Shown here: positions 1 through 64,000 of the stretch, piece after piece
Layout of the letters: each line of letters opens with the position of its first letter
How positions within the stretch are numbered: position 1 is the stretch's first letter
Assembly: GCA_965243325.1 (NCBI GenBank)
Contig: CBDEUQ010000003.1
Span: 30,508-94,507, forward strand
DNA length: 64,000 nt
Direction: 5' to 3'
Source of the DNA: Alphaproteobacteria bacterium
GTDB taxonomy: Bacteria; Pseudomonadota; Alphaproteobacteria; UBA7887
Notes under the pieces: model-generated
Seen by the model: the letters and a program-made list of their open reading frames with translations, nothing else
Database searches by the model: none
Told to the model about the DNA's origin: nothing
Translations under genes and position numbers: made by a program

Positions 1-620
1 CCGGTCTTGCTGTCGGCCAGGTGGAGGTTGCCGTCCCTGTAGAAGCGCCACTCCAGGGTCAGGATCTCCAACTTCCGGCACCCGGTCAGGGCGATGAGAC
101 GGAGCGCCGCCACGTGGAAAGGACGGTCTGCTTCGCGGTTGTCGAGCACCCGGCCGAGGCGGCGGTATTCCTCCGGCGACAGGAAGCGTTCGGAGCGTCC
201 TTGCCGGTAGCGCCGGATGCCCTTGCAGGGGTTGCTGTTCTCGGGACGGTATCCCCACGCCTCCGCCTGCCGCATGATGACCGACAGGATCGGCGCCGAC
301 CGGTTCGCGGCCGCCGGCGTCGCGTGGAGGGAGCGGAACCATCTCTGAACGTCCTCCCGGGTGATCTCCCCGATGGTGCGTCGCTCGAAGAAGGGCAGGA
401 TCTGGCGGCGAAGGTAGTTTCGGTTCACGGCCAGCGTTCGCGGCTTCCATCGCCGGCCGTAACGGGCGAAGACTTCCTCGGCGAAGGTCTCGAAGGGGGT
501 TTCGCCGGACGTGTGTGGACGCCCCTGGTGACGCAAGCATTTTCTTCGGTCGGTTCGGTGCGCGCGGTCAGGTGCTGTCGTGTGTCCGGCCTCTCTATGC
601 GGCACGTCACACGCCGCGGG
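1..620 (-). pseudogene. C-terminal ~200 codons of a P4-type tyrosine integrase (SAM-like plus catalytic domain start), continuing past the window edge; separated from its N-terminal part by an IS insertion
   Basis: Minus-strand frame translates to ...ETFAEEVFARYGRRWKPRTLAVNRNYLRRQILPFF...NPCKGIRRYRQGRSERFLSPEEYRRLGRVLDNREADRPFHVAALRLIALTGCRKLEILTLEWRF..., typical of the core-binding and early catalytic region of phage integrases. There is no ATG upstream and an in-frame stop at 624-626. Confidence 0.6.
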
Positions 621-624
621 CCCT

Positions 625-1860
625 CATGGAGATGCGCGGATCGGGTCCATATCGCTTACGCGAGCTCGAAAGCTCTGCGTCCGGAGACTGGTTTTCCCGA
701 TCCCGTCTCGATCGACCGTTTGCCCTTGCCTTTCCTCAGACCTGCCCGCGTCCCCGACAGCGACCCGCCCGACCGCCCTCTCAGGCGGCGGCGGGAGCCC
801 GGTAGCTCTCCTTCTTCGTCATCAGCGCCCAGACGATGCGCGCCATCCGGTTGGCCAGCGCCACGGCGACGAGCATGCGCGGTTTGCGCGCCAGCATCCT
901 GGCAAGCCATGGGTCGTTCGTCCTGCCGCGCCGAGCCGCCCAGCGAACGACCGCCATGGCGCCCGTGATCAGCAGCCGCCTCAAGTCACGCTGGCCCATC
1001 TTCGATATCTTGCCCAGGCGCGGCTTGCCGCCAGTCGTGTGCTGGCGCGGCACCAGGCCGAGCCAGGCGGCGAAGTCCCGGCCGCGCCGGAAGGTCTCCA
1101 TCGGCGGCGCGAAGGACTGGACCGCCATCGCGGTGATCGGCCCGATCCCCGGCACGGTCATCAGACGGCGCGCCTCCTCGTCCTGCCGGGCCACCGCCCG
1201 GATTTCCTCTTCAAGGCCATCGATCTTCTCGCCAAGCCCGGCAATCTGGTTCAGCAGAAGGCCGGCCAGATCGTGGACCGCGTCCGGCAGATCCAAGTCC
1301 GGGTCTTCAAGCGCCGACGCCAAGCGCCCGACATGGGCCGGACCCTGGGGAGCAACGATGCCGAACTCCGCCAGATGACCGCGCAAGGCGTTGATGGTCT
1401 GGGTGCGCTGGCGTACCAGGAGATCACGCGTGCGGAACAGCATGCCCCGGGCCTGCTGCTCGACGGTCTTCACAGCCACAAAACTCATCGTCGGGCGCGA
1501 TGCTGCCTCGCAGATCGCCTCCGCATCCGCCGCATCGTTCTTCTGTCGCTTGACGTAAGCCTTCACGTAGGCCGGCGGAACCAACTGCACCGCATGGCCC
1601 AGGCGGCTGATCTCGCGGCCCCAATGGTGCGCACCGCCGCAGGCTTCCATCGCGACTGTGCAGGGCTGCTGCGAGACCAGAAACCCCAGCACCTTCGCCC
1701 GGCTCAGCTTCTTCCGGAACGCGACCGATCCATCGGGCCGCGCGCCGTGAAGCTGAAAGCTGTTCTTCGCGAGATCGATCCCGATCATGCTAACCTGTTC
1801 CATGGACGCCCCTTTCCTCTCTTGGCGTTTACGACACCGCCAACTTGGCACATTGCGATG
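625..1860 (-). mobile_element. IS110-family insertion sequence (approximate ends) inserted inside an integrase gene
   Basis: Contains a complete IS110-type transposase ORF; the flanking integrase halves sit immediately on both sides. Confidence 0.6.
781..1803 (-). CDS. IS110 family transposase (DEDD N-terminal domain plus C-terminal HhH domain)
   Basis: MEQVSMIGIDLAKNSFQLHG... N-terminus and ...FAAWLGLVPRQHTTGGKPRLGKISKMGQRDLRRLL... C-terminus are hallmark IS110/IS1111 transposase motifs. Start taken at the internal ATG of ORF 781..1851. Confidence 0.8.
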   Translation of the reverse strand: MEQVSMIGIDLAKNSFQLHGARPDGSVAFRKKLSRAKVLGFLVSQQPCTVAMEACGGAHHWGREISRLGHAVQLVPPAYVKAYVKRQKNDAADAEAICEAASRPTMSFVAVKTVEQQARGMLFRTRDLLVRQRTQTINALRGHLAEFGIVAPQGPAHVGRLASALEDPDLDLPDAVHDLAGLLLNQIAGLGEKIDGLEEEIRAVARQDEEARRLMTVPGIGPITAMAVQSFAPPMETFRRGRDFAAWLGLVPRQHTTGGKPRLGKISKMGQRDLRRLLITGAMAVVRWAARRGRTNDPWLARMLARKPRMLVAVALANRMARIVWALMTKKESYRAPAAA

Positions 1861-2155
1861 CCGTCGGGAGGGGCGTCCACTCCATCGCTTCCGTTTCGGG
1901 CTCGACGCCGTCGCGGAGCGCGGCGAGCATCTCTTTGGCTCGGGCGCGCGCCTCGGCCTCGCTCTGCGTCGCCGCGTCGCCGACGGTCTTCCATACGCGG
2001 CGTCCGCGGTGCTGGGTGTGGATGAAATAGCGCTTCGCGCCCGAGGGCATCACGCGGACGCCGTACCCCGTGAGGTCCATGTCGCGGACATCGCGCGCCT
2101 CGCGGCGGGGCCTTAGGGCGTCGACGCGTCGCTGGGTGAGGCGGATTGCCGGCAT
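1829..2155 (-). pseudogene. N-terminal arm-DNA-binding (DUF4102-like) fragment of the same tyrosine integrase, truncated by the IS insertion
   Basis: MPAIRLTQRRVDALRPRREARDVRDMDLTGYGVRVMPSGAKRYFIHTQHRGRRVWKTVGDA... matches the N-terminal arm domain of P4-type integrases and resembles the N-termini of the integrases at 43.1, 44.3 and 59.0 kb. The ORF tail reads into IS sequence. Confidence 0.6.
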
Positions 2156-2363
2156 CGCGATACGTCTCCGATCTGTTGCAGCGGGGTGCGAAAAGGGCTT
2201 TCCTTTCGCGCCCCACGGCGATAGAAACGGAGAAACATCGCCATTTAATCAGATACTTAGCACCGAAGGTGCGTCGGATCGTGTGCGCGGTCGGTTGCGC
2301 CGGGTGGGCGCCGCCGCCATACTGCCGCCGCGCCGGCGTGCGGGCGCCAGGGGGAGGGGAACG

Positions 2364-2888
2364 ATGGCGGAAGCGTTCACGATCGCCAATTTCAAGCATG
2401 TCGCGGACGGTTTGCAGGCGGGCCAGTTCGGCATCGGCGACCGCAGGCAGGCGACGAGCCTCGCCGACCTCGATCCCATCTACCGCGACCTGCTCGACCG
2501 GCCGGTCGTCGTGGTCCTCGCGGTCATCGGGCCCGACGGGCGGCCCGGCCTCACGCCGATGTGGTTCGATTACGAGGGCAACACGATCCTCGTCAACACG
2601 GCGTCGCACCGGCCGAAATGCCAGTGGATTCGCGACAACCCGCAAATGACGATGATCCTCGTCAACCCCGACAATCCGTACCACTGGATGAGCCTGAAGA
2701 TCACCGTCGTCAACGAGCGCCACGAGGACGGGCCCGACGGCGCGTCCGTGACGGCACAGCTCAACAAGATCTGGCGCAAGTACATCGGCGAGGGCGACGA
2801 GTACCAGCTGCGCGACCCGTCGATCGACGAGAAGCGCGTCCTCTTCGAGTGCCGGATCGACCGCATCGCCACGTTCGGCAAGCCTTAG
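2364..2888 (+). CDS. pyridoxamine 5'-phosphate oxidase (PPOX/FMN-binding split barrel) family protein
   Basis: ATG preceded by GGAGGGG; about 174 aa with PPOX-like composition (…PMWFDYEGNTILVNTASHRPK...). Confidence 0.5.
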   Translation: MAEAFTIANFKHVADGLQAGQFGIGDRRQATSLADLDPIYRDLLDRPVVVVLAVIGPDGRPGLTPMWFDYEGNTILVNTASHRPKCQWIRDNPQMTMILVNPDNPYHWMSLKITVVNERHEDGPDGASVTAQLNKIWRKYIGEGDEYQLRDPSIDEKRVLFECRIDRIATFGKP

Positions 2889-2934
2889 GACTCCGCCGCG
2901 CCCGACCCCCGCGAGTCGTCCGCCAGGTCTTCGC

Positions 2935-4131
2935 GTGGCCGTGGATTTCGGCAACGGGCCGCTCGACGGCATCCGCGTTCTCGACCTCAGCAACGTCATC
3001 ATGGGGCCGTACGCGACCCGCATCCTCGCCGACATGGGCGCGGACGTGATCAAGATCGAGTCGCCCGAGGGCGACCTCGTGCGCCATCTCCACCCGCGGC
3101 GGCGGCCCGGCCACGGCGGTTCGTTCCTGCAGCTCAACCGCAACAAGCGCAGTATCGTCCTCGACCTCAAGAAGGAGGCCGCGCGGGAGGCGCTGCGCCG
3201 CCTGATCCCGGGCGCCGACGTGTTCCTCCACGCGCTGCGCCCGAAGACGATCGCCGGGCTCGGCTTCGACGCCGAATCGGTGATGGCCCTCAACCCCGAC
3301 ATCGTCCACTGCGGCGCCTACGGCTTCGGCGCCGCCGGCCCCTATGCCGACAAGGCGGCGTACGACGACGTGATCCAGGCGGGTTGCGGGCTGGCGGCGC
3401 TGTGCGGCGAGGTCGGCGATGCGCCGTCTTACGTGCCGACGGTCGTCTGCGACAAGCTGGCCGGGCAGGCCATCGCCTATGCCATCCTCGCCGGCCTGTT
3501 GCAGCGCGCGCGCGGCGGCGGCGGCCAGGCGATCGAGGTGCCGATGTTCGAGACGGCGATCGAGTTTCTCACGCCCGAGCACTTCGCCGGCGCCGCCTTC
3601 GACCCGCCGCTCGGCCGCTTCGGCTACAACCGGGTGCTGAGCGCCGGGCGCCGCCCCTGCCGCACCCGCGACGGCCACGCCTGCATCCTCCCCTATTCGG
3701 ACCGCAACTGGCGCGACTTCTTCGATTTCATCGGCCGCCCGGAGATGAAGGAGATCGAGCGCTTCCACACCATCGCCGGGCGCGCGCGGCACGTCGAGGA
3801 ACTGTACGCCCTGGTCGCCGAGGAGGCGCCGAAGCGCACCAACGCCGAGTGGTTGGCGTTTTGCGACGGCGTCAGCATCCCCTGCATGCCGGTGATGCGC
3901 TTCGAGGACCTCTACGACGATCCGCACGTGCGCGCGGTCGGCCTGTTCGACATCGTCGAGCACCCGACCGAGGGCCGCCAGCGGATCGTGCGGCGTCCCG
4001 TCAACTTCGCCGCTCCGTTCCGCCTGCGCCGCCACGCGCCGTCTCTCGGCCAGCACACGCGCGAGGTTCTCGCCGAAGCCGGCCTCGACGAGGGCGCCGT
4101 CGCCGCGCTGGCGCCCGCCAACGACGCCTGA
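2935..4131 (+). CDS. CaiB/BaiF family III CoA-transferase
   Basis: N-terminal GPLDGIRVLDLSNVIMGPYATRILADMGADVIKIE is the family-III CoA-transferase signature; GTG start. Confidence 0.8.
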   Translation: MAVDFGNGPLDGIRVLDLSNVIMGPYATRILADMGADVIKIESPEGDLVRHLHPRRRPGHGGSFLQLNRNKRSIVLDLKKEAAREALRRLIPGADVFLHALRPKTIAGLGFDAESVMALNPDIVHCGAYGFGAAGPYADKAAYDDVIQAGCGLAALCGEVGDAPSYVPTVVCDKLAGQAIAYAILAGLLQRARGGGGQAIEVPMFETAIEFLTPEHFAGAAFDPPLGRFGYNRVLSAGRRPCRTRDGHACILPYSDRNWRDFFDFIGRPEMKEIERFHTIAGRARHVEELYALVAEEAPKRTNAEWLAFCDGVSIPCMPVMRFEDLYDDPHVRAVGLFDIVEHPTEGRQRIVRRPVNFAAPFRLRRHAPSLGQHTREVLAEAGLDEGAVAALAPANDA

Positions 4132-4373
4132 CGCCGGGCCGCGAACGCGCTCGGGAACGGCGCCGCCCGGCCGGCACCGGGGCTCGGCGCGTTCGCTGGC
4201 AACCATGGAGCGGCGGGCGCAATCGGCCGGCGCCCGTCTCGGTTCGCCGTTGACTCGCCTACCGAACCCGGCCAGACTCCGATCCATTCGGCCGGCGTCG
4301 GGGTCCCTGTGGATCGCGGCGCGGCGGAACCAAGCGCGCTTGTGAGCTTCTGTAGGGGAGGTTACCTGTAACC

Positions 4374-6182
4374 ATGCAAGGCAAACTGGCAAGGCGAGCG
4401 ACCGCGGTCGCCGCTGCCGTGGGCGTCGGCCTCTTCGCGTTGGCGGCGTCGTCGGCAGAAATGACGACGAGCGATGATCTGCTCAACGCGGCCGCCGACA
4501 CGGACAACTGGTTGACCAACCATCGGACGTACGACGGCCACCGCTATTCGCCGCTCGATCAGATCAACAAGTCCAACGTCTCGGGCCTCAAGGTCGCCTA
4601 TACCGTGGCCCTCGGCGGCACGGAAGGCGGCGGCTTCTGGCGGTACGGCAACATCGAGGGGACGCCGATCGTCGAGGACGGCGTGATGTACATGCCGAAC
4701 GGCTGGTCCGAGCTGTCGGCGATCGACCTGCGGGCCGCCGGCCAGGGCCCCGACATGATCAAGTGGATCTACGATCCCGCAGTCGACAAGGACTGGGCGG
4801 GCAACGTGGCCTGCTGCGCCATCAACAACCGCGGCGTCGCGTTGTGGAACGATCAGGTGATCATGAGCGTTCTCGACGGTCGCATGATGGCGATCAACAA
4901 GGACACGGGTGAGCAGACCTGGGAGGTCCAGCTCGCCGATCCGGCGATCGCCGAGACGATCACCGTTGCCCCGCTGGTCATCGGCGACCTCGCGATCACG
5001 GGCGTATCGGGCGCCGAGTACGGCATCCGCGGCTGGCTCGCGGCGGTCGACCTCAACACCGGCGTCGAGCGCTGGCGCCGCTACACGGTCCCCGGTCCGG
5101 GCGAGCCCGGCAACGAGACGTGGACCGACGACTACGACGCGTGGCTCACCGGCGGCGGCTCGACGTGGATGACCGGGACCTACGACCCCGAGCTCAACCT
5201 CGTCTACTGGGGCGTCGGCAATCCGGGTCCCGACTGGGATCACGATTACCGCCCGGGGGACAACCTCTATACGTCGGGCATGATCGCGATCAATCCGGAC
5301 AACGGCAAGGTCGTCTTCCACTTCCAGTACACGCCGAACGACCCGTACGACTTCGACGGAATCAACGAGCACATCCTGGTCGACATCAACATCGGCGGGC
5401 AGGATCGCAAGACGTTCATCCACGCCGACCGCAACGGCTTCTTCTACGCGGTCGACCGGGCCGACGGCTCGTTCATCTACGGCCTGCCGTTCGTCAAGGA
5501 CGTGAACTGGACCCGCGGCCTCGACAAGGTCACCGGTGTGCCCCTGGACTACGATCCGAATTCGGACCTGCAGACCTACGTCACGGAGGTCACGCCGAAC
5601 CGGACGATCAAGAGCACGACCTTCTGTCCGAACGTCATCGGCGGCAAGAACTGGATGCCGATGTCGTACAGCCCGAAGACCCAGATCGCCTACGTGCCGA
5701 CGGTCGAGAGCTGCATGCTCGTCAACAACGAGGAAGAGATCCCCGGGCCGGACGGCACCTACGTGCTGCGTGAGTGGTTCTCGGGCGGCATGCCTGACGT
5801 GACCACCGCGAAGTCGCTCAACGGCGACTGGCTGCACGGCAGCCTGACCGCGGTCGACATCGCCACCGGCAGCATCATCAAGAAGGTCGACACCATGTAT
5901 CCGCTGATCGCGGGCGTCCTGTCCACGGCCGGCGGCCTTGTGTTCGTCGCGCAGCACGAAGGCAAGTTCTGCGCCTTCGACGACGAGACGCTCGACGAGC
6001 TGTGGTGCTTCCACATGAACACGTTGATCGACGCGCCGACCATGACCTTCGCGGTCGACGGCAAGCAGTACATCGCGGTCGCTTCCGGCGGCTGGGGGAT
6101 CATCCCCACGTACTTCGCACCGTCGTCGCCGGGTCTCGAAAAGGTCCGCAACGCCAACCTGCTGTGGGTGTTCTCGCTGTAA
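4374..6182 (+). CDS. xoxF: PQQ-dependent methanol/ethanol dehydrogenase, XoxF-like (lanthanide-type)
   Basis: Signal peptide, vicinal Cys-Cys (NVACCAINN), 8-blade PQQ propeller repeats, C-terminal ...LLWVFSL. The motif PNDPYDFDGINEH has Asp at the position where MxaF has Ala (DFAG). Strong RBS AGGGGAGG. Confidence 0.75.
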   Translation: MQGKLARRATAVAAAVGVGLFALAASSAEMTTSDDLLNAAADTDNWLTNHRTYDGHRYSPLDQINKSNVSGLKVAYTVALGGTEGGGFWRYGNIEGTPIVEDGVMYMPNGWSELSAIDLRAAGQGPDMIKWIYDPAVDKDWAGNVACCAINNRGVALWNDQVIMSVLDGRMMAINKDTGEQTWEVQLADPAIAETITVAPLVIGDLAITGVSGAEYGIRGWLAAVDLNTGVERWRRYTVPGPGEPGNETWTDDYDAWLTGGGSTWMTGTYDPELNLVYWGVGNPGPDWDHDYRPGDNLYTSGMIAINPDNGKVVFHFQYTPNDPYDFDGINEHILVDINIGGQDRKTFIHADRNGFFYAVDRADGSFIYGLPFVKDVNWTRGLDKVTGVPLDYDPNSDLQTYVTEVTPNRTIKSTTFCPNVIGGKNWMPMSYSPKTQIAYVPTVESCMLVNNEEEIPGPDGTYVLREWFSGGMPDVTTAKSLNGDWLHGSLTAVDIATGSIIKKVDTMYPLIAGVLSTAGGLVFVAQHEGKFCAFDDETLDELWCFHMNTLIDAPTMTFAVDGKQYIAVASGGWGIIPTYFAPSSPGLEKVRNANLLWVFSL

Positions 6183-6210
6183 GCGAACGAACGCCGACGG
6201 CGAAACGTCG

Positions 6211-6240
6211 AAGCGCCCCTTCGGGGGCGCTTCTTTTTTT
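6211..6240 (+). terminator. Rho-independent terminator after xoxF
   Basis: AAGCGCCCC-TTCG-GGGGCGCTT hairpin followed by CTTTTTTT. Confidence 0.8.
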
Positions 6241-6273
6241 GGCCGGATGCCCTCTACGGTTGCCGGCGGCGGA

Positions 6274-6927
6274 TCACGATTCGGGCGGCGTGCGGCGAAT
6301 CTCGAACGCGGTCTGGCTGACGATCTCTTCGCCGTCGTCGCCGTAGCGGCGGTAGAAACGCGCCGTCATGTCGATCGAGCGGTCGCCGAGGTCCTTCGTG
6401 CAGCGATCCTTGACGAACAGGCCCCCCAGCGCTCCTTCGCCGGCTTCGGCGTCCATCTGGCGGCAGTTCCAGCCCGCCTGGCCGAAACGCGAGCGCACCG
6501 CGGTCGCCAGGATGCGCGCGCGGCGTTTCTGGTAGGGGCGCGCGAACGGATGCGTGAACACGCGGATCCCCTCGACGACGCCGTGGCCGGAAAACAGGAG
6601 CGAAATCAGCACCTCGTGGCCGGCGATCTGGGTTCCCTCGAACTCCTCGTACTCGACCGAGGTGTCGTCGTACTCGAATGCGACCTCGTGCAGCCCCTCG
6701 TCGTCCGCGGGGCACGCGGCGAAGGCCTGCCAGCCGGCGATTTCGCCCTCCGGCCGGCCGCCGTTGGTGCCGCAGGCGAAGCCGACGTAACCCTCGGCCG
6801 GCAGGTCGTCCACGGAGAGCCCGACGGTGAACTCGCGGATGTCGCCGGCGGCGCCGACGGGCGCTGCGCCCAACGCGCACAGCGCTGCCGCGGCGGCGAA
6901 CGAACGGAACGGGAGACTGGGAATCAT
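6274..6927 (-). CDS. secreted hypothetical protein (about 217 aa), convergent with xoxF
   Basis: Internal start MIPSLPFRSFAAAAALCALGAAPVGAAG gives a signal peptide; no family recognised. Confidence 0.45.
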   Translation of the reverse strand: MIPSLPFRSFAAAAALCALGAAPVGAAGDIREFTVGLSVDDLPAEGYVGFACGTNGGRPEGEIAGWQAFAACPADDEGLHEVAFEYDDTSVEYEEFEGTQIAGHEVLISLLFSGHGVVEGIRVFTHPFARPYQKRRARILATAVRSRFGQAGWNCRQMDAEAGEGALGGLFVKDRCTKDLGDRSIDMTARFYRRYGDDGEEIVSQTAFEIRRTPPES

Positions 6928-7156
6928 GGGCCGTTGACCTCGGAATCGCAGGAGTGCGGAGTGGCTTTGCGCGCCGGCAAATCTATTGCTATTCTCGCCC
7001 CGTCTCAAGGAGCCGTGGCGGGACATCCTGTCGCTGCATGTCGATAAGTGCGCGCTTGGGTCGGTAGGCGGACGCGGGCGGGTCACGGTTTGAGCGAACA
7101 CCCGGTGCGCCCGTCGCATGCGCGGGCGCACGTCATTGTCCTAAGGGAGGGACGGG

Positions 7157-7393
7157 ATGAGAACGACTCTGACGATCATCGGCGCCGTCGCGGCGTTCGG
7201 TATCGCCGCCACGGCGTTCGCGGCCGACATTCCGCACGAGGAGCAGACCTCGCCGGAGCAGGTGCAGATGTGCGACGACAACCTCGCCACCTGTTCCGCG
7301 GGAACGGACAGCTGGGCCTGCGTTACCGCGCTCAAGACGTGTGTCGGCGACAAGCGGCAGGAAGCCATGCAGCTCATGGAAGAGCACGGCTGA
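7157..7393 (+). CDS. small secreted cysteine-rich protein (78 aa precursor, 4 Cys in the mature peptide)
   Basis: RBS GGGAGGGACGGG-ATG; signal peptide MRTTLTIIGAVAAFGIAATAFA then ADIPHEEQ...CDDNLATCSAG...WACVTALKTCVGD. Confidence 0.55.
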   Translation: MRTTLTIIGAVAAFGIAATAFAADIPHEEQTSPEQVQMCDDNLATCSAGTDSWACVTALKTCVGDKRQEAMQLMEEHG

Positions 7394-7443
7394 CCAGTAC
7401 GCTCCATCGATTCTCGCACGGCCCGCGCCGGCAGGCGCGGGCC

Positions 7444-7875
7444 GTCGCTCGTCTGGCGCGCCTGCTGCTCGCGCCGTTTCTCTCCGTTACCGTCTGCTGC
7501 ACGGCCCTCGGCGCCGGATTCGAGGCCGGGCGCACCGCCTACGATGACGGCGATTTCACCGGCGCGCATGCCGCCTGGACCGAGGCGGCGGTCGCGGGCG
7601 ACGGCGAGGCCCAGTACGCCCTCGGCATGATGCTCGCGAACGGAACCGGCGTGCCGCGGGACGTGATCTCCGCCTACGCCTGGTTTGCGCTCGCCGACCG
7701 CAACGGCGTCGCCGGCGCGCGCGACCGTTTCGAAACGCTTCTGCGCGACCACATTCCGCGTCACTGCCACTACCATGCCCTGAAGCTGGTGCGCGACTTC
7801 GATCGCGGCCATCCCGAGCGACTGGCTGCGGGGGGCCGGCAGAACTCGCGCTGCTGGCGTGTTCAGCAACGTTGA
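7444..7875 (+). CDS. Sel1-like repeat protein, secreted; start codon unresolved
   Basis: Sel1 motifs (EAQYALGMMLANGTGVPRDVISAYAWFALA). A signal-like segment ARLARLLLAPFLSVTVCCTALGA precedes them, but there is no in-frame ATG/GTG/TTG between the upstream stop and the hydrophobic core. Confidence 0.4.
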   Translation, partial: VARLARLLLAPFLSVTVCCTALGAGFEAGRTAYDDGDFTGAHAAWTEAAVAGDGEAQYALGMMLANGTGVPRDVISAYAWFALADRNGVAGARDRFETLLRDHIPRHCHYHALKLVRDFDRGHPERLAAGGRQNSRCWRVQQR

Positions 7876-7972
7876 TTCGGCGGGCTTTCGGCCTCGCGGC
7901 GCGGGCTTGCGCCGGCGCTTTGACCCGTTACGATGCGCGCACGCGAAGGCCGGCGATGGCGGGAGGACTTTC

Positions 7973-8512
7973 GTGACGATCCATTCGATTCAGGTGCGGC
8001 ACGCGCTGCGGGCCGCTGCGGCAGCCGCTTTCGCGCTGCTTCTCTCCACCGGCGTCGCGGCCCAGGTGACGGCGAGCCATCCGGGCGTGGCGATCTACAA
8101 GAGCGCCGGCTGCATCACCTGTCACAAATGGCACGGCATGGGCGGGTCCGGCTACGGCGGCACGCCGGTGAATTTCCGCGAGATCTGGCTCGATCGCGAT
8201 CAGATCGTGGAGGTCGTCGCCTGCGGCCGCCCGGGAACGGCGATGCCCTACCATCACCGCTCCGCGTACGAAGGGTACGACTGCTACGAAGGCACCCTGC
8301 TCGACGATTTCCTGCCGGAGGATCAGCCGGGGCGGGCGCGCATGGTGCTCGGCACGCGCCAGGTCCGGCAGGTTTCGCAGTTCATCCTCGACCATTTCAA
8401 GGACCGCCCCAACGAGCCGGTCAAGGCGGATTGCGAACTGTTCTTCGGCCAGTCCCGCATGTGCCGCAACCTGGAACGCGCCATGGAAGCCGGCGGCGGC
8501 GAGGGGCACTGA
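7973..8512 (+). CDS. monohaem c-type cytochrome, periplasmic
   Basis: GTG start 6 nt after GGGAGG; signal peptide; single CITCH haem-binding motif. Confidence 0.65.
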   Translation: MTIHSIQVRHALRAAAAAAFALLLSTGVAAQVTASHPGVAIYKSAGCITCHKWHGMGGSGYGGTPVNFREIWLDRDQIVEVVACGRPGTAMPYHHRSAYEGYDCYEGTLLDDFLPEDQPGRARMVLGTRQVRQVSQFILDHFKDRPNEPVKADCELFFGQSRMCRNLERAMEAGGGEGH

Positions 8513-8514
8513 CG

Positions 8515-9003
8515 ATGCGCGGTCCGACCCTGTTCGCGGCGGCGCTGTCGCTCGTGTGGGCGGCGGGCTCTGCGCTCGCCGACCCGATCGCCGACCGCGA
8601 CGCCGGCAACGCGGCGTGGAAGGCGCAGCACTACGACGAGGCCGCGCGCCATTGGCTTGCTGCTGCGGAGGCCGGCAACGCCGCTGCGCAGAACAACCTC
8701 GGCTTCCTCTATCGCAAGGGCTTCGGCGTCGGGAAGGACGAGGACGAGGCGGCGCGGTGGTATCTGCGCGCCGCCAATCAGGGCCTCGTCGACGCGATGA
8801 CCAATCTCGGCATGCTGTACGACGAAGGCTGGGGCGTGCCGCGAGACTTCATCGAGTCCTACAAGTGGTTCCTGCTCGCGGTCCGCGGCGGGCACACCGG
8901 TGCCCAGGCGCATATCGACATTCTCGAGGAAGAGTTCCTGACCCCCGACGAGATCGCCGAGGCGAAGGCCCGCGCCGACGCATGGCGCGCGGTTGCCGAA
9001 TAG
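8515..9003 (+). CDS. Sel1-like repeat protein, secreted
   Basis: ATG 2 nt after the cytochrome c stop; signal peptide MRGPTLFAAALSLVWAAGSALA; Sel1 repeats (NNLGFLYRKGFGVGKDEDEAARWYLRAANQG...). Confidence 0.65.
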   Translation: MRGPTLFAAALSLVWAAGSALADPIADRDAGNAAWKAQHYDEAARHWLAAAEAGNAAAQNNLGFLYRKGFGVGKDEDEAARWYLRAANQGLVDAMTNLGMLYDEGWGVPRDFIESYKWFLLAVRGGHTGAQAHIDILEEEFLTPDEIAEAKARADAWRAVAE

Positions 9004-9012
9004 GGGCCGCTT

Positions 9013-9045
9013 GACGCGGCGCTGCGGCAGACACACATCCGCCGC
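9013..9045 (+). promoter_or_regulatory. possible sigma-32 (RpoH) heat-shock promoter of htpG
   Basis: CTTGAC-N16-CACACATCC resembles the CTTG-N16-17-CCCCATNT / CYTATNT consensus, about 45 nt upstream of the htpG ATG. Confidence 0.3.
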
Positions 9046-9087
9046 CGTCGACTCCGTCACGACCGGCAGCGAGGGAACGCGCGCGAG

Positions 9088-10971
9088 ATGAGCAGCGAAA
9101 CCGGCACCGCGAACGCCGAAACGCACGAGTTCCAGGCCGAGGTCGGCAAGCTCCTCGACCTGATGATCAACTCTCTCTACTCCAACCGGGAGATATTCCT
9201 GCGCGAGTTGATCTCGAACGCCTCCGACGCCTGCGACCGGCTGCGCTACGCCGCCATCGCCGCGCCGGAGCTGCTGGGCGACGATGCGGAGCTCGCCGTC
9301 GTCCTCGCGGTCGACAAGAAGAAGCGGCTCGTCCGCGTGACCGACAACGGCATCGGCATGAACCGCGACGACCTCGTCGACAATCTCGGCACCGTCGCCC
9401 GCTCCGGCACGGAGGCGTTCGTCGCCCGGATGAGCGGCGACGAGGCGGCCGACGCCAGCCTGATCGGCCAGTTCGGCGTCGGCTTCTACTCCGCCTTCAT
9501 GGTCGCCGACCGCGTGACGGTGACGACGGCGAAGGCCGGAGAGGACGCGGCGTGGCGCTGGCGGTCCGACGGCGCGGGCGCCTACACGATCGAGGAGGTC
9601 GCGCGCGAACGCCGGGGCACGGAGGTCGAGCTGCACGTCCGCAAGGGGCTCGACGAGTTTCTCGACGACGCGCGGCTGCGGACGATCGTCCGCACGTACT
9701 CCGATCACATCGCCCTCCCGGTCCGCTTCGGCGACGGCGACGAGGCGGAGACCGTAAACCGTGCCTCGGCGCTCTGGACGCGCCCGAAGAAGGAGATCGA
9801 GGCGGCGCAGTACACCGAGTTCTACCGCCACGTCGGCCACGCCTTCGACGAGCCGTGGCTCACCCTGCACAACAAGGCGGAAGGCCGGATCGAGTACACG
9901 AGCCTCCTCTTCGTGCCGGCCGAGAAGCCGTTCGACCTGTTCCATCCCGAGCGCAAGCACGGGGTGAAGCTGTACGTCAGGCGGGTGTTCATCACCGACG
10001 ACTGCGAGGGGTTGGTGCCGCGCTGGATGCGCTTCGTCCGCGGCGTCGTCGATTCCGAGGATCTGCCGCTGAACATCAGCCGCGAGACGTTGCAGCACAA
10101 TCCGGTGCTCGCGCGGATTCGTACCGCGCTCGTCAAGCGCGTGCTCGGCGCCCTGGAGAAGAAGGCGGAGAAGGACGCGGACGGCTACGCCGCGTTCTGG
10201 GGCAACTTCGGCGCCGTGCTGAAGGAGGGCGTATACGAGGACCACGAGTACCGCGACCGCCTGCTCGGACTGTTGCGCGCCAAATCGACTCGCGGCGACG
10301 GCCTGTCGAGCCTCGCCGAATACGTCGGACGGATGAAGGAAGGGCAGGAGGCGATCTACACCATCACGGGCGAGAGCGCCGACGCCCTGCGGAACAGCCC
10401 CCAGATCGAGGGTTTCGCGGCGCGCGGCGTCGAGGTGTTGCTGCTGGACGATCCGGTGGACGACTTCTGGCTCGGCGCGGCGCCGGAGTTCGACGGCAAG
10501 CCGTTCCGCTCGGTCACCCGCGGCGACATCGACCTGTCGGCGATCGCGCGCGAGGACGGCGGTGAGGCGGCGGACGATACGCCGCCGGCTCCCGAAGGCA
10601 TGGCAACCCTCGTCGCCGCCTTCAAGCAGGCGCTCGAAGGCACCGTCAAGGATGTGCGGGCGTCGGCGCGGCTGACCGACAGCGCGGTCTGTCTCGTCGC
10701 CGACGAGGGCGGCCTCGACATGCATCTGGAGCGCATTCTCAAGCAGCACCGGCGGCTCGACGAGGAGAGCCGGAAGATTCTGGAAATCAACCCCGGCAAC
10801 CCGTTGATCGCCGCCCTCGCGGCGCGCGCCGAAGCGAAGCCGTCCGACCCGGCGCTCGAGGAAGCCGCCGCGCTGCTCCTCGACCAGGCGCGCATCGTCG
10901 AGGGAGAGCCGCTGCCCGACCCGGCGGCGTTCGCCCGCCGCATGACGGAGGCGCTGACCCGCGCGCTTTAG
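9088..10971 (+). CDS. htpG: molecular chaperone HtpG (Hsp90)
   Basis: Full-length collinear HtpG: HEFQAEVGKLLDLMINSLYSNREIFLRELISNASDA..., GHKL ATPase N-domain. Confidence 0.95.
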   Translation: MSSETGTANAETHEFQAEVGKLLDLMINSLYSNREIFLRELISNASDACDRLRYAAIAAPELLGDDAELAVVLAVDKKKRLVRVTDNGIGMNRDDLVDNLGTVARSGTEAFVARMSGDEAADASLIGQFGVGFYSAFMVADRVTVTTAKAGEDAAWRWRSDGAGAYTIEEVARERRGTEVELHVRKGLDEFLDDARLRTIVRTYSDHIALPVRFGDGDEAETVNRASALWTRPKKEIEAAQYTEFYRHVGHAFDEPWLTLHNKAEGRIEYTSLLFVPAEKPFDLFHPERKHGVKLYVRRVFITDDCEGLVPRWMRFVRGVVDSEDLPLNISRETLQHNPVLARIRTALVKRVLGALEKKAEKDADGYAAFWGNFGAVLKEGVYEDHEYRDRLLGLLRAKSTRGDGLSSLAEYVGRMKEGQEAIYTITGESADALRNSPQIEGFAARGVEVLLLDDPVDDFWLGAAPEFDGKPFRSVTRGDIDLSAIAREDGGEAADDTPPAPEGMATLVAAFKQALEGTVKDVRASARLTDSAVCLVADEGGLDMHLERILKQHRRLDEESRKILEINPGNPLIAALAARAEAKPSDPALEEAAALLLDQARIVEGEPLPDPAAFARRMTEALTRAL

Positions 10972-11052
10972 TGGATTGACTCGCAGACGATGCAGTCTGC
11001 GTCACTGTCGCGCATATGACTATCTGACAACCGACATGGCAGGAATCATGCC

Positions 11053-11304
11053 ATGCTAGCGACTGCCCGGACTGCCTTCGATGCCTTCGGCGCGGCTCGC
11101 GCACTCGAAGCGGCCGGCGTCGAACGCGCCCAGGCCGAAGCTATCGCTGGTGCCGTCGCCGCCCGATCGGTCACCCGATCCGATCTCGAGACGCTGGCCA
11201 CCAAGGGCGAGGTTGCCGCGCTGCACTCCGTGGTCCGTTGGATGCTTGGTTTTCACGCGGCGCTCACCCTCGCCATAGCTGCTCGCCTGTTTGGCGTCGT
11301 GTAG
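11053..11304 (+). CDS. DUF1640-like small coiled-coil protein
   Basis: 83-aa ORF; LATARTAFDAFGAARALEAAGVERAQAEAIAGAV pattern typical of DUF1640. Confidence 0.4.
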   Translation: MLATARTAFDAFGAARALEAAGVERAQAEAIAGAVAARSVTRSDLETLATKGEVAALHSVVRWMLGFHAALTLAIAARLFGVV

Positions 11305-11579
11305 AGGCCGGGCCGCAAACACCATCGCGCCCACATGCGGCGCGACCGGCTCAACATCGGGACACCGGTCCGGCGCGACAAAAGAGCGCGACGCGCGCCC
11401 AGAAAATGCCGGCGATGACCCCACCATCGAGAAAATGAGGCGGTCCCGCTCGGCACACGCATCAAGCGCCTGCCGCCAGCGTCATCAATGACCCGGCAGG
11501 CCTCGACCGCCCTGCTGAAGGCCGGGATCCGGCCGCACGATGAATCAGTTCGCCGATCGGGGTGGTTTACTGGGCAGCA

Positions 11580-12590
11580 CTAGCCGCGGCCCATGTAGAG
11601 GTCGCGTCCCGCCGCGAGGGTCGCGATCTTGGCGTCGGCGATGCCGCGGTCGAGCATCCAGAAACCGCAGTCGGGGTGGATGTAGCGGATGCGGTCCGGT
11701 CCAATCGCGCGCGCCGCGCGTTCGATGGCGCGGGCAATCCCGTCGGCGGACTCGATCTCGGTGCGCTTGATGTCGACGACGCCGAGACCCATGCCGATGT
11801 CCGCCCTCAGGTCGGCGAATACGGCGAGTTCGGCCTCGGGCCGGTGGGCGGTCTCCATCACGATGTGGTCCGCGCGCAGGCTGTTCAGGTAGCCGAGCAG
11901 CGCGTCCCAGCCGCCCCGCTGCACCGACTGTCCGCCGTAGTTGCCGAAGCACAGGTGCACCGCCGGCGTCGTCGGCACGGCGTCCAGCACCCGGTTGATC
12001 GCCGCCGCCGCCACCTCGGCTTCCTCCGGATGCCCCGGCAGGTTCGCCTCGTCGATCTGGATCACGTCGGCATCGCAGTGCGCGACCTGCCCGGCAAGCA
12101 CGTCGGCGACGGCGTTGGCGAGCGAGGCGAGGTCGCCGTAGTGACGGTCGATCAGCACCTTCGCCAGCATGTGCGGGCCGGTCAGCGTGAACTTGAGCGG
12201 CCGCGACGTAAGCCGGCGCGCCCGCGCGCACGCCGCCGGCAGGTCGAGCGTGCCGCCGTCCAGCGGTCCCTCGACCACCCCGGGCGGCCGGCGGCGGTAG
12301 CCCGTGCCCGCCTGCTTGCGGTAGGCCTCGGCCTCGGCGAAGCCGATCTCGGTGCGAATGCCCCCCATCGGCGCGAGGAAGTACTCGATCATGCCGTTGG
12401 TCTCGGGGTGGTTCGCGTCGAAGCGGTAGAGCTCTCCGTCGCACACGAGGTCGATGCCGGCGCATTCCTGCGTGTGCAGCACCACGCGCGTCGCGTCGAC
12501 CAGCGTTCGCTCGGTCGGCACCGCCGCGAGCCACGCGGGAACGGGGTACGACCCGACGACCGTGGTCTTGATGTCCGCTTCCCGATCCAT
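11580..12590 (-). CDS. cobalamin-independent methionine synthase II (MetE C-terminal domain-like) family protein
   Basis: …TTVVGSYPVPAWL..., ...HTQECAGIDLVCDGE..., ...YIHPDCGF... are MetE C-domain / UroD-fold motifs. Internal ATG with GAGG RBS chosen as the start. Confidence 0.65.
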   Translation of the reverse strand: MDREADIKTTVVGSYPVPAWLAAVPTERTLVDATRVVLHTQECAGIDLVCDGELYRFDANHPETNGMIEYFLAPMGGIRTEIGFAEAEAYRKQAGTGYRRRPPGVVEGPLDGGTLDLPAACARARRLTSRPLKFTLTGPHMLAKVLIDRHYGDLASLANAVADVLAGQVAHCDADVIQIDEANLPGHPEEAEVAAAAINRVLDAVPTTPAVHLCFGNYGGQSVQRGGWDALLGYLNSLRADHIVMETAHRPEAELAVFADLRADIGMGLGVVDIKRTEIESADGIARAIERAARAIGPDRIRYIHPDCGFWMLDRGIADAKIATLAAGRDLYMGRG

Positions 12591-12820
12591 CGGCAGCCTC
12601 GGCTCCGGCGCGTTTCCGGGAGCGGTCTTGTAGCACATCGACCGCGTGCCGGCCGGAGACGCCGTCGGCGAGGAAGCGATTCGCGCCGATGCGCCGCTCG
12701 AGCCGACCGCCCGCCCCTGTACAGCGGCCCGCACCCCCGGGAGAACGCCGCCGCGCGACGATTGTCTTGGCGCCCGAGGTTGGCTAGGGTGCGCCTCGTT
12801 CGCCAGCCGGAAGCGATCAA

Positions 12821-13468
12821 GTGGCCGATATCTTCAGGGAAATCGACGAAGACGCCCAACGCGACCGTCTGCTCGCGTTCTGGCGGCGCTGGCGCTGGCA
12901 CGTCGTCGGCGCCGCGGCGGTCCTCGTCCTCGGCACGGCGGCCGGGGTCGGCTGGCGCGGCTTGCAGGAGTCTGCTGCCGCCGACCGCGGCGCCCGCTTC
13001 GCGGCGGCCATGCGGCTGGCCGAGGACGCGGCGTACGAGGACTCGGCGCGCGCCTTCGCGCGTTTCGCGGAGGAGGAAAGCGGTGATTACGCCGCGCTCG
13101 CGCGCTTGCGCCAGGGGGCCATGCTCGCCCAGGCGGGCGACGGGCTTGCCGCCGTCGGCGCCTACAACGTCCTGATCGATTCCGGCGCCGACCCGCTGTT
13201 CGTCGAGCTGGCGCAGGTGCTCGCCTCGCGCCATCTGATCGACCGCGGCGAGACGCGGGCCGCGGAAACGCGCCTGCAGGCGATCGCCGAGGGCGCCGGG
13301 CCCTGGCGCTTCCTGGCTCGGGAGATGCTGGCCGCCGCCGCTCTGCAGGACGGCCGCCTGAGCGAAGCGCGCCAGGGTTTCGAAGCGCTCCGCGACGAAG
13401 CGGGAGTGCCCGACGGCGTGCAGACGAGAGCCCGGCAACTGATCGCCGCGCTAGGGGGCGAACCGTGA
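12821..13468 (+). CDS. YfgM-like membrane-anchored TPR protein
   Basis: GTG start, N-terminal TM segment, TPR-like repeats; conserved position immediately upstream of bamB and der. Confidence 0.55.
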   Translation: MADIFREIDEDAQRDRLLAFWRRWRWHVVGAAAVLVLGTAAGVGWRGLQESAAADRGARFAAAMRLAEDAAYEDSARAFARFAEEESGDYAALARLRQGAMLAQAGDGLAAVGAYNVLIDSGADPLFVELAQVLASRHLIDRGETRAAETRLQAIAEGAGPWRFLAREMLAAAALQDGRLSEARQGFEALRDEAGVPDGVQTRARQLIAALGGEP

Positions 13469-14805
13469 CGGCGCGCGCCCTCGCGGCCCTCGCGGCGGGG
13501 CTTCTGGCGGGCGCATGCAGCGATACGTGGCTCGGCGACAGGCTGTTCGGCGACGACGATGCGGCCGATGCGCTGCCCGGCGAGCGCGTCTCGGTTCTGC
13601 TCCTCGAACGCACGCTCGAGGCCGACCCCGCGCTGGCGGGCGAGCCGGTGACGCTGCCGCCGCCGCTCGCCAACGCCGCGTGGCCGGTGCCGTGGGGAAC
13701 GCCGACGCACGCCCCGGGCCACCTCGCGGCCGACGGCGACCTCGCGGTGCTGTGGCGGCAGTCGGCCGGCGCCGGGGAGAGCGGCGAAAACATCGCCCTC
13801 TCGACCCCGGTCGTCGCCGACGGGCGCGCCTACCTGATGGACGCCGACTCCACCGTCGCCGCCTTCGCCCTCGAGTCCGGCCGCCGCGTATGGTCGCGCG
13901 AACTGCTCCCCGATCACGAGGACGGAAGCGCGATTCTCGGCGGCGGCGTCGCCTTCGCCGACGGCGTGCTCTATGCCGCGACCGCGTTCGGAGAGATCGC
14001 CGCCCTCGACGCCGCCGACGGCGCCGTGCTGTGGCGGCGCATCGTGGTCAGCGCCCTGCGCGCCGCGCCGGCGGTTGCCGGCGGCCGGCTTTTCGCCACC
14101 GGATTCGACAACCGCCTGTACGCGTTCGACGCGCGCACCGGCGAGCTGCTGTGGACCCACGAGGGTATCGTCGAGTCGGCCGGACTGGCCGGTGCGGCGG
14201 TGCCCGCGGTCAGCGGCGATCTGGTCATCGCCGCCTATTCGTCGGGCGAGGTGTTCGCGCTCAGGGTCGAGAACGGACGCGTCGCATGGACCGATTCGCT
14301 GATCCTGCAGGGGCGGCTGGGCGCGCGCACGAACCTGTCGGACGTGGACGCGAGCCCCGTGGTCGACGGCGACCTCGCGTTCGCGGTCAGCCAGGGCGGC
14401 AGCCTTGCCGCCATCGAGCTGCGCTCCGGCTTCCGCGTCTGGGACCGGGAGATTCCGAGCGCGCAAACGCCGTGGGTCGCCGGTGACTATCTGTACATCG
14501 TGACCGTCGATGCGGAAGTGGCGTGTCTGCGGCGGGCCGACGGGCGCGTCCGCTGGGTGGCGGCGCTGCCGCGCTACGAGGATCCGGAGGACCGCGAGGG
14601 GCCGATCCAGTGGACGGGGCCGGTCCTCGCCGGCGGGCGGCTCGTCGTCGCCAGCAGCCACGGCGAGATGCGTGAGCTGTCGCCCGCCGACGGCGCGGTG
14701 CTCGCGGTCCGCGCCCTGCCTGCCGGCGTGCGCGCGGCGCCCGTCGTCGCCGACGGGACGCTGTACGTGCAAACCCGGGAGGCCGATCTGGTCGCCCTGC
14801 GCTAG
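13465..14805 (+). CDS. bamB: outer membrane protein assembly factor BamB (PQQ-repeat lipoprotein)
   Basis: Lipobox LLAGC and repeated ...G.V.A.D...G...W beta-propeller motifs; overlaps the yfgM-like stop. Confidence 0.8.
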   Translation: MTARALAALAAGLLAGACSDTWLGDRLFGDDDAADALPGERVSVLLLERTLEADPALAGEPVTLPPPLANAAWPVPWGTPTHAPGHLAADGDLAVLWRQSAGAGESGENIALSTPVVADGRAYLMDADSTVAAFALESGRRVWSRELLPDHEDGSAILGGGVAFADGVLYAATAFGEIAALDAADGAVLWRRIVVSALRAAPAVAGGRLFATGFDNRLYAFDARTGELLWTHEGIVESAGLAGAAVPAVSGDLVIAAYSSGEVFALRVENGRVAWTDSLILQGRLGARTNLSDVDASPVVDGDLAFAVSQGGSLAAIELRSGFRVWDREIPSAQTPWVAGDYLYIVTVDAEVACLRRADGRVRWVAALPRYEDPEDREGPIQWTGPVLAGGRLVVASSHGEMRELSPADGAVLAVRALPAGVRAAPVVADGTLYVQTREADLVALR

Positions 14806-14826
14806 GCGCAGGAACGCCCGCGCGGA

Positions 14827-16170
14827 ATGGTGTGTCGAGTCGCCATCGTCGGGCGGCCGAACGTCGGCAAGTCCACCCTGTTCAACCGCCTCGTCGGTCG
14901 CCGGCTGGCGCTCGTCGGCGACCGGCCGGGGATCACCCGCGACTGGCGCGAGGGCAAAGGGCGCCTCGGGCCGGCGCGCTTCCGCCTGATCGACACGGCC
15001 GGTCTGGAGGACGCCTTCGGCGACAGCCTGGAAGCGCGCATGCTGGAGCGGACCGAGGCGCTTCTCGACGGCGTCGATCTGACCCTGTTCGCGCTCGACG
15101 GGCGGGCCGGCGTGACCCCGCTCGACCGCCATTTCGCGCGCTGGCTGCGCGCGCGCGGCGGCCCGGCGCTCGTTCTCGTCAACAAGGCCGAGGGGGGCGC
15201 CGGCGAGGAGGCGCTCCTCGACGCCTTCGCGCTCGGTCTCGGCGATCCGGTGGCGATCTCGGCTCAGCACGGCGAGGGCCTCGGCGACCTTTACGGCGCC
15301 ATGGTCGCCGCCTGCCCGGGGCTCGATGAAGCCGGGGCGGCGACGGCCGCGGCGGAGGACGTTCTCCGGCTCGCGATCGTCGGCCGTCCGAACGTCGGCA
15401 AGTCGACGCTGGTCAACCGCCTGCTCGGCGAGACGCGGGTGCTGACCGGACCCGAAGCGGGGATCACGCGCGACGCGGTCGCGGTGCGCTGGCGCTGGCG
15501 CGGCCGCGACGTGGAGCTGGTGGACACCGCGGGGCTGCGCCGCCGCGCCCGCGTCGCGGAAGAGGTCGAACGCGCCGCGGCCGCCGACACGCGGCGCGCC
15601 GTCGGCGCCTGCCAGGTGGCGGCCCTCGCGGTCGACGCGACCGCGCCCCTCGACCGGCAGGACGTGGCCATCGCGCGCGGCATCGTCGAGGAGGGGCGGG
15701 CGCTCGTCGTCGCCGCCAACAAGTGGGACCGCGTCGAGTCCCCGGATTCCGTGCGCCGGCGTCTCGACGAGCGGCTGCGAATGTCGCTGTCGCAGGCCCG
15801 CGGCGTCGCGCTCGTCCCCCTTTCGGCGCGCACCGGCGCCGGCGTGGAGCGGCTGATGCAGGCCGCTTTCGACTCTCGCGCGACGTGGAGCCGGCGACTG
15901 CCGACCGCGGAGCTCAACCGCTGGTTGGCGGCCATGCTCGAGCGTCACGCGCCGCCGCTGGACGGCGGGCGCCGCGTGCGCCTTCGCTACATCGCGCAGG
16001 TGTCCGCCCGGCCGCCGACCTTCGCGGTGTTCGTCAACCGTCCGCGCGGCGTGCCGGCGGCCTACGTCCGCTATCTCGTCAACGGCCTGCGCGACGCCTT
16101 CGACCTTCCGGGGACGCCGATTCGCCTTCTCCTTCGTTCCGGCCGCAACCCCTACGCGCCCGGCCGCTGA
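14827..16170 (+). CDS. der: ribosome-associated GTPase Der (EngA), two GTPase domains
   Basis: Two GRPNVGKST P-loops (IVGRPNVGKSTLFNRL and IVGRPNVGKSTLVNRL) plus a KH-like C-terminus. Confidence 0.9.
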   Translation: MVCRVAIVGRPNVGKSTLFNRLVGRRLALVGDRPGITRDWREGKGRLGPARFRLIDTAGLEDAFGDSLEARMLERTEALLDGVDLTLFALDGRAGVTPLDRHFARWLRARGGPALVLVNKAEGGAGEEALLDAFALGLGDPVAISAQHGEGLGDLYGAMVAACPGLDEAGAATAAAEDVLRLAIVGRPNVGKSTLVNRLLGETRVLTGPEAGITRDAVAVRWRWRGRDVELVDTAGLRRRARVAEEVERAAAADTRRAVGACQVAALAVDATAPLDRQDVAIARGIVEEGRALVVAANKWDRVESPDSVRRRLDERLRMSLSQARGVALVPLSARTGAGVERLMQAAFDSRATWSRRLPTAELNRWLAAMLERHAPPLDGGRRVRLRYIAQVSARPPTFAVFVNRPRGVPAAYVRYLVNGLRDAFDLPGTPIRLLLRSGRNPYAPGR

Positions 16171-16252
16171 GCCGGAGGCGGGCGGCGCTTGGTCCCGTAC
16201 CGCGGCACGCGCTATCGTGTCGCCGCTCGCAGCGAAGAGCCTCACGCCGTCC

Positions 16253-17542
16253 ATGCGAACCGGTTTCAGTCTCGCCCAGCTCGCCGATCCGGACACCGCC
16301 CGCGCCAATGAGATCCTGCGCGCGTGCGTGCACTGCGGCTTCTGCACGGCGACGTGTCCGACCTACGTCCTCGACGGCGACGAACGCGACAGCCCGCGCG
16401 GCCGCATCTACATGATCAAGGACATGCTCGAGAACGCCCGGCCGGCGCCGGACCGGGTTGTAACGCATGTCGACCGCTGCCTGTCGTGCCTTTCGTGCAT
16501 GACGACCTGCCCGTCCGGCGTTCACTACATGCACCTCGTGGACCATGCGCGCGCCTACATCGAGGAGACTCACCGCCGGCCCGTGGCCGAGCGGCTGTTG
16601 CGTGCGCTGCTCGCTCTCGTGCTGCCGCGCCCGCGCCTGTTCCGCCTGAGCCTGCGCGCGGCCGCCCTGGCGCGGCCCTTCGCCGCGCTCGCGCCGGGAC
16701 GGCTCAAGACGTTGCTGGCCCTGGCGCCGCGGCGCCTGCCCGCACGGCGTCCCGCGGACCGGCCCGGAACGTTCGCCGCCCGGGGGCCGCGCCGCGCCCG
16801 CGTCGCGTTGCTCGCCGGCTGCGTCCAGCAGGTGCTGGCGCCGGAGATCGACCGCGCGGCCATTCGCTTGCTCACCCGCCACGGATGCGAGGTCGTCGTC
16901 GCGCCGGGCGCCGGCTGCTGCGGCGCGCTCACGCATCACATGGGGCGCCGCCGGCCGGCGATGGTCGCCGCCGCGCGCAACGTCGCCGCGTGGAATCGCG
17001 AGATCGCGCGCGGCGGTCTCGACGCCGTCGTCGTCACCGCGTCCGGATGCGGCACGACGGTCAAGGACTACGGCCACATGCTGCGCAACGATCCGCGCCG
17101 GGCCGAAGACGCCGCCGCGGTCTCCGAGCGCACGCGCGACGTCAGCGAATGGATCGGGGAGCTCGGGCTGCGCGTCGCCGAGGGGCGGGCGGGAGGCCGG
17201 GTGGCCTATCAGTCCGCGTGCTCGCTGCAGCACGGGCAGAAGGTGACCGCGGCGCCGCAGGCGCTGTTGCGCCGGGCGGGTTTCGAGGTGGTCGAGCCGG
17301 CGGAAGGGCATCTGTGCTGCGGGTCGGCGGGAACCTACAGCCTGCTGCAGCCGCGAATCGCGGATTCGCTGCGCCGGCGCAAGCTCGCCGCCCTCGCCGC
17401 CTGCGCCCCCGACATGATCGCAAGCGGCAACATCGGGTGCATGACCCAGCTGTCGGACGCCGCGGTTCCGATCCTGCACACCGTGCAGTTGCTGGACTGG
17501 GCCACCGGCGGCCCCGATCCGCGCCCCGCGGCAACGGCGTGA
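16253..17542 (+). CDS. glcF: glycolate oxidase iron-sulfur subunit GlcF
   Basis: Two ferredoxin-like Cys clusters (CVHCGFCTATCP, CLSCLSCMTTCP) and C-terminal CCG domains (CCGSAGTY, CMTQL). Confidence 0.8.
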   Translation: MRTGFSLAQLADPDTARANEILRACVHCGFCTATCPTYVLDGDERDSPRGRIYMIKDMLENARPAPDRVVTHVDRCLSCLSCMTTCPSGVHYMHLVDHARAYIEETHRRPVAERLLRALLALVLPRPRLFRLSLRAAALARPFAALAPGRLKTLLALAPRRLPARRPADRPGTFAARGPRRARVALLAGCVQQVLAPEIDRAAIRLLTRHGCEVVVAPGAGCCGALTHHMGRRRPAMVAAARNVAAWNREIARGGLDAVVVTASGCGTTVKDYGHMLRNDPRRAEDAAAVSERTRDVSEWIGELGLRVAEGRAGGRVAYQSACSLQHGQKVTAAPQALLRRAGFEVVEPAEGHLCCGSAGTYSLLQPRIADSLRRRKLAALAACAPDMIASGNIGCMTQLSDAAVPILHTVQLLDWATGGPDPRPAATA

Positions 17543-17552
17543 ACGCGGCGGC

Positions 17553-18872
17553 ATGACGGCGGTCGGCGGCCGCCACCGCCTCGTCTGGCGGCTCGCGGTG
17601 CCCAACATTCTCGCCAATCTCACCATTCCGCTGCTCGGCGCCGTGGATACCGCCGTCGTCGGGCGGCTCGGCGCGGCGGAGATCGGCGCGGTGGCGGTGG
17701 GGGCGACCGTCTTCGCCTTTCTCTACTGGGGCTTTTCGTTCCTGCGCATGGGAACCGCCGGCTTCGCCGCGCAGGCGCACGGCGCCGGAGACGGCGAAAC
17801 CCTGCTCGCGGTCCTCCTGCGCGCCGCCGCCATCGCCGTCTGCGTCGGCCTAGCGTTGATCGCGCTGCGGGGGCCGATCGTCATGGGGGCGCTTGCGCTC
17901 ATCGCACCGAGCGAAACGGTGACGCCGCTCGCCGAGCGCTATCTGGACATACGTATCTGGGGCGCACCGGCGGCGGTCTGCAACATGGTGCTGCTCGGCT
18001 GGCTGCTCGGGCGCCAGCGCATGGTGCTCGGCCTCGTCCTGCAGCTCGTCATCAACGGCGCCAACATGTTCCTCGACGTCGTCCTCGCGGTGTGGCTCGA
18101 GATGGCAGTGGACGGCGTCGCCCTGGCGACCGTGATCGCGCAGTATCTCGGCTTCGTCGCCGGGCTGTGGGTGGTGCGCCGCGAAAGCCGTCGGATACGC
18201 GCCGCGTGGCCGTGGCGCACCGCGTGGCGCCGGTCGGCGCTCGCGGCGATGATGCGCCTCAACCGCGACATCTTCCTGCGCACCGTGTGCGTCGTCGCCG
18301 CGAGCTCGATGCTGACCGCGATCGGCGCGCGCTTCGGCGACCTCATTCTCGCCGCCAACGGCATCCTGATGCTGTTTCAGGCGTTCATGTCCTACGGCCT
18401 CGACGGCTTCGCGCACGCCGCCGAGGCGCTCGTCGGCGCCGCCGTGGGCAAGCGCGACCGCGCCGACTTCGCCACCGTCGTGCGGGTGTCCACAGTCTGG
18501 GCGGCGGTGACCGCGGCCGTTTACACCGTGGTCTTCGCCGTCGCCGGCATCGCCATCGTGGGCCTCGTCACGACCCTCCCCGAGGTGCGTGCGACGGCGG
18601 CGGAATATCTGCCGTGGGCCGTGCTCTCGCCGCTGGTGTCCGTCTGGGCGTTCCAGCTCGACGGCGTCTTCATCGGCGCCACGCGCGGCCGCGTCATGCG
18701 CAACGCCATGCTGGCGGCCTTTGCCGGCTATCTGGCGGCGCTGGCGGTGTTCGTCCCGATGTGGGGGAACCACGGGCTGTGGTTCAGCTTCATGATCCTT
18801 ATGGCGTTGCGCGGCGTGACGCTCGGCGCCGCCTATCCGAGTCTTGCGCGCAGCCTGGGCCGGGCAGATTGA
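17553..18872 (+). CDS. MATE family efflux transporter
   Basis: 439 aa, 12 predicted TM helices with MATE-like duplicated halves. Confidence 0.7.
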   Translation: MTAVGGRHRLVWRLAVPNILANLTIPLLGAVDTAVVGRLGAAEIGAVAVGATVFAFLYWGFSFLRMGTAGFAAQAHGAGDGETLLAVLLRAAAIAVCVGLALIALRGPIVMGALALIAPSETVTPLAERYLDIRIWGAPAAVCNMVLLGWLLGRQRMVLGLVLQLVINGANMFLDVVLAVWLEMAVDGVALATVIAQYLGFVAGLWVVRRESRRIRAAWPWRTAWRRSALAAMMRLNRDIFLRTVCVVAASSMLTAIGARFGDLILAANGILMLFQAFMSYGLDGFAHAAEALVGAAVGKRDRADFATVVRVSTVWAAVTAAVYTVVFAVAGIAIVGLVTTLPEVRATAAEYLPWAVLSPLVSVWAFQLDGVFIGATRGRVMRNAMLAAFAGYLAALAVFVPMWGNHGLWFSFMILMALRGVTLGAAYPSLARSLGRAD

Positions 18873-18942
18873 GGGTGAAATTCACGCTCCGCCCGGCTAT
18901 GAAGGAGCCCGTTTTTCGCAATCCCGAGCGCAGGACCGTGGC

Positions 18943-20100
18943 ATGAAGATCGCGATTCCGAAGGAACGTCGCGGCGGCGAACGACGCGTGGCCGCCTCGC
19001 CGCAGACGGTGAAGAAATTCGCCGAGTTCGGTGCCGAGGTGGCGGTCGAGGCGGGGGCGGGCGCGGCTTCGGCGATCGACGATTCGGCCTTTGCCGAAGC
19101 GGGCGCGACCATCGCCGGCACCGCCGACGAGGCGTGGGACGGCGCCGACATGGTGCTCAAGGTCCAGCGCCCCATGACGGCCGACGAGGGAGAAGACGAG
19201 ATGGCGCGGCTGGCTGGCGGGTCGCTGCTCGTGGCCCTGCTCGCGCCGCTTCAGCACCGCGATCAGATCGAGGGCTACGCGAGCCGGAACGTCACCGCCT
19301 TCGCCATGGAGCTGGTGCCCCGCATCAGCCGGGCGCAGAGCATGGACGCGCTGTCGTCGCAGAGCAATCTCGCCGGCTACAGGGCGGTGCTCGACGCCGC
19401 GGCGGAGTTCGGCAAGGTCATCCCGATGATGATGACCGCGGCCGGCACCGTTGCCCCGGCCAAGATTCTCGTGCTCGGAGCCGGCGTCGCCGGTTTGCAG
19501 GCGGTCGCCACCGGCCGCCGACTCGGCGGCGTGGTATCCGCGTTCGACGTGCGCCCGGCGGTCAAGGAGCAGGTCGAGAGCCTCGGCGCGAAGTTCATCG
19601 AGGTCGCCGACGACGAAGCCGGGAGCGCGGAGACGGCGGGCGGGTACGCGCGCGAGATGGGAGAGGACTACCGCCGCCGCCAGGGCGAGCTGATCCGCGA
19701 GACCATCGGCGGCCAGGACATCGTCATCTGCACCGCGCTGATTCCCGGTCGGCCGGCGCCGACGCTGATCACCGCCGACATGGTCGCCGGGATGAAGCCG
19801 GGCTCGGTGATCGTCGATCTGGCCACCGAAACGGGTGGCAACTGCGAGCTGTCCGTCCACGGCGAGGTCGTGCGCGTCCATGGCGTGGCGATCGTCGGAC
19901 ACGCCAACGTGCCGAGCCGCGTCGCCGTGGACGCCAGCGCGCTCTACGCCCGCAACCTGCTCAACTTCGTCGCTCCGATGATCGACCGCGAGACCCGGTC
20001 GCTCAAGATCGACTGGGAAGACGAGGTCATCGCCGGCGCGTGCGTGACGCGCGACGCCGCCGTGGTGCATCCGATGCTGACCGATGGAGGCGGCGCATGA
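18943..20100 (+). CDS. pntAA: NAD(P) transhydrogenase subunit alpha part 1 (dI)
   Basis: [26 protein letters not shown]...; Rossmann motif [11 protein letters not shown]; AGGA RBS. Confidence 0.9.
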
Positions 20101-20420
20101 TCGACCCGTTCATCCAGGATTTCACGATTTTCGTCCTCGCGGTGTTCGTCGGCTACTACGTCGTCTGGAGCGTCACCCCGGCGCTCCACACGCCGCTGAT
20201 GTCGGTGACCAACGCCATATCCGGCATCATCGTGGTTGGCGCGCTGATCGCCGTCGGCGCCGGATTCGCCGACGCCCCGCCGGCCGGGGATGACGCGGGC
20301 GGCGGGCTGTCGTTCTCCAAGGCCATGGGCTTTGTCGCCGTGGCGCTCGCGTCGGTGAACATATTCGGCGGCTTCATCGTCACGCAGCGCATGCTGCAAA
20401 TGTTCCGCAAGAAGCGCTAG
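20097..20420 (+). CDS. pntAB: NAD(P) transhydrogenase subunit alpha part 2 (membrane part)
   Basis: ATGA start/stop overlap with pntAA; 107-aa membrane protein [24 protein letters not shown]... Confidence 0.85.
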
Positions 20421-20429
20421 GGGGCGGTC

Positions 20430-21815
20430 GTGTCAGCCAATCTGTCCGCCTTCGCCTATCTCGCCGCCGCCGTCTGCTTCATTCTCGCCCTCAAGGGCTT
20501 GAGCTCGCCGACCTCGGCGCGCGCCGGCAACGTCTACGGCATCGCCGGCATGGCCATCGCCGTGCTGGTGACCCTCGCGCAGCCCGACGTCGGCTCCTAC
20601 GGCTGGGTCGCCGTCGCCATGGCGGCGGGCGGCGCCGTCGGCGCCGCCATCGCGCTGCGCATCGAGATGACGGCCATGCCGCAGCTCGTGGCCGCGTTCC
20701 ACAGCCTCGTCGGTATCGCCGCGGTCCTGGTGGCGGCGGCGGCGCTGTACGCGCCGGAGGCCTATGGCATCGGCACCGTCGGCGCCATCAAGACGGCAAG
20801 CCGCATCGAGATGTCCCTGGGAACGGTCATTGGCGCCATCACCTTCACCGGTTCGGTGGTCGCCTTCGCGAAGTTGCAGGCGCTGGTCTCGGGCGCGCCG
20901 GTCACCTTCCCGATGCAGCATTGGCTGAACCTTGCGCTCGGGCTCGTCATCGTCGCCGCGATCGTCTGGTTCTGCGCCACCGAGAGCCCGGCGGCGTTCT
21001 GGGCGATGACGGTGCTTGCGCTCGCCATCGGCGTGATGATCATCATTCCCATCGGCGGCGCCGACATGCCGGTCGTCATTTCGATGCTCAACTCCTATTC
21101 GGGCTGGGCCGCCGCCGGCATCGGCTTCACGCTGCAGAACACGGCGCTGATCATCGTCGGCGCGCTCGTCGGCTCGTCGGGCGCCATCCTCTCCTACATC
21201 ATGTGCAAGGGGATGAACCGCTCGTTCGTCAACGTCATCCTCGGCGGCTTCGGCGCCGAGGACGGCGCCGCCGCGCATACCCGCACCGACAAGGCCGTGA
21301 CGTCGGGCAGCGCCGAAGATGCCGCCTTCATCATGCAGAACGCCGAATCGGTCATCATCGTGCCCGGCTACGGCATGGCGGTGGCGCAGGCGCAGCACGC
21401 CCTGCGCGAGATGGCCGACGGGCTGAAGGAGGCCGGCGTCAAGGTCTCCTACGCCATCCATCCCGTCGCCGGGCGCATGCCCGGGCACATGAACGTGCTG
21501 CTGGCGGAGGCCAGCGTGCCCTACGAAGAGGTGTTCGAGCTGGAGGAGGTCAACTCCGACTTCGCCACCGCCGACGTGGCATTCGTCATCGGCGCCAACG
21601 ACGTGACCAACCCGGCGGCGCGCACCGACCCCTCGAGTCCGATCGCCGGCATGCCGATCCTCGAGGTCGACAAGGCGAAGACCGTGCTGTTCGTCAAGCG
21701 GTCGCTTTCGCCCGGCTACGCCGGCATCGACAACGACCTCTTCTACGGCGACACCACGATGATGCTGTTCTCCGACGCCAAGAAGATGGTGGAGAACATC
21801 GTCAAGGCGCTGTAG
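20430..21815 (+). CDS. pntB: NAD(P) transhydrogenase subunit beta
   Basis: GTG start; membrane domain plus C-terminal NADP(H)-binding dIII (…IVPGYGMAVAQAQHALREMADGL...). Confidence 0.9.
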   Translation: MSANLSAFAYLAAAVCFILALKGLSSPTSARAGNVYGIAGMAIAVLVTLAQPDVGSYGWVAVAMAAGGAVGAAIALRIEMTAMPQLVAAFHSLVGIAAVLVAAAALYAPEAYGIGTVGAIKTASRIEMSLGTVIGAITFTGSVVAFAKLQALVSGAPVTFPMQHWLNLALGLVIVAAIVWFCATESPAAFWAMTVLALAIGVMIIIPIGGADMPVVISMLNSYSGWAAAGIGFTLQNTALIIVGALVGSSGAILSYIMCKGMNRSFVNVILGGFGAEDGAAAHTRTDKAVTSGSAEDAAFIMQNAESVIIVPGYGMAVAQAQHALREMADGLKEAGVKVSYAIHPVAGRMPGHMNVLLAEASVPYEEVFELEEVNSDFATADVAFVIGANDVTNPAARTDPSSPIAGMPILEVDKAKTVLFVKRSLSPGYAGIDNDLFYGDTTMMLFSDAKKMVENIVKAL

Positions 21816-21843
21816 GCGCCCCGCCGGCTTCGCGCGGTCTCCC

Positions 21844-22731
21844 GTGGCGGTGCTGTCGATCCAGTCGACGGTCGCGCACGGTCATGTCGGGAACGCCGCG
21901 GCGGTCTTCGCGCTGCAGCGTCTCGGAGTCGACGTGTGGCCCGTGCACACGGTCCAGTTGTCCAACCACACGGCGCATGCCGCCTGGGGCGGCGGCGCCC
22001 TCGGCGCCGGCCATGTCCGGGACGTGCTGCGCGGGATCGAGGAGACCACCGGCTTCGCCGGCCTCGATGCGGTGTTGACGGGCTACGTCGGCTCCGCCGG
22101 TCTCGCCGCCGTCATCGCCGAAACCGTCGACCGCGTGCGCGCCCTCCGGCCCGCCGCGCTCTACTGCTGCGACCCGGTGATGGGCAACGCGGCGCGCGGC
22201 CTCTACGTCGCCGAAGACACGGCCGCGGCGATCGCGAGCGAACTCGTGCCCCGCGCCGACATGGCAACTCCCAACGCGTTCGAGCTCTCGCGGCTCGCCG
22301 ACCGGCCCGTCGCCGACGCGGCGGAGGCGCTTGCCGCTGCCGACGCGCTCGCCGAACGCGGCCCGCCGACCGTCGTCGTCACCTCGCTCGCCGCCGGCGT
22401 CGGCCTTGGCGTGCTCGCGCGCGGCGAAGGCGGCGCGTGGCTCGTCGAGACGCCGCGCCTCGCCGCCGCCGCGCACGGCGCCGGCGATACGCTGACCGCC
22501 CTTCTGCTGGGCCGCACGCTACGGGGCGCCGCGCTCCCCGACGCCCTGTCCGACGCCGTATCGTCGACCTTCGCGTTGCTTCGGGCCGGCGCGCCCGGCG
22601 AGCCGGCGCTGATCGACGCGCAGGACGCGATCGCCGCTCCGCCCCGCCGTTTCCCCGCCCGGCGGCTGGAAACGCCCGGCCGCACCGGGTTACACTCCGG
22701 CCGCGCCGGCGGCGGGGGAGAAGGGGAATGA
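21844..22731 (+). CDS. pdxY: pyridoxal/pyridoxamine kinase (PdxY/PdxK family)
   Basis: LSIQSTVAHGHVGNAAAVFALQRLGVDVWPVHTVQLSNHT is near-canonical PdxY N-terminus. Confidence 0.8.
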   Translation: MAVLSIQSTVAHGHVGNAAAVFALQRLGVDVWPVHTVQLSNHTAHAAWGGGALGAGHVRDVLRGIEETTGFAGLDAVLTGYVGSAGLAAVIAETVDRVRALRPAALYCCDPVMGNAARGLYVAEDTAAAIASELVPRADMATPNAFELSRLADRPVADAAEALAAADALAERGPPTVVVTSLAAGVGLGVLARGEGGAWLVETPRLAAAAHGAGDTLTALLLGRTLRGAALPDALSDAVSSTFALLRAGAPGEPALIDAQDAIAAPPRRFPARRLETPGRTGLHSGRAGGGGEGE

Positions 22732-23525
22732 TCGAACTGAAAGGCGCGGTGGTCGTCGTCACCGGGTCGACGCGCGGCGTCGGCGCGGCGACCGCGCGGC
22801 TTCTCGCCGAACGCGGGGCGCGGGTCGTGGTCAACGGCTCGCGGTCGGTCGACCAGGCGGCGGCGGTTGCCGACGAGTGCCGCGCGCTCGGCGGCGAGGC
22901 GCTCGTCGTTCAGGGAAATGTCTCCGAGGACGCCGATTGCCGCCGCATCGCCAGCGAGGCGGTCGATCGCTGGGGCGGGATCGACGGGCTGGTCAACAAC
23001 GCCGGGACGACGGTATTCCGCGCACACGGCGACCTCGAAGGTCTGGACGCAGCGGATTTCCAGCGCGTCTACGCGGTCAATACCGTCGGCCCGTTCCAGA
23101 TGATCCGGGCCTGCGCGCCGCACATGAAGGCGCGCGGCCGCGGCGTGGTCGTCAACGTCTCGTCGGTCGCCGGTTCCTACGGCGTCGGCTCGTCGCTCGC
23201 CTACGTCGGCTCCAAGGCGGCGCTGAACATGCTTACCGTCTCGCTGGCGCGCGTGCTGGGGCCCGAGATCGCGGTGAACGCGGTCAACCCCGGCTTTATC
23301 GCGGGGGACTGGCTGCGCGACGGCATGGGCGAAGAGAACTACGACGCCGTCAAGGAGACGCTGGAGAAGACGACCCCGCTGCGCGCGGTCAACCGGCCGG
23401 AGGACATCGCCCGCAACATCGTCTGGCTGCTTGAGGGCGCGCCCAACATCACCGGCCACCTGTTTCACGTCGACGCCGGCATGGGCCTGATCCGCGGCGC
23501 CCTGCCGGCGATGGTGAAACGGTGA
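22728..23525 (+). CDS. SDR family oxidoreductase
   Basis: ATGA overlap with pdxY; TGSTRGVGAA Rossmann motif, NNAG, and catalytic S...YVGSK. Confidence 0.85.
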   Translation: MIELKGAVVVVTGSTRGVGAATARLLAERGARVVVNGSRSVDQAAAVADECRALGGEALVVQGNVSEDADCRRIASEAVDRWGGIDGLVNNAGTTVFRAHGDLEGLDAADFQRVYAVNTVGPFQMIRACAPHMKARGRGVVVNVSSVAGSYGVGSSLAYVGSKAALNMLTVSLARVLGPEIAVNAVNPGFIAGDWLRDGMGEENYDAVKETLEKTTPLRAVNRPEDIARNIVWLLEGAPNITGHLFHVDAGMGLIRGALPAMVKR

Positions 23526-24340
23526 GCCGCCCGGTGAACGCGGCGGCGGAAGCCGGGCGCGGCCGGGTCGTCGCGCGCCGGGAGGGGCACGTCGGCTGGA
23601 TCGTCTTCGACAACCAGGCGCGGCGCAACGCGCTCTCGCTCGACATGTGGCGCGGGCTTGCCGAAGTCGTCGCCGACTACGCGCGCGACGACGAGGTGCG
23701 CGTCGCGGTCATGGCCGGCGCCGGCGACAAGGCGTTCGTTTCCGGCGCCGACATATCGGAGTTCGAAAAGCACCGCGCCACGGCCGAGGCCGAGGAGGCG
23801 TACAACCGCATTTCCGCCGACGCGCAGGCCGCGCTCGCGCAATTCGAGAAACCGCTGCTGGCGATGATCCGCGGCTACTGCATCGGCGGCGGCCTCGCCG
23901 TCGCGCTCAACGCCGACATCCGCATCGCCGCCGACGATGCGCGCTTCGGGATCCCCGCCGCCCGCCTCGGCCTCGGCTACGGATTCGGCGGAATGCGGAC
24001 GCTCGTCGCGCTCGCGGGCCCCGCGGCGGCCAAGGAGATCATGTTCACCGCGAGCCGGTTCGACGCCGCGGAGGCGCTGCGCATTGGCCTCGTCAACCGC
24101 GTCGTCTCCGCCGACCGTCTGGAAGCGACGGTCCGCGAGGTTGCCGGGACCATCGCCGGCAATGCGCCGCTTACCGTGCGCGCCGCCAAGGCGGCCATCG
24201 GCGAGACGCTCAAGGACGCCGGCGAACGCGATATGGCGCGTCTCGAGGGCCTCGTCCGCGCCTGCTTCGACAGCGCCGACTACGTCGAGGGCCGCCGCGC
24301 CTTCATGGAGAAACGCCCGCCGCGCTTCGCCGGCCGGTAG
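23522..24340 (+). CDS. enoyl-CoA hydratase/isomerase (crotonase) family protein
   Basis: GTGA overlap; crotonase fold motifs (AGAGDKAFVSGADISEF, GYCIGGGLAVALNADIRIA). Confidence 0.85.
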   Translation: MSRPVNAAAEAGRGRVVARREGHVGWIVFDNQARRNALSLDMWRGLAEVVADYARDDEVRVAVMAGAGDKAFVSGADISEFEKHRATAEAEEAYNRISADAQAALAQFEKPLLAMIRGYCIGGGLAVALNADIRIAADDARFGIPAARLGLGYGFGGMRTLVALAGPAAAKEIMFTASRFDAAEALRIGLVNRVVSADRLEATVREVAGTIAGNAPLTVRAAKAAIGETLKDAGERDMARLEGLVRACFDSADYVEGRRAFMEKRPPRFAGR

Positions 24341-24390
24341 ACCGCGCGCGACCGCACCCCCGCCGCCGCTTCACGAGGACCGAACCGCCG

Positions 24391-25686
24391 ATGGCCGAAC
24401 CGCGCCGATTTGACTTCGACACCCTCGCGCTGCACGCGGGGCAGCGTCCGGATCCCGAGTTCGGCGCCCGGGCGGCGCCGATCTACCAGACGACGTCCTA
24501 TGTCTTTCCCGATGTCGATACCGCCGCCTCGATGTTCAATCTCGAACGCCCGGGGCACCTCTATTCGCGCATCAGCAACCCGACGGTGGCGGTGCTCGAG
24601 GAACGGCTGGCGGCGCTCGAAGGCGGCGTCGGCGCGGTTTGCACCGCCAGCGGCCAGTCGGCGCTGCATCTCGCCGTTGCCACGCTGATGGGCGCCGGCG
24701 GCCACATTGTCGCGTCCAAGGCGCTGTACGGCGGCAGCTACAACATGATGTGCCACACGCTGCCGCGCTTCGGCATCTCCGCCACCTTCGTCGATCCGCG
24801 CAGCCCGGCGGCGTTCGAGGCCGCGATCCGCCCCGAGACCCGCCTCGTGTTCGGCGAGACTCTCGGCAATCCCGGTCTCGAGGTGCTCGACATTCCCGCC
24901 GTCGCCGACGTGGCGCACCGCGCCGGCTTGCCGTTGATGGTCGACAACACGTTCGCCACCCCCCGCCTGTGCCGGCCGATCGAGCTCGGCGCCGACATCG
25001 TGATGCACTCGGCGACCAAGTTCCTCGGCGGCCACGGTGTCGCGATCGGCGGGGCGCTCGTGGACGGCGGCCGCTTCGACTGGCGCGCGAGCGGCCGCTT
25101 TCCCACCCTCACCGAGCCCTACGCCGGCTACCACGGCCTCGACTTCACCGAGGAATACGGCCCCGCGGCGATGGTCATGCGCGCCCGCGCCGAGGGCCTG
25201 CGCGACTTCGGCTGCGCGATGAGCCCGCAGACCGCGTTCTACATTCTGATGGGCGTCGAGACGCTCGGTGTGCGCATGGCGCGGCACGTCGCCAACGCGC
25301 GCCGCGTCGTCGAGTTCCTCGGCGGCCACGACGCGGTGGCGTGGGTGGCGTGGCCCGAGCGCGACGACCATCCGGACCGCGCGCTTGCCGCCCGGCTGCT
25401 GCCCGATGGCTGCGGCGCGGTGTTCTCGTTCGGAATCAGGGGCGGGCGGGCTGCCGGCCGGGCCTTCATCGAGCGGCTGAGCCTGTTCTCGCACCTCGCC
25501 AACGTCGGCGACGCCAAGTCGCTGGTGATCCATCCGGCGAGCACCACGCACCAGCAGATGAGCGCAGAAGAGCTTGCCGCGGCCGGCGTCGGCGAGGATC
25601 TCGTCCGCCTGTCGGTCGGTCTCGAGGACCCCGGAGACCTCGTCGACGATCTCGCCCAGGCCCTGCGCGCCGCGGTGCGGAAATGA
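24391..25686 (+). CDS. metY: O-acetylhomoserine aminocarboxypropyltransferase/sulfhydrylase (PLP, Cys/Met metabolism family)
   Basis: FDTLALHAGQ..., PIYQTTSY..., SATKFLGGHG (PLP lysine) are diagnostic. Confidence 0.85.
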   Translation: MAEPRRFDFDTLALHAGQRPDPEFGARAAPIYQTTSYVFPDVDTAASMFNLERPGHLYSRISNPTVAVLEERLAALEGGVGAVCTASGQSALHLAVATLMGAGGHIVASKALYGGSYNMMCHTLPRFGISATFVDPRSPAAFEAAIRPETRLVFGETLGNPGLEVLDIPAVADVAHRAGLPLMVDNTFATPRLCRPIELGADIVMHSATKFLGGHGVAIGGALVDGGRFDWRASGRFPTLTEPYAGYHGLDFTEEYGPAAMVMRARAEGLRDFGCAMSPQTAFYILMGVETLGVRMARHVANARRVVEFLGGHDAVAWVAWPERDDHPDRALAARLLPDGCGAVFSFGIRGGRAAGRAFIERLSLFSHLANVGDAKSLVIHPASTTHQQMSAEELAAAGVGEDLVRLSVGLEDPGDLVDDLAQALRAAVRK

Positions 25687-26474
25687 CGACGGCGTTCCGC
25701 GTCGCCGGGCGTGAAGTCGCCGCGGCCACCGGCGGCGTCGCGTTCGACGCGTCGAAGCCGCTTGTCGTGTTCCTGCACGGCGCCGGCATGGACCGCACTG
25801 TCTGGGCGACGCAGACGCGCTACTTCGCCTGGCGCGAACGTGCCGTTCTGGCCGTCGACTGGCCCGGGCACGGTGCCTCGGAAGGTCCGCCGCTCGCCAG
25901 CATCGAGGCCATGGCAGCGTGGGTCTGGGACCTCGTCGACGCCGCGGGCGGGCGCGAGGCGGCGCTGGTCGGCCACAGCATGGGCTCACTTGCGGCGCTC
26001 GCCGCCGCGGGGCTGGCACCCGGGCGCTGCCGCAAGCTGGCGCTGATCGGCACCGCCGCGGCGATGCCGGTGAACGACGCGCTGCTCGCCGCGACGCGCG
26101 ACGACCCGGCGGCGGCGGCGCGGATCATCGTCTCGTGGGGCTTCGGCGCCCGTGGCCACTTCGGCGGCGCGCGCACGCCGGGCCTGTGGAACATGGGCGG
26201 CGGCCTTGCGCTGCTCGCACGCGGGGCGGCGGCGCTCGGCGTCGATTTCGCCGCCAGCAACGCCTACCGCGGCGGCCCGGAGGCGGCGGCGGAAATCTCC
26301 TGTCCGACGCTGATCGTCTCGGGACGCGACGACCGCATGACGCCGCCCGCGGCCGCCGCGCCGCTCCTCGCCGCGCTGCGTGACGTGCGCGAGGTGATGA
26401 TCGCCGATTGCGGCCACATGCATATGGCTGAGCAGCCAGACCGCACGCTCGACGCCCTCGCCGACTTCCTGTAG
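25683..26474 (+). CDS. alpha/beta hydrolase
   Basis: ATGA overlap with metY; HGAGMD..., nucleophile elbow GHSMGS, C-terminal His. Confidence 0.75.
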   Translation: MTTAFRVAGREVAAATGGVAFDASKPLVVFLHGAGMDRTVWATQTRYFAWRERAVLAVDWPGHGASEGPPLASIEAMAAWVWDLVDAAGGREAALVGHSMGSLAALAAAGLAPGRCRKLALIGTAAAMPVNDALLAATRDDPAAAARIIVSWGFGARGHFGGARTPGLWNMGGGLALLARGAAALGVDFAASNAYRGGPEAAAEISCPTLIVSGRDDRMTPPAAAAPLLAALRDVREVMIADCGHMHMAEQPDRTLDALADFL

Positions 26475-26564
26475 GGCGTCCCGCTGCCGGCTCGGGCTAC
26501 GGCCGGATACCCCGTTCGTATATGCGGGATCGTTCCCGCAAGCGCGGCGCCGCCGCCGCTCCGC

Positions 26565-26798
26565 TCAGCTCCGCTGGCCGAGTCCGAACGAGCCGAAGCG
26601 CTTGTTGAAGCGCGCCACCTGGCCTTCGGTGTCGATGATGCGCTGGCCGCCGCCGGTCCATGCCGGGTGCGTCTTGGGGTCGACGTCGAGCTTCAGCGTG
26701 CCGCCCTTCTCGCCCCACGTCGTGCGCGTCGAGAACTCGGTCCCGTCGGTCATCACCACGGTGACCTCGTGATAGTCGGGATGGATTTCCTTTTTCAT
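26565..26798 (-). CDS. rpmE: 50S ribosomal protein L31
   Basis: [29 protein letters not shown]...FNKRFG is canonical L31. Confidence 0.9.
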
Positions 26799-26858
26799 GG
26801 CGCGCTGTATAGCCGCCCGGCCGTTGCGGGACAAGCGCCCCGGCGGTATAGGAGGAAC

Positions 26859-27185
26859 ATGGACGATACCGGTTTCGAAGCCCGCGCGACGGCGGCGCTC
26901 GAACGCGTCGCGGAGCGCCTCGAAAGCGCCGCCGCTGACGATCTCGACATCGACCTCGAAGACGGCGTGCTCACCGTCGAGCTCGCCTCAGGGGCGCAGT
27001 ACGTCCTCAACCGCCATGCGCCCAGCGGCCAGCTCTGGCTGTCCTCGCCCGCGAGCGGCGCCGGCCGCTTCGCTCCAGACCCGGAATCGGACGCCTGGCG
27101 CGACGTGCGCGGCGGTAGCGATCTTGTCGAACGCCTCGAGGGCGAACTGTCGCGGGCCCTCGGTCGGCCGCTCGCGCTCTCCTGA
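26859..27185 (+). CDS. cyaY: frataxin-like iron-sulfur cluster assembly protein CyaY
   Basis: GGAGGA RBS; acidic N-terminal helix and ...[15 protein letters not shown]... frataxin core. Confidence 0.7.
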
Positions 27186-27192
27186 TCGCGTC

Positions 27193-29022
27193 GTGAACGT
27201 CGCCGAGGCGCGCGCGAGCGACCGCGTCGCGACCCGCGAGCTGCGCCATCTGAAGCGGCTCGGACGCTATCTCTCGCCGTATCGCTGGCGCATCGCCGCT
27301 GCGCTCTGTGCGCTCACCGTGTCCGCCGGAACCGTGCTGTCGATCGGCGTCGGTCTGCGGGCGCTGATCGACAGCGGCTTCGCCGCCGGCGACGTCGCCG
27401 CGCTTGACCGCGCCCTTGTCGGCCTGCTCGTCCTGGTAAGCGTGGTCGCCGCGGCGACGTATGCCCGGTTCTATCTCGTCTCGTGGCTCGGCGAGCGCGT
27501 CATCGGCGACATTCGCCGCGACGTCTACGACCACGTCATCGGCCTCTCGCCGCGCTTTCTCGAGACCGTGCGCACCGGCGAGGTGTTGTCGCGGCTGACC
27601 GTCGACACCACGCTGCTGCAGGTCGTCGTCGGGTCGACCGCCTCGGCCGCGCTGCGCAACCTGCTGCTGCTCGTCGGCGGTTCGGTGATGCTCGCCGTGA
27701 CCAACCTGAAGCTCACCGCGCTCGTCGTCGTGCTCGTCCCCGTCGCCGTGCTGCCGATCGTCGCCTTCGGCCGCCGTGTTCGCCGGCTGTCGCGGGCGGC
27801 GCAGGATCGCGTCGCCGACGTCGGCGCGCACGGCGAGGAATCGCTCAACGCCGTGCGCACGGTGCAGGCGTTCAATCACGAGCCGATCGACCGGCGCGTC
27901 TTTGCCGGCCGCGTCGAGGCCGCGTTCGCCGCGGCGGTGGAGCGGGTGCGTGCCCGCGCCTGGCTGACCGCGGTGGTGATGGTCGGGGTTTTCGCCGCCG
28001 TCGCCTTCGTGCTCTGGGTGGGCGGACGCGACGTGCTTTCGGGCAGCCTGAGCGGCGGCGCACTGGCGCAGTTCGTCTTCCTCGCCGTCGTTGTCGCCGG
28101 CGCCGTCGGCGCCCTCAGCGAGGTGTACGGCGACCTGCAGCGCGCCGCCGGCGCCACCGAGCGGCTGCTCGACCTGCTCGACGCCGTTCCCGATGTCGCG
28201 GCGCCGCCCGCCCCGGTCGCGCTGCCGCGTCCGGCCCGCGGCGCCGTCGCCTTCGAGAACGTCACGTTCCACTACCCGTCGCGCCCGAATTCGCCGGCGC
28301 TCCACGGCATCGACCTCTCCGTGGTGCCCGGCGAGCGCGTCGCCCTCGTCGGTCCCTCCGGCGCCGGCAAGACGACCCTGTTTCAGCTCTTGCTCCGTTT
28401 CTGGGACCCCGAGAGCGGGCGCGTTCTCATCGACGGCGTGCCGCTCGCCCGCGCCGACCCGCGCGACGTGCGCGCCCGCATCGCCGTCGTGCCGCAGGAG
28501 CCCGTGGTCTTCGCCGCCGACGCCTGGGAGAACATCCGATACGGCCGCCCGGACGCCGACGACGAAGCGGTGCGCGCGGCGGCGCGCGCGGCGGCGGCCG
28601 AGGAATTTCTCGACGCCCTGCCGCGGGGCTTCGACACCTTCCTCGGCGAGAAGGGCGTACGCCTCTCCGGCGGCCAGCGTCAGCGCATCGCCATCGCCCG
28701 GGCGCTGCTCCGCGACCCGGCGATCCTGCTGTTCGACGAGGCGACCAACGCGCTCGATTCCGAGAACGAGCGTCTCGTTCAGGCGGCGCTCGACCGGCTG
28801 ATGGCGGGGCGGACGACTCTGATGATCGCCCATCGCCTCGCCACCGTTCGCGGCGCCGACCGCATCGTCGTGCTCGACTCCGGGCGCGTCGCCGCGGTCG
28901 GAGACCACGAGGGGCTGATGGCCGCCGGCGGCCTCTACGCCCGGCTCGCGGCGCCGCAGTTCGCCGCGCCGGAGCCGTCTCCCGCCGTCCGGCCGCGCCT
29001 CGCCGGCGGCGGCAGTCGCTAG
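27193..29022 (+). CDS. ABC transporter, fused permease/ATP-binding type I exporter (MsbA-like)
   Basis: 6-TM domain then Walker A GPSGAGKTT, ABC signature LSGGQRQRIAIARAL, Walker B ILLFDEATNALD. GTG start assumed. Confidence 0.85.
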   Translation: MNVAEARASDRVATRELRHLKRLGRYLSPYRWRIAAALCALTVSAGTVLSIGVGLRALIDSGFAAGDVAALDRALVGLLVLVSVVAAATYARFYLVSWLGERVIGDIRRDVYDHVIGLSPRFLETVRTGEVLSRLTVDTTLLQVVVGSTASAALRNLLLLVGGSVMLAVTNLKLTALVVVLVPVAVLPIVAFGRRVRRLSRAAQDRVADVGAHGEESLNAVRTVQAFNHEPIDRRVFAGRVEAAFAAAVERVRARAWLTAVVMVGVFAAVAFVLWVGGRDVLSGSLSGGALAQFVFLAVVVAGAVGALSEVYGDLQRAAGATERLLDLLDAVPDVAAPPAPVALPRPARGAVAFENVTFHYPSRPNSPALHGIDLSVVPGERVALVGPSGAGKTTLFQLLLRFWDPESGRVLIDGVPLARADPRDVRARIAVVPQEPVVFAADAWENIRYGRPDADDEAVRAAARAAAAEEFLDALPRGFDTFLGEKGVRLSGGQRQRIAIARALLRDPAILLFDEATNALDSENERLVQAALDRLMAGRTTLMIAHRLATVRGADRIVVLDSGRVAAVGDHEGLMAAGGLYARLAAPQFAAPEPSPAVRPRLAGGGSR

Positions 29023-29027
29023 CCGCC

Positions 29028-30044
29028 GTGCCAACGGCCGACCTGCCGCTCCATCCGCCCGTCGAACCGTTCGACCGCCGCCGGCTGCGGGTCGATTCGC
29101 GCCATGTCCTCTGGCTCGAGCAGTACGGCCGGGAAGACGGCGTGCCGGCGGTGTTTCTGCACGGCGGGCCGGGCAGCGGTTGCCAGCGCATGCACGCGCG
29201 CCAGTTCGACCCGGCGGTCTTCCGCGCCGTGCTCTTCGACCAGCGCGGCGCCGGCCTGAGCGAACCGCGCCTGTCGCTCGTCGACAACACGACGCCCCAC
29301 CTCGTCGAGGACATGGAGCGCATCCGCCGCGCGCTCGCCATCGACCGTTGGCTCGTCGTCGGCGGTTCGTGGGGCGCGACGCTGGCGCTCGCCTACGCCG
29401 GACGCTATCCGGAGCGGGTGAGCGGACTCGTGCTGCGCGCCGTGTTCCTGGGCACGCAAGAGGAAGCCCGCTGGGCGTTCGAGGGCGCGGCGCGGACGTT
29501 CCGCCCGGACCTGTGGCGGCGTTTCGCCGGGCTGCTGCCCGAAGCCGAGCGCGCCGACGTCATAGCCGCCTACGGGCGACGGCTCGAGAACCCCGACCCG
29601 GCGGTGCACGTTCCCGCGGCGCGCGCCTGGGGCGCTTACGAGCAGGCGCTGTCGGAGCTTCGTCCGGCGGCTGCGGCCCTGCCGGTGTCCCTGGACGACC
29701 CGGGCCGGGGCGCCGCCGCGCCGCGCACGCCCTACGTCGAGTGGCACTACATCAAGAACGCCTGCTTCCTCGAACCCGGCGAGCTGATGGCCGGCGCCGC
29801 GCGCTTGCGCGCGGTGCCGGGCGTCATCGTGCAGGGCCGCTACGACCTGTTGTGCCCGCCGCGCGCGGCGGCGGCGGTCGCCGGCGCCTGGGGCAACGCC
29901 GACCTTCGCATCGTCGCCGAGGCCGGCCACGCGGCGTCGGAGGCGCCGCTGCGCGCGGCGCTCGTCGGCGCCATCGCCGAGATGGGCGCCCGCCTTGCGG
30001 CCGCGCCGGCGGGCGGGAGGAACGGAGAAAGAGTCGGCGCCTGA
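29028..30044 (+). CDS. pip: prolyl aminopeptidase (proline iminopeptidase, S33 family)
   Basis: …LWLEQYGREDGVPAVFLHGGPGSGC..., nucleophile elbow GGSWGATLA; GTG start assumed. Confidence 0.8.
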   Translation: MPTADLPLHPPVEPFDRRRLRVDSRHVLWLEQYGREDGVPAVFLHGGPGSGCQRMHARQFDPAVFRAVLFDQRGAGLSEPRLSLVDNTTPHLVEDMERIRRALAIDRWLVVGGSWGATLALAYAGRYPERVSGLVLRAVFLGTQEEARWAFEGAARTFRPDLWRRFAGLLPEAERADVIAAYGRRLENPDPAVHVPAARAWGAYEQALSELRPAAAALPVSLDDPGRGAAAPRTPYVEWHYIKNACFLEPGELMAGAARLRAVPGVIVQGRYDLLCPPRAAAAVAGAWGNADLRIVAEAGHAASEAPLRAALVGAIAEMGARLAAAPAGGRNGERVGA

Positions 30045-30049
30045 CCTGC

Positions 30050-31760
30050 TGTCGAGCCGCCGACCCGGCGGCGCGCGCCGCCGTGCCGTCCCGGACGGCT
30101 CTCTCTTGAGTAACTGACTCACGCCATCGCCAATTCGGCATTTGGCTTTCTCTGGTCACCGGCGGGCTGGATCAATTGGTAGCCGAGGGTCCGAGCCTTG
30201 CGCCGCAGGTTGGCGAGGGTGCGGTCGACGCGCCGTTTCTCGTAGGCCTCCATCCCCTTTTCGACATAGGCCTCGCCCCGCGTCACCATTGTAAAGATCA
30301 GGCAAGCCAGTTCGCGGGCGGTCGCGGTGATCGCGACGGGCGCGTCCTTTCGCGCGAGACGGGCGCGGTGTCTGGCGCCGATGAAGGTCTGGCTCCTTCG
30401 TGCCGACATGGCCGCCATGCGCAGCGCCTGCCCGACGGGGTTGACCGCCTTGTGCGCCCGGCCCGGCAAGGGCTTGCCGCCGCTGATCCGCGTGCCCGGC
30501 GCCACCCCCAGCCAGGAGCAGAAGTGCTGGACGGAGGGGAAGGCGGAGAAGTCCGGGCCGATCTCGGAAGCGATCGTCAGGGCCGTTGCGGGACCGATGG
30601 TCGGGATCGCGGTCAGGTCGACGCCCATCATGTTGGTCAGGGCCACGGTCAACGCCTTGCCGGTCATGGGGTCGCCCACGCCCGGGCGGGGCGTTTCGAG
30701 AGATGCGTCGTCGTCGGCAGGCCCGTCCGGCGGCGTCAGATCGTCGATCTGCGCCGCGATCCGCGCCTCGCAGTCCTCGATCTGCCGGTCGAGGAAGTCG
30801 TAGCGCTGCATGGCCTGCTCCAGGGCGAAGAGATGCTCCTCACGCTAGGTGCCTTCCAGACTGGCCGCGATCCTCTCTTCGCTGGCCTTGATCCGCCGGT
30901 GTCGGAACGATGCCAGACGCTCCGGGTCGCGTTCGCCGTCGACGATCGCCCGCAGGATCTTCATCCCGGTCTGCCCCGTGATGTCGGCGATCACCGAGTC
31001 CAGCCGGACATTCATCTCGGTCAGCGCCTTCTGCATGTGCTGCACGCAGCGCGAGCGGTCTTCGGTCAGGCGCTTCATCTGGCGCACGTAGGAGCGTAGC
31101 GGGCAGACCGCATCGCCGGGACGGAAGGCGCCCCGCAGCAGCCCGTAGGACAGCAACTGCCAGATCCACTGGCAGTCGAGCACGTCGCTCTTGCGCCCGG
31201 CGATCTGCTTCGTCATCCGCGGCGGAACCAGGAGCACCTCGAAGCCGGCGCGCTCCAGCACTTCGTAGACCGGGATCCAGTAGACCGAGGTCGATTCCAT
31301 CGCCACCGTCTTCACCCCGCACGACGATAGCCACTCCGCCATCGCCTGCAGGTCGCGGGTGAAGCCGTCGAACGCCCGCACCGGTTCCGAAGAGCGGGCC
31401 GGATCGACAGCCACGAAGTGGCGGTCCTTGCCGATGTCGATCCCGGCGCAATCCGGGTTCACCACCTTCAGGCGCTGCCGCTTCCTGTTCTTGCGGGCCA
31501 TGCAGGACCCTCCCTCGAACTGCGTTGCGCTGCGGCCGGGGAAGAACCGCACGGCAATTCCCAATCTCTCGAACGAGGTCGCGGCAAGCCGCGCCATCAG
31601 TGACACAAGCCGATCGCGGTCCGGGCCAAGCTCAGAAACGGGTGCCCAAAGAGCACGCCAGTGACGCGACGGCCTCGATTCCCCGGCCGTCGCCACTTCA
31701 CGGAACCGCCGCCGAAGGCACAAGCCCCAGTTACTTTCGCGACTAAGCCGCCGCGACACG
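30050..31760 (-). mobile_element. second IS110-family insertion sequence, unrelated in sequence to the one at 0.6-1.9 kb (approximate ends)
   Basis: Contains an IS110/IS1111-type transposase reading frame in the pip - DUF560 intergenic region. Confidence 0.55.
30119..31501 (-). pseudogene. IS110 family transposase interrupted by a single in-frame TAG at a conserved Trp position
   Basis: The two ORFs 30845..31759 and 30119..30811 are in the same frame. The junction reads ...ASLEGT*REEHLFALEQAMQRYDF...; IS110 transposases have ...LEGxWREEHLF... there. N-part GIDIGKDRHFVAV (DEDD), C-part HFCSWLGVAPGTRISGGKPLPGRAHKA. Confidence 0.7.
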
Positions 31761-31771
31761 GGGGTGGGGGC

Positions 31772-33142
31772 TCAGAACTGCCTGACGAAACTCAGTTCGC
31801 CGCCGGTGCGCTTGTAGTCGTAGAGCTGGGCGTTGGTGTCCCGCTTCTCGTGCACCAGCGCCAGTTGCGGGCTGAAGCCCCGCACCGTGAAGGCGCGGTT
31901 GAGCACCGAGAGCCGCAGCGAGCGCGTGCGGTCCGCGCGTGCCTCCCCTTCGGGGGTGAACGGCGCCCAGTTTCCCTTGTAGTCGGTTCGGCGCAGTTCG
32001 CCGCTGCCGCCGACGGTGAAGCCCCACGGCAGCGCCACCGCGACGCCTGCGCGCACCCACCGGCGCTCGTGTCGCCAGCGCTCCGACTCCGGCCGTTCGC
32101 GGCCCCAGCCGGCGTTGGCGTCCAGGCGCACGGTCGGCGCCGCGATCCAGGCACCGCCGAACGATGCGTCCACGACCGGGCCGTCGAGGTAGGTCCGATC
32201 GCGGTAGCGACGGTCGTGCCACGACGCTCGCGCATGTGCCGTCACACGCCGCCCGAAGCGCCCCGCCGTCTGCAGCCGCACGCCGGCCTCCCGATGGTCG
32301 GGAACGCCGCCCAGCCAGCGCTGGCGGACGCTCGCGAGGACGCTCGCTTCGGCGTTCTCGCCCACGAGCACCCGCGGCCCCGTGTGCAGCGACAGCGACG
32401 TCTGGTCGAAGACGCTGCCGGCGTACTCGCGCCGCGAGGCGTCGGCGCCGGCGCGCAGCCGCGTGCGCTCGCCCAGCGGGTGCTGGTATTCGCCGCCGCC
32501 CCACACCGAGACGCCGATGCCCGAGGTCGTGAGGTCCTCGGCGTCGCGCTGGAACGGCAGGCCCTGAATGTAGATCGTGCGTTCGGACGACGCGGCGCCG
32601 ATGTTGGTGTCGGGCGCCAGCGCCGCGCCGACGTACAGGCTCCAGCGCCGCCGCGCGCGGATTTCGCCGAGGAAACGACGCACGTTGGCGGTCACCGCCG
32701 GTGGCGGGTCGCCGGCCAGCACGCGTTCGAAATGCCGCCGCGCGAGGCGGTCCTCGCCCTTGAGGAAGAACGCGCGGGCGAGCTCCAGGCGCACGCGCAC
32801 GAGTTCCGGCCGATTCACCAGCATGGCGCGAAACGCCTCGATGGCCTCGTCCAACAGCGCTTCGCGCTCAGCGTCGTCGCCGGTCGTCCGCCTCGACATC
32901 TCGACCGCCGACAGGCCGAAGAAGAACAGCGCGTCCGCCGCAACGGCCTCGCCCTCCAGCAGCGGCCGCAGCACGGCGAGCGCCTCGTCGAAACGCCCCT
33001 CCTCGATCAGCGCCCGCGCTTCCGCGATGCCGGAAGCGGACGCCTCGGGAGGCGGCGGGGCGTGCTCGTCGCCCGCCGCCGGGACGGCGAGCGCGAGCAA
33101 AACGAAAGCCGCGAAAACGCGGCCTGGGATATTCGAGAACAT
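31772..33142 (-). CDS. DUF560 / Slam-like outer-membrane beta-barrel protein with N-terminal TPR region
   Basis: Signal peptide, TPR-like helical region, then a beta-rich C-terminal half ending in ...YDYKRTGGELSFVRQF (C-terminal Phe typical of OM barrels). This architecture matches surface-lipoprotein assembly modulator (DUF560) proteins. Confidence 0.5.
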   Translation of the reverse strand: MFSNIPGRVFAAFVLLALAVPAAGDEHAPPPPEASASGIAEARALIEEGRFDEALAVLRPLLEGEAVAADALFFFGLSAVEMSRRTTGDDAEREALLDEAIEAFRAMLVNRPELVRVRLELARAFFLKGEDRLARRHFERVLAGDPPPAVTANVRRFLGEIRARRRWSLYVGAALAPDTNIGAASSERTIYIQGLPFQRDAEDLTTSGIGVSVWGGGEYQHPLGERTRLRAGADASRREYAGSVFDQTSLSLHTGPRVLVGENAEASVLASVRQRWLGGVPDHREAGVRLQTAGRFGRRVTAHARASWHDRRYRDRTYLDGPVVDASFGGAWIAAPTVRLDANAGWGRERPESERWRHERRWVRAGVAVALPWGFTVGGSGELRRTDYKGNWAPFTPEGEARADRTRSLRLSVLNRAFTVRGFSPQLALVHEKRDTNAQLYDYKRTGGELSFVRQF

Positions 33143-33261
33143 GCTTCACACTCGCACACGTCGCGCGGCCGGACAAAGAAAAAAGACCGGTGGAAGACAC
33201 GGCCCGCAGGCTGGATTTCGCGCCGTCCGGCGGTGTATGGAGCGCGGCGAACGGGGGGAGC

Positions 33262-34623
33262 ATGTTCGACAGCGTGCTGATCGCCAACCGCGGCGAAATC
33301 GCCTGCCGCATCGCCCGCGCGTGCCGGGAGCTGGGCCTGCGCAGCGTCGCGGTCCACTCCGACGTCGACGCCGGCGCGCTCCACGTCGCCGTGGCCGACG
33401 CCGCGGAGCCGATCGGACCGGCGGACCCGCGCCGGAGCTATCTCGACGCCGACGCGCTGCTCGCCGCCGCCGAGCGCTCGGGCGCCGGCGCCGTCCACCC
33501 CGGATACGGGTTTCTCGCCGAGAACGCCGCGTTCGCACAGTGCGTCGAGGAGGCGGGCCTGGCGTGGGTCGGGCCCGCTCCCGAGACCATCGCCGACATG
33601 GGCGACAAGGCCCGCGCCCGCAGCATCGCCGCGGCCGCCGGCGTGCCCGTGCTGCCGGGGAGCGCGCGCCTGCCCGCCGGTGCGCCCGCCGATGCGGGCG
33701 CGGCGGCCGCCGCCGTCGGCTACCCGCTGCTGGTCAAGGCCGCCGGCGGCGGCGGCGGCATCGGCATGCGCCGGGTCGACGAGGCGGCCGCGCTCGACGC
33801 CGCGACGGCCGCCACGCAGGCGCTGGCCGCGCGCGCGTTCGGCGACGGCACGGTCTATCTCGAACGCCTGGTCGCGCCGGCGCGCCACGTCGAGATCCAG
33901 GTGTTCGGGTTCGGCGACGGCCGTGCGGCGCACGTGTTCGAGCGCGACTGCTCGATCCAGCGCCGCTTCCAGAAGATCGTCGAGGAGGCGCCGGCGCCGG
34001 CGCTGGACGCCGGCGTGCGCCGGGCGATGGCCGATGCGGCGCTCGCGCTCGCCCGCGCCGTGCGCTACCGCGGCGCCGGCACCGTGGAGTTCGTCGTCGG
34101 CGAGGACGGCGGCTTCTTCTTCCTCGAGATGAACACGCGCATACAGGTCGAGCACCCGGTGAGCGAGATGCTGACCGGCATCGATCTCGTCGGCTGCCAG
34201 CTCCGGCTCGCCCGCGGCGACGCGCTCGACGATCTCGATGGCGGCGCCGTCCGCGTCTCGGGCCATGCGATCGAATGCCGCCTCTACGCCGAGCGTCCGG
34301 CGAAACGCTTTCTGCCGTCGCCGGGGCGCATCGACGCTTTGTGCTGGCCGGAGGCGCACGCCGATCTCCGCATCGACACCGGCGTGCGCGCGGGCGACGC
34401 GGTGACGCCGCACTACGACCCGCTGCTCGCCAAGCTGGTCGCCCGCGGGCCGTCGCGCGCCGCCGCGCTCGCGCGCATGGCGCGGGCGCTCGACGACACG
34501 CGCATCGAAGGCCTCTCGACCAACCGCGACTTTCTCCGGCGGCTCGTGGCGCACCCGCGCTTCCGCGCCGGCCGGATTTCAACCGGCTTCGTCGACGCGC
34601 ACCTCGCCGAACTTGTCGGATAG
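33262..34623 (+). CDS. biotin carboxylase (ATP-grasp) domain protein, stand-alone
   Basis: MFDSVLIANRGEIACRIARAC..., ...GGGGIGMRRV..., ...FLEMNTRIQVEHPVSE... are AccC-type motifs. No BCCP or carboxyltransferase neighbour. Confidence 0.8.
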   Translation: MFDSVLIANRGEIACRIARACRELGLRSVAVHSDVDAGALHVAVADAAEPIGPADPRRSYLDADALLAAAERSGAGAVHPGYGFLAENAAFAQCVEEAGLAWVGPAPETIADMGDKARARSIAAAAGVPVLPGSARLPAGAPADAGAAAAAVGYPLLVKAAGGGGGIGMRRVDEAAALDAATAATQALAARAFGDGTVYLERLVAPARHVEIQVFGFGDGRAAHVFERDCSIQRRFQKIVEEAPAPALDAGVRRAMADAALALARAVRYRGAGTVEFVVGEDGGFFFLEMNTRIQVEHPVSEMLTGIDLVGCQLRLARGDALDDLDGGAVRVSGHAIECRLYAERPAKRFLPSPGRIDALCWPEAHADLRIDTGVRAGDAVTPHYDPLLAKLVARGPSRAAALARMARALDDTRIEGLSTNRDFLRRLVAHPRFRAGRISTGFVDAHLAELVG

Positions 34624-35367
34624 GCGCCCGGCGTCGAGCCAGGCGGCCGCCGCCGCCGTGTCGGCGGCGTGCGGCGGGCCGGGCGGCGGCGGCCGGTCGA
34701 TCATCAGCACCGGCAGGCCGAGCGCCCGCGCCGCCGCGATCTTGGCGTAGCCGGCGCGGCCGCCGGCGTTCTTCGAAACCACCAGATCGATGCCTTCGCG
34801 GCGCAGCAGCGCCGTCTCCCCGGCCTCGTCGAACGGGCCGCGGTCGACGACGACCCTGGCCCTCGGCAGCACCGTCTCGGCCGGCGGCTCGAAGACGCGC
34901 ACCACCGCGCTGCCGCGCAGCCGGCCGGCGAACGGCGCCAGGCTCTGGCGGCCGACCGCGAGCAGCGGCCGCTCGCCGAGCGCGGCGACGCGCCCGGCCG
35001 CCGCCTCGACATCGGCGACGACGGTCCAGCGGTCGCCGGCGACCGGCCGCCACGGCGGGCGCACCAGCGCCAGGCGCGGGACGCCGAGCCGCTCGCACGC
35101 GGCCCCGGCGTTGGCCGAGATCGCCGCCGCGAACGGGTGCGTGGCGTCGATCACGGCGTCGACCGCGTGGTCGGCGAGCCAGCGCGCCAGCCCGTCGACG
35201 CCGCCGAAGCCGCCGACGCGCAAGCCCCCGGCGGGCCGCGCCGGCCGCCGCGTGCGCCCGGCCAGCGAGGTGACGACCTCGAGGCCGGGGCGTGCGGCCA
35301 GCGCCGCGGCGAGGGCGCGCGCCTCGGCCGTGCCGCCGAGAATGAGCAGTCGGAACCGCGGGCGCAC
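34579..35367 (-). CDS. cobK: precorrin-6A / cobalt-precorrin-6A reductase
   Basis: LILGGTAEARALAAALA...VVTSLAGRT...GGFGG...DAVIDATHPFA are CobK/CbiJ motifs. The 3' end overlaps the convergent biotin-carboxylase gene by about 45 nt. Confidence 0.75.
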   Translation of the reverse strand: MRPRFRLLILGGTAEARALAAALAARPGLEVVTSLAGRTRRPARPAGGLRVGGFGGVDGLARWLADHAVDAVIDATHPFAAAISANAGAACERLGVPRLALVRPPWRPVAGDRWTVVADVEAAAGRVAALGERPLLAVGRQSLAPFAGRLRGSAVVRVFEPPAETVLPRARVVVDRGPFDEAGETALLRREGIDLVVSKNAGGRAGYAKIAAARALGLPVLMIDRPPPPGPPHAADTAAAAAWLDAGRLSDKFGEVRVDEAG

Positions 35368-35380
35368 GGCGCGCCGTCCC

Positions 35381-36589
35381 TCAGACGCCGGCGACCATGC
35401 GGCCGGGGTTGAGCACCCCCTTGGGGTCGAACTGGCGCTTGACCCGCGCCGACAGCGCCGCCAGCGGCTCCGGCTGCGGCTCGAACACGGGCACCCGGGC
35501 GCGCACCGCGTCGGGCGCGCGCACCAGCGTGGCGTGGCCGCGGCCGGCGACGGCGCCGCGAATCGCCGCCGCGCCGGCGTCGCCGTCCGCCGGCACCGAG
35601 AGCCAGATCAGGCCGCCCGCCCAGTCGAAGTAGCAGCGCCCGCCGCACGCCCGGGCCACCGCCGCCGCCGCTGCCGGCGCCGTCGACAGGCGCCAGACCG
35701 CGCGGTCGCGCGGTTCCGCGAGCAGCGCCGCGTCGCCGATCTCCCGCCACAGGACGGCGGAGTTGCGGCGGTGCAGCTCGTCGACGTCGCCGCGCCGCCC
35801 GAGCATGTCGCGGAGGCGCGCGCAGCGCGCGAGCACCGAGGACTCCGGGCCCTCGAGGCGCGCCGCGGTCACCGCAGCCGCGGCGTCGCCGACGCGCTCG
35901 ACGGCGGAGCGCGCCGCAACCTCCGCCGGCAGGTGCGCGAGGCCCGTGGCTTCGAGCGACGAGCGCGCCACCTCGCCGAGCGCGGCGAGGCCGTCTTCCG
36001 GCCCAAGTCCGAAGACCAGGACGGTGCGCGTCTTCTCCGGCGCCGGCAGCACCTTGAGCGTCACGTCGGTGAGCACGCCGAGGGTCCCGTACGAGCCGGC
36101 GAGCAGCTTGCACAGGTCGTAGCCCGACACGTTCTTGACCACCTTGCCGCCGGTCTTGAACGACTCGCCGCGGCCGTTGACCGCGCGCGCGCCGAGCAGG
36201 TGGTCGCGCGCCGCTCCGGCCTTGAAGCGCCGCGGTCCGGACAGGTTGCAGGCGAGCGTGCCGCCGATCGTCGCCGCGCCCGCCGGGGCGCCGAACAGCG
36301 GCCCGAGGTCGGGGGGCTCGAAGGCGAGATGCTGGTCTTCCGCCGCCAGCGCCGCGGCGATGTCGGCGACGCGCGTGCCGGCCCGGGCGCTGAGCGCGAG
36401 CTCCGCCGGTTCGTATTCGGCGATGCCGGCGAGGCCGTCGAGCGCCAGCTGCGCCGGCAGGTTGCCCGGCCGGCCGAGACCCCGCTTGCTCGCCGCGCCG
36501 GCGACTTCGAGCGGAGTCCCCTCCGTCGCCGCCCACGCCACGATGTCGCGGACATGGTCGTCCTCGGTGGGCCGGAAGCGCGACGCCAT
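35381..36589 (-). CDS. glcE: glycolate oxidase FAD-binding subunit GlcE
   Basis: FAD-binding PCMH-type domain (…GGKVVKNVSGYDLCKLLAGSYGTLGV...); ATGA overlap with glcD. Confidence 0.8.
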   Translation of the reverse strand: MASRFRPTEDDHVRDIVAWAATEGTPLEVAGAASKRGLGRPGNLPAQLALDGLAGIAEYEPAELALSARAGTRVADIAAALAAEDQHLAFEPPDLGPLFGAPAGAATIGGTLACNLSGPRRFKAGAARDHLLGARAVNGRGESFKTGGKVVKNVSGYDLCKLLAGSYGTLGVLTDVTLKVLPAPEKTRTVLVFGLGPEDGLAALGEVARSSLEATGLAHLPAEVAARSAVERVGDAAAAVTAARLEGPESSVLARCARLRDMLGRRGDVDELHRRNSAVLWREIGDAALLAEPRDRAVWRLSTAPAAAAAVARACGGRCYFDWAGGLIWLSVPADGDAGAAAIRGAVAGRGHATLVRAPDAVRARVPVFEPQPEPLAALSARVKRQFDPKGVLNPGRMVAGV

Positions 36590-38076
36590 CAGAACCGCGG
36601 CAGGTCGGGGAACCGCACCTTTCCGCGGTGCACGTGCACGCGCCCGAGCTCGGCGCAGCGGTGCAGTTCGGGAAACAGCTTGCCGGGGTTGAGCAGTCCG
36701 CCCGGATCGAAGGCGCACTTGAGGCGCTGCTGCTGGTTGAGATCGACGTCGTTGAACATCGCTCCCATCAGGTCGCGCTTCTCGACGCCGATTCCGTGCT
36801 CCCCCGACAGCACGCCGCCGACCTCGACGCAGAGCCTGAGGATGTCGGCGCCGAACGCCTCCGCCGTCTCCAGCTCGCCCGGGACGTTGGCGTCGTAGAG
36901 GATCAGCGGGTGCAGGTTGCCGTCGCCGGCGTGGAACACGTTGGCGACGGCGAGGCCGTGGCGGTCCGAAAGCTCGCTCATCCGCCGCAGCACCTCGGGC
37001 AGCCGCGCCCGCGGGATCGTGCCGTCCATGCAGTAGTAGTCGGGAGAGATGCGCCCCACCGCCGGGAACGCCGACTTGCGCCCCAGCCAGAAGCGCAGCC
37101 GCTCCTCCTCGCTCTCGCTGGCCCGCGCCGAGACGGCGCCGCAGCCCTGCGCGATTTCGTCCACCCGCGCCAGCAGTTCGTCGACCTCCACCGCCGGGCC
37201 GTCGAGCTCGACGATCAGGAGCGATTCCACGTCGAGCGGATAGCCGGCGCCGCAGAACGCCTCCGCCGCGTGAATCGCCGCCCGGTCCATCATCTCCATG
37301 CCGGCGGGAATGATGCCGGCGGCGATGACCCGGGCCACGCAGTCGCCGCCCGCCTCGACGGTGGGGAAGCCGATCAGCAGCGCCCGCGCCGTCTCCGGCT
37401 TCGGCAGGATGCGGACGGTGACTTCGGTGATCACCCCGAGCAGCCCCTCGGAGCCGGTCAGCACGCCCATCAGGTCGTAGCCTTCCGAGTCCATGTGCCG
37501 GCCGCCGACGCGGACCACCGAGCCGTCGATCAGCACGATCTCCAGGCCGAGGATGTTGTTCGTGGTGACGCCGTACTTCAGGCAGTGCACGCCGCCGGAG
37601 TTCTCCGCCACGTTGCCGCCGATCGAGCAGGCGATCTGGCTCGACGGATCCGGCGCGTAGTAGAAGCCCTCGGCCGCCACCGCCTCGCTGATCGCGAGGT
37701 TCGTCACCCCCGGCTGCACCACGGCGCAGCGGTTCGCATAGTCGATGTCGAGCACGCGGTTGAGCTTGGTGAGCGCGAGGCTCACCCCGTCGGCGAGCGG
37801 CAGGGCGCCGCCGGACAGGCCGGTGCCGGCGCCGCGCGGCACCACCTTGACGCCCATCTCGGCGCACGCGGCCATCACCTCCGACACCTGCGCCGTCGAC
37901 TCCGGCAGGGCGACGACCAGCGGCATGGCGCTGTACGCCGTCAGCCCGTCGGTGTCGAACGCCCGCAGCCCGTCCGTGTCGTCGACCACGTTCTCGGCCG
38001 GCAGGATCGCGCGCAGCCGCGCGACGAGACGCGCGCGGTCCGCGATCACCGCCGCGTCGGGTTCGGGCATGCGCAT
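36589..38076 (-). CDS. glcD: glycolate oxidase subunit GlcD (FAD-linked oxidase)
   Basis: 495 aa; VVPRGAGTGLSGGALP FAD-binding motif and FAD-linked oxidase C-terminal domain. Confidence 0.85.
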   Translation of the reverse strand: MRMPEPDAAVIADRARLVARLRAILPAENVVDDTDGLRAFDTDGLTAYSAMPLVVALPESTAQVSEVMAACAEMGVKVVPRGAGTGLSGGALPLADGVSLALTKLNRVLDIDYANRCAVVQPGVTNLAISEAVAAEGFYYAPDPSSQIACSIGGNVAENSGGVHCLKYGVTTNNILGLEIVLIDGSVVRVGGRHMDSEGYDLMGVLTGSEGLLGVITEVTVRILPKPETARALLIGFPTVEAGGDCVARVIAAGIIPAGMEMMDRAAIHAAEAFCGAGYPLDVESLLIVELDGPAVEVDELLARVDEIAQGCGAVSARASESEEERLRFWLGRKSAFPAVGRISPDYYCMDGTIPRARLPEVLRRMSELSDRHGLAVANVFHAGDGNLHPLILYDANVPGELETAEAFGADILRLCVEVGGVLSGEHGIGVEKRDLMGAMFNDVDLNQQQRLKCAFDPGGLLNPGKLFPELHRCAELGRVHVHRGKVRFPDLPRF

Positions 38077-38147
38077 GGCGTCACCTCCCGCCGCGCAGTG
38101 TGCGGCGGCGGCGCGGCGGGGTCAAACCCCCGGTCGGCTCCCGGGTG

Positions 38148-38273
38148 TCAGCTCTGGCGCGCCTTGAAGCGCGGATTGGTCTTGTTGATGACGTAGAGCC
38201 GGCCCTTGCGCCGCACGATGCGGCAGTCCCGATGCCGGCCCTTGGCCGACTTGAGCGATTTCAGCACTTTCAT
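38148..38273 (-). CDS. rpmJ: 50S ribosomal protein L36
   Basis: [41 protein letters not shown]; 41-aa single-Cys L36 type. Not in the ORF track because it is under 60 aa. Confidence 0.85.
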
Positions 38274-38336
38274 GGCGCGGTTCCGCGTCTCGGAGGGCGA
38301 ACGTGGGCGGACGCATACGCGGGCCGGCGGCGCGTG

Positions 38337-38696
38337 TCAATCCGCCGGGCCGACCAGGGCGTTCGGCTCGCAGTACTCCAGCGACGTGAGCGCCAGGGCG
38401 AGGATCTCCTCGCACAGCGCCGCCGCCTGTTCCGCGTCGCGCCAGCCCGGCCAGTCGAAGACCCGGACGCGGAAGCGCTCGAACTCCTCGCCCGGTTCCA
38501 GGCCCGCGCCCGCCAGCGTTTCGAGAAGGACGGCCTCCTCCTGCACGTCGGGCCAGCGGTGAAAGCCGAGGATCACCCCCTTCGCCGGGGGGTTGTTCGC
38601 GTCGAAGTCGGGAAGCGGTTCCGCGGCGACGTTCGGCCGCTCGCCGCACGACGAGAGGGCGAGGACGGCGGCGACGGCGAGGCTTCTTGCGATCAT
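38337..38696 (-). CDS. small lipoprotein, hypothetical
   Basis: MIARSLAVAAVLALSSCG lipobox; start overlaps the cobD stop (ATGA). Confidence 0.5.
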   Translation of the reverse strand: MIARSLAVAAVLALSSCGERPNVAAEPLPDFDANNPPAKGVILGFHRWPDVQEEAVLLETLAGAGLEPGEEFERFRVRVFDWPGWRDAEQAAALCEEILALALTSLEYCEPNALVGPAD

Positions 38697-39676
38697 GGCG
38701 CCCCCCCGGCGCATGCGGCGAGGCGCGCCTCGTCCGCGCCGGGAAGGCCGAAGCGCAGCAGCGCCGGGCGGTCGGCGAAGCGGCGGACGTAGATGCCGCG
38801 CCCGCCGAGGCGCTCGAACAGGCCGCCCGGCGCGCGGACGAGTCGGAACAGCGGCGTGCCGCCGGCCGGCGCGCAGCCGAGCGCGGCGAGAATGCCGTCC
38901 AGCCGCCGCGCCGCCTCCCGTAGCCGCACCCGCGCCGCCTTGCGCCACGCCAGGTCGGCGAGCGCCGCCGTGCCCGCCGCCAGCGCCGGGCCGCTCACCG
39001 GCCACGGGCCGAGCGCGCGGCACAGGCGCGCCGCCGTCTCGGGCGCCGCCAGCGCGAAGCCGAGCCTGAGCCCCGGCAGGCCGTAGAACTTGCCGAACGA
39101 GCGAAGAACGACGACGCCGGCGGGGAGGGGGCGCAGGCATGCCTCCGGCACCGCGTCGGCGAACGATTCGTCGATCACCAGCCGGCCGCCGGCGGGCACC
39201 CATTCGCGCAGCCGCTCGGGCGGCACGACGCGCCCGTCCGGGTTGTTCGGATTGGTCACGACGACCACGGCGGCGTCGCTGCGCGGGGCGTCCGTCGTCT
39301 CCGCCACCTCGTGCCCGGCGTCGCGCCAGGCGGCGGCGTGGCCGCCGTACGTCGGGCCGACGATGGCGACACGCCCCGGCGGCTGCAGGCGCGCGAGCAG
39401 GTGGATCGCCGCCTGCGCCCCCGGTGCGGCGGCGACCTGCTCCGGCCCTTCGACGCCGTAGGCGGCGGCGGCGGCGGCGCGGAGCGCGTCGAGGTCCGCC
39501 GCCGACGGCAGGCGGCGAAGCGATGCCGCGGCGACCGGCGGCGCCGGCCACGGATAGGGGCTCACCCCCGTCGACAGGTCCAGCCACTTGCCGGCGAAGC
39601 CGGGGAAGCGCGCCCGCGCCCAGTCGAGGTCGCCGCCGTGCTCCGGCGCCTCCGCCTGCGGCGGCCGGCGGCTCAT
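38693..39676 (-). CDS. cobD: threonine-phosphate decarboxylase / CobC-type class I/II aminotransferase (cobalamin biosynthesis)
   Basis: …HGGDL..., ...VVVTNPNNPDGR..., PLP-lysine region SFGKFYGLPGLRLG; start overlaps the dctM stop (ATGA). Confidence 0.7.
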   Translation of the reverse strand: MSRRPPQAEAPEHGGDLDWARARFPGFAGKWLDLSTGVSPYPWPAPPVAAASLRRLPSAADLDALRAAAAAAYGVEGPEQVAAAPGAQAAIHLLARLQPPGRVAIVGPTYGGHAAAWRDAGHEVAETTDAPRSDAAVVVVTNPNNPDGRVVPPERLREWVPAGGRLVIDESFADAVPEACLRPLPAGVVVLRSFGKFYGLPGLRLGFALAAPETAARLCRALGPWPVSGPALAAGTAALADLAWRKAARVRLREAARRLDGILAALGCAPAGGTPLFRLVRAPGGLFERLGGRGIYVRRFADRPALLRFGLPGADEARLAACAGGAP

Positions 39677-41010
39677 TCGGCCAGGCCCGGCAGCCACAGC
39701 GCGACCTCGGGGACGGCGACCAGCAGCGCCACCGTGAGCATCGCGCAGCCGATGTAGGGCAGCGCCGCGGCGTAGATCTCGCGCATCGACGTGCCCGGCG
39801 GCGCGACGCCCTTCATGACGAACAGGAGCAGGCCGAACGGCGGCGTCGTGAAGCCGATTTCGAGCGCCAGCAGCACCACCGCCGCGAACCACACGAGGTC
39901 GAAGCCGCTCGCCGCCGCCAGCGGGAAGAACACCGGCACCGTGAGCAGCATCATCGAGAGCTGGTCCATGAACATGCCGAGGAGCAGCAGGACGGCGAAC
40001 ATGATCGCCAGCATCATGAGCGGCGCCAGCGCGAAGCCCGTGGCCCAGTCGATCAGCCCGCCGCTGGCGCCGGAGAAGGCGAGCAGCTTGCTGAACGTCG
40101 CCGAGCCGAAAATGATGAGCAGCGCCATGGCGGTGACGCGCAGGGCGCCGAACAGCGCCCGCTCGAGCACGCGGCGGTCGAGCGTGCGGCGCGCCGCCGC
40201 CAGCGCCGCCACGCCGAGGCAGCCGAACGCCGCCGACTCCGACGGCGTCGCCCAGCCGCGCAGGATCAGGAGGACGACTCCGGCGACGATCGCCAGCGCC
40301 GGCGCGATGTCGACGACGACGGCGCGCGCGCGGGCGCGCCACGCCGCCGGTTCGGCGTCGTAGGCCGGCGCGGCGTCCGGGTCGAGGCGGCACTGGATGG
40401 CGATGGTCGCGGCGTAGAGCGCCGCCAGCACGAGGCCGGGGCCGATCCCGGCGATCAGCAGCGCCCCCACGTCGACGTGGGCGAGGGTGGCCAGTAGCAC
40501 CGCCAGCGCCGACGGCGGAATCAGCATCGCCAGGCCGCCGGTGCCGAGGATGGGCCCGATCGACATGTGCTTCTTGTAGCCGCGCCGCGTCATCTCCGGC
40601 ACCATCAGCGAGCCGAGCAGCGCGGTGCTGCCCATCGACGACCCCGACAGCGCCGCGAACGCCGTCCCGCCGGCGACGGTGACGTACGACAGTCGCCCGG
40701 GCACCCGGCCCATCAGCAGGTCGACGGCGCCGAACATGCGCCCGGCGAGGCCGGTGCGGAAGAACAGCTCGCCCATCAGCAGGAACATCGGCACCGGCAC
40801 CAGGTTGAAGGTGGCCACCGCCGGCACCGCGTTGTTCGCGAGCTGGCCGATGCCGCGCGACGCCCGCGCCGCGAGGTCGCCGCCGCCGCCCATGAAGACC
40901 ACCGCGCCGACGACGCTCGCGGCTAGGAAGGCGAGCGCCACCGGCACGCCGACGAACATGAAGAAGAGGACGAGGCCAAGCAGCAGCGCCAGCGCGGCGA
41001 ACCAGTCCAT
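39673..41010 (-). CDS. dctM: TRAP transporter large permease subunit
   Basis: About 445-aa polytopic membrane protein with DctM-like repeats; gene order P-Q-M. Confidence 0.8.
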   Translation of the reverse strand: MDWFAALALLLGLVLFFMFVGVPVALAFLAASVVGAVVFMGGGGDLAARASRGIGQLANNAVPAVATFNLVPVPMFLLMGELFFRTGLAGRMFGAVDLLMGRVPGRLSYVTVAGGTAFAALSGSSMGSTALLGSLMVPEMTRRGYKKHMSIGPILGTGGLAMLIPPSALAVLLATLAHVDVGALLIAGIGPGLVLAALYAATIAIQCRLDPDAAPAYDAEPAAWRARARAVVVDIAPALAIVAGVVLLILRGWATPSESAAFGCLGVAALAAARRTLDRRVLERALFGALRVTAMALLIIFGSATFSKLLAFSGASGGLIDWATGFALAPLMMLAIMFAVLLLLGMFMDQLSMMLLTVPVFFPLAAASGFDLVWFAAVVLLALEIGFTTPPFGLLLFVMKGVAPPGTSMREIYAAALPYIGCAMLTVALLVAVPEVALWLPGLAE

Positions 41011-41015
41011 GGCGT

Positions 41016-41537
41016 CTACGGCAGCGCGCGCGTCCCGGCCGCCGCCGCGCCCGTCGGCGCCTGCATCGTCGCCGGGCCGACGGCGAAGCGGACGAACTGC
41101 GCCGCCATCAGCCCGAAGCACAGCGGCATGGCGCCGAGCAGCAGCCACCGCGGCATGTCGAGCGAGCGCATGACCGTGTCGCCGAGCGCCCACGCCCGCA
41201 CCGTCGCCTCGCCCGTGTACCACGCGAGCACGGCGCAGATGACGACGCAGAGCCCGGCGACCCCGCGCCACAGCGCGCCCCGCGCCCGCGCCGGCACCGC
41301 GGCGGCGAGGAGCTCGATGAACACGTGGCCGCGCTCGGCCACCAGCCACGGCGAGGCGAACATGGCGATGTAGAGGAGGCCGAACTCGGTGAAGGTGAAG
41401 ACGTGCGACGAGCCGGAGAAGCCGAGCGACCGCGCGCTCGCCTGGAACACGATCCCGGCGGCGATGGCGGCGAGGCCGGCGGCGGCGAGCGCCGCGAGGC
41501 CGCCGCACACCCGGTCGAGCGCCCGCGCCGCCGTCAC
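41016..41537 (-). CDS. dctQ: TRAP transporter small permease subunit
   Basis: 173 aa, 4 TM helices; GTG start lies inside the tandem repeat. Confidence 0.7.
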   Translation of the reverse strand: MTAARALDRVCGGLAALAAAGLAAIAAGIVFQASARSLGFSGSSHVFTFTEFGLLYIAMFASPWLVAERGHVFIELLAAAVPARARGALWRGVAGLCVVICAVLAWYTGEATVRAWALGDTVMRSLDMPRWLLLGAMPLCFGLMAAQFVRFAVGPATMQAPTGAAAAGTRALP

Positions 41538-41580
41538 TGCGCCCGCGCCGCCGTCACTGCGCCCGCGCCGCCGTCACTGC
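41521..41580. repeat. perfect 20-bp x3 tandem direct repeat (GCCCGCGCCGCCGTCACTGC) at the dctP-dctQ junction
   Basis: Three identical head-to-tail copies read directly from the sequence. The copy nearest dctP supplies its TGA stop and the copy nearest dctQ supplies its GTG start. Confidence 0.9.
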
Positions 41581-42581
41581 GCCGGCTCGGGCGCGTAGAG
41601 CGCGCGCAGCCGGGCGACCACCGCGCCGTCCTCGCCCAGGCGCTCGATGCGCCGCGCCATGCGGTCCCACGCCGCCTCCGCCGCGGTCCGCAGGTAGGTC
41701 TCGCGCGCCGCGCCCTCCATGGCGACGATCTCCATGCCGCCCGCGGTCAGCGCCGCCACTTCCGCCTCGCGGTCGGCGGCGCGCTCGGCGAACGACCGCG
41801 CCTCCCATTCGACGGCGACGGCGCCGAGCAGCGCCCGCGCCTCGTCGCCGAGCGCCTGCCAGCGGTCGAGGTTGACCACCACCGCGAGGTCGGTGCGGTA
41901 GAACCGAGGGTCGATGCGGTATTTCAGGAACTTGTCCCACTTCTGGTCGCGGATGCCGATCGAGGTGAACGCCGCCGCGTCGACCACGCCCTTCTCCAGC
42001 GCCGAATAGACTTCCGTGGACTTGAGCGACGCCGTGGTCGCCCCGAGGGCGACGAAGAAGGCGTGGTAGATGGGGTTGTCGCGCACCACGAGGCCCGAGA
42101 GGTCGACCATGCCGTCGGCGCCGAGCTCCGGCCGCGCCGCGGTGTAGATGTGAAAGCCGATGCCGCCGTCGGGCCAGGCCAGCAGCACCGCGTTCAGGCG
42201 CCGCCGGTGGATCGAGTCCATGAGCGCGTGCCCGCCGTTTTCGCGCACCGCCATCGGCGTCAGCGTCGAGGCGACCATGGCGTCGCTCTCGGGCACCGCG
42301 GCGCCGTAGAAGCTCGCCGGGATCGACGCCATGTCGACCACGCCGTCGCGCACCGCGCCCGCCTGCTCGAACATGCCGATGGCCTCCGGGCCGCCGCGCA
42401 CGTCGATCCGCACCGTGCCGGCGCCGCGCCGGTTCACCTCCTCGACGAAGCCGAGGAAGCTCTTGGTGTAGACGAGGAACTCGGGGAAGGCGTGCACCGC
42501 GGTCAGGCGCTCTTCCGCCGCCGCCGCGCCGGCGAGCATCGGGGCTGCGAGTGCGAGAAGCGCAACGCGGATCGCTTTCAT
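41574..42581 (-). CDS. dctP: TRAP transporter substrate-binding protein
   Basis: Signal peptide MKAIRVALLALAAPMLAGAAAA; DctP-family periplasmic binding protein; RBS GGGAGGG. Confidence 0.8.
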   Translation of the reverse strand: MKAIRVALLALAAPMLAGAAAAEERLTAVHAFPEFLVYTKSFLGFVEEVNRRGAGTVRIDVRGGPEAIGMFEQAGAVRDGVVDMASIPASFYGAAVPESDAMVASTLTPMAVRENGGHALMDSIHRRRLNAVLLAWPDGGIGFHIYTAARPELGADGMVDLSGLVVRDNPIYHAFFVALGATTASLKSTEVYSALEKGVVDAAAFTSIGIRDQKWDKFLKYRIDPRFYRTDLAVVVNLDRWQALGDEARALLGAVAVEWEARSFAERAADREAEVAALTAGGMEIVAMEGAARETYLRTAAEAAWDRMARRIERLGEDGAVVARLRALYAPEPAQ

Positions 42582-43131
42582 GGCCTTACCCTCCCTGGCG
42601 GCGCCCCCGGACCTTGCCGCCAAAGCCGCCGCGCCGCAAGACGCCGCCGCGGGAGCCCCCTGGACCCCGGATCGTCGCTCCGCTCCGTCCGGGGTGACAG
42701 GTGGGGGCGGGGTAGGCGCCGTTCATCCTCAACTGTCACCCCGGGCTTGACCCGGGGTCGCATCATACTGTAGCCAACTCCCGCCACCATCCGCCGTTCG
42801 GCGTCGAATGTATGATACAGCATTGTAATAGTTGACGATTTTCTGTCCTCCCCGGTTTCGCGGCCCTTGACTTGCCGCCAGATATCGCCTTCAATCGCCC
42901 CCGACTTGATGCCGCTCGCATACGGTTTGATGACTGGAATTCGCGGCAATTTTCGAGAGGGCGCGGCGAGCGCGCGAATCCCGGAAAACGCCCGTTCGGT
43001 CCCGCGGTGACGGAAGAGGAGGAAGAGGCCGGCGGCGGTTGGGGTGGATAGGCGGAGGCGGAGCCCGGAGTTGCCATCGACTTCCTCATCCTCGCCGTCC
43101 TTCGCACCAACGCCTTCGGGGAGAGAACACC

Positions 43132-44316
43132 ATGCCGAAACGGAGCACCCTCAGGCTGACCAAGCGGAGTGTGGACGCGCTCAGGCACGGCGGCAAGGAT
43201 GCGATCTTCTGGGACCGCGATTTGGCCGGCTTCGGTGTGCGCGTCCACGCCACCGGGCGCAGGCTCTGCATCGTCCAGTCGCGGGGGCCGACAGGCCTGA
43301 AGCGGGCCACCCTGGGGCCGGTCGGCGACAGGACCGTCGAGGAGTATCGCCGCGAGGCGGCGGCGGCCATCGACCGCATCAAGCGGGGCGAGGACCCGAG
43401 GCCGCCGGAGCCGGCGCCCGAGCCCACCGTCGCCGATCTGGCGGCGCTCTGCCTGAAGGACCATGTCGCCGCGCGCTGCAAGCCGGCGACGGCGGAGAAC
43501 TACCGGAAGTCCATCGACTGCCACATCCTGCCGGCGCTGGGGCGCAGGGCGTTGAAGGATGTGATGCCCGATGATGTGGCCAAGCTCCATCACCGGCTGC
43601 GCGGCACGCCGGCGGCGGCCAACCAGGCGATCTGGGTGCTCTCGAAGATGTTCTCGCTCGCCGAGAGCTGGGAGATGGTCCCGCCCGGGCGCAACCCGTG
43701 CCGGCATGTCCGCCACTACCGCGCCACACCCCGCGAGCGCTTCCTGACGCCGGACGAGTTCCGGCGCATCGGCGATGCGCTGAAGACCTTCGAGGACAAT
43801 GGCAAGATGCAGCCGTCGGCCATCGCGGCGATCCGCCTCTTGATGCTGACCGGCTGCCGCTCGGACGAGATCCTCACCCTGCAATGGGACGACATCGACC
43901 GCGCGGCGCGGGTCATCCGGCTCCGCGATTCGAAAACGGGGCCGCGCATGGTGCCGCTGACCGCGCCGGTGCTCACGGTGCTGGACCGCATCGAGCGGCA
44001 GGACGGCGTGCCCTGGGTCTTGCGGGGATCGAAGCCGAAGTCCCGTCTCACCTGCCTCTCCTGGCACTGGCGGAAGGTCAGGACGGCGACCGGGCTCAAC
44101 GACGTGCGGCTTCACGACTGCCGGCACAGCTACGCCAGCAGGGCGCTGGCGCTGGGCGAGGGTCTGCCGGTCATCGGGCGCCTGCTCGGCCATGCCAGGG
44201 TCGGCACCACCGCAAAATACGCCCACCTGGTGCGCGACGCCGAGAAGGCGGCCGCCGCCAGGACCGGCGGCAGCATCGCCGCCTGGATCATGCCCGGCGA
44301 CGCCGAGGCGGCGTGA
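43132..44316 (+). CDS. P4-type tyrosine integrase (DUF4102 arm domain plus catalytic domain), first of a tandem pair
   Basis: N-terminal ...LTKRSVDALRHGGKDAIFWDRDLAGFGVRVHATGRRLCIVQ... arm domain; catalytic HDCRHSYASRA...TAKYAHL (R-H-R-Y present). Confidence 0.85.
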   Translation: MPKRSTLRLTKRSVDALRHGGKDAIFWDRDLAGFGVRVHATGRRLCIVQSRGPTGLKRATLGPVGDRTVEEYRREAAAAIDRIKRGEDPRPPEPAPEPTVADLAALCLKDHVAARCKPATAENYRKSIDCHILPALGRRALKDVMPDDVAKLHHRLRGTPAAANQAIWVLSKMFSLAESWEMVPPGRNPCRHVRHYRATPRERFLTPDEFRRIGDALKTFEDNGKMQPSAIAAIRLLMLTGCRSDEILTLQWDDIDRAARVIRLRDSKTGPRMVPLTAPVLTVLDRIERQDGVPWVLRGSKPKSRLTCLSWHWRKVRTATGLNDVRLHDCRHSYASRALALGEGLPVIGRLLGHARVGTTAKYAHLVRDAEKAAAARTGGSIAAWIMPGDAEAA

Positions 44317-44327
44317 GGGGAAGAGCA

Positions 44328-45503
44328 ATGCAGCAGAGGACGATCTCCAACCGCTCCGTGGCCGCCATGACGGTCGAGCGCGACACGGTGTTCTGGGACC
44401 GGACCGTGACCGGCTTCGGGGTCCGGGTCTATCCGACCGGCGGCAAGGTCTACATCGCCCAGGCCAGGGGGCCGGAAGGGCCGAAGCGTGTGACGGTGGG
44501 CCGGCACGGCGTGCTGAATGCCGACGAGGCGCGCCAGAGGGCGGCGCTGATCGTGACGCGCATCAAGGCGGGCGAGGACCCGGTGCCGCTGCCGCTCGCG
44601 GCCCGGGCGAGGGCCAATGGGAGTCCGACCGTGGCCGACCTCGCGGCGCGCTATCTGGCGGATCATGTCGAGGTGCGGCTCAAGCCGCAGACGCGGGCCA
44701 AGACCCGCGGCGTGCTCCGCCGCCACATCCTGCCGGCCCTCGGCAAGCTGCCGGTGGAGACGGTGGAGCGCCGGCACGCGGTCGATCTGCACCGAGGGCT
44801 GAGCGACCGCCCGGTGACGGCGAACCGGGCGGTCAAGACGCTGGCGCACATGTACCGTCTGGGCGAAGGCTGGGGCCTGGTGCCGGCGGGCTGCAACCCG
44901 TGCCGGTCGATCGAGAAGTATCCCGAGCGCGGCCGCGAGCGCTTCCTGACCGACGCCGAGTTCGCCCGGCTCGGGCAAGTGCTGGACGACGCCGTGGACG
45001 CCGGCGCCGTCCCGCCCGTGGCCGCGGCGGCGATCCGCCTGCTGATGCTGACCGGCTGCCGCAAGGGCGAGGTGCTGGCGCTGCGCTGGACGGACGTCGA
45101 TCTCGACGCCGGCGAGCTCCGCCTGCCCGACGCGAAGTCCGGTCCCCGCGCGGTGCAGCTGCCGCCGCCGGCAGTGCGGCTGCTGGACACGCTGCCGCGC
45201 CGGGCGGGCAGCCCGTGGGTGTTTCCGGGCAGGGACCGGGCCGGGCGCTACAGCGCGGGCGGCCTCGACCACGCCTGGCACGCCGTGCGCGAGGCCGCGA
45301 AGCTGGAGGACGTGCGGATCCACGACCTCCGGCACAGCTTCGCTTCGAGAGCGCTGGCGCTCGGCGAGACCCTGCCGGTGATCGGCAAGCTGCTGGGTCA
45401 CAACGACATCGAGACGACCGCGAGATACGCCCATCTGGCGCAGGATTCCGTCCACGAGGCGGCGGAGAGAATCGCTGCCAGCATCGCGGCCGAGATATTG
45501 TGA
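44328..45503 (+). CDS. P4-type tyrosine integrase, second of a tandem pair
   Basis: Starts 11 nt after int1. FWDRTVTGFGVRVYPTGGKVYIAQ arm domain; HDLRHSFASRA...TARYAHL catalytic motif. Confidence 0.85.
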   Translation: MQQRTISNRSVAAMTVERDTVFWDRTVTGFGVRVYPTGGKVYIAQARGPEGPKRVTVGRHGVLNADEARQRAALIVTRIKAGEDPVPLPLAARARANGSPTVADLAARYLADHVEVRLKPQTRAKTRGVLRRHILPALGKLPVETVERRHAVDLHRGLSDRPVTANRAVKTLAHMYRLGEGWGLVPAGCNPCRSIEKYPERGRERFLTDAEFARLGQVLDDAVDAGAVPPVAAAAIRLLMLTGCRKGEVLALRWTDVDLDAGELRLPDAKSGPRAVQLPPPAVRLLDTLPRRAGSPWVFPGRDRAGRYSAGGLDHAWHAVREAAKLEDVRIHDLRHSFASRALALGETLPVIGKLLGHNDIETTARYAHLAQDSVHEAAERIAASIAAEIL

Positions 45504-45628
45504 TCCGCGCCCGCGAACAACCCCGTCGGCGGGGCGGCATCGCGGTCTGCGCCGAGGTCTTGACGCCGGGCGGGGCAAGGGACTACCTTCCCTTTCGAGA
45601 CGCAGTCCAGTACTGCCCTCCTTCCGAG

Positions 45629-45657
45629 GCCCGCGCTCCGGTGCGGGCTTTCGTGTT
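45629..45657 (+). terminator. probable terminator after the integrase pair
   Basis: GCCCGC-gctccggt-GCGGGC hairpin followed by TTTCGTGTTTCC. Confidence 0.45.
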
Positions 45658-45672
45658 TCCGGAGGGCCGTGG

Positions 45673-46416
45673 ATGACGTATTTCGCCTATCTCGACGAGT
45701 TCGGCCATGTCGGCCCCTATGTGGCCCGGACCGACCCCAAATTCCGGGAGAGCCCGGTATTCGGCCTCGCCGGCTTCGTCCTGCCGGCCGACGAGGTGCG
45801 CGGCTTCGGGACCTGGTTCTACCAGCGCAAGTGCGAGCTTCTCGCCTTCGAGATCGGGCGGTCGGAAAAACACCCGGCCGAGTGGGAGAAGAAGGGGTCC
45901 AGCCTCTACACGGCGACCAACGTCACCCGCTATCCCGAGCTGCGCCGGTTCACCAACCGGCTGCTGAACAGGATCGAGGCGCTCGGCGGGTTCGTCCTCC
46001 ATGTCGGGATACGCAAGACGGGCTCTCCGGAGAGGCACGATCCCAACCGCCTCTATGCGCGGGTGTTTCTGGAGGCGATCAAGCGGATCGACCAGTTCTG
46101 CGCCGTCGACTGCGATCCGCCGGAGGAGTTCGTGCTGATCCTCGACGAGCACAACCAGCGCCCGGCGCTGGTCGCGCAGGCCGCGCAGAGCATGTACGCG
46201 CGCACCGAACGGCGACGGCACCTTATCGAGCCGCCGTTCCATGTCGAGAGCCACCGCTACCAGACGCTTCAGGCCGCCGACTGGATCGCGGGTCTGGTCG
46301 GACGCCTGGGCGCGGTCCGGGCCGAACCGGCGGTCTGGCCGGAGAACGAGGTCTTCCGCCGGTATTTCGAGCACCGCATCAACCGCGTCAGCCGCCGCAG
46401 CGGTATCCGCCGCTGA
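45673..46416 (+). CDS. DUF3800 domain-containing protein
   Basis: N-terminal MTYFAYLDEFGH (YxDESG-like) and C-terminal HVESHRYQTLQAADWIAG are the two DUF3800 signature blocks. Confidence 0.6.
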   Translation: MTYFAYLDEFGHVGPYVARTDPKFRESPVFGLAGFVLPADEVRGFGTWFYQRKCELLAFEIGRSEKHPAEWEKKGSSLYTATNVTRYPELRRFTNRLLNRIEALGGFVLHVGIRKTGSPERHDPNRLYARVFLEAIKRIDQFCAVDCDPPEEFVLILDEHNQRPALVAQAAQSMYARTERRRHLIEPPFHVESHRYQTLQAADWIAGLVGRLGAVRAEPAVWPENEVFRRYFEHRINRVSRRSGIRR

Positions 46417-46499
46417 CATCGGCTCCGGGGCCTCCGATCCAACACGAGCGAGCGGCGATGACGCGCTGCATCCGGCGCGCGATCGCGTGAGCTTCCCGT

Positions 46500-46850
46500 T
46501 CAGCGGCGGCCGTGCCCGGCGCCGGCCAGCACGCCGTCGACCTGGGCGCGCGACAGGCGGAACTCCCGGGCGATCGCCGCCGGCTTGAGGCCGGCCTCGA
46601 AGGCGGCGAGGATCAGCTTTTCCTGTCCCGCCGTCACCGGCGCGGGCTTGCCGCGCCCCTTCCCTCCAGACGTCTTGCCGGCCTGCCGCCCGCGCCGGCG
46701 GGCTTCGGCGGTTGCCGCGTCGACCAGCCGGTCCAGCTCCGCGTCATCGAGATGGCGCAGTGAATGCTCCAGATCGGCGGGCAGCATCGGCGTGCCCTCG
46801 TTCCGCCCGCGCCCGCCGGGATTCCTGCCCCCGTCCCTGCCTTGCGCCAT
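46500..46850 (-). CDS. small HTH DNA-binding protein (possible regulator or excisionase-like)
   Basis: C-terminal ...GQEKLILAAFEAGLKPAAIAREFRLSRAQVDGVL... helix-turn-helix. Start ambiguous (46850 or 46787). Confidence 0.4.
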   Translation of the reverse strand: MAQGRDGGRNPGGRGRNEGTPMLPADLEHSLRHLDDAELDRLVDAATAEARRRGRQAGKTSGGKGRGKPAPVTAGQEKLILAAFEAGLKPAAIAREFRLSRAQVDGVLAGAGHGRR

Positions 46851-47094
46851 CGCGTCTTCCGTCCACTGCCCCGGAAACCCTCGCGGCCGATTACAGCCCG
46901 ACAGGCCCGCTGCTGGCCATAGCGCCGATCCCCGCCCGTGTCGCCGTCCCGCCGTCCGCCCACACCCCGGTTCGGTCGCCACCGTCCTGGATCGCGCCGC
47001 CGGGAGGGGAGTTCCGGCCGTGAGCGGGCGCGGTCGGGTGTCCGGGGAGGGCGTCCCGGCCGCGTTCCACCACCGGCACGATGGAGACGGCATC

Positions 47095-47439
47095 ATGAGC
47101 GCGGCATTCGCGATTCCCCGCAACACGGCCTCGACGTTCCTCACCCATTTCTTCGGCAGCGGCCTCTCCGACGACACCTATGTCGTGGAGCGGTTCAAGG
47201 CGATGGTGGACGGCGACATCCGCCGTTGCGCCGACCGGCAGCCCGCGGCGAAGACGGGTACGACGAAGACGGGCCGGCGCAAGACGAAGGACGCCACCGT
47301 CACCCGCAAGGCGGTGCAGGATCTGCGTCCGGCCCGCACCGAGATCATCGTCTGCACCGGGCTCAAGACCCGGGGCGGGGTGCAGATCTGGGGCGACATC
47401 GCCTGCGGACTTTTCCACGACCGCAAGCAGAAGGGCTGA
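47095..47439 (+). CDS. hypothetical protein (114 aa)
   Basis: In-frame ATG inside longer ORF 46585..47439; no recognised domain. Confidence 0.35.
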   Translation: MSAAFAIPRNTASTFLTHFFGSGLSDDTYVVERFKAMVDGDIRRCADRQPAAKTGTTKTGRRKTKDATVTRKAVQDLRPARTEIIVCTGLKTRGGVQIWGDIACGLFHDRKQKG

Positions 47440-47548
47440 CGGCTCCCTTCCCGGACGTCCTGCCGGCCCGGCGTCCCCGCCTCGGGGGCCGGGGCAAGCG
47501 GCAGGGCGTCCTTCCCTCCGTTTCGGTATCGGCAGGAAGGGGGTCGCC

Positions 47549-48154
47549 ATGGCTCGACGCGACATCGACGAGCGGCTGGACAGGCGGCGGCGGCGCAACC
47601 TGGACCGCTACCATCGGCGCGTTGCCGAACGCCGGGAGCGCGGCCTGTGCATCAAGTGCGGCCAGCGCCCGCCCGCGCCGGAGCGCAGCATCTGCGCACC
47701 CTGCGGCGAGAAGGCCAGGGCCTCCGAGCGTGCCCGCGCCGCTCGGCTCCGGGCCGAGGGCAAGCCGGTGCGCGATCCCGAAGCCAGACGCTGGGCCGAC
47801 CGCGAGCGCGACCGCCGCCAGCACGCCGAGCGCCGGGCCGCCGGCATTTGCGTCAAGTGCGGCCGGGTCCCGGCGCTCCCGGAGCGGACCCAGTGCGGGC
47901 CTTGCGCCGAACGGCGTCTGGCCGCCGACCGCGCCCGTCACGCCAGAGCGAGAGCCGAGGGCAGGCCGCCGCGCAATTCGGAAGCCAGTCGACTGGCCGA
48001 CCGCGAGCGCTGCCGCCGCCGTCGGGTCGAACGCCGGGCGGCCGGGCTGTGCATCCGCTGCGGGACCCTCTCGCCCGAAGCGGGTCGGTCGATGTGCGAG
48101 CCCTGCCGCGACGACCGGGATTACACGGTCAACTGCACGCTCAAGATGCGTTGA
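47549..48154 (+). CDS. Arg-rich protein with 3 tandem Cys4 zinc-ribbon modules (family member 1)
   Basis: RBS GGAAGGGGG. Three repeats of ...ERRxxGLCxKCGxxPxxPERxxCxPC...: CIKCG...CAPCGEK, CVKCG...CGPCAER, CIRCG...CEPCRDD. Lacks the C-terminal domain of members 2 and 3. Confidence 0.6.
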   Translation: MARRDIDERLDRRRRRNLDRYHRRVAERRERGLCIKCGQRPPAPERSICAPCGEKARASERARAARLRAEGKPVRDPEARRWADRERDRRQHAERRAAGICVKCGRVPALPERTQCGPCAERRLAADRARHARARAEGRPPRNSEASRLADRERCRRRRVERRAAGLCIRCGTLSPEAGRSMCEPCRDDRDYTVNCTLKMR

Positions 48155-48170
48155 GGGTCGGCGGTTTCGG

Positions 48171-48476
48171 GTGACGCACCCGTTTCATCCTCTTCACGGG
48201 CGCGAGTTCGAGCTGATTGAGAACTGGACGATCATGGGAGTGGCGTGGCTTCGATACCCAAGTGACGACGGGACGCTGCGCAGCATCCGACAGGCTTGGA
48301 CCAGCGTAGCGGACGAGGATCCGTTTGTGCGCGTGTCGGCGGGCCGGTCGGCGTTCCGCCTCTCGGACCTGTTTGCGCTGGCGGCATTGCTGGACAGCCT
48401 GGATGGGGACGACCGCACCGTGCGGGAGAACGATAACGGGGCGGAGACTGTCAAGGAGATTTTGCCGAATGTGTAA
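48171..48476 (+). CDS. hypothetical protein (101 aa)
   Basis: GTG start just after the stop of the preceding gene; no recognised domain. Confidence 0.35.
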   Translation: MTHPFHPLHGREFELIENWTIMGVAWLRYPSDDGTLRSIRQAWTSVADEDPFVRVSAGRSAFRLSDLFALAALLDSLDGDDRTVRENDNGAETVKEILPNV

Positions 48477-48583
48477 GAATGTTTTTGCACATAAACGGGG
48501 AATACAGGGCATCTTGACGGCCAGGAAGACGGCGTCTTCTGGCTATTATGTGAAGTATAGCATGGAGTTTCCGATCATAAAGA

Positions 48584-48620
48584 GGAAGAAAGGGGTTGAT
48601 ACGGCGTTGGGAATGTGCAT
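48584..48620 (+). promoter_or_regulatory. sigma-70-like promoter in an AT-rich patch upstream of the HTH - ORF - serine recombinase operon
   Basis: TTGATA-N17/18-ATAAAT/TAAATA inside a locally AT-rich about 180-bp segment that also holds the palindrome GAAGACggcGTCTTC (48519-48533). Confidence 0.4.
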
Positions 48621-48658
48621 AAATATACTTACATTCCTTTTCCGACGGAGCCCGCGCC

Positions 48659-49117
48659 ATGGCCAGACGCCCCGCCGACGCCAAGACCCGCGCCCTCAAG
48701 GAGCATGGCTGCCTGAACCCGAACGCGGAGGCGGTGCGCGACGAGCTGTTCGTGTCCAATGCGTTCTTCGACCCGCGCGATCTGCTCCAGGTCAAGTACG
48801 AGATGCTGCGCCGGGTGCGCGAAGACGGCGTGCCAGTGAGCCACGCCGCCGCCAGCTTCGGCGTCTCGCGGCCGACCTGGTATCAGGCGCAGCGCGCATG
48901 GGAGGCCGGCGGCCTGCCGGGCCTGCTGCCGGACCGGCCGGGACCGCGCCGGCCCCACAAGCTCAGCGACGAGGTGGTCGAGGCGCTGCGGGCGGCGAAG
49001 AGCGAACGGCCGGAGCTGACCGCCGCCGAGATGGTCGAGCTGGTGCGCGACCGCTTCGGCGTCTCGGTCCATCGCAGCAGCATCGACCGCGCCCTGGCGC
49101 GGGGAAAAAAACGATGA
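48659..49117 (+). CDS. helix-turn-helix protein with IS630/IS481-type winged-HTH N-terminal domain (no DDE domain)
   Basis: …AASFGVSRPTWYQAQRAWEAGGLPGLLPDRPGPRRPHKLSDEVVEALRAA...ELTAAEMVELVRDRFGVSVHRSSIDRAL... follows the HTH-tnp pattern; only 152 aa. Confidence 0.55.
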   Translation: MARRPADAKTRALKEHGCLNPNAEAVRDELFVSNAFFDPRDLLQVKYEMLRRVREDGVPVSHAAASFGVSRPTWYQAQRAWEAGGLPGLLPDRPGPRRPHKLSDEVVEALRAAKSERPELTAAEMVELVRDRFGVSVHRSSIDRALARGKKR

Positions 49118-49419
49118 CGATGCACAACCCACCCTGCACCGCGCTCCCGGCGGCGGAGCCTTCGGCCTACGGACAGGGGTACGAACGGATGCGCCGTCAT
49201 GCCGTCGAGCCCGGCGCCGTCCACGACCGCCACGGAAGCGGCGTGGTGGCGTTGCGCGGCGTCGCGGCCTGGCTGCATGCCTTCGCCGCGCTGCCCGCCC
49301 CGCCGGCGGCCGCGTGCGCGGGGGCCGCGCCCGGGCCGTTGCCCACCGGGGTCGAGACGTCGGCGATCGACATTCTGATCGCCATGCTCAACGGCCATAT
49401 GGAAGGAAAGCCGGCATGA
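49114..49419 (+). CDS. hypothetical protein (101 aa), translationally coupled between the HTH gene and the serine recombinase
   Basis: ATGA overlap at both ends (49114-49117 and 49416-49419). Confidence 0.45.
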   Translation: MTMHNPPCTALPAAEPSAYGQGYERMRRHAVEPGAVHDRHGSGVVALRGVAAWLHAFAALPAPPAAACAGAAPGPLPTGVETSAIDILIAMLNGHMEGKPA

Positions 49420-51437
49420 GCAGCGCCCATCAGAAGGTGGATACGGGCCATCTGAGCCGCGATGCCTACTTGTACGTGCGCCAGTCAAGCCTGCAGCAGG
49501 TGTTCGACCATGGCGAGAGCACGCGCCGCCAGTACGCGCTGCGGGAGCGCGCCGTGGCGCTGGGCTGGCCGACCGAGAACATCGTCGTGATCGACCGCGA
49601 TCTCGGCCTCTCTGGCGCCGACAGCGACCGCGAGGGGTTCCAGCACCTGGTCGCCGAGGTCGGCATGGGCCGGGCCGGCATCGTGCTCGGGCTCGAGGTC
49701 AGCCGTCTCGCGCGCAACTCCACCGACTGGCATCGGCTGATCGAGCTCTGCGCGCTGAGCGAGACACTGATCCTCGACGAGGACGGCGTCTACGATCCCG
49801 TCGACTTCAATGACCGGCTCCTGCTGGGGCTTAAAGGCACGATGAGCGAGGCAGAGCTGCACATGATGCGCGCCCGGCTGCGCGGCGGGACGCTCAACGC
49901 GGCCAAGCGCGGGGAGTTGAAGCTTCCTCTGCCGGTGGGGCTGGTCTACGACCCGCTCGACCAGGTGGTGCTCGACCCCGACGAACAAGTGCAGCACGGC
50001 CTGCGCCTGCTGTTCGACACCTTCACCCGGACCGGCTCCGCGCAGGCCACGGTGAAGCACTTCAACAGAGAGAAGCTGCTGTTCCCCCACCGTCCTCTCA
50101 GCGGACCGCAAAAGGGCGAGCTGCATTGGAAGCGGCTGAAGTTCTCGCAGGTGATCAACACGCTGCACAACCCGCGATACGCCGGTGCCTTCGCGTACGG
50201 CCGCACCCGGCGCCGCCGGCGGCCCGGCGGCGGTGTCGAGCACAGGCGCCTGGCGCGCGAGGAATGGACGGTGCTGTTGCGCGACGCGCACCCGGGCTAC
50301 ATCACCTGGGAGCGGTTCGAGGAGAACGAACTGCAACTCCGGAACAATGCGCAATCCTACGAAGCGAAGCGCCGCAGCCCCCCGCGCGAGGGACCGGCAC
50401 TGCTGCAGGGCCTGGCCATCTGCGGCGTCTGCGGCCGGAGCATGACGGTCCGCTACCGCACCCGTAAAGGACGGCAATATCCCGATTATGTGTGCCAGAG
50501 AGAAGGGATCGAGACAGCGAGCGGCAGCGTGTGTCAGGGCGTATCGGGCGGCGCCATCGATCGCGCGGTCGGCGAGCTGCTGGTGGAACTGGTGACACCG
50601 CTCACGCTGGACGTCGCGCTCCAAGTGCAGAACGAGCTCACGGCCCGCGCCGAGGAGGCCGATTTATGGCGTTCCCAACAGGTGCAGCGCGCCCGCGAGG
50701 AAGCGGACTTGGCGAGGCAACGGTTCATGCAGACCCATCCCGACAACCGGATGGTCGCCGACGTGCTGGAGGCGGAATGGAACGCGAAACTCCGGGCCCT
50801 GGACGAGGCGCAGCACGAGCTCGATCGCAGCCGCGCCGAGCCTGACCGGGGGTTGGACGATGAGCAACGAAAGCGAGTGCTTGAGCTGGCCAGAGACTTC
50901 CCCCGCCTGTGGAACGATCCGGCGACGCCGCACCGCGAGCGCAAGCGGATGGCGCGGCTGCTGATCGAGGACGTGACGCTGACCAAGGCCACGCGGAGCC
51001 TGGGAGTGCGCCTGCGCGGCGGCGCGACCAGAGAGCTCATCTGGACGCCGGATCCACGCGTGTATGAAATCCGCAGGACCAGCGATGAGATCGTTGCCGA
51101 GATCGACAGGCTGTTGGATGACCACACGGATGGCGAGATTGCGTCGATCCTCAATACGCGCGGATCCCGAACCGGGCATGGCCATGCCTTTACCCCGAAG
51201 CTGGTGACAGCAACCCGCCACAATCGGTCTCTCAGGTCACGCTACGAGCGGCTTCGCGATCGTGGGCTGTTGACGATCCATGAGGCCGCCGACCGGCTCA
51301 CCGTCTCGATCCGCACCATCAAAAAATGGCGCAGGGCCGGGCGTCTGCGCGGTTATGCCTACAACGACAGACCGGAATACCTGTTCGAGGTTCCCGATCT
51401 CCCGCCGACCAGGCAGGCAAGTCGATGCGGCCCGTGA
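49416..51437 (+). CDS. large serine recombinase (resolvase/invertase N-domain, recombinase domain, zinc ribbon, coiled coil)
   Basis: N-terminal YLYVRQSSLQQ...S...Q (catalytic Ser), ...GLKGTMSEAELHMMRARLRGG..., zinc ribbon LAICGVCGRSMTVRYR...YVCQ..., long C-terminal coiled coil; 673 aa. Confidence 0.85.
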   Translation: MSSAHQKVDTGHLSRDAYLYVRQSSLQQVFDHGESTRRQYALRERAVALGWPTENIVVIDRDLGLSGADSDREGFQHLVAEVGMGRAGIVLGLEVSRLARNSTDWHRLIELCALSETLILDEDGVYDPVDFNDRLLLGLKGTMSEAELHMMRARLRGGTLNAAKRGELKLPLPVGLVYDPLDQVVLDPDEQVQHGLRLLFDTFTRTGSAQATVKHFNREKLLFPHRPLSGPQKGELHWKRLKFSQVINTLHNPRYAGAFAYGRTRRRRRPGGGVEHRRLAREEWTVLLRDAHPGYITWERFEENELQLRNNAQSYEAKRRSPPREGPALLQGLAICGVCGRSMTVRYRTRKGRQYPDYVCQREGIETASGSVCQGVSGGAIDRAVGELLVELVTPLTLDVALQVQNELTARAEEADLWRSQQVQRAREEADLARQRFMQTHPDNRMVADVLEAEWNAKLRALDEAQHELDRSRAEPDRGLDDEQRKRVLELARDFPRLWNDPATPHRERKRMARLLIEDVTLTKATRSLGVRLRGGATRELIWTPDPRVYEIRRTSDEIVAEIDRLLDDHTDGEIASILNTRGSRTGHGHAFTPKLVTATRHNRSLRSRYERLRDRGLLTIHEAADRLTVSIRTIKKWRRAGRLRGYAYNDRPEYLFEVPDLPPTRQASRCGP

Positions 51438-51473
51438 CGAAAGCCGAAATCTGCCCCGGTGTTCGACGGAATA

Positions 51474-52355
51474 ATGGAGGTGCAGTATGCAGCATGCTTC
51501 CGGCGGGCCGCGAAACGCCTGCGCCGCGCCGAGCGCCGGGCCGCCGGCCTCTGCGAAACCTGCGCGGCGCCCGTGACCGGCAGGGCGGCCTATTGCGACT
51601 CCTGCGCCGCCGCCCGGAACGAACGGCGGCAGCGCAATCCGGAGCCGGCGCGCGAGGCCGACCGCCGACGCTATGCCGAGCGGCGCAAACGGGGCGACTG
51701 CACGAGCTGCGGCAAGCCGGTCCAGGGGACGGCCGAGTGCCGGACGTGCCGCGACGCTCACCGGGCACGCTACGACTCCCGCCGGGCCGCCGGGGTCTGC
51801 GTCAAGTGCCGGACCCCCACCGACGGCGGCGCGGCCTACTGCGATCCCTGCGCCGCCGCCAAGGCCGCGAGCCGCGACCGCGACCGCGCGGCGGAATACG
51901 CGGCCAGGCGCCGGCGGTATGCCGAACGGCGGGCGAAGGGGCGCTGCGTCGCGTGCAACGCGCCATCGCCGGACGCGGCGCGCTGCAAACCTTGTGCGGC
52001 CGTCAACGCCGGGCAGCGTGATCGTGAGGCGGAGAAAGCCGCCCGGCGCCGGCGGTATGCCGAGCGGCGGGCGAAGGGACGCTGTGTCGAGTGCGACGCG
52101 CCGTCGCCCGGGGCGGCGCGGTGCGAGCCCTGTTCCCTCCGGCACCGCGAGCGCTCGGGAGCGTTCCGCGGCATCCCGCTATGGGACCCGAGCTGGACGG
52201 TGATCGAGATCGCCACCGGGGTCTGTCACGGCACCTATGACAGCGAGATGGAGGTCGCGGCCTGTCTCGCCTTCGCCAGGCTCTCGCGCGACGAGGTCGA
52301 GGTGATCGCCGACGCCAGCCCGATGGCGGGTTTCATTGCGCCCGGTTGGCAGTGA
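51474..52355 (+). CDS. Arg-rich protein with 5 tandem Cys4 zinc-ribbon modules plus a conserved C-terminal domain (family member 2)
   Basis: Repeats RRRYAERRAKGRCVACNAPSP.AARCKPC... (the last two nearly identical at DNA level), then C-terminal ...FRGIPLWDPSWTVIEIATGVCHGTYDSEMEVAACLAFARLSRDEVEVIADASPMA... Confidence 0.6.
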   Translation: MEVQYAACFRRAAKRLRRAERRAAGLCETCAAPVTGRAAYCDSCAAARNERRQRNPEPAREADRRRYAERRKRGDCTSCGKPVQGTAECRTCRDAHRARYDSRRAAGVCVKCRTPTDGGAAYCDPCAAAKAASRDRDRAAEYAARRRRYAERRAKGRCVACNAPSPDAARCKPCAAVNAGQRDREAEKAARRRRYAERRAKGRCVECDAPSPGAARCEPCSLRHRERSGAFRGIPLWDPSWTVIEIATGVCHGTYDSEMEVAACLAFARLSRDEVEVIADASPMAGFIAPGWQ

Positions 52356-52425
52356 TGAGCGGGGAGATCCCTGCTGCGTCGCCGGCCCGCCGCCCGCAAT
52401 TCAGCACGACAGGAAGGACACCGCG

Positions 52426-53574
52426 ATGACCGCGAAGGACATCGACACGCTGCGCGCCGAATATCGCGAACGCTACCACCGCCGCACCGCCGAGCGCCGT
52501 TCGAAGGGCCTCTGCGTGCATTGCGGCGAGCGTCCGCCCAAACCCGGCCGCAGCCGGTGCGAGCCGTGCGCGGCCAAGAAGCGGCCGGCCCACCGCGCCC
52601 GCTACCATCGCCGCACCGCCGAGCGCGTCGCGCGGGGGCTCTGCCCGAAATGCGGCAAGCGCCCGCCCGCGCCGGAGCGCAGCCAGTGCGCGCCCTGCCT
52701 GGAGAAGGACGCCGCCGCCGGCCGGGCCCGGGACGCGAGGCTCAGGGCCGCCGGCATCCCGCGCCGCGATCCGGCCAAGGCCGCCGAGTACGAGCGCGGG
52801 CGCAACCGCCGCCGGGCCGAGTACCGCCGCGCCAGGGGGCTGTGCGCCGCCTGCGGCAAGTCCCCGCCGGCGCCTGGCCGCGTGTCCTGCGAGCCGTGCC
52901 TGGAGACGCGCCGCGCGCAGGACCGCGCGAAATACGCGGCCGGCAAGGCGGCGGGCAAGCTCTACGGCGGGGCCGATCCCGAGGCTTGCCGCAAGGCCGC
53001 CCGCGCCCGCAGCCGGCGGCGGAGGAAAGCCTGGATCGAGGCCGGGCTCTGCGTCCGCTGCGGCGCGACACCGGAGGTCGAGGGCAGCACGAACTGCGAG
53101 GCCTGCAAGCAGAAAAGCCGGGCCAGGGGCCGCCGCAAATACGCCGAACGGCGCGCCGCCGGGCTCTGCACCAAGTGCGGAAGCCCCGCTTTCGACGGCC
53201 TGGCCTATTGCGGCGCCTGCGCCGCCATCCGCGAGGTCCAGCGGCCGCCGGAGGTCAAGAACGCCCAGTCCCGGCGGCGATACGCCGAACGGCGCGCCCG
53301 CGACCGGTGCACCGACTGCGGCGCGCCGTCCCAGGGCGCCTCGCGCTGCGTGCCGTGCGCGGAACGCTCGCACCACCGCTCGACATACTTCAAGGGCATC
53401 CCGATCTGGGACCCGAGCTGGACCGTGATCGAGATCGCCACCGGCGAGGCGCTCGGCACCTTCGACAGCGAGGCCGACGTGGCGCTCTGCCTCGCCTTCG
53501 AGAAGCTGGCGCGCGACCAGGTCGAGGTAATCGCCGACATCAGCCCGATGGCGATGCACACGAGCTGGACCTGA
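52426..53574 (+). CDS. Arg-rich protein with 7 tandem Cys4 zinc-ribbon modules plus the same C-terminal domain (family member 3)
   Basis: RBS AGGAAGGA; repeats ...RRTAERxxxGLCxxCGxRPPxPxRSxCxPC...; C-terminal ...FKGIPIWDPSWTVIEIATGEALGTFDSEADVALCLAFEKLARDQVEVIADISPMA... shared with member 2. Confidence 0.65.
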   Translation: MTAKDIDTLRAEYRERYHRRTAERRSKGLCVHCGERPPKPGRSRCEPCAAKKRPAHRARYHRRTAERVARGLCPKCGKRPPAPERSQCAPCLEKDAAAGRARDARLRAAGIPRRDPAKAAEYERGRNRRRAEYRRARGLCAACGKSPPAPGRVSCEPCLETRRAQDRAKYAAGKAAGKLYGGADPEACRKAARARSRRRRKAWIEAGLCVRCGATPEVEGSTNCEACKQKSRARGRRKYAERRAAGLCTKCGSPAFDGLAYCGACAAIREVQRPPEVKNAQSRRRYAERRARDRCTDCGAPSQGASRCVPCAERSHHRSTYFKGIPIWDPSWTVIEIATGEALGTFDSEADVALCLAFEKLARDQVEVIADISPMAMHTSWT

Positions 53575-53739
53575 CCGGATCGCCGGCCCCGGCCGCCTAG
53601 CCGGGGAACGGGCGCGGCGGGGTCTCCCCGCTGCGCTGCCGGCCCGCCGTCCGCCGGTAATCGACGCGCCGGCCTTCTCGACATGCGTATAGCCGGCCGG
53701 GCGCCCGCCGGCCCGACCCCAACCGAAGGAGCTTTCACT

Positions 53740-54006
53740 ATGACCGCCTGCATCCCCGACGATCCCGCCTATTGCTTCTGTCCGATTGCGGAAGAGGACG
53801 GCGAACCGCCGCAGATTCGCATTTTGGTGGAAGGTCTCATCTTCGCCATCCCCACCGCGCTGGTCGCCCTCGACCGCGAGCAGGGGCTCGACGTGTGCGA
53901 CCGGTTGAACCGGGCGCTCGGTCTCGATCGCGCCTCCTGGACCGCGCTGGCCGCGCGCTGCCTGCGCGCCGGCGCCGGCGGCATGAACGGCAGCACCGTG
54001 CACTGA
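53740..54006 (+). CDS. hypothetical protein (88 aa)
   Basis: RBS GAAGGAG upstream of the ATG; no recognised domain. Confidence 0.35.
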   Translation: MTACIPDDPAYCFCPIAEEDGEPPQIRILVEGLIFAIPTALVALDREQGLDVCDRLNRALGLDRASWTALAARCLRAGAGGMNGSTVH

Positions 54007-54211
54007 AACCGCCCGGAATCGCCGCCGCGCTTTCCGGCTCGCCAACCGCCGCGCCAGTTACCGCGGGCGCGGGGCGTGACGGCGCCGGCGTCGGCACGGG
54101 GTTCGCCCGGGAGTTGGAGGGGAGCTTTCGCGGGGGCGTGTCCGGCAGGGCGGCGGGAGGGAGTCCGGTCGCCTCGATGCCTGGCGCGGCAACGCGAAGG
54201 AGGTTTTCGCC

Positions 54212-54457
54212 ATGTTCCTGTCCGACCATTCCCCCGACCTTCCCGCCGGCAGCCTGCTGCTGGCCGAGCTGGGGATCGACCCGGCCGCCGTCCGCGAGGC
54301 GATCGAGGACGAGCGCGCGATGCGGTGCCCCGAGCGACCGGCGATCTATCCCGAGCACGGTTTCGCCGGCCTCTTCCCGGAACCGGCGGTGGGCGGTTTC
54401 GGCGAGGCGGTGCCGGACGAGCCCTGGGACCCGGCGTCGTCGCTCCCTCCGGCGTGA
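54212..54457 (+). CDS. hypothetical protein (81 aa)
   Basis: Strong RBS GAAGGAGG; acidic small protein. Confidence 0.4.
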   Translation: MFLSDHSPDLPAGSLLLAELGIDPAAVREAIEDERAMRCPERPAIYPEHGFAGLFPEPAVGGFGEAVPDEPWDPASSLPPA

Positions 54458-54573
54458 TGGAGGTGGAGGAGGGCTTGGAGAAGGTGAGCGGCGGGGGGCC
54501 GGGGGGAGAGATCGTCCCGGCTTCCCGTCGTTCGCAAACCATCGTCAGAATCCTGAGCCACAAGGAGATAGCA

Positions 54574-55041
54574 ATGGCTTTCGGAAAGAACTACGCGGAA
54601 ATCGTCGGACACCTCGGCGGCGATGTCGTCATCAACCATCTCGCCTCGGGCGGGCGCGTCGCGAACTTGAGCGTGGCGACCGACGAGTCCTATTTCGACC
54701 GCGCCGGCCAGAAGGTCGACCAGACCGAGTGGCATCGCGTCGTCACCTTCCAGGACGGGCTGATCGACATGCTGGAGCGGCACGCCAGGAAGGGCCGGCT
54801 TATCAGCGTCGAGGGCAAGCTGCGGACGCGGCGCTGGAAGAAGGACGGCGACGACTCCTGGCGCTACTCGACCGAGATCCTCGTCGTGCCGGGCGATCGG
54901 GTCCAGTTCTACGACAAGCCGAACCGCGCCAACGGCAACGGCGCCCAGGCCGAGCCCGCTCCGGCGAACGGCGAGGCGATGCCGGCCGGCGGTGACCCTG
55001 CACAGGCCGACGACCTCGGATCGGATCGTATCCCCTTCTGA
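54574..55041 (+). CDS. ssb: single-stranded DNA-binding protein
   Basis: OB-fold N-domain (…WHRVVTFQDGLIDMLERHARKGRLISVEGKLRTRRWKKDG...), Gly/Pro/Ala-rich linker and acidic tail ending DDLGSDRIPF. Confidence 0.8.
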   Translation: MAFGKNYAEIVGHLGGDVVINHLASGGRVANLSVATDESYFDRAGQKVDQTEWHRVVTFQDGLIDMLERHARKGRLISVEGKLRTRRWKKDGDDSWRYSTEILVVPGDRVQFYDKPNRANGNGAQAEPAPANGEAMPAGGDPAQADDLGSDRIPF

Positions 55042-55074
55042 GCCGGTTCCCCTCCCTCCCAACTCGGGCGGCCG

Positions 55075-55100
55075 TTTCGGCGGTCGTCCTTTTTTTCTGC
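55075..55100 (+). terminator. weak terminator-like hairpin plus T7 run after ssb
   Basis: GCCGtttCGGC followed by CCTTTTTTTC. Confidence 0.3.
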
Positions 55101-55184
55101 CGTGGGTCCGGTGTCCGCCGCCGCGCCGGGAGTGGAGAAAAGCGGAGGGTCGGGCAAGCCGACTGAAGAGAGAGGGAGGAGGCC

Positions 55185-55622
55185 ATGGCCATCCGCTACG
55201 TCATCCGCACCGTCGACGAGGACTGGATCGATCTTGTCGACGAACCCGTCCGCATCGACGACCGCCGCGCCGCCTGGGCCGAGGTCCGGCGCCGCATCGC
55301 CGCCGATCCCGATCTGAAGACCGTCGTCATCAATCGCGACAACGGCGCGATCCTCTGGCAGAGCGATCCCGACGTTCCGCCGCGCTACCGCGTCGCCACC
55401 GCCGACCGGACGTACGTCTACGCCATCGACGATGTCGACTTCCCCATTGAGGTCCTCTCCGAGCACAAGGAGAAGGACGACGCCTGGACCGCCTTCTACG
55501 ACGCGGTTGCGGCCTCCGGCGACGAGCTGGTGTTCATCTTCGACATCTCCGGGCCGCAGCGCCGCATCGTCGCCAACTCCGACGATTTCGATCATCTCAA
55601 GCCCGTCCGGGACGTGGCGTGA
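55185..55622 (+). CDS. hypothetical protein (145 aa)
   Basis: Strong RBS GAGGGAGGAGG; no recognised domain. Confidence 0.45.
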   Translation: MAIRYVIRTVDEDWIDLVDEPVRIDDRRAAWAEVRRRIAADPDLKTVVINRDNGAILWQSDPDVPPRYRVATADRTYVYAIDDVDFPIEVLSEHKEKDDAWTAFYDAVAASGDELVFIFDISGPQRRIVANSDDFDHLKPVRDVA

Positions 55623-55942
55623 TGCCGGGCCGGTCGCGTAGGCGGACGGGAGGGTTGGGCGACCCCCTTCGGGGCCGGGCTCTCCGCTCATATCGTCACT
55701 CGCTGGCGCTCGCGCCGAAACCGCTGCGATCCCTGTCGCCTCCGCCCGCTGGCGCGGGCTGCGCGCTCCGCTTGCCAATGCGCCCGGCAGGTCCGGGGAT
55801 CGTTTCCAGGGCCGTGCAGGCCGAGAGGCCGATGGGGTCCGTGCAGGTGGAGAGGGAGGGGCTGGCCGCTGTGCTGTCTCATTGTCCCACACGTGCTCGG
55901 GCCAGCAACCCCTGCGGGGTCCTCCGCTCCGCTCCGGCCTGG

Positions 55943-56055
55943 CCCAAGAAGCTCTAGGGCGGACCGTGAAAGTTGCCGACCGTGAAGATCGCTGGCGCGA
56001 TCTTCCGCACCACTCGCCGACTTTCCGCACCACTCCGCCCAAGAGCTTCTAAGGC
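55943..56055. repeat. repeat-rich intergenic segment (candidate cis-acting site such as oriT, iteron or recombination site)
   Basis: Bounded by CCCAAGAAGCTCTAGGGC (55943-55960) and CCCAAGAGCTTCTAAGGC (56038-56055). Inside are GACCGTGAA x2, the palindrome GATCGCtggcGCGATC and TTCCGCACCACTC x2. Confidence 0.6.
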
Positions 56056-56138
56056 CAGGTGCTCGCCCTGTGCGCGCGTGAGCCAAAGAGACATCACATC
56101 GGCGCACAACGCTCCGGTGCATCCAACAGGAGACCGTC

Positions 56139-57068
56139 ATGAACATCATCGAGAACATCGACACCATCGAAGCCGGCGGGCAGTCCGCCACCGCGACCGC
56201 CTGCGAGCACGCTGCCCTCTTCGGCGCGACCCCCGAGCGGGACGAGTTCGACACCCGGGACGTCTGGGACGCCGACGAAGCGATCTGCGCCATGCAGGAA
56301 GCCTTCGGGCTCCTCGCCGACGCCGTCGCACCGGACGGGTTCCAGCTCGCCGACGAACGCGAGAGCCTGCTGTGGGGCTTCGTCAACATGCTCGACGCCC
56401 AGACCAACCGCCTCGACCGCGCCGCCGACAAGCTGATGCCCGAGCTGCGCGATCTCCAGCGCGAGCAGGACGGCACCGAGATCAAGTCGTTCGAGCTGGA
56501 ACTGAAGACCGACCGCGCGCAGAACCTCACCGCGCGCCGCGATGCCTTCGAGACCCTGCGCGACGCAGCCGCCGAGAGCTACCGCGACGCCACCGGCACC
56601 ACCTGGCGGCCCCGGCGCGGATCGCACGTCTCGCAGACCGGCACGCTCACCTCCGCCGCCATCGACGCCCGCGACTTCGCCCGCGCGAGGCAGGACCGCA
56701 AGACCGCCGCGCACCTGCCGCAGGGCACCCTGGTCGCCATCGCGGGCGGCAAGGACGTGACCGACCCCGGCGCGGTGATCGACATGCTCGACAGGACCCG
56801 CGCCAAGCACGCCGACATGGTGCTCGTCCACGGCGGCGGCCCCGGCGTCGAGAAGATCGCCGCGCGCTGGGCCGAGCGCAACGGCGTCCACCAGGTCGTC
56901 TGCAAGCCGGACTGGGACCGCCACGGACGCGCCGCCCCGTTCCGCCGCAACGAGGAACTGCTCAACCTCCTGCCGAAGGGCGTCATCGCGTTCCCCGGCA
57001 GCGGCATCACCGAGAACCTCGTGGACCGCGCGCGGCAGCTCGGCATCCCAGTCTGCCGCGCGAGCTGA
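56139..57068 (+). CDS. DUF2493 (SLOG / DprA-LOG-like Rossmann) domain protein with an uncharacterised N-terminal region
   Basis: C-terminal ...LVAIAGGKDVTDPGAVIDMLDRTRAKHADMVLVHGGGPGVEKIAARWAERNGVHQVVCKPDWDRHGRAAPFRRNEELLN...VIAFPGSGITENLVDRARQLGIPV matches DUF2493. Confidence 0.55.
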   Translation: MNIIENIDTIEAGGQSATATACEHAALFGATPERDEFDTRDVWDADEAICAMQEAFGLLADAVAPDGFQLADERESLLWGFVNMLDAQTNRLDRAADKLMPELRDLQREQDGTEIKSFELELKTDRAQNLTARRDAFETLRDAAAESYRDATGTTWRPRRGSHVSQTGTLTSAAIDARDFARARQDRKTAAHLPQGTLVAIAGGKDVTDPGAVIDMLDRTRAKHADMVLVHGGGPGVEKIAARWAERNGVHQVVCKPDWDRHGRAAPFRRNEELLNLLPKGVIAFPGSGITENLVDRARQLGIPVCRAS

Positions 57069-57857
57069 CCGCAGCGTCTCGCGGGCCGCGTCGTCATCCC
57101 CGGCAACGGACGATGGCGGCGCGGCCCGTTTTCGCGTGCGCACATCGGGGCTGCGGCCACGCTCCCCCTCGCGCGCGCTTTGCGCGACGCTCGTGCTCCG
57201 GCTCGCCGCGCTCGCCGATCGCCGGTGCGTTCGCTGCCGCTCGCACCGATGCGCTCGCGCTGCGCCTCCCGCCGTCGGCTCCGCCGACCCGCCGGTCGGC
57301 AATCGCGTCGTCCGCCTTCGCACCACGCTTCGCATGAGTGCTTCGGCTACTGCGCCGATCATCGTGCACGACACGATGCACGGCGTCGGCGCTGGTGACC
57401 ATGATTGCGATCATCGCGCGCGTCGCCATTGCCGGCTTCGCCGTCATCAGCCTCCGCAGTCGCGGGCGTGCTCGTGCAGCGCCCGCCGCCGATGCCGCCG
57501 TCACCGCGCTCGACACTTCGTCCCTCCGTCGTGTCGCCGACGATGCCCACTCAAGCGCCGTGGCGGCTCCGATCCGCCGCTCTCGCCGGCTCCGATTCCC
57601 CATCGAAAATACTGCCCCGTTCGGCTCTGTCTCTACGGCGGAGCCGGCGATTTCTCACACCTGCCGCAGACTTCTGCATTGAGCGAGCCCTGACCGGCCT
57701 TCCCGATAGAACGATTTCCGTCGTTGTTTCAGACCGTTAGGCGCAATCCCGCCTGACCCGCGATCCCGCGCGCGGTCCCCGTCTCCTTCCTCAAAACGCC
57801 GTCCTTGTTCCCTGCGAACGGGGCTGCATCCGAGGGAACAGACCGGGAGACCGCGCC

Positions 57858-59009
57858 ATGCGCATCTACGCCACCGTCAACGACCGGACCGCGCGCCGAA
57901 GTTTCAGGGAACAGAAACACCGCAAGCGCCCGCTGACCGTGCTGGACCATACGCTGCCCGCCTTCGGCTTCAACATCGCCGCCGACGATACGCGGACGTA
58001 TTTCGTCCGTGTCGTCCGCAAGCTGGGCGCGGACAACATCGCCCTCGGCAAGACCACGGAAACGACCGCCAACGAGGCGCGGGCGAAGGCCGTCACCGAG
58101 ATCGAGGCGGCGCAGGTCGAGCGCAAGGCCGGGCCGCTGATGCGCGACTTCGCCGACGAGTTCATCCGCCGCCGCGCCCATCGCTGGAAGCCGTCCACCC
58201 GGAAGAGCAATCTTTACCTGCTGGGGCGATACATCCTTCCCCCGCTTGGCGGACTGCGGGTCGCGGCGATAACCCGCGCCGACGTGCGGCGCTGGTTCGA
58301 TTCCATGAGCGGCACCCCCGGCGTCGCCAACCGCACCCTGCCGGTGTTGTCGTCGATGATGACCGCCGCCGAGCTTTGGGATATCCGGCCCCAGGGCTCC
58401 AATCCCTGTCGCAACATGCGCCGCTACAGGACCGCCCCGCGCGAGCGCTTCCTGTCGGCGGACGAGTTGAAGCGCCTCGGCTTCGTGCTCGACCACGCCG
58501 AGGACCGGCAGGCCGCCGCCGCGATCCGGCTGCTGCTGTTCACCGGGGCGCGGTCGTCGGAGATCGCCGGGCTCAGGTGGGACTGGATACGCGAGACCCG
58601 CGCGGTGCTGCCGGACTCGAAAACGGGGCCGAAGACGATCCAGCTTCCCGCGCCCGCGCGGGCCGTGCTCGCGAGCCTGCCGCGCGATGGCGCGTTCGTA
58701 TTTCCCAGCCGGAAGGGCGACGGGCCGATGGCCGACCTTGCCAAGCGCTGGCTCAAGCTCCGCGCGCTCGCCGGGCTGGAGGACGTGCGCATCCATGATA
58801 CCCGCCACACATACGCCTCCCATGCGGTGATGGGCGGCCTCGACCTCTACACCGTGGGCCGGTTGCTGGGCCATGCCGATACCGGCTCGACCGAGCGCTA
58901 CGCCCATCTTGCCGACGGGCATTTCCGCGAGGCGGCGGGACGGATTTCCGGGATCGTCGGTGGTGCGCTGGCCGGTGGCCGGAAGCGGGAGGCGGATCAT
59001 GGCGAATAG
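57858..59009 (+). CDS. tyrosine integrase with a divergent N-terminal arm region, first of the second tandem pair
   Basis: Catalytic domain with HDTRHTYASHA...TERYAHL; the N-terminus (MRIYATVNDRTARRSFREQKHRK...) is atypical or shortened. Confidence 0.75.
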   Translation: MRIYATVNDRTARRSFREQKHRKRPLTVLDHTLPAFGFNIAADDTRTYFVRVVRKLGADNIALGKTTETTANEARAKAVTEIEAAQVERKAGPLMRDFADEFIRRRAHRWKPSTRKSNLYLLGRYILPPLGGLRVAAITRADVRRWFDSMSGTPGVANRTLPVLSSMMTAAELWDIRPQGSNPCRNMRRYRTAPRERFLSADELKRLGFVLDHAEDRQAAAAIRLLLFTGARSSEIAGLRWDWIRETRAVLPDSKTGPKTIQLPAPARAVLASLPRDGAFVFPSRKGDGPMADLAKRWLKLRALAGLEDVRIHDTRHTYASHAVMGGLDLYTVGRLLGHADTGSTERYAHLADGHFREAAGRISGIVGGALAGGRKREADHGE

Positions 59010-60183
59010 GACCGGGAAGACACGGCTCAAGGTCGCGGCCATCGCCGCCGCGAGGCCGAAGGCGCGCGAATACACGCTCTGGGACGGAACGCTCAGGAGC
59101 TTCGGGCTGCGGGTCCAACCCTCCGGCGCGAAGTCGTTCATCGTCCAGACCCGCGCGCGGGGCCGGATGCGCAAGATCACGCTCGGGCGATTCCCGGACA
59201 TGAGCCTCGCCGACGCGCGCACGGAGGCCGCCGCTGTCCTCGCCCGTATCTGGGCGGGCGAGGACTTGGCCCCGCCGCGCAAGGTCAAGGCCCCCGTGTT
59301 CCGCGACTTCGCCGCGCGCTACCGGGAGCGGCGCAAGGACGTGTGGAAGCCGTCCTCGCTGGAGACCTTCGACATCTACATGCGAGGTCGGCTCCTGCCC
59401 GCCTTCGGACGGTTCAAACTCGACACCATCGACCATGCGCGGGTCTCGGCGTGGTTCGATGCGGCGAGCGAGGAGCGCCCCGGCGCGGCCAACCGGGCGT
59501 TCGACATCCTGCGCGCCATGCTCAAGACCGCGCGGCAGTGGGGCGAACTCGGCGAGCATGTCCCCGACGCCTGCGCCAATATCACGGTGAACCCGAAGAA
59601 GCCCGTCGCCCGCTATCTCGACAAGGACGAGATCGCCCGACTCGGCGCGGCGCTGGACCGGCACGCCGGGGACCGCCCCTGGCACGTGGCGGCGCTGCGC
59701 TTGCTGGCGCTGACCGGGGCGCGGCTCTCCGAAGCGGTCAACCTGCGGTGGGACGAGATCGCCGCCCTGTCCGAAGACGGCGCGAGCGCGCGCATCGAGG
59801 ACTCCAAGACCGGCCCGCGCACGATCTGGCTCGGGCCGGAAGCGGCGAAGCTGGTGGCGGCGCTGCCGCGCACGGGAGGGGCGGAGCGCGTGTTTCCCGA
59901 AAACCTTACCACGTCGAGGCTCTACGACTTCTGGTGCCGTGTCCGGGAGGAGGCGGGGCTGTCCGGTCTCCGCATCCATGACTGCCGCCACACATGGGCC
60001 TCGCAGGGCATCATGAACGGCGTGGGTCTCCCCACCGTCGGGCGGTTGCTCGGACACAGGCGGCTGGCCACCACCGCGATCTACGCCCATCTCGACGACA
60101 ACGCCTTGCAGGCTGCCGCCGAGAAGGCGGCGAGCCGAATCGCGAAGGCAATGGGGTTCGAAGCCGAGCCGTCACCGCTATAA
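58999..60183 (+). CDS. P4-type tyrosine integrase, second of the second tandem pair (overlaps the previous gene by 11 nt)
   Basis: …LKVAAIAAARPKAREYTLWDGTLRSFGLRVQPSGAKSFIVQ... arm domain; HDCRHTWASQG...TAIYAHL catalytic motif. Confidence 0.85.
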   Translation: MANRTGKTRLKVAAIAAARPKAREYTLWDGTLRSFGLRVQPSGAKSFIVQTRARGRMRKITLGRFPDMSLADARTEAAAVLARIWAGEDLAPPRKVKAPVFRDFAARYRERRKDVWKPSSLETFDIYMRGRLLPAFGRFKLDTIDHARVSAWFDAASEERPGAANRAFDILRAMLKTARQWGELGEHVPDACANITVNPKKPVARYLDKDEIARLGAALDRHAGDRPWHVAALRLLALTGARLSEAVNLRWDEIAALSEDGASARIEDSKTGPRTIWLGPEAAKLVAALPRTGGAERVFPENLTTSRLYDFWCRVREEAGLSGLRIHDCRHTWASQGIMNGVGLPTVGRLLGHRRLATTAIYAHLDDNALQAAAEKAASRIAKAMGFEAEPSPL

Positions 60184-60209
60184 CGGAGATACGCGAGACG
60201 GGCATCACT

Positions 60210-60554
60210 TCAGGCCCATCCGCCATCGTTCAGGCCCCAGCGCTTGATCCAGTCCCAAGCTTTCCGTTCGCCCAATAGCGCCTCCAGCGCCGCCATTTCG
60301 GCGCTGCAACCCAGCGAGCGGCTGTTTTCCTCGTTGTGGCCCTCGCCAGCGGCGCGGGTGCGCTCGGCCTTGCCGACAGCACGCGCATGGTCCTGCGCCC
60401 TCTTGAGCACGTCCATTGCGCCTGCCATGACAGCGTGGCGGATTTCTCCGGCTTGCGAGCGGGCAGGCGGTTTCTCCCGGTCAAGAAGCGCCTCGATGCG
60501 GGTGATCTCCCGCGCCAGGCCGCAGGTGCGGTCGTCGAGCGTCGGTTTCGGCAT
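60210..60554 (-). CDS. hypothetical protein (114 aa)
   Basis: Strong RBS GGAGGGGG upstream of the ATG; promoter region contains two palindromes. Confidence 0.45.
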   Translation of the reverse strand: MPKPTLDDRTCGLAREITRIEALLDREKPPARSQAGEIRHAVMAGAMDVLKRAQDHARAVGKAERTRAAGEGHNEENSRSLGCSAEMAALEALLGERKAWDWIKRWGLNDGGWA

Positions 60555-60569
60555 TATGCGCCCCCTCCA

Positions 60570-60616
60570 TTGGAGCATTTACTCCAAATAGAGTAATCTC
60601 AAATCCAATGCATTGG
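60570..60616. promoter_or_regulatory. pair of palindromic operator-like sites
   Basis: TTGGAGcatttaCTCCAA (60570-60587) and the perfect palindrome CCAATGCATTGG (60605-60616), directly upstream of the minus-strand gene 60210..60554. Confidence 0.4.
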
Positions 60617-60941
60617 CAAGCCGTTCAGCGAATTCGGCGCGGTTCATGGTACCCACGGGGGAAGAGACAAGAACTGGGTCGATTTTCGCCGTCTTCGCGG
60701 GCCGGTTCTGCGCTTCGCGCCTCCGGCATATGGACTTCCGAGCCGCTGTGCGCTAGTCGTCGCTTTACCACTGTCTTTCGGGTTCCCCGCTCTGTCGGGT
60801 CGCCCGCTGAATACAACAGCCTGACCCGGCAAGGGGTAGCTCCCCGCGCTTGGCGAATAGGCGGGAATCGTCTTTCCGAAAGATGGTGGTAACGGCCCGG
60901 CTCCCAGCCGTATCGGGAGCGATGATTGCGAGGGAAACACC

Positions 60942-62336
60942 ATGCGCATCGATTTTGTCCTTGCCTCTGCCGTGTTCATGGTTACCGCCTGCGGAGGTGG
61001 CGGAAGCGGAGGCAAGCTCGCCCAGATGACGCAACAGCCGGACGAGACTCCGGCTATGGTCGCTCCCACCAAAATCGCATTTGCTCCTTCCTCCAGCGGA
61101 CACTACAGGACGGACGGTCTGCCTGGACCGGCAATTTCCGACGCGAAATACATGCCAATCTATCGGGATGATGACCGTATTCTTGTCGGGGTCGAACAAA
61201 CTGCCAATTTTTTACGCAGCCTTCCAGTTATCGCCAAGACCGCGAGTGGCGCAGATATTCGATATGGAATTGTTGATGATGGCGCGGGCGGAAATATCGT
61301 CCGAGAATATCTCAATCAAGTAACCGATGTTCTATTTTCGCATATCGTTGGATTTGAATGGGACGGAAGACCGCAAGTAACTTATGGAGGACATGCATCT
61401 CCTGACGATGTGGAGCGTCTAATCCGTTCCATCCAGCTTGTGAACGTCGCTCTACCGGAATCGCGGAAAATGGAACTCCCTTCCGCGTCTCCCTATCCTT
61501 TGCCGCAAGGTCCCAACTCCGGCATTCATGTCTTTTTTCTCGATCCCGAAAATGATCCTGATTATTGGGGAATAACTTTCAACACGAGAAATGGAGATAC
61601 GCTAAAATCCAACATTTCCATCAGCGCGCATTACACCGATGCTGGTGATCGGCGAGCAACTATTCTACTGGCTCATGAGATTCTACATGCGTTGGGTCTT
61701 GGCGATCATGTTGCGGAATCCCACGATAGCATTTTGGAAGCGGGCAGGGGAATTTATGAGAGGCAACAGAACTCGCCGCAGCCATTGTCCTTGCTCTATA
61801 ACGAAGACCGCGAAGCGCTCCGGGGATTATACGATCCGTCACGATTGGGATCTTGGGCGAATACAGGTTTGCATATCGCCGGACACGGACAGCACACGGC
61901 CTTCGGCGTTGCGCTGCGCAACGGTTATGCCGAGCCATGGGCTTACGGCTATACGCCGAACAGCGACCTTGCCGATAATCGTAGCCTGTCCGGTTCGGTG
62001 AAATGGAGCGGCGAATTGCTCGGGTTGACCCCGGACGCGGCGGCTGTCGCGGGCGATGCTGCGATCAACGTCAATCTGCCATCCATGACGGGCCGGGCGG
62101 ACTTCACCAATCTTGAGACATGGGGCGGGAACACCGCGCCCGGCGCTGCCGGGAGCGGCGCGACATGGCTCGATGGCGATCTCGGCTATGGCATCGCCGT
62201 TCGCGGTAACACCTTCCGGGAGACCGGCGGCGATGACGGGCGCTTGACGGGCATATTCACCGGGCGCTCGCATGAAGGCGCGGCGGGTACGCTTGATCGC
62301 ACCGACCTTACGGCGTCGTTCGGAGCGTCGCGGTAG
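60942..62336 (+). CDS. lipoprotein with a zincin (HExxH) metalloprotease-like motif; lower GC than the backbone
   Basis: Lipobox MRIDFVLASAVFMVTAC; HEILHALGLGDH motif; Gly-rich beta-type C-terminal region ending ...TASFGASR. Confidence 0.5.
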   Translation: MRIDFVLASAVFMVTACGGGGSGGKLAQMTQQPDETPAMVAPTKIAFAPSSSGHYRTDGLPGPAISDAKYMPIYRDDDRILVGVEQTANFLRSLPVIAKTASGADIRYGIVDDGAGGNIVREYLNQVTDVLFSHIVGFEWDGRPQVTYGGHASPDDVERLIRSIQLVNVALPESRKMELPSASPYPLPQGPNSGIHVFFLDPENDPDYWGITFNTRNGDTLKSNISISAHYTDAGDRRATILLAHEILHALGLGDHVAESHDSILEAGRGIYERQQNSPQPLSLLYNEDREALRGLYDPSRLGSWANTGLHIAGHGQHTAFGVALRNGYAEPWAYGYTPNSDLADNRSLSGSVKWSGELLGLTPDAAAVAGDAAINVNLPSMTGRADFTNLETWGGNTAPGAAGSGATWLDGDLGYGIAVRGNTFRETGGDDGRLTGIFTGRSHEGAAGTLDRTDLTASFGASR

Positions 62337-62544
62337 CACATGATTTGTTTTGCCAGTCGTCCTGGCGCGTCGCAAGGGCGGCGGATGGCGTGGGCGCAGA
62401 AAGCCGCATTCGCCGCTCCCTGCTGAGCGCAACATGTAGACCGAAATCGAACGACACCGCTAAACGCCCTTCGCACGGGCTGGTCACGATCTACAAATCC
62501 TCTCGGCAACGGCCCGTGTTGCGCTGGACAGGTGCCATTAACAC

Positions 62545-63429
62545 CTACTCAATTGGAACAACGTTGAAATTTCCATCAAATCCCAGTTTTACCGCTGGCT
62601 CCTTCATGATCTTCAGGAAATTCTCCATTTCGTCACATTCGGCCAAGAGGTCATCTAGAATTTTCATGTAGTACTTCGACTTCTGACTCGCCACTTCGTC
62701 AGAAGCTGGTGCCTGAGAATTGATCTTTTCCTTGTACGAATTTATCCACGTGCGAACTATATCCAGATTACGCTTACACTTCTCGGGTTCAGAGATGTTT
62801 GCCCCGGCAACATTCGTCAATTGCTGAAAAGGAAACAGTACAGTTACTTCGCAGGTGGAATCTACCCTGGCCATTCTATCAAACATCTCTCCGACACATG
62901 AATCTGTTTCTTCTCGTATGTATCGCACAACCTTCGGATCGACTTCAACAAACGGCGTGGCTCCATCGTTCTCAGACATGCGGAACGCTCGAACTGACTT
63001 TTCTCCCGTTAGCGCATTCTGATAACCAGCGCCTATAAACTGTTCATCGCTGTGAAAAATGCTACCTCTTGTAATATAGCCTCGAACCATGACGCCGAAT
63101 TCCAATAAACCGATAATGGACTGCGATATGTGTTCAATCAGATTGATTATCCCCGCTGGGGAAATCTCCGTAGAGATGATGGCGCAGTCTGATATCTGTG
63201 TGACCCTGTAGTCCAAGTCGCGGCTTTCGTGCCGACTCTCGGGACAAATGATTGGTCCATAAGCAGCAATAGATTGAACATGTGACTTGGATTCCAGCTC
63301 TGCACAGATTGCAAGCAGATCGGTCAGGCGGTCGCCACTACCACCTTCGGCGGCTTCTACCTTGGATTTGAATCCAAGTATGTCCACAAAGGCCACGAAT
63401 TTATCGCGAAATTGCGGTTCGAACGTCAC
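62545..63429 (-). CDS. class III nucleotidyl cyclase-like (adenylate/guanylate cyclase fold) protein, low GC
   Basis: FVAFVDILGFKSKV (cf. hhFxDIVGFT), QISDCAIIST (cf. IGDxhhh), MVRGYITRGSIFH...FIGAGYQNALTGEKS (cf. RIGIHTGPV...GDTVNLASRLE). GC falls to roughly 45% by eye. Confidence 0.45.
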   Translation of the reverse strand: MTFEPQFRDKFVAFVDILGFKSKVEAAEGGSGDRLTDLLAICAELESKSHVQSIAAYGPIICPESRHESRDLDYRVTQISDCAIISTEISPAGIINLIEHISQSIIGLLEFGVMVRGYITRGSIFHSDEQFIGAGYQNALTGEKSVRAFRMSENDGATPFVEVDPKVVRYIREETDSCVGEMFDRMARVDSTCEVTVLFPFQQLTNVAGANISEPEKCKRNLDIVRTWINSYKEKINSQAPASDEVASQKSKYYMKILDDLLAECDEMENFLKIMKEPAVKLGFDGNFNVVPIE

Positions 63430-63442
63430 GGCGTTATTGTTC

Positions 63443-64000
63443 CTATCGTTTCAGTGGTACGGCGCTCTCGCTCATGGCCAGCAGCGTAGCGAGAGCTTCA
63501 TCCTCGGAAATCCCCGCTTCCCATCCATAGGCCGCAGCAACGGCGCCGTCCAGCGTAGCGTGCGCATCCGAGAGCCATTGCGGGCGGGTATTGTAGAGGT
63601 TCGTGAGCGTCCGGGCCTTGAGTTCCTTCGCCGCCGCCTCATCGCGCGCGACCGGGCGCTTCGGATAGCCTGGCGCCGGCTCGTCCACCCACTCGACCCA
63701 CTCCGGCGGGTTGAGCCAGCGGTCGCGGAGTTCCACCAGTCGCCGAGCGGCATCGGCTATGGCGACGGCGCGCGGCTCATCCGCGTAGTCGGCGGCGGGG
63801 ATGTTCGGCGAGAGACCGTCCGGGAAGGGGAAGGTCTCGAAGGTGGTGGTCGGCGTGTAGCGCGGCCGATCCTCAAGGCTGGTGCCGAGCCGAAGCGACC
63901 ATGCCTCGTGGAACCGGCTGTGCAGGATGCCGAAGGTCACATCGTCGTCGCGGGCGATGACGATCACTTGGCTGTCGGGCAGGACGCCCGCGTCGAGCCA
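63443..64000 (-). CDS. C-terminal part of a large SAM-dependent DNA methyltransferase (type IIG / PglX-like family); N-terminus beyond the window
   Basis: …ILHSRFHEAWSLRLGTSLEDRPRYTPTTTFETFPFP..., ...TLTNLYNTRPQWL...LDGAVAAAYGW... are blocks I associate with the C-terminal region of MmeI/PglX-type methyltransferases. The ORF is open to the window edge. Confidence 0.45.
   Translation of the reverse strand, partial: WLDAGVLPDSQVIVIARDDDVTFGILHSRFHEAWSLRLGTSLEDRPRYTPTTTFETFPFPDGLSPNIPAADYADEPRAVAIADAARRLVELRDRWLNPPEWVEWVDEPAPGYPKRPVARDEAAAKELKARTLTNLYNTRPQWLSDAHATLDGAVAAAYGWEAGISEDEALATLLAMSESAVPLKR

Follow-up and report, generated by a model that had tools for sequence, protein, structure and literature searches.

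In the usual description, a conjugative element has one integrase and one attachment site, which is unique. RIT elements have three recombinases. In Tn554, TnpA and TnpB are accompanied by TnpC, and the TnpA-type proteins are "simple" recombinases that lack arm-binding domains (PMC8138268). GInts (ginABCD) require three integrases plus a small protein (PMC5385486). Here we analyze element A, which has two integrases and lies in a 64-kb stretch of DNA from an alphaproteobacterium (the window). Our main reading, to which we give a probability of about 70%, is that an integrative conjugative element (ICE) is represented here by its integrase-proximal part, element A, which comprises the integrases, the cargo, and the part that would be transferred first, and that another element (element B) interrupted element A within the core of its nick site. 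The family of element A is apparently large and undescribed, and is found mostly in uncultured Alphaproteobacteria. (A full-text search of the literature found no report of paired-integrase ICEs, which is weak evidence of novelty given the search's incomplete coverage.)

Element A and its full-length relatives share several features with MOBF (TrwC/TraI-type) ICEs and with the transfer origins (oriT) of F and R388: an integrase at one end, a leading region whose ssb has the transferred strand as its template, a nick sequence that is identical over 12 nt to that of F and has a hairpin ahead of it, and, in the full-length relatives, TrwC, a TrwB-type coupling protein, and TraG. Unlike the MOBF ICEs, they have two obligatorily paired integrases instead of one, and the insertion site appears to be a repeated palindrome instead of a tRNA or a unique gene, so a genome can hold many copies. 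The copy in the window also lacks the relaxase side of the nick.

The preliminary description placed an integrated element at 43099-57332, in which a pair of P4-type tyrosine integrase genes precedes about 12 kb of genes without housekeeping functions. GC3 frame analysis and Pfam confirmed this arrangement, and the element itself stands, but the limits were slightly narrow. The DNA that the window shares with an independent copy (L001) spans 42738-57661, element-specific sequence begins at 42757, and homology with other copies begins at 42734-42740. On the left lies the host gene dctP (41574-42581, minus strand, from GC3 frame analysis and Pfam). Unless we note otherwise, the features described below are on the plus strand.

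The independent copy, on metagenome contig L001/L082, shows that element A is mobile: it is 97.5-99.9% identical, including a backbone of about 11.5 kb, and it sits in a different genomic context. Specifically, the copy (7064-20115 of L001) follows cobW, while the copy in the window follows dctP. This recurrence, and that of the integrase pair at dozens of loci, go far past what chance would produce. We reached L001 through its identical DUF3800 protein. (Exact-protein look-ups matched for DUF3800 and DUF2493, and gave no match for Int1, dctP, Int3, or Int4.) Besides being inserted in different contexts, the element has its integrases at one end, with Int1/Int2 beginning 375 nt from the left junction. 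Most of our comparison sequences are metagenome-assembled, so some arrangements might be assembly artefacts, but the same junctions recur in independent assemblies.

Int1 (43132-44316, 394 aa) and Int2 (44328-45503, 391 aa) are encoded on the same strand, 11 nt apart, and are 47% identical. According to Pfam, each has the Arm-DNA-bind_3, Phage_int_SAM_3, and Phage_integrase domains, which is the P4-type architecture. As the preliminary description had reported, the catalytic motifs are intact in both members of each pair: the full R..K..HxxR..H..Y set aligns in all four integrases in the window. We found 7580 homologues of Int2 (E ≤ 1e-30). Among species-representative genomes there were 304 relatives, and we fetched 80 of these loci; Int1 and Int2 were adjacent in about 70 of the 80, at identities down to 57%. 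Some genomes carry several copies of the pair (six on CBDDOM010000002.1, for example).

To analyze the pairs, we used 64 of them, drawn from the window and 81 related loci. Every one of the 64 modules has exactly two integrases, in the same first/second order, with a median gap of 18 nt. None of the catalytic residues (R, K, H, R, H, and Y) varies across the 128 proteins (64 in each position). The preliminary description had proposed a phylogeny of the integrases. In our neighbour-joining tree of 163 integrases, all 62 first-position proteins, including Int1, fall in one clade, and all 62 second-position proteins, including Int2, fall in its sister clade. Per-locus identities to the window's proteins fall in parallel for the two positions. 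The pair is thus a single conserved two-recombinase module, which was one of the two origins that had been suggested for it.

What marks the family is its operon of two paralogous integrase genes, Int1 and then Int2, and we infer that the two proteins work jointly as one heteromeric recombinase, much as XerC/XerD or TnpA/TnpB do. Alternatively, the family might be a family of ICEs whose integrases do not form one enzyme, with one carrying out integration and excision at the palindrome and the other serving a second class of targets, multimer resolution, or regulation. The two might also work on separate sites, or at separate steps. Both proteins are full-length and have their own arm-binding domains, so each could act as a homotetramer. 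Also, related pairs hit very different targets (the palindrome, codons within integrase genes, or the nick region of oriT), which could reflect dual specificity. We consider separate roles rather unlikely, about a one-in-five matter of judgement, because strict co-inheritance, tight spacing, and the retention of catalytic residues in both proteins over deep divergence fit an obligate partnership better, even if they are compatible with independent roles.

The parallels to Tn554 and to recombinase-in-trio elements that had been raised for this locus turned out to be analogies only, as the defining features of those systems are missing. Tn554, too, carries at one end a pair of tyrosine recombinase genes that lie side by side in the same orientation, and target duplication is not evident. 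It differs in that both integrases of element A have Arm-DNA-bind_3 domains, there is no TnpC-like third gene (the next gene is DUF3800, which is not conserved in the family), and our family is conjugative and ten times larger. GInts and RIT elements likewise have a multi-integrase operon at the end of an island with variable cargo, but they have three tandem tyrosine recombinases (and GinD, in the GInts) where our 64 modules have exactly two close P4-type paralogues. The resemblance to the XerC/XerD heterotetramer at dif-like sites may be mechanistic, by analogy only: two paralogues would act on two inverted arms around a spacer of 6-8 bp. Xer proteins lack an arm-binding domain, are host-encoded, unlinked, and controlled by FtsK, and we found no relation to them beyond the superfamily. 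P4-type (DUF4102/Arm-DNA-bind_3) island integrases of cultured Alphaproteobacteria have the same domain architecture as Int1 and Int2. The best matches in a plasmid collection are 40-45% identical and come from Ruegeria, Paracoccus, and Azospirillum; in the two records that we examined (Ruegeria sp. TM1040 and Indioceanicola profundi), no paralogue sits beside the matching gene.

At its left junction, element A abuts a host repeated palindrome, CCCGG-GCTTGAC-CCGGG (42740-42756), which we located by comparing the junctions of the window and L001. The preliminary description had reported that there is no tRNA or tmRNA at this junction, and indeed ARAGORN found none across the 64 kb. To the right of the palindrome, the window and L001 are identical at 100 of 100 positions; within the 7-nt spacer, 3 bases differ; and to the left, the sequences are unrelated. 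Near-identical elements with different spacers and flanks recur (L062 versus L020, and L037, L038, and L063), and free copies of the palindrome (cgtcatgCCCGGACTTGTTCCGGGcatccacg) are present elsewhere in the flanks of several loci. The palindrome, CCCGG-N7-CCGGG, is therefore a candidate for a target-derived half of attB plus the overlap. Its role as attB, and the exact crossover, are read from left junctions.

In a 12-copy alignment, the element-specific left arm (GTCGCAT..., 42757-43131) contains a conserved promoter-like block, TTGACT-N17-TTCAAT, and a motif, TTGATGCCGC-N7-GCGGTTTGATG, that is a candidate arm-type or regulatory site. The preliminary description also called for finding the att repeats and the empty site in related genomes. 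We could define attL in more than 15 copies, but recovered neither attR nor an empty site. An all-against-all comparison of left flanks gave no empty site, and another repeated insert, of 3.5 kb, surfaced instead. A scan for half-palindromes found only the ends of other small elements, and a search for direct and inverted repeats across 42-64 kb found only coding paralogy among the integrases and the zinc-ribbon units. A 65-nt flank that is common to L015 and L017 was considered as an end of the element and rejected, as it is part of a larger repeat unit.

The integrases are followed on the right by variable cargo. A DUF3800 protein (45673-46416, from Pfam), identical in L001, is missing from most related loci. 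It is followed by a small HTH protein of 95 aa (46500-46787, minus strand), which is a called gene in L001/L082 and has weak matches to HTH_23 and to invertase HTHs.

Next comes a recurrent module, which is the leading region of the family and includes the zinc-ribbon genes, ssb, and DUF2493. Its first gene encodes a 114-aa protein (47095-47439) that tblastn finds at about 20 loci, each time upstream of a zinc-ribbon gene. In the window, that zinc-ribbon repeat gene (473 aa) is split into a 5' part (47549-48118) and a 3' part (51500-52355). A second zinc-ribbon repeat protein, of 382 aa (52426-53574, with direct repeats), belongs to a family whose 895 members are unnamed and carry no Pfam domain. 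Then there are two small conserved ORFs of 88 and 81 aa (53740-54457, supported by L001 and related loci), a single-strand DNA-binding protein (SSB, 54574-55041; Pfam SSB, 8.6e-21), a 145-aa protein (55185-55622, from its GC3 profile), and a YAcAr/DUF2493 (SLOG) protein (56139-57068; Pfam, 6.5e-24). No function could be assigned from NCBIfam, PHROGs, or PADLOC to the small ORFs, to the zinc-ribbon proteins, or to the 145-aa protein, and the last of these has no family match. The orientation of the leading-region genes agrees with PMC11541004. Full-length homologues of the DUF2493 protein are found in 746 plasmids, 470 of them conjugative, and within leading-type gene sets of conjugative plasmids; in pMLb, for instance, the gene adjoins ArdC, ParB, a methyltransferase/helicase, and a toprim protein.

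The serine-recombinase genes had been taken for cargo of element A. Instead, they belong to a separate 3.4-kb mobile element (48119-51499) that is inserted in the zinc-ribbon gene. Besides a large serine recombinase with Resolvase, Recombinase, and Zn_ribbon_recom domains (49416-51437), it encodes an HTH_32 protein (48659-49117; Pfam for both). CCGG is present on both sides of the insert (48115-48118 and 51500-51503), while in L001, where the zinc-ribbon gene (11877-13298) is intact, CCGG occurs just once at the empty site. L008 has a 100% identical copy (3389 bp), inverted. The three domains, the precise insertion, and the short identical sequence at both junctions are as in other small large-serine-recombinase elements. 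Unlike those, this one carries only the HTH_32 protein besides the recombinase, the CCGG that flanks it is palindromic at its centre, and another genome has an identical copy inserted at the same site the other way round.

The right side of element A is best understood from its full-length relatives. To the right of DUF2493, the near-identical copy L082 encodes a PIN protein, a 124-aa NikA-like protein, TrwC (1.3e-88), a TrwB-type coupling protein, and TraG_N. L016, L059, and L063 likewise continue into the 124-aa gene and TrwC. Between DUF2493 and these genes, the relatives have an F-like transfer origin (GCGTGGGGTGT/G, with the slash at the nick) and repeat arrays. Ahead of the nick motif GCGTGGGGTGTG lies a hairpin with co-varying arms (GCACC/GGTGC versus GCATC/GATGC). 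The nick site of F TraI is 5'-TTTGCGTGGGGTGT/GG (PMC2504302), and the relatives' sequence is identical to it over 12 nt, as expected for a MOBF oriT. Since these relatives carry oriT, TrwC, the coupling protein, and TraG, we read the family as ICEs. Of the mating-pair-formation genes, only TraG_N was identified, as the flanks that we fetched end before the rest; Pfam found nothing further in the ORFs beside TraG in L066. Rfam found no family for a conserved segment of about 100 nt in two full right arms.

In the window, as the preliminary description had stated, there are no relaxase or type IV secretion genes: the relaxase, the coupling protein, and TraG are all missing from the 64 kb, although they lie directly downstream in L082. 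Relaxase and coupling protein in cis are thus a feature of the family and not of the copy that is visible here. The ORF-poor stretch (57069-57857, with no convincing ORF by GC3 frame analysis) had been described as the end of the cargo. By homology to full copies, 57069-57661 (minus strand) is the 3' (leading) half of the transfer origin, cut within the nick-site core by element B. Only GGTGT/GAGAAATCG is native to the window, and the predicted nick is on the bottom strand, between 57657 and 57656 (GGTGT/GA). Searches with GTTCTTGTTTGAC and GGAGCATAC did not find the missing right arm in the window.

Element B (57662-60183) comprises a left arm, Int3 (57858-59009), and Int4 (58999-60183), both identified by Pfam, and is followed by low-GC cargo, recognized by its composition, to the end of the window. 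A-type homology runs to 57661, inside the nick-site core, and B-type homology begins at 57653-57655 in three other copies (L083, L087, and L088) with unrelated left flanks. The overlap is a 7-nt core, TCACACC (57655-57661), which is common to A's nick region and B's left end and would be the crossover segment. (A metagenome scan with Int4 yielded just one useful short contig.) We conclude that element B inserted into A's nick-site core via this sequence.

The break might instead have been made by a relaxase (by recombination between two oriTs, or between oriT and a pseudo-nick) or by an ordinary deletion, with the distal half of A gone. TrwC-type relaxases catalyze oriT-specific recombination, as Draper and colleagues reportedly described in 2005. 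The break is only 5 nt from the predicted nick, and the bottom strand of the B side resembles the 5' half of an oriT, with a hairpin (GCAG-N4-CTGC) and GGCAGGTGT/G. Nevertheless, we dropped truncation as an explanation and think it unlikely, because four B copies start at the same nucleotide next to four different left flanks (the one in L087 is an ordinary chromosomal intergenic region), and because L057 has an uninterrupted oriT-type target with 14 nt of identity to B's end. Also, B starts about 197 nt upstream of Int3, which is the usual distance from junction to first integrase in this superfamily.

If element B were merely adjacent, then element A could be complete as seen, a small mobilisable or excision-only island that ends in the ORF-poor stretch, as had been supposed. 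The window's lack of relaxase, coupling protein, TraG, and any convincing ORF at 57069-57857 fits that idea, but the independent copy runs unbroken beyond 57661, through the remainder of oriT and the repeat arrays and on to TrwC and the coupling protein, as do three more members of the subfamily; A's homology stops inside the nick-site core precisely where the B-type left end starts; and there is no att-like repeat of the left junction near 57.6 kb, so we regard a complete element A as very improbable. Least credible of all is that Int1 and Int2 came from two islands that integrated successively at one site: tandem accretion of islands is common, and pile-ups of paired-integrase elements do occur in related loci, but an att site would not fit into the 11-nt gap, and the constant order (64/64) and the sister clades with parallel divergence speak against it.

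Returning to an ICE interrupted by element B, we propose the following. The Int1/Int2 recombinase would join the circular element to the host's repeated palindrome, with its 5-bp inverted arms and 7-bp spacer, instead of to a tRNA gene. Beyond the variable cargo, on its right, the leading region, from the 114-aa ORF through the zinc-ribbon proteins and SSB to DUF2493, has all of its genes oriented with the transferred strand as the template, and ends at a MOBF, F-like nick site. In the full-length relatives, the repeat arrays, the NikA-like accessory gene, the relaxase, the coupling protein, and TraG come next. In the window, B inserted site-specifically inside the nick-site core, and separately the serine-recombinase element split a zinc-ribbon gene. 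Element A, as seen here, is without a usable origin, a relaxase, or a right end. Its distal half may lie beyond B, outside the window (which ends at 64000), or may have been lost. We infer the order of these insertion events.

A broader and quite tentative idea, which we would not bet on, is that lineages within the superfamily of paired-integrase elements have switched targets, each to a conserved functional sequence in genomes or in one another. The lineage of element A would target the host palindrome; a lineage about 60% identical to Int2 would target the D-x-K-T-G codons of resident integrase genes; and the lineage of element B would target the nick-site core of A-type oriTs. Element B, whose end mimics the 5' half of an oriT (hairpin, 9 nt, and nick), may even be a parasite that is mobilised by the relaxase of its host ICE while disarming that ICE's origin by integrating there.

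If our reading holds, the family is very abundant, with thousands of Int2 homologues in public assemblies, none of which is named beyond "integrase." For annotation, this means in practice that what looks like an "island without relaxase" could be one half of an ICE that was split by another element. Members of the family inherit two paralogous integrases as one unit, would attach at a repeated palindrome, and are tolerated in many copies per genome. If the pair is heteromeric, then it would be a programmable-looking two-subunit system whose changes in specificity could be traced in natural variants. Relatives insert in one another's integrase genes or transfer origins, and those that target oriT would clearly illustrate how a mobile element can disable or hijack another.

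Raw lists of open reading frames were useless for this window because its GC content is 65-80%. We called genes from third-position GC and checked the calls against Pfam. The last backbone gene to the left of element A, the paired-integrase element, is dctP (41574-42581, minus strand). Two plus-strand integrase genes, Int1 (43132-44316) and Int2 (44328-45503), are separated by 11 nt, and both proteins have Arm-DNA-bind_3, SAM-like and catalytic domains (Pfam). Then come, in order, a DUF3800 gene, a small HTH gene on the opposite strand, a 114-aa ORF, a zinc-ribbon repeat gene that is split in two (47549-48118 and 51500-52355), a second zinc-ribbon gene (52426-53574), two small ORFs, SSB, a 145-aa ORF, and a gene for a YAcAr/DUF2493 protein (56139-57068). 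The next ~790 nt, up to Int3, contain no convincing ORF. Int3 (57858-59009) and Int4 (58999-60183) are the integrase pair of element B, and the 3' end of Int3 overlaps the start of the Int4 frame by 11 nt. An alignment shows that the catalytic R, K, HxxR, H and Y are kept in all four integrases, and no tRNA or tmRNA was predicted across the 64-kb window. The preliminary description of the region (two same-strand integrases 11 nt apart, intact catalytic residues in all four, and no tRNA or tmRNA at the left junction) was correct.

A 113-kb metagenome contig (L001) encodes a DUF3800 protein in which every residue is the same as in the window. Positions 7064-20115 of that contig align with 42738-57661 of the window (blastn); the first 5.4 kb are 97.5% identical and the rest 99.7-99.9%. 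The left flanks differ (cobW in L001, dctP in the window), and so do the right flanks. Because near-identical DNA lies between different flanks, element A is mobile, and its visible limits are 42738-57661. Each copy has an insert that the other lacks: an IS at 14548-16192 in L001, and 3.4 kb at 48119-51499 in the window. A ~130-nt indel (window 55128-55262, L001 17713-17723) spans the start of the 145-aa ORF in these otherwise near-identical copies; the 207-aa gene that was called there in L001 is in a different frame and looks spurious.

The window's insert codes solely for an HTH_32 protein and a 673-aa large serine recombinase (Pfam). It has a CCGG at each border (48115-48118; 51500-51503), and it splits A's zinc-ribbon gene. 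The preliminary description counted the serine-recombinase module as cargo of A. However, L001 has the empty site, with one CCGG within an intact 473-aa zinc-ribbon gene, and another genome (L008, 13935-17323) has a 3389-bp copy that is 100% identical, inverted, and adjoins the same right-hand sequence. The insert is an independent small mobile element. The central dinucleotide has a known role in serine recombination, so a palindromic centre, as in CCGG, would account for inserts of both orientations.

To the right of these genes, could the ORF-poor stretch be the end of A, as the preliminary description had it? Other A-type copies run on after ...TCTCACACC with CCACGCA(C/T)C... and then ~100 conserved nt, which end in a terminator-like hairpin and a T-run. 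Five to seven short repeats follow, adjoining the nick site, and these are wholly different between subfamilies: GGAGCATAC in L001 (20210-20430), TTCTCTGGAGAACCG in L016 (9730-9925) and L063 (18250-18450), and also a GCGCAACTCG type; another array is at 18440-18600 of L059. This continuation (the right-arm sequence and the repeats) is absent from the window. We infer that the arrays, as candidate sites, are bound by the NikA-like accessory protein encoded beside them, with which they may co-evolve.

On the bottom strand, the conserved sequence has a hairpin and then GCGTGGGGTGT|G. The hairpin arms co-vary, with GCACC-ATC-GGTGC in L001 versus GCATC-NNN-GATGC in four other loci. The nick site of the F plasmid is 5'-TTTGCGTGGGGTGT|GGTGCTTT (PMC2504302), and the family, whose motif matches it, therefore has an F-like MOBF origin. 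A look-up of the DUF2493 protein, which is identical in the window and in L001, yielded a further 10 kb of the L001 contig (L082). This stretch encodes a PIN toxin with a small partner, a 124-aa protein that weakly matches NikA, a TrwC relaxase (1042 aa, 1.3e-88), a TrwB/TraG-type coupling protein, and a TraG_N protein. In L016, L059 and L063, too, the repeats are followed by the 124-aa gene and TrwC. The 64-kb window has no such gene at any position.

The bottom strand is the one transferred, and the first DNA to enter the recipient runs leftward through the genes for DUF2493, SSB and the zinc-ribbon proteins. For these genes, all with their coding sequence on the top strand, the transferred strand is the template. 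The same gene orientation was reported for the leading regions of plasmids (PMC11541004). The 114-aa ORF, the zinc-ribbon genes, the small ORFs, SSB and DUF2493 recur, as a whole or in part, in ~20 loci, and this module is best read as the leading region of an integrative and conjugative element (ICE). Full-length homologues of the DUF2493 protein are found in 746 plasmids, of which 470 are conjugative; in pMLb, the gene is beside ArdC, ParB, a methyltransferase/helicase and a toprim protein. The zinc-ribbon family, which has 895 members and neither a Pfam domain nor a name, is tied to the leading region of paired-integrase ICEs. In the window, its proteins (47549-48118, 51500-52355 and 52426-53574) contain CxxC...CxxC repeats of 201 nt (67 aa) and have a conserved C-terminal domain in common. 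Overall, the relatives carry an F-like origin, a TrwC relaxase, a coupling protein and TraG_N, and the leading region is oriented as expected, which argues against the earlier view that the element is mobilisable or excision-only.

Homology with A-type copies stops at 57661, and homology with other Int3/Int4-type copies (L083, L087 and L088; 85-91% DNA identity) starts at 57653-57655, so 7 nt, TCACACC (57655-57661), are common to A's nick region and B's end. A short common core is the expected footprint of site-specific recombination. The predicted nick, on the bottom strand between 57657 and 57656, is inside this core. A thus does not end at 57661 but is interrupted there by B. The hybrid sequence at the break is GCAGAAGTCTGCGGCAGGTGT|GAG, and B's end has taken the place of A's native recognition hairpin. 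In its present state, this copy of A is probably unable to transfer.

In all four copies, counting that of the window, B starts with (T/A)CACACCTGCCGCAG..., and no two of their left flanks are related. L057 (~3379-3511) has an uninterrupted form of B's flanking sequence in L088, ...GGCGCCCGTTAAGGTTCTCACACCTGCCGCATCGGTGATGCC..., whose other strand has the hairpin GCATC-ACC-GATGC and then GGCAGGTGT|G, followed by GTATGCTCC-type repeats. This is a variant transfer origin and shows the target of B without an insert. The left flank in L083 has hairpin-spacer-CACACC, as in the 3' half of the origin. B-type elements thus insert into nick regions of such origins in 3 of the 4 cases, with an ordinary intergenic site for L087. 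The left end TCACACCTGCCGCAG is seen in four contexts (window 57655-64000, L083, L087 and L088), three of which are transfer-origin nick regions. The other strand of B's end has the hairpin GCAG-AAGT-CTGC, whose loop varies among copies, 9 nt from the nick, and then GGCAGGTGT|G. This arrangement (hairpin, 9 nt, nick) resembles the 5' half of oriT, of which it may be a functional mimic.

Homology among the copies of B stops just after Int4, so its cargo is variable. From ~60.2 kb to the end of the window, the GC content is 52-63%, and this low-GC DNA (60200-64000) is probably B's cargo, running off the end of the window. It includes ORFs of 464 and 294 aa without a family match, as well as a minus-strand gene portion (63443-63967) for the C-terminus of an MmeI-like restriction-modification enzyme, the rest of which lies past the window end.

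A scan with Int2, using one genome per species, found 304 relatives, and we fetched 80 loci. Nearly all of their hosts are metagenome-assembled Alphaproteobacteria, Rhodospirillales or Defluviicoccus, and at least one bin name (Spongia_Bin9), possibly others, is sponge-derived. By tblastn, ~70 loci have an Int1 homologue directly upstream of that of Int2, at identities as low as 57%, and some genomes have multiple copies (six loci on CBDDOM010000002.1 and three in CBDEUT). OY763326.1, like CBDDOM010000002.1 a complete long-read genome, also has more than one. Among 163 full-length integrases from the window and the fetched loci, there are 64 adjacent pairs: 62 are Int1/Int2-type and 2 are Int3/Int4-type. 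The preliminary description suggested that the pair might be two islands in tandem and that a phylogeny would tell. In a neighbour-joining tree, first-position proteins form one clade (62/62) and second-position proteins form its sister clade (62/62). The six catalytic residues are invariant in 64/64 first-position and 64/64 second-position proteins, and the gap within the pair has a median of 18 nt (range -11 to 64). Identity is 47% between Int1 and Int2, and ~35% both between Int3 and Int4 and between either of these and Int1 or Int2. By these results, the pair goes back to an old duplication, has been passed on as a catalytically intact two-gene unit, and is not two adjacent islands. Int1 and Int2 probably form a heteromeric recombinase that acts on an asymmetric core. 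No relative of Int2 in a plasmid collection exceeds 45% identity, and neither of the two records examined has an adjacent paralogue of the matching gene. A large protein collection has 7580 homologues of Int2 at E <= 1e-30, all with absent or generic names.

At the left junction, more than 15 copies have unrelated flanks up to (CGTCATG, TTGTCAC or TGGATAC)-CCCGG-ACTTGNN-CCGGG, and to the right of this palindrome (window 42740-42756) every copy reads GTCGCAT.... The window and L001 match at 100/100 positions to the right of the palindrome; within its spacer, 3 of the 7 bases are mismatched, as are 4 of the 7 bases that precede the palindrome. Identical elements follow different 5' flanks in L062 and L020, and three near-identical elements in one genome (L037, L038 and L063) have differing spacer or flank variants. 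The palindrome is also found free, as cgtcatgCCCGGACTTGTTCCGGGcatccacg/catgacg, often in inverted pairs ~90 nt apart, in the flanks of L001, L015, L037, L040, L063 and L087. Therefore, it is a host repeat of the REP type, element-specific DNA begins at 42757, and insertion is beside a repeated palindrome instead of a tRNA. The core sites of tyrosine recombinases have two inverted arms around a spacer (here, 5-bp arms and a 7-bp spacer). The palindrome is a putative attB, with crossover in or just to the right of the spacer, and attR would then be the right arm CCGGG followed by CATCCACG or CATGACG. Comparing left flanks and scanning for half-palindromes recovered no right junction or empty site of an A-type element.

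The left arm (42757-43131) has a conserved TTGACT-N17-TTCAAT block. Upstream of the first integrase (window 42930-43000), the motif TTGATGCCGC-N7-GCGGTTTGATG is kept in all subfamilies, including one at 60% identity, and is possibly an arm-type or operator site. In the window (42690-42756), the GTCACCCCGG of the junction palindrome has an inverted partner, CCGGGGTGAC, 36 nt further upstream; such inverted pairing is typical of REP/BIME-like repeats. Many loci (L005, L019, L022, L056, L058, L060, L061 and L064) have a repeated element, in either orientation, between the left junction and Int1. It occurs twice in tandem in L077 (1767-3810 and 5338-7381, ~3.57 kb apart), and one of its ends (..CCGGTTTAGG / ..CCGGTTTGGG) adjoins the same host palindrome. 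A 1.4-kb segment of L015 (3858-5222) is bounded by ACAAGTTAGCGCTTATGGG in inverted orientation, with one half of the host palindrome directly attached at either end, and looks like another small element that targets this repeat.

The subfamily that is ~60% identical to Int2 (L039-L042, L048-L052, L055, L056 and L058-L060) has another type of target. In twelve loci, its left junction, ~200 nt upstream of the first integrase, is always ...CCCGAYNNNAAGACAGGS|GATTTTTTC... (also written ..AAGACAGGC|GATTTTTTC..), which falls within the D-x-K-T-G codons of a resident integrase gene. The resident element's integrase is thereby inactivated. Because the disrupted genes are varied (Int1-, Int2-, Int3- or Int4-like), one paired-integrase element is often the target of another in these genomes.

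The preliminary description compared the element to Tn554 and to recombinase-in-trio (RIT) elements. It belongs to neither group, nor to the GInts. Unlike Tn554, A's family has recombinases with arm-binding domains and no conserved equivalent of TnpC; unlike RIT elements or GInts, it has two recombinases, not three, and no equivalent of GinD is conserved. In its working, the family is like an ICE with a MOBF origin, and it has most of the features of an ICE; the window copy, as visible, is without a relaxase or coupling protein. Elements that have two or more integrases are mentioned in one survey of ICEs, only as potential composites (PMC5587801). In the searchable literature, we found neither ICEs described as having obligately paired P4-type integrases nor ICEs that insert at REP-type palindromes. 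The interest is mainly in these family-level features and in the targeting of one element by another, of which the window copy is a disrupted example.

Follow-up and report, generated by a model that had tools for sequence, protein, structure and literature searches.

Two tandem paralogous genes, here termed ZA and ZB, encode Arg-rich zinc-module proteins in the window, the 64,000-nucleotide stretch of alphaproteobacterial DNA analysed here. It is almost certain that ZA and ZB stand in tandem, that ZA has been split by a serine-recombinase element and that the Z genes are carried on an integrative conjugative element (ICE) with a MobF relaxase. Taken as a whole, with the function inferred for the Z proteins included, the explanation developed below is probably correct. 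The first-pass annotation had described three paralogous genes with 3, 5 and 7 modules. Its three ORFs were all found (47549..48154, 51474..52355 and 52426..53574), but there are two genes instead, since ORF1 and ORF2 are halves of the single gene ZA with eight modules, while the third ORF, ZB, has six Cys4 modules rather than seven, as counted from its 12 CxxC motifs.

The Z genes and their proteins

The 5′ half of ZA (47549..48118, forward strand; "member 1" of the first-pass annotation) carries three Cys4 modules and is colinear with residues ~51-231 of intact relatives of 463/467 aa, and the 3′ half (51504..52355, forward strand; "member 2") carries five modules and the C-terminal domain and is colinear with the C-terminal half of intact relatives, so that of ORF1 and ORF2 together the 21 junction residues alone are unmatched. 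The annotated end of ORF1 at 48154 is made up of 11 codons and a stop read from the inserted element. The annotated ATG of ORF2 at 51474 also falls within this element and has no Shine-Dalgarno sequence before it; the motif AGGAAGG stands 7 nt before the ATG of ZA (47549), and another copy precedes ZB. When the two halves are joined in silico (47549-48118 + 51504-52355), they yield an in-frame ORF of 473 aa with eight modules, which matches the 467-aa proteins with 81% identity over 97% of the length. Furthermore, an empty-site allele (L001) has a single CCGG, the sequence that forms the left junction core (attL, 48115..48118) in the window and bounds the element in all four of its copies. No damage beyond the insertion is seen in either half. 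ORF1 and ORF2 are thus the two halves of ZA, split at CCGG by an element of 3,385 bp. The C-terminal domain is common to the two larger ORFs (~60 aa; 177 nt, 79% identity), as had been observed, and "member 1" lacks it because ZA is split by the insertion.

The intact paralogue ZB (52426..53574, forward strand) encodes 382 aa with an acidic C-terminal domain of ~60 aa, and its AF2 model has a mean pLDDT of 89.6 and forms a helix-knuckle-helix repeat. A Z protein thus consists of 4-8 units, each made of a long Arg-rich helix, a Cys4 knuckle (CxxC-x9-11-CxxC) and a long helix, and ends in a small acidic alpha/beta domain. The build from repeated units described in the first-pass annotation (Arg-rich helix, CxxC, 9-11 residues, CxxC) is present in each ORF, as is the basic character, with Arg at 17-27% of residues and net charges of +25 to +43 for the three ORFs. 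Of the proposed module consensus, only the four Cys are invariant across modules, whereas the PPxPxRS segment occurs in some modules only. The family had been called unassignable, and indeed curated-family searches gave no match at threshold: the best Pfam match was DZR_2 (17 bits versus a cutoff of 27), NCBIfam, PHROGs and PADLOC searches returned no matches, and no structural neighbour was found in the PDB. The nearest sequence likenesses, both to rRNA-binding zinc ribbons, are weak: eL43 was matched by the whole-protein profile at E = 3.4e-4, and eL37, whose CxxC-x11-CxxC spacing is identical, reached E = 0.027. The knuckle is common to Z, DZR/DZR_2, eL37 and eL43, and Z shares a basic, nucleic-acid-binding context with generic zinc ribbons; however, the scores stay under the family cutoffs (E ≥ 3e-4), and Z differs in its long flanking Arg-rich helices, its tandem array and its private C-terminal domain. 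In HNH endonucleases (e.g. PDB 4h9d) the "R..IARGICxxCG" helix before the Cys4 zinc site resembles the "RR..A.G.CxxCG" of Z, but kinship was rejected, given E-values of 0.28-0.77, a distance of 9-11 residues between the Cys pairs that is too short for the His-Asn-His catalytic segment, and no conserved His or Asn between these pairs.

More than 890 Z homologues were found, confined to uncultured Alphaproteobacteria and multi-copy per genome, while searches of the plasmid and phage collections found no member of the family. The repeats had been thought to be actively expanding and contracting, with near-identical adjacent modules at 51.89-52.15 kb. The DNA identity there is 79-81%, with 44-77% for the remaining module pairs, and the 382-aa architecture is retained at identities from 96% to as low as 58%. 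Module number does vary across the family, from 4 to 8, but in discrete classes; since these length classes are stable and the modules are positionally orthologous, the repeats are not in rapid flux. With a genome GC content above 70%, where long spurious ORFs are frequent on all strands, GC-rich repetitive DNA could stay open by chance. That the Z ORFs are spurious in this way has next to no probability and is refuted for practical purposes by a dN/dS of 0.22-0.40 (moderate constraint only), GC3 above GC2, the Shine-Dalgarno sites, the confident AF2 model, synteny kept in 72 loci, and conservation of all 24 module Cys over 82 sequences (20 invariant, the other four at ≥90%).

The serine-recombinase element within ZA

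The mobile element (48119..51503, forward strand; right junction CCGG at 51500-51503) contains a DUF5372 gene (48150-48476), an HTH_32 gene (48659-49117), ORF101 (49114-49419) and the large serine recombinase (49416-51437; Pfam Resolvase, Recombinase and Zn_ribbon_recom) that had been placed between ORF1 and ORF2. Three copies in the metagenome-assembled genome (MAG) GCA_965243375.1 match it at 100.0% identity over 3,389 bp, whereas the flanking ZA halves differ from the related MAG at 27 of 1,419 nt (~98% identical). All four copies lie in different Z genes at the homologous site, those in the MAG being inverted relative to the window, and in-silico excision restores a full-length ORF with C-domain at three of three sites in the MAG. 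The circle junction (attP) is symmetric about CCGG (TGCAGT-13 nt-CCGG-13 nt-ACTGCA), and the recombinase presumably inserts the circular element through this site into an attB within the Z gene. Insertion orientation of serine integrases is set by the central dinucleotide (PMC3783163 and its references 43-44); in the palindromic CCGG core this is probably CG, which should permit either orientation, and both are observed.

Related recombinases with 77-89% identity split Z genes at other positions, and Z-gene halves flank ~10 of the 17 closest metagenomic relatives, at several differing positions, whereas metagenomic relatives with ≤73% identity have no Z flanks. Of 80 metagenomic relatives, 62-73 carry the four-gene unit itself, as does Aromatoleum EbN1 plasmid 2, and the recombinase family occurs on more than 500 plasmids, but no Z gene was detected by tblastn with ZB in the plasmid collection holding these records. 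The element is a small, active insertion targeting Z genes, and because no Z was found with the plasmid units or beside the distant relatives, this targeting is a specialisation of one recombinase sub-clade. Z genes serve the recombinase as an attachment site; it is an invader and not a partner of Z.

That the Z genes are instead three independent paralogues with repeats in flux, acting as recombination accessory factors of the serine recombinase, is very improbable. The genes do flank the recombinase physically, one adjacent module pair is ~80% identical in DNA, and the family spans a range of module numbers. Against this, ORF1 and ORF2 form one gene and ZB has six modules, the modules are positionally orthologous with stable length, the recombinase unit occurs in the window and one related MAG only among the 72 Z-bearing loci, and tblastn with ZB detected no Z gene in the plasmid collection rich in recombinase homologues. 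The empty-site allele L001 and the in-frame repair already refute this reading, and the functional tie to the recombinase suggested earlier is not supported. It is also improbable that the element is a regulatory gene-interrupting switch, whose regulated excision restores ZA when needed, as for the skin element with SpoIVCA or the fdxN element with XisF. Excision would be precise and would restore the ORF, among NCBIfam models the recombinase matches XisF best (91 bits, far under the cutoff of 375), and the ZA halves are otherwise undamaged. However, the element exists in several copies that are 100% identical between assemblies and lie in both orientations, and its relatives split Z at several sites and occupy unrelated sites on hundreds of plasmids, as expected of a spreading insertion element; a recent insertion explains the intact halves equally well.

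The element shares its recombinase domains with phiC31, Bxb1, A118, SpoIVCA/skin, XisF/fdxN, TnpX and TndX. As in large serine recombinase elements in general, attP and attB share a short core only, attP is pseudo-palindromic, and insertion is precise, reversible in principle and within a coding gene. Unlike these, it is only 3.4 kb long without phage or cargo genes, has the fixed trio DUF5372, HTH_32 and ORF101, has a palindromic core with both orientations and multiple copies like an insertion sequence, and targets a repeat-protein gene on another mobile element, with sister variants hitting other positions. Units with the same order and families (DUF5372, HTH, small ORF, recombinase) are found on rhizobial, Burkholderia, Rhodococcus and Aromatoleum plasmids, with recombinases 53-58% identical to that of the window, often in multiple copies per replicon (up to 12 places), but unlike the window element without Z in their plasmid collection. 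No mention of DUF5372 and no experimentally characterised DUF5372 unit was found in the literature.

The integrative conjugative element

The left end of the island is formed by tandem tyrosine integrases (43129-44316 and 44316-45503, forward strand; Pfam Phage_integrase, Arm-DNA-bind_3), in keeping with the integrase-bounded island of the first-pass annotation, with the host TRAP-transporter genes DctP and DctM upstream (39.7-42.6 kb). ORF clustering of the neighbourhood covered 85 loci, and integrase pairs lie 3-10 kb upstream of the Z genes in ~40 related loci. The neighbour most tightly linked to Z is U, a 114-aa gene directly upstream (47095..47439, forward strand; 64 of 72 Z loci), which has no Pfam, NCBIfam or PDB match. 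Downstream on the same strand follow the small conserved ORFs S1 (53737-54006; 30 related loci by tblastn) and S2 (54212-54457; 43 loci), both without a family match above cutoff, a gene for the single-stranded-DNA-binding protein SSB (54571..55041; Pfam SSB, E = 1.6e-21; 52-60 related loci) and one for a YAcAr/DUF2493 protein of the SLOG family (56139..57068; Pfam YAcAr, 84 bits; 47 related loci). A terminator-like hairpin with a 10-bp stem followed by T7 (55066..55089, forward strand) lies directly after SSB and likely marks the end of a U-ZA-ZB-S1-S2-SSB transcription unit, although such sites are, in total, no more numerous in the region than expected from shuffling.

Related loci also encode a TrwB/TraD coupling protein as well as a MobF relaxase (294 bits versus a cutoff of 100). 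The conserved order, integrases followed by U-Z-S1-S2-SSB-YAcAr beside relaxase and coupling protein, therefore defines an ICE with a MobF relaxase as the carrier of the Z genes, and U-Z-S1-S2-SSB-(...)-YAcAr is a co-oriented block that abuts the DNA-transfer module and, in canonical loci, is found past the 3′ end of the T4CP-relaxase operon. A conserved non-coding block with GC-rich inverted repeats (57535..57670; 28 loci by blastn) is a candidate oriT; in intact ICEs it separates YAcAr from the NikA-like and relaxase genes, and its single-strand fold is unexceptional (z = -0.55). In the window no relaxase or coupling protein is encoded before a second tyrosine integrase pair (57858..60183, forward strand), so that this copy may be truncated or only mobilisable. 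Homology to the sister ICE ends at 57661, and therefore a further integrase-borne segment follows, to which the second integrase pair belongs, with an MmeI-like restriction-modification fragment among its cargo at the window end.

Possible functions of the Z proteins

The Z genes are co-oriented with SSB with short gaps and a terminator-like site after SSB only. Leading or establishment regions are likewise co-oriented blocks with SSB, toxin-antitoxin, anti-defence and many uncharacterised genes (PMC11541004). The Z block resembles such regions (SSB, ArdC, PsiB, orphan methyltransferases, toxin-antitoxin) in its co-orientation, its SSB, nearby toxin-antitoxin genes and its position adjoining the DNA-transfer module; a leading-strand position is putative. 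On annotated alphaproteobacterial conjugative plasmids the DUF2493 gene ends an ArdC/ParB/toprim block beside the tra genes, and the Z block holds the place of these genes upstream of DUF2493. We tentatively suggest, as the best of several possibilities, that Z proteins are multivalent, zinc-dependent binders of nucleic acid, most likely DNA, which would be made together with the SSB of the element and act during its transfer or its establishment in a recipient cell. Possible tasks would be coating, protecting or organising the DNA as it enters, or shielding it against host defences. What survives of the earlier proposal is an uncharacterised, strongly basic poly-zinc-ribbon family on a mobile element with a plausible nucleic-acid-binding or anti-defence role, though not as recombinase partner. 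Neither in sequence nor in fold is Z related to known anti-restriction, anti-CRISPR or SOS-inhibitor proteins (no PADLOC or PHROGs matches), and it is not a DNA mimic because it is strongly basic.

The zinc-finger protein MucR is a xenogeneic silencer in Alphaproteobacteria, and a MucR-family gene is present in the equivalent block of pCMU01. Z proteins might regulate transcription of the ICE or act as its nucleoid-associated silencers, binding dsDNA to hold element genes silent or to set excision and transfer levels; indeed, they are very basic, and their zinc modules, each conserved individually, form arrays reminiscent of zinc-finger arrays that read sequence. This is unlikely, if worth keeping in mind, as Z is unrelated in sequence or fold to MucR/Ros or any HTH regulator and is tightly linked to SSB, an ssDNA protein, rather than to integrase or excisionase genes. 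Binding to RNA or the ribosome, for example to remodel host translation after transfer, is improbable. The sole sequence likenesses, to eL43 and eL37, and the Arg-rich helical composition point in this direction, but these E-values are borderline and owed to the Cys pattern, and the conserved neighbourhood contains no ribosomal or RNA-metabolism genes. For the nucleic-acid binder preferred here, the acidic C-domain may serve as a protein-interaction or auto-inhibitory module; in ZA the array has a net charge of +60 and the C-domain of -7, and this domain occurs in only 213 of 1.84 billion cluster representatives.

A split Z gene beside an intact paralogue

The three arginine-rich ORFs reported by the first-pass annotation are present at 47549..48154 (ORF1), 51474..52355 (ORF2) and 52426..53574 (ORF3), with translations of 201, 293 and 382 aa, arginine contents of 17-27% and net charges of +25 to +43. 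They carry 6, 10 and 12 CxxC motifs, respectively, corresponding to 3, 5 and 6 Cys4 modules, so that ORF3, with its 12 motifs, has six modules and not the seven it had been credited with. Only the four cysteines are invariant across 14 aligned modules, for which the consensus is R-A-R-x-R-R-R-x-A-x-R-R-A-A-G-L-C-x-x-C-G-x-x-P-P-x-x-G-x-x-x-C-x-P-C. The neighbouring modules at 51.88-52.13 kb, which had been described as near-identical, share 81% DNA identity over 117 nt, and the remaining module pairs 44-77%. The C-terminal domain (C-domain) common to ORF2 and ORF3 was confirmed (177 nt, 79% identity), as was its absence from ORF1.

ORF1 and ORF2 had been counted as separate genes, but they are the 5' and 3' halves of one gene, ZA, which is followed by its paralogue ZB (ORF3). 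At its C-terminal end ORF1 reads ...CEPCRDDR and continues with DYTVNCTLKMR before the stop codon, ORF2 starts with MEVQYAACF followed by RRAAKRLRRAERRAAGLC, and intact relatives of 463/467 aa read ...CEPCRDDRRAADRARHAERRAAGLC across the split point. When joined, the two ORFs are colinear with these relatives end to end, leaving only the 21 junction residues unmatched, and a search with the repaired fusion retrieved 467-aa proteins with 81% identity over 97% of its length. At the related locus L001, ZA is uninterrupted and both window flanks meet with a 4-bp overlap: CCGG is found twice in the window (48115-48118 and 51500-51503) and once in L001. Removing 48119-51503 (3,385 bp) in silico restores the reading frame, giving an ORF of 473 aa that comprises 8 modules and the C-domain. 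ORF1 lacks the C-domain because it is only the 5' half of the split gene. The motif AGGAAGG precedes both true starts (47549 and 52426); the ATG of ORF2 is located within the insert and is not preceded by a Shine-Dalgarno sequence. Gene callers report a seemingly complete ORF2 because the right end of the element (51474-51503), in the orientation found in the window, provides an in-frame ATG (ATGGAGGTGCAGTATGCAGCATGCTTCCGG) to the downstream half of ZA. With inverted copies of the element, the called downstream protein begins further 3' (260 aa). The annotation is corrected accordingly, such that an apparent small paralogue and an odd start codon become one gene cut by an insertion, and split Z genes are a trap for automated gene calling in such MAGs. 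The earlier observation of repeats was therefore largely right, while the gene model and most of the interpretation were not.

A serine-recombinase element with defined attachment sites

The insert (48119-51503) encodes a DUF5372 protein, an HTH_32 protein, a 101-aa ORF (ORF101) and, at 49416-51437, the large serine recombinase that had already been noted beside the Z ORFs, a protein of 673 aa for which all Pfam scores are above the cutoffs (Resolvase, 69 bits; Recombinase, 53 bits; Zn_ribbon_recom, 35 bits). A literature search found no paper mentioning DUF5372. Insertion is precise: the four copies of the element each have CCGG at their two junctions, and the empty site of L001 contains it once. 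MAG GCA_965243375.1 encodes the identical recombinase protein three times, and all three of its elements are 100.0% identical to the window copy over 3,389 bp. These copies are bounded by CCGG and are inserted at a homologous point, between ...MCEPCR(D/K/E)D and RR(A/Q)AKR..., each in a different Z paralogue, and in-silico excision restores a full-length ORF every time. Between the window and this MAG the ZA halves differ at 12/570 and 15/849 nt and the element at 0/3,389 nt, and the MAG copies are inverted relative to the window copy. Since a 100% identical element thus resides in ~98% identical flanks in the opposite orientation, either the insertions took place recently and independently of one another or the element was inverted again.

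The reconstructed circle junction has the form TGCAGT-13 nt-CCGG-13 nt-ACTGCA, with 13/26 flanking positions symmetric, and the reconstructed attP of the element and attB of ZA are aataatggaggtgcagtatgcagcatgcttCCGGgattacacggtcaactgcacgctcaagatg and tcggtcgatgtgcgagccctgccgcgacgaCCGGcgggccgcgaaacgcctgcgccgcgccgagcg, respectively. The attP is pseudo-palindromic and centred on the crossover dinucleotide, and the symmetry of the junction would place a palindromic CG at this centre. According to a statement in PMC3783163 and its references 43-44, the orientation of insertion by serine integrases is set by the central dinucleotide alone. With a palindromic centre both insertion orientations are therefore predicted, and both are observed. 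No second attB is found within the window, and intact attB sites are restricted to L001 and L005 among the 89 loci examined. As to the directionality factor for excision, DUF5372, the HTH protein or ORF101 could be guessed at. Judged by these sequence comparisons, the insert appears to be an active, site-specific serine-recombinase element with Z genes as its target, a specificity to which the homologous insertion points of the four copies attest. An exact-match scan of the JGI metagenomes with the left end of the element returned 0 matches.

A metagenome scan with the recombinase revealed 80 relatives with 58-89% identity, nearly all of them within the same four-gene unit. Halves of Z genes flank ~10/17 of the closest relatives (≥77% identity), sometimes together with U, the 114-aa gene 5' of Z, or with SSB, and relatives at ≤73% identity are without Z-gene flanks. 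The insertion points vary: in L101 the element is located in module 1 (between ...ERYHRRTADRR and AKGLCLKCG), in L103 and L105 in module 3 (between ...ERQIAERR and AAGLCPECG), in L108 between ...RRSEVRR and AAGRCT, and in L096-L098 between ...CPERK and NARSR. Rhizobial, Burkholderia and Rhodococcus plasmids commonly carry members of the wider recombinase family (525 records, <60% identity), often in several copies, and on plasmid 2 of Aromatoleum EbN1 the gene order of the four-gene unit is unchanged. By tblastn with ZB, no Z genes were detected in the plasmid collection or in phages. The possibility that the recombinase is a functional partner of the Z proteins was considered and rejected, because its relatives abound on plasmids in which this search detected no Z gene, and it is instead an invader of Z genes.

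With the element comes a naturally occurring large serine recombinase whose attP, attB, attL and attR sequences are all fully defined, as well as sister variants with other targets and a palindromic core permitting both orientations. This can be tested directly and bears on the search for new genome-engineering integrases. The recombinase element, whose attachment sites are defined and whose target is a specialised family, is a cleaner and more testable result than the Z family itself.

The Z block as part of an ICE

Unbiased ORF clustering over 85 loci revealed a canonical order, namely integrase(s), U, Z, two small ORFs (S1 and S2, not always present), SSB, an optional 96-aa ORF, YAcAr/DUF2493 and a weak NikA/MobA-like RHH protein. 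Beyond the latter, on the opposite strand, related loci encode proteins of ~1,090 aa and ~700 aa, the former a MobF-family relaxase (294 bits vs a cutoff of 100) and the latter a TrwB/TraD coupling protein (TrwB_AAD_bind, 473 bits). Since a relaxase and a coupling protein adjoin it in these related loci, the Z block is there part of an integrative conjugative element (ICE) of the MOBF type and lies directly next to the DNA-transfer module. It is surrounded by toxin-antitoxin pairs, IS elements and cargo of restriction-modification genes. On annotated conjugative plasmids of Alphaproteobacteria, the ArdC, ParB, methyltransferase-helicase and toprim genes form a co-oriented block next to tra, with DUF2493 as its last gene. 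Z and SSB have the analogous position in the ICEs. In leading or establishment regions, SSB is known to be grouped with toxin-antitoxin and anti-defence genes and with many uncharacterised ones, in islands of one orientation (PMC11541004).

The integrase boundary previously proposed for the island corresponds to two tyrosine integrases at 43129-45503, at one end of it, an arrangement shared with ~40 related loci. The genes of the Z block are co-oriented with gaps of 70-205 nt, and the only strong terminator-like hairpin follows SSB. No relaxase or coupling protein is present within the window, and a second tandem pair of tyrosine integrases (57858-60183) directly follows the island, so that the window copy of the ICE may be truncated or only mobilisable. 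This second pair, together with the adjoining low-GC segment (60200-64000, ~58% GC vs ~70% for the rest of the window, with unannotated ORFs), suggests that integrase-borne segments have accreted in tandem at a single site. A fragment of an MmeI-like restriction-modification gene runs off the window end.

Two non-coding blocks 3' of YAcAr, 57069-57200 and 57535-57670, are conserved in 25-28 related loci. The latter (28 loci), after which the second integrase pair begins, contains GC-rich inverted repeats and is located upstream of the NikA-like gene in intact ICEs, which makes it a candidate oriT; folded as a single strand, it is unremarkable (z = -0.55). Searches detected neither a tRNA target nor att-type direct repeats around the island, Rfam gave nothing over 42-64 kb, and a sigma-70 promoter scan identified no promoter, as expected at the GC content of the window.

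The DUF3800 gene (45673-46416) between the integrases and U is found in just one other of 81 related loci and is therefore variable cargo; HigB/HTH or RelE/antitoxin pairs take its position in sister loci. In L001, ZA and ZB are 2 kb apart, and the gap contains a group II intron reverse transcriptase (RVT_1 and GIIM; 11485-13002, minus strand). This is another mobile element within the Z operon, unrelated to the recombinase element. The sister ICE L002 has a minus-strand block of four genes (14520-18514; AAA_25, AAA_22, an rve-family transposase and an HTH protein) inserted between a 145-aa ORF and YAcAr, which is absent from the window.

The Z proteins and their possible role

An AlphaFold2 model of ZB built from 82 sequences has a mean pLDDT of 89.6 and a pTM of 0.36, as would be expected of a flexible chain. 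In the model, each unit is predicted to comprise a long helix, a Cys4 loop of ~19 residues and a second long helix, some units being joined by a conserved G-x-P-R-R-D-P turn, and the chain would end in a small beta-beta-alpha-beta-alpha domain. The N-terminal modules (47578-48063 and 52572-52772) are organised as a super-repeat 201 nt (67 aa) long, in which a Cys4 knuckle between two helices is followed by the G-x-P-R-R-D-P turn, and the C-terminal modules have a period of 138-147 nt and no such turn, so that the array consists of two unit types. The turn segments are among the best-conserved stretches of the protein. In ZA the array carries a charge of +60 and the C-domain of -7 (pI 4.1); the C-domain of ZB has 10 acidic and 2 basic residues.

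The earlier statement that the family could not be placed is borne out for the curated libraries, since none of the three ORFs matched above cutoff in Pfam, NCBIfam, PHROGs or PADLOC. Pfam DZR and DZR_2 reached 13-17 bits in all three (best DZR_2, 17 bits) against gathering cutoffs of 27, NCBIfam gave no match above cutoff, PHROGs matched only families of unknown function at E ≥ 0.005, and PADLOC recognised no member of a known anti-phage defence or anti-defence system. PDB sequence-profile searches with the whole protein and a single module returned the generic Cys4 ribbons eL43 (E = 3.4e-4) and eL37 (0.027), which were not accepted as membership. The spacing between the cysteine pairs, 9-11 residues in 1,333/1,335 modules, differs from the CxxC-x17-CxxC that follows a coiled coil in TraR/DksA, and Pfam zf-dskA_traR did not match at E ≤ 0.1. 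Similarly, HNH endonucleases were rejected, since these 9-11 residues include no conserved His or Asn, the PDB profile 4h9d scored E = 0.28-0.77 and a Pfam HNH match was absent. For MucR/Ros nucleoid proteins neither the ROS_MUCR domain (Pfam, E ≤ 0.1) nor a fold match was found.

A search with ORF3 uncovered a large family of strikingly constant lengths, with 382-aa proteins from 96% down to 58% identity and further classes of ~339, 420 and 463-467 aa. When a single genome per species was scanned, 157 relatives came to light and 79 loci were retained, almost all of them from MAGs that carry the label Alphaproteobacteria, Rhodospirillales, Rhodospirillaceae or Defluviicoccus. Among the Z-bearing bins, many have names that we take to resemble those of sponge-symbiont bins. 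Several copies per genome are frequent: in the MAG of isolate 0756efc7, separate Z loci number at least 12 and are distributed over five replicons or chromosomes (L039-L079, e.g. OZ219785-OZ219789), and several other MAGs have 4-6 each, an unusually heavy per-genome load of copies or remnants of the Z-bearing ICE family.

In alignments of 15 and 82 members every module has its own orthologous position and every cysteine is conserved, and the length classes differ by losses or gains of whole modules. Among 212 members, 7 have 4 modules, 32 have 5, 92 have 6, 53 have 7 and 28 have 8. Module number has therefore changed during evolution, which upholds one part of the claim that the repeats expand and contract, yet the stable lengths and positional orthology argue against the rapid flux that was also proposed, and hyper-variable repeats were rejected. 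With dN/dS values of 0.22-0.40 in five comparisons, including the repaired ZA, the family appears to be under purifying selection.

With regard to function, each Cys4 knuckle would bind zinc and the arginine-rich helices would contact nucleic acid multivalently, while the acidic C-domain may contact a partner or mask the array, and the protein would act with the putatively co-transcribed SSB in transfer or establishment. We put forward this combination, a zinc-dependent multivalent nucleic-acid binder working with SSB, tentatively and at clearly less than even probability. Less probably, the strongly basic array could belong to a regulator or silencer of the ICE, or it could bind RNA or the ribosome. 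For the recombinase element, the alternative, an unlikely one, is a regulated switch: excision restores the Z ORF in silico, and the abundance of related recombinases on Z-free plasmids was taken to indicate an invader. A broader reading, which we consider improbable as a whole, would make the Z proteins a previously unrecognised class of establishment factors, coating DNA together with SSB in a zinc-dependent, multivalent manner (e.g. as a nuclease shield), and would have a miniature serine-recombinase lineage radiate to parasitise or reversibly switch Z genes, with module DNA as its family of att sites. If Z, as in the preferred reading, binds and also protects transferred DNA, it would be a new kind of player in conjugative establishment, in a lineage without genetics. 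The Z proteins are an uncharacterised family without a solved structural neighbour, encoded in the putative SSB-linked establishment block of ICEs, and genomes of uncultured Alphaproteobacteria contain these ICEs in as many as 12 or more copies.

The C-domain is rare, its profile matching no more than 213 of 1.84 billion representatives. It is nearly always C-terminal, and zinc modules precede it wherever the representative is not an evident frameshifted fragment, mis-called ORF or deletion product; a module-only profile gave 2 matches in a set of 5.8 billion proteins. In P0227 and P0328 the N-terminus of U is fused directly to the C-domain and all zinc modules are missing, which looks like an internal deletion of the entire array. 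Many other C-domain matches are frameshifted fragments, pointing to frequent decay of Z genes.

Follow-up and report, generated by a model that had tools for sequence, protein, structure and literature searches.

To our knowledge, the transposable elements driven by large serine recombinases (LSRs) are limited to a few clostridial transposons. In Tn4451, the joint of the circular form creates the tnpX promoter, which couples expression to the excised state, as is proposed for the element described here. Lyras et al. 2004 are said to have found that TnpX alone suffices for transposition. The IS607 family consists of compact insertion sequences that are also moved by a serine recombinase and produce no target duplication. 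In its enzyme TnpA, a small serine recombinase with little target specificity, a MerR-like helix-turn-helix (HTH) occupies the N-terminus and the catalytic domain the C-terminus. The IS110/IS1111 elements insert site-specifically at conserved repeated targets, have a circular form and use its joint for expression.

TnpX-type LSR transposons have a 2-bp repeat that recurs at each end, at the joint of the circle and in the empty target (PMC3158075). Tn4451/Tn4453 (TnpX), Tn5397 (TndX) and the Tn6104-type transposons of clostridia are moved by an LSR, have 2 bp in common and duplicate no target sequence. The same is true of the element at positions 48115-51503 of the window, which is the whole 64,000-nucleotide stretch of DNA that was analysed. 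The clostridial transposons are, however, larger and carry cargo and mobilisation genes, while this element is a bare 3.4 kb with three conserved accessory genes. The TnpX/TndX recombinases contain DUF4368, which a Pfam search did not find in the LSR encoded here. In addition, their target dinucleotide is GA, whereas the cores of the present family are CG, TT, TG, AC, CT, AG or TC, which places it outside the TnpX/TndX class. The targets here are specific coding motifs, unlike those of the clostridial LSR transposons, and the joint would restore the coding sequence of an accessory protein instead of the recombinase promoter restored in Tn4451.

The phage serine integrases (A118/LI, Bxb1, phiC31, SPbeta SprA/SprB) share the catalytic-recombinase-zinc ribbon architecture of the LSR. 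Likewise common to both are an attP that is pseudo-palindromic, its half-sites measuring about 22-25 bp, insertion in coding sequences and an orientation set by the dinucleotide. In contrast to these phage systems, the element is IS-sized, multi-copy and not a prophage, and its LSR possesses an extra C-terminal excisionase-like domain. A comparison of the window and L010 flanks did not establish a ZD-motif shift from attP to attB. With IS607 it shares its compactness, its movement by a serine recombinase and the absence of target duplication. However, the catalytic domain of the LSR is N-terminal (residues 17-167), its HTH_17 domain is far C-terminal and its targets are specific, so it does not fall within IS607. 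The fdxN element of Anabaena likewise combines an LSR, XisF, with two small accessory proteins, XisH and XisI. While XisF (NF041201) is the best NCBIfam match of the LSR (E 8e-26), the score of 90.9 bits lies far below the equivalog cut-off of 375, and Pfam detected no XisH or XisI domains in the accessory proteins. Moreover, the fdxN element exists in a single copy and is excised during development, whereas the one described here is multi-copy. Site-specific insertion at conserved repeated sequences, a circular form and use of the joint for expression are points of likeness to IS110/IS1111. Those elements depend on a DEDD recombinase and a bridge/seeker RNA, whereas the enzyme here is an LSR, and an Rfam scan gave no match for the element.

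A discrete, multi-copy four-gene unit

The features of the locus are as follows.

47180..48114, plus strand: 5' part of the interrupted host gene, encoding a zinc-ribbon repeat protein; the frame resumes at 51504
48115..51503, plus strand: whole mobile element, 3389 bp, with the DUF5372 body, the spacer with its putative promoter, the HTH gene, the small ORF, the LSR gene and both ends; 100% identical to copies L001, L002 and L003 over exactly these bases, ends kept family-wide
48115..48138, no strand: left end (P' arm), with core CCGG (48115-48118), 13-nt spacer (48119-48131) and inverted-repeat motif ACTGCAC (48132-48138)
48117..48476, plus strand: DUF5372 gene body (PF17342, Pfam E 8e-21), 5' end open up to the element boundary
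48450..48490, no strand: two direct repeats at the DUF5372 3' end, GTCAAGGAGATTTTGCCG (48450-48467) and GTAAGAATGTTTTTGCAC (48473-48490)
48477..48658, plus strand: AT-rich spacer, 182 bp, 47% GC, with promoter-like boxes, a conserved TTTACA-type box and Shine-Dalgarno GGAG (48647-48650)
48520..48544, no strand: hairpin/palindrome GCCAGGAAGAC-ggc-GTCTTCTGGC, present here, not conserved in relatives
48659..49117, plus strand: HTH protein, 152 aa, two helix-turn-helix units of the IS481/IS630 N-terminal type, catalytic domain absent
49114..49419, plus strand: small conserved protein, 101 aa, predicted helical, belonging to no known family
49416..51437, plus strand: LSR, 673 aa, with catalytic domain (S24), recombinase domain, zinc ribbon (C336/C339/C360/C373) and C-terminal excisionase/MerR-like HTH (about 552-649)
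51476..51503, no strand: right end (P arm), with Shine-Dalgarno GGAGG (51476-51480), inverted-repeat motif GTGCAGT (51480-51486), ATG (51487-51489) and core CCGG (51500-51503)
51504..52355, plus strand: 3' part of the interrupted host gene, continuing the zinc-ribbon repeat gene

The four-gene unit is discrete and multi-copy. The three further copies, L001-L003, come from the same MAG and occupy other places with different flanks; among the four copies, the flanks are either unlike each other or only 80-96% alike. The source MAG contains at least four copies that are identical in sequence and have the same sharp boundaries, and the window copy is oriented opposite to L001-L003 in paralogous contexts. 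With 3389 bp, four genes, defined ends, multiple copies and no cargo, the unit fits the definition of an insertion sequence. All of its ORFs are intact, and no phage or conjugation genes were found inside it. It is surrounded by an island with tyrosine integrase genes at 43039-44316 and 57858-60183 and SSB and YAcAr genes nearby. It is an independent mobile element nested within that island; both ends belong to it, and other places in the same genome carry identical copies. In the genome of the window, neither a circle nor an empty site was seen. The first-pass annotation had overlooked the DUF5372 gene upstream and the ends of the element.

About 70 complete loci, drawn from more than 10 phyla, have the order DUF5372-HTH-small ORF-LSR. 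Among 80 loci, synteny is retained in essentially all that are complete, even where LSR identity falls to 55%, which agrees with the initial proposal that the HTH protein and the small ORF are dedicated partners of the recombinase. The four genes are annotated in pNGR234a and in Burkholderia, Streptomyces, Paraburkholderia and Rhodococcus plasmids, and cultured carriers of the four-gene order include rhizobia, Burkholderia, Streptomyces and Rhodococcus. Six other genomes show clean repeat boundaries. Multiple copies occur in about 10 other genomes and in NGR234, where the 3320-bp element of pNGR234a has a 100% identical copy on pNGR234b. The size of the unit is steady at 3.3-3.4 kb across phyla, and many homologue contigs measure 3.3-3.9 kb, the size expected of a collapsed repeat. 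No description of the family was found in the literature searched. Judged from its sequence, 48115-51503 is likely to be one copy of an autonomous IS-like element that transposes by LSR-catalysed site-specific recombination, and this estimate extends to the full model given below, including a DUF5372 protein made only from the circle.

The recombinase operon and its upstream spacer

The coordinates of the three ORFs (48659-49117, 49114-49419 and 49416-51437) and their ATGA overlaps at 49114-49117 and 49416-49419 were confirmed, and ATGA or GTGA is found at the HTH stop in 48 of 59 distinct modules. The LSR contains the Resolvase (PF00239; E 4e-19, residues 17-167), Recombinase (PF07508; E 5e-14) and Zn_ribbon_recom (PF13408; E 1.5e-8) domains, followed at the far C-terminus by an HTH_17/excisionase-like stretch. 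Residues Y20, R22, S24, Q28, D60, D62, G64, S66, R72, E94, S96, R97 and R100 are invariant in 30 LSR sequences. The first-pass annotation had allowed for a recombinase that is dead in alignments. Instead, R22, S24, R97 and R100 as well as the zinc-ribbon cysteines C336, C339, C360 and C373 are all invariant, and the enzyme is predicted to be catalytically intact. It matches the phage integrase family phrog_95 (E 6e-53). The nearest solved structure is SprA, the integrase of prophage SPbeta, to which the sequence relation is distant (E 4e-10); the alignment runs across residues 62-493, the coiled-coil region of SprA included, at low identity.

The HTH protein matches HTH_32/23/28/29 in Pfam and NCBIfam profile scans. 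It covers only the N-terminal ~100 positions (profile 2-107) of the IS630 and IS481 transposase models, with scores below both cut-offs (62.2 against 100 and 55.5 against 224, respectively), and no DDE domain was found with Pfam or NCBIfam. These sub-cut-off matches to the N-terminal part agree with its earlier description as an IS630/IS481-type HTH lacking a DDE domain, as does its homology to the N-terminal DNA-binding part of an IS481-type transposase (35% identity, E 9e-10). The HTH protein is the most conserved of the four, being 88-93% identical between copies with unlike crossover dinucleotides and targets, while the DNA-binding domains of the LSR diverge more between those copies. This conservation argues against the targeting role first suggested for it; a regulatory or directionality role is possible. 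The small ORF gave no match in Pfam, NCBIfam and PHROG scans, but its family of ~100-aa proteins retains 25 invariant residues across 37 homologues. No known directionality factor was recognisable among the four proteins in the same scans, and the HTH protein, the small ORF or both may act as regulator or directionality factor. DUF5372 and the excisionase-like C-terminal domain of the LSR itself are further candidates for the separate factor on which excision by serine integrases depends.

An AT-rich patch of about 180 bp in 70% GC DNA had been reported upstream of these genes, and the 182-bp spacer indeed has 47% GC (measured in the L001 copy, identical to the window) compared with about 70% around it. 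A near-consensus sigma-70 promoter, TTGATA-N17-ATAAAT, had also been proposed. Its place stands, but the register is TTGATA (48596-48601), N16, CATAAA (48618-48623), and near-consensus is too strong a term for 9/12 matches that a strict consensus promoter scan did not call. The family consensus, TTGACA-N16-[C/T]ATAAT, keeps a fixed position 28-41 nt ahead of the HTH start, and 42 of 52 distinct spacers reach 9/12 matches or better. Because both consensus and position are conserved, the promoter is credible, and it would drive an operon in which translation of the HTH protein, small ORF and LSR is coupled. The palindrome GAAGACggcGTCTTC (48525-48539) exists as described but is not conserved in relatives, and the hairpin at 48520..48544 is probably not a functional part. 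The repeated TGCACATAAA-like words are real, one lying in the direct-repeat pair at the DUF5372 3' end and the other in the -10 region. The direct repeats at 48450-48490 are conserved at the DNA level even in copies whose DUF5372 ORF terminates further upstream, occur also in L083 and L088, and are a candidate protein-binding site.

The joined ends and the DUF5372 reading frame

When joined, the ends read GTGCAGT-N13-core4-N13-ACTGCAC, with a CCGG core in this copy. The geometry is kept across the family, and about 60 distinct copies have the left-end ACTGCAC motif at an unchanged distance. At the sequence level, joining the ends produces a symmetric, attP-like site about 48 bp long. As in attP-type sites, the joint is pseudo-palindromic and attL and attR have only the dinucleotide in common; we infer the exact 2-bp crossover from the sequence as CG at 48116-48117, within the left-end core CCGG. 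Element and target overlap in the central dinucleotide only, insertions are precise and there is no target duplication. Excision would yield a 3.4-kb circle, which would re-integrate by recombining attP with attB, the strands being exchanged at the central dinucleotide.

The PF17342 match scores 74.3 bits against a gathering threshold of 25 and spans profile positions 1-77 of 78; DUF5372 comprises 1447 clusters at 50% identity. The ORF is complete (124 aa) only with the right end joined to the left end, and the right-end ATG (51487-51489) is the start codon of this joint-spanning ORF. An ORF of at least 100 aa enters DUF5372 from 29 of 31 distinct joined ends. In a census of 28 distinct family joints, frame 0 is open in every one, the right-end RTG behind GAGG is the only universal start, and the right-end Shine-Dalgarno and start codon are conserved in frame with DUF5372 (28/28). 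Additionally, the host sequence provides no in-frame start for 37 of 60 integrated copies, among them several that lack an internal start as well. In the circle, transcription would continue through the joint and the right-end Shine-Dalgarno and ATG would start the DUF5372 frame, which integration would break after codon 5. Since these start signals sit in the right end and are read across the joint, the full-length protein would be produced only from the excised form.

A natural joint is found on metagenome contig L088, where the LSR C-terminus (identity 41%, E 2e-33) is followed by GAGGTGCAGT-ATG...CTTC...TCAACTGCAG and then DUF5372. Its alignment with the joined ends of the window copy is free of gaps, and the LSR stop and DUF5372 ATG overlap as ATGA. 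This 958-bp contig, from another lineage than the window, is the sole joint contig and could represent a head-to-tail tandem instead of a circle. No joint turned up when JGI metagenome contigs were scanned with two patterns and IMG/VR with one joint pattern and one right-end pattern, the patterns being blind to the ACTGCAG variant of L088. As to function, DUF5372 is most likely a state sensor that would bias the recombinase to integration or turn the operon off. The roles assigned here are proposed from the logic of the system, since the structure model of the small ORF is of low confidence and the DUF5372 fold is a generic SH3-like barrel.

Insertion targets and alternative explanations

In the window, the host ORF reads across the joined flanks, with CEPCRDD followed at the junction by RRAAKRLRRAERRAAGLC, and L010 provides an uninterrupted analogue of this zinc-ribbon repeat gene. 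Members with a TT core interrupt genes for rve-type DDE transposases at the N/K-G-x-x-E motif (31 of 40 sites), and the host ORFs rebuilt across joints are intact rve transposases. The pNGR234a empty site (250 bp + TT + 250 bp) gives one contiguous match of 95-98% in 124 plasmids, which is an ISNCY transposase wherever the listed records are annotated. Copies with a TT core invariably run antisense to the host gene, and those with a CG core are found either way round at one and the same position of the protein. The orientation of serine-integrase insertion is set by the central dinucleotide only (PMC3783163), and the observed pattern is as expected from this rule; the palindromic CG would account for identical copies in both orientations in paralogous targets. 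The best explanation is that the ancestral target of the family is the DNA for the N/K-G-x-x-E catalytic motif of rve-type DDE transposases, and that the window clade, with its switched cores (here CG), has since moved to zinc-ribbon repeat genes of genomic islands. It may be, though the odds are somewhat below even, that the whole constitutes an unrecognised LSR-driven IS family that parasitises transposons at the rve-type DDE motif and is retargetable, and in which DUF5372, broken by integration and made whole by excision, senses the state of the element and, as a circle-only protein, switches the recombinase between excision and integration. The hosts in this transposon-parasite reading are IS3, IS21, IS481, ISNCY and Mu-like elements, and retargeting, of which the window clade is an example, would come about in evolution through changes in the arms and the core dinucleotide.

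Several other explanations can be weighed against these observations. The HTH protein, small ORF and LSR might serve the tyrosine-integrase island as an accessory invertase, resolvase or second excisionase acting on island repeats; the first-pass annotation similarly took them for a second recombination system of the island and named the repeat-rich site at 55.9-56.1 kb as a possible substrate. The module does lie between the tyrosine integrase genes, near SSB and YAcAr, and the site exists. However, its repeats have nothing in common with the element ends, the 3389-bp unit is identical at other loci where the surrounding island is only 80-96% alike or unrelated, and the four-gene unit stands alone in transposase genes of unrelated bacteria. 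An accessory role is thus very improbable, and the LSR substrates would be the element's own ends and a target site. It is also improbable that the LSR flips 48115-51503 in place as an invertible phase-variation cassette, fusing and unfusing the zinc-ribbon gene halves with element start signals. The opposite orientations of the window copy and L001-L003 in paralogous contexts, CCGG at both ends, the palindromic central dinucleotide and an ORF (51459..52355) in which right-end sequence is in frame with the downstream host part would all suit such a cassette, and in-place inversion via attL x attR with a CG core is physically possible as a side reaction. Yet the four copies occupy different paralogous loci, for which orientation-blind integration suffices, and most of the family has a non-palindromic TT core with fixed orientation and is marked by insertion polymorphism, as in the 124 plasmids with the empty site, not by inversion. 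Finally, the phrog_95 and SprA relationships of the LSR could point to a decayed prophage or ICE integration module (integrase plus regulators) that has lost self-mobility. Four 100% identical copies with sharp, identical boundaries, a constant size across phyla, the absence of phage and conjugation genes, intact ORFs and conserved catalytic residues render this extremely improbable.

A further explanation accepts a mobile element but regards DUF5372 as an ordinary gene that uses an internal start when integrated. The open joint frame would then be a by-product of the recombinase-binding sequence, and L088 a tandem or assembly artefact. The usual gene calls, which form the majority of database entries, are 101-aa products starting from (M)THPFHP, and GTG occupies codon 24 of the joint ORF in 16 of the 28 joints. 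Both the RTG and a portion of the GAGG fall inside or next to the conserved GTGCAGT, so their conservation could serve DNA binding, and in L083 and L089 the antisense of the target can imitate the DUF5372 N-terminus. An excess of third-position variation was sought in codons 14-24 and not found, indicating that selection on this peptide is weak or masked by DNA-level constraint. On the other hand, GTG 48171, the only internal in-frame start in the window copy, has no Shine-Dalgarno; codon 24 is GTA, ATA, ATT, ATC or GTT in the other 12 joints and almost never has a Shine-Dalgarno, and several intact integrated copies lack any in-frame start. F22 and R20/R21/R23, upstream of codon 24, are kept despite synonymous codon changes, and in the AF2 model the barrel strands include residues upstream of GTG 48171/codon 24. 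The distance from the joint to THPFHP is constant, with differences of whole codons only, and the ATGA overlap in L088 also speaks against an internal start. Overall, an ordinary DUF5372 seems unlikely, and production from the circle remains the preferred reading.

A compact, widespread and multi-copy LSR element would add a family to the insertion-sequence catalogue. Model rhizobia carry it, and it would account for four proteins that have had no annotated function since the pNGR234a sequence; because NGR234 carries 100% identical copies, the model is directly testable there. The preference for codons of a transposase catalytic motif is a clear instance of one mobile element disabling another and possibly riding on it. 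The natural variation in crossover dinucleotide and target among close relatives provides a ready series to study or engineer serine-integrase site choice. A gene whose coding sequence is intact in the excised circle alone would be a simple physical switch, and such a split-gene switch could explain how directionality is controlled in an LSR element that both excises and re-integrates.

Structure and distribution of the four-gene unit

The module is a discrete multi-copy unit of four syntenic genes that encodes a recombinase with an intact active site; its ends, when joined, form an attP-like site, a natural joint of this kind exists in the family, and insertion is precise, with a central dinucleotide shared with the target. 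The three open reading frames recognized in the first-pass annotation, a helix-turn-helix (HTH) gene, a small ORF and a large serine recombinase (LSR) gene, lie where they had been placed, with ATGA overlaps at 49114-49117 and 49416-49419. The genes are real and linked. However, the unit is larger than the three genes proposed, since it includes an upstream DUF5372 gene and extends over a repeat of 3389 bp. Its principal features are as follows.

47180-48114 and 51504-52355: zinc-ribbon repeat gene split by the element
48115-48118 and 51500-51503: core CCGG at the element ends, central dinucleotide the palindrome CG
52426-53574: zinc-ribbon repeat gene, intact
NC_000914.2, 33951-37270: element of plasmid pNGR234a (Sinorhizobium fredii NGR234), 3320 bp, with a 100% identical copy on pNGR234b

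Three loci of one alphaproteobacterial MAG, CBDEUT01 (L001-L003), match the window at 100% identity over exactly 3389 bp, 48115-51503, while their flanks are unrelated or just 80-96% alike. The window copy is therefore at least the fourth. Repeats of 3.35-3.40 kb with equally abrupt borders are also found in other multi-copy genomes, and many homologue contigs are 3.3-3.9 kb long, the size expected of a collapsed repeat. A terminal overlap was sought on these short contigs and was absent, so that there is no circular assembly among them. When one genome per species was scanned, 133 relatives of the LSR were found. The order DUF5372-HTH-small ORF-LSR is kept in essentially all loci uncut by contig ends, down to 55% LSR identity, which bears out the expected synteny of the HTH gene and small ORF with the recombinase. 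It was found in Alpha-, Gamma- and Deltaproteobacteria, Chloroflexota, Acidobacteriota, Gemmatimonadota, Spirochaetia, Planctomycetota, Nitrospinota and Actinomycetota.

A megablast search of plasmids with the element returned nothing, and its plasmid relatives were detected by protein search only. In pNGR234a the four genes are annotated as a DUF5372 family protein, a helix-turn-helix protein, a 'transposase' and a recombinase family protein. All four are likewise annotated on Burkholderia and Rhodococcus plasmids, the element is annotated with the LSR gene missing or fragmented on Streptomyces and Paraburkholderia plasmids, and S. meliloti pSymA matches it in an unannotated record. The idea that DUF5372 occurs with tyrosine-recombinase trios found no support, because every DUF5372 context examined has an adjacent HTH gene; the LSR gene is also present in each, save in decayed copies or at contig ends (L083, L085, L089).

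The hosts of loci L001-L080 include many MAGs with sponge-symbiont names (Poriferihabitaceae, Spongia_Bin9, COS/RHO bins). Although these come from more than 10 phyla, their LSRs share 60-85% identity, which suggests recent spread between phyla within one habitat. In MAG CBDEUP, three loci (L010, L024 and L030) share 100% identical stretches of 6-7.5 kb, flanks included, with a neighbouring 4.4-kb segment inverted between loci, an indication that larger segments around the element have been duplicated or inverted.

As first annotated, the HTH protein (152 aa) has no DDE domain. A profile search gave matches to HTH_32/23/28/29, and of the transposase models IS630 and IS481 just an N-terminal stretch of ~100 positions aligns to it, with scores below the cut-offs. 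The small ORF (101 aa) matched no family in Pfam, NCBIfam or PHROG, and its predicted structure, a poor AF2 model (pLDDT 64.6), matched no fold in the PDB; its product is a conserved ~100-aa protein with 25 residues invariant across 37 homologues. The LSR (673 aa) comprises Resolvase, Recombinase and Zn_ribbon_recom domains and a C-terminal excisionase/MerR-like HTH. Neither R22, S24, R97 and R100 nor any of the four zinc-ribbon cysteines varies among 30 aligned relatives, so the enzyme is not dead. The C-terminal HTH, at residues of about 552-649 (gene 49416-51437), is conserved and matches HTH_17, TIGR01764 and phrog_66. Serine integrases do not usually carry such a domain, which might bind the arms or provide an in-built directionality function. 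The DUF5372 domain (PF17342, E 8e-21) lies in an ORF ending at 48476, directly upstream of the spacer that precedes the HTH gene. The family is large, as it forms 1447 clusters at 50% identity. One DUF5372 representative of 2691 aa, P0368, carries 15 separate DUF5372-like stretches, a tandem SH3-like array in a giant protein; the element proteins are single-domain.

The spacer (48477-48658, 182 bp) is indeed AT-rich, with 47% GC against a background of ~70%. The position of the promoter proposed there is conserved in the family, but the window copy reads TTGATA-N16-CATAAA and was not called by a strict promoter and terminator scan, which called nothing. The family consensus is TTGACA-N16-[C/T]ATAAT, located 28-41 nt upstream of the HTH start codon, and 42 of 52 distinct spacers match it at 9 or more of 12 positions. 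At the 3' end of DUF5372 (48450-48490), two direct repeats (GTxAAG-N3-ATTTTGCCG) are conserved at the DNA level, also in copies whose ORF stops sooner. The palindrome noted upstream of the HTH gene is present but not conserved. The promoter, Shine-Dalgarno sequence and direct repeats account for the conserved parts of the spacer, and its middle is not alignable. The overlap at the HTH stop is retained as ATGA or GTGA in 48 of 59 modules. An Rfam search of 47900-51700 found no RNA family.

Element ends, their joint and the putatively split DUF5372 gene

All copies have a right end of the form ...GAG-GTGCAGT-N13-core4 and a left end of the form core4-N13-ACTGCAC. Joined, the ends read GTGCAGT-N13-N4-N13-ACTGCAC, a symmetric site with half-sites of ~22 bp that resembles the pseudo-palindromic attP of serine integrases (PMC3783163). 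The middle two core bases are the only ones always common to both junctions and the target; they are TT in most of the family and CG, TG, AC, CT, AG or TC in the window clade. Copies with a TT core are always antisense to the host gene. In paralogous host genes, CG-core copies occupy one and the same position but face either way, the window copy at ...CEPCRDD/RRAAKR... and L001-L003 reversed. This pattern is as expected if, by analogy with serine integrases, orientation is set by the central dinucleotide alone (PMC3783163, which cites Ghosh et al., 2003). When the outer-motif position in attB was compared with the 5-bp inward shift of A118, GTGCAGA was 3 bp closer in the targets of L008 and L010, but the window target shows no such shift. 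An attP-like sequence 0.8 kb to the left of the element, at 47314-47357 (GTGCAGG-N13-CCGC-N13-TCTGCAC; 2 mismatches, 0.03 expected by chance), was set aside as probably due to chance, with similar sporadic matches in other loci.

The DUF5372 frame stays open as far as the element's left end, without a consistent start there. In 29 of 31 distinct members, an RTG codon at the right end, after GTGCAGT and with GAGG before it, opens a frame that continues over the joined ends into DUF5372, giving products of 101-124 aa with a constant 24 residues ahead of THPFHP. In a census of distinct joints, frame 0 was stop-free in 28 of 28, and this RTG was the only in-frame start universal among them, codon 24 being GTG in just 16. 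Residues E18, R20/R21, F22 and R23 of the joint ORF are kept via synonymous codon changes. A host-supplied in-frame start is absent in 37 of 60 distinct integrated copies, several of which also have no internal start. The N-termini of database DUF5372 calls lie 0 to 100 residues ahead of HPFHP, as expected of a gene without a start of its own. In L083 (5001-5330) and L089 (585-893), the target transposase motif, read antisense, supplies an in-frame ATG and N-terminus. These N-termini (MASRPW... and MIRRRHW...) mimic the joint-encoded one (MKRSPW...), and the target arm is similar to the element's own right arm.

The window joint, 51503 joined to 48115, is predicted to read ...GCATGCTTCCGGGATTACACGG..., and its DUF5372 product would begin MQHASGITR...; the NGR234 joint is predicted as ...GGTGCATCGTGATGTCCGCTCC-TT-CTTTCAAGTCCAGGACTGCAG.... 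A natural joint is found on a 958-bp metagenome contig (L088) that encodes the DUF5372 representative P0501 (102 aa, MKHAPSTTVSTAARPGEVTGPVRV-THPFHP...). The contig consists of an LSR C-terminus (41% identity to window LSR residues 498-660, E 2e-33), the joint, DUF5372 and the direct-repeat motif, and its LSR stop and DUF5372 start overlap as ATGA. The joint reads GAGGTGCAGT-ATGAAGCATGCAC-CTTC-GACCACGGTATCA-ACTGCAG. The contig aligns gap-free to the two ends of the window element placed right before left. Joined ends therefore occur naturally, whether in a circle or in tandem copies arranged head to tail. Two degenerate joint patterns had no match in JGI metagenome contigs, nor had the second of them in IMG/VR; both required A[AC]TGCAC, which the ACTGCAG variant of L088 would escape. 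Since a right-end pattern was also unmatched in IMG/VR, that collection probably lacks the family.

Targets and precision of insertion

Open reading frames are restored when the flanks of the element are joined. Five hosts reconstructed from different lineages are rve-family transposases (IS481-like, IS3, rve_3, IS21/Mu-C and Mu-like), with the junction located where the rve core ends. The TT core is present in 40 of 62 distinct left flanks. At 31 of these 40 sites the host peptide is [N/K]-x-x-x-E (NGxxER, KGKVER, NAxxESFF), with the TT corresponding, in antisense, to codon positions 1 and 2 of the Asn or Lys. The same target is found in pNGR234a (ISNCY, PQAK/GRVER), pSymA, Streptomyces (adjoining istB), Paraburkholderia and Rhodococcus. 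A query for the empty pNGR234a site, consisting of TT between left and right flanks of 250 bp each, gave a single contiguous match at 95-98% identity in 124 plasmid records, and the listed ones that carry annotation name an ISNCY transposase. These empty sites and the identical pNGR234b copy are direct evidence of a discrete, precisely inserted element. In a Spirochaetia MAG (L057-L059), the TT-core element lies not in a DDE transposase but in HNH-endonuclease-like genes, at ...V/KRxVWxRDGGRC..., which are a third class of conserved coding target.

The hosts of the window clade are zinc-ribbon repeat genes (repeat RRxxYAERRAxGxCxxCG) located in genomic islands, and their products match no Pfam family. 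The empty target is predicted as ...CGCGACGACCGGCGGGCCGCG..., and an uninterrupted analogue of the window target is found in L010 (GAGGA-CCGG-CGGCAGGCGAAACGC). The island holding the split gene begins with a tyrosine integrase at 43039 and also contains DUF3800, SSB, YAcAr and two more integrase genes. Both the split and the intact gene encode many RRxxYAERRAxGxCxxCG...CxPC copies and a conserved C-terminal domain, GIPxWDPSWTVIEIATG...DEVEV..D.SPM. Zinc-ribbon repeat genes adjoin SSB, YAcAr and tyrosine integrase genes and are the preferred window-clade target in several MAGs. Two tyrosine integrase genes lie back to back with a slight overlap (57858-59009, 58873-60183). The GC content falls to 0.52-0.59 beyond about 61 kb (61000-64000), which suggests another foreign segment or an island border. 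The 64-kb window contains no tRNA genes.

Relation to known systems and proposed mechanism

The element resembles the LSR transposons of the TnpX/TndX group in that a 2-bp sequence recurs at each end, at the joint and at the empty site (PMC3158075), and its recombination sites follow the logic of phage serine integrases (PMC3783163). In contrast to the TnpX/TndX group, it has neither DUF4368 nor cargo and is thus not a member. The domain order of its LSR differs from that of IS607, and the LSR scores 90.9 bits against the XisF cut-off of 375, so it belongs to neither. The searched literature, which included work on sponge symbionts, pNGR234a ORFs and nested insertion and did not cover ISfinder or subscription sources, contained no description of DUF5372 or this element.

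The element would excise to a circle, which the LSR would integrate at the central dinucleotide. In the circle the operon would run on across the joint into DUF5372, so that full-length DUF5372 would be made from the excised form only and may act as a switch to integration or shut-off. The first-pass annotation had proposed a dedicated targeting or directionality system. Choice of target by the HTH protein is unlikely, because copies that differ in core and target have HTH proteins of 88-93% identity, and the recombinase, zinc-ribbon and C-terminal domains of the LSR diverge more than its catalytic domain. The HTH protein, the small ORF product or both may instead be a regulator or directionality factor. 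Three features of the element are unusual: its accessory genes, its targeting of transposase motifs and a gene that integration would split.
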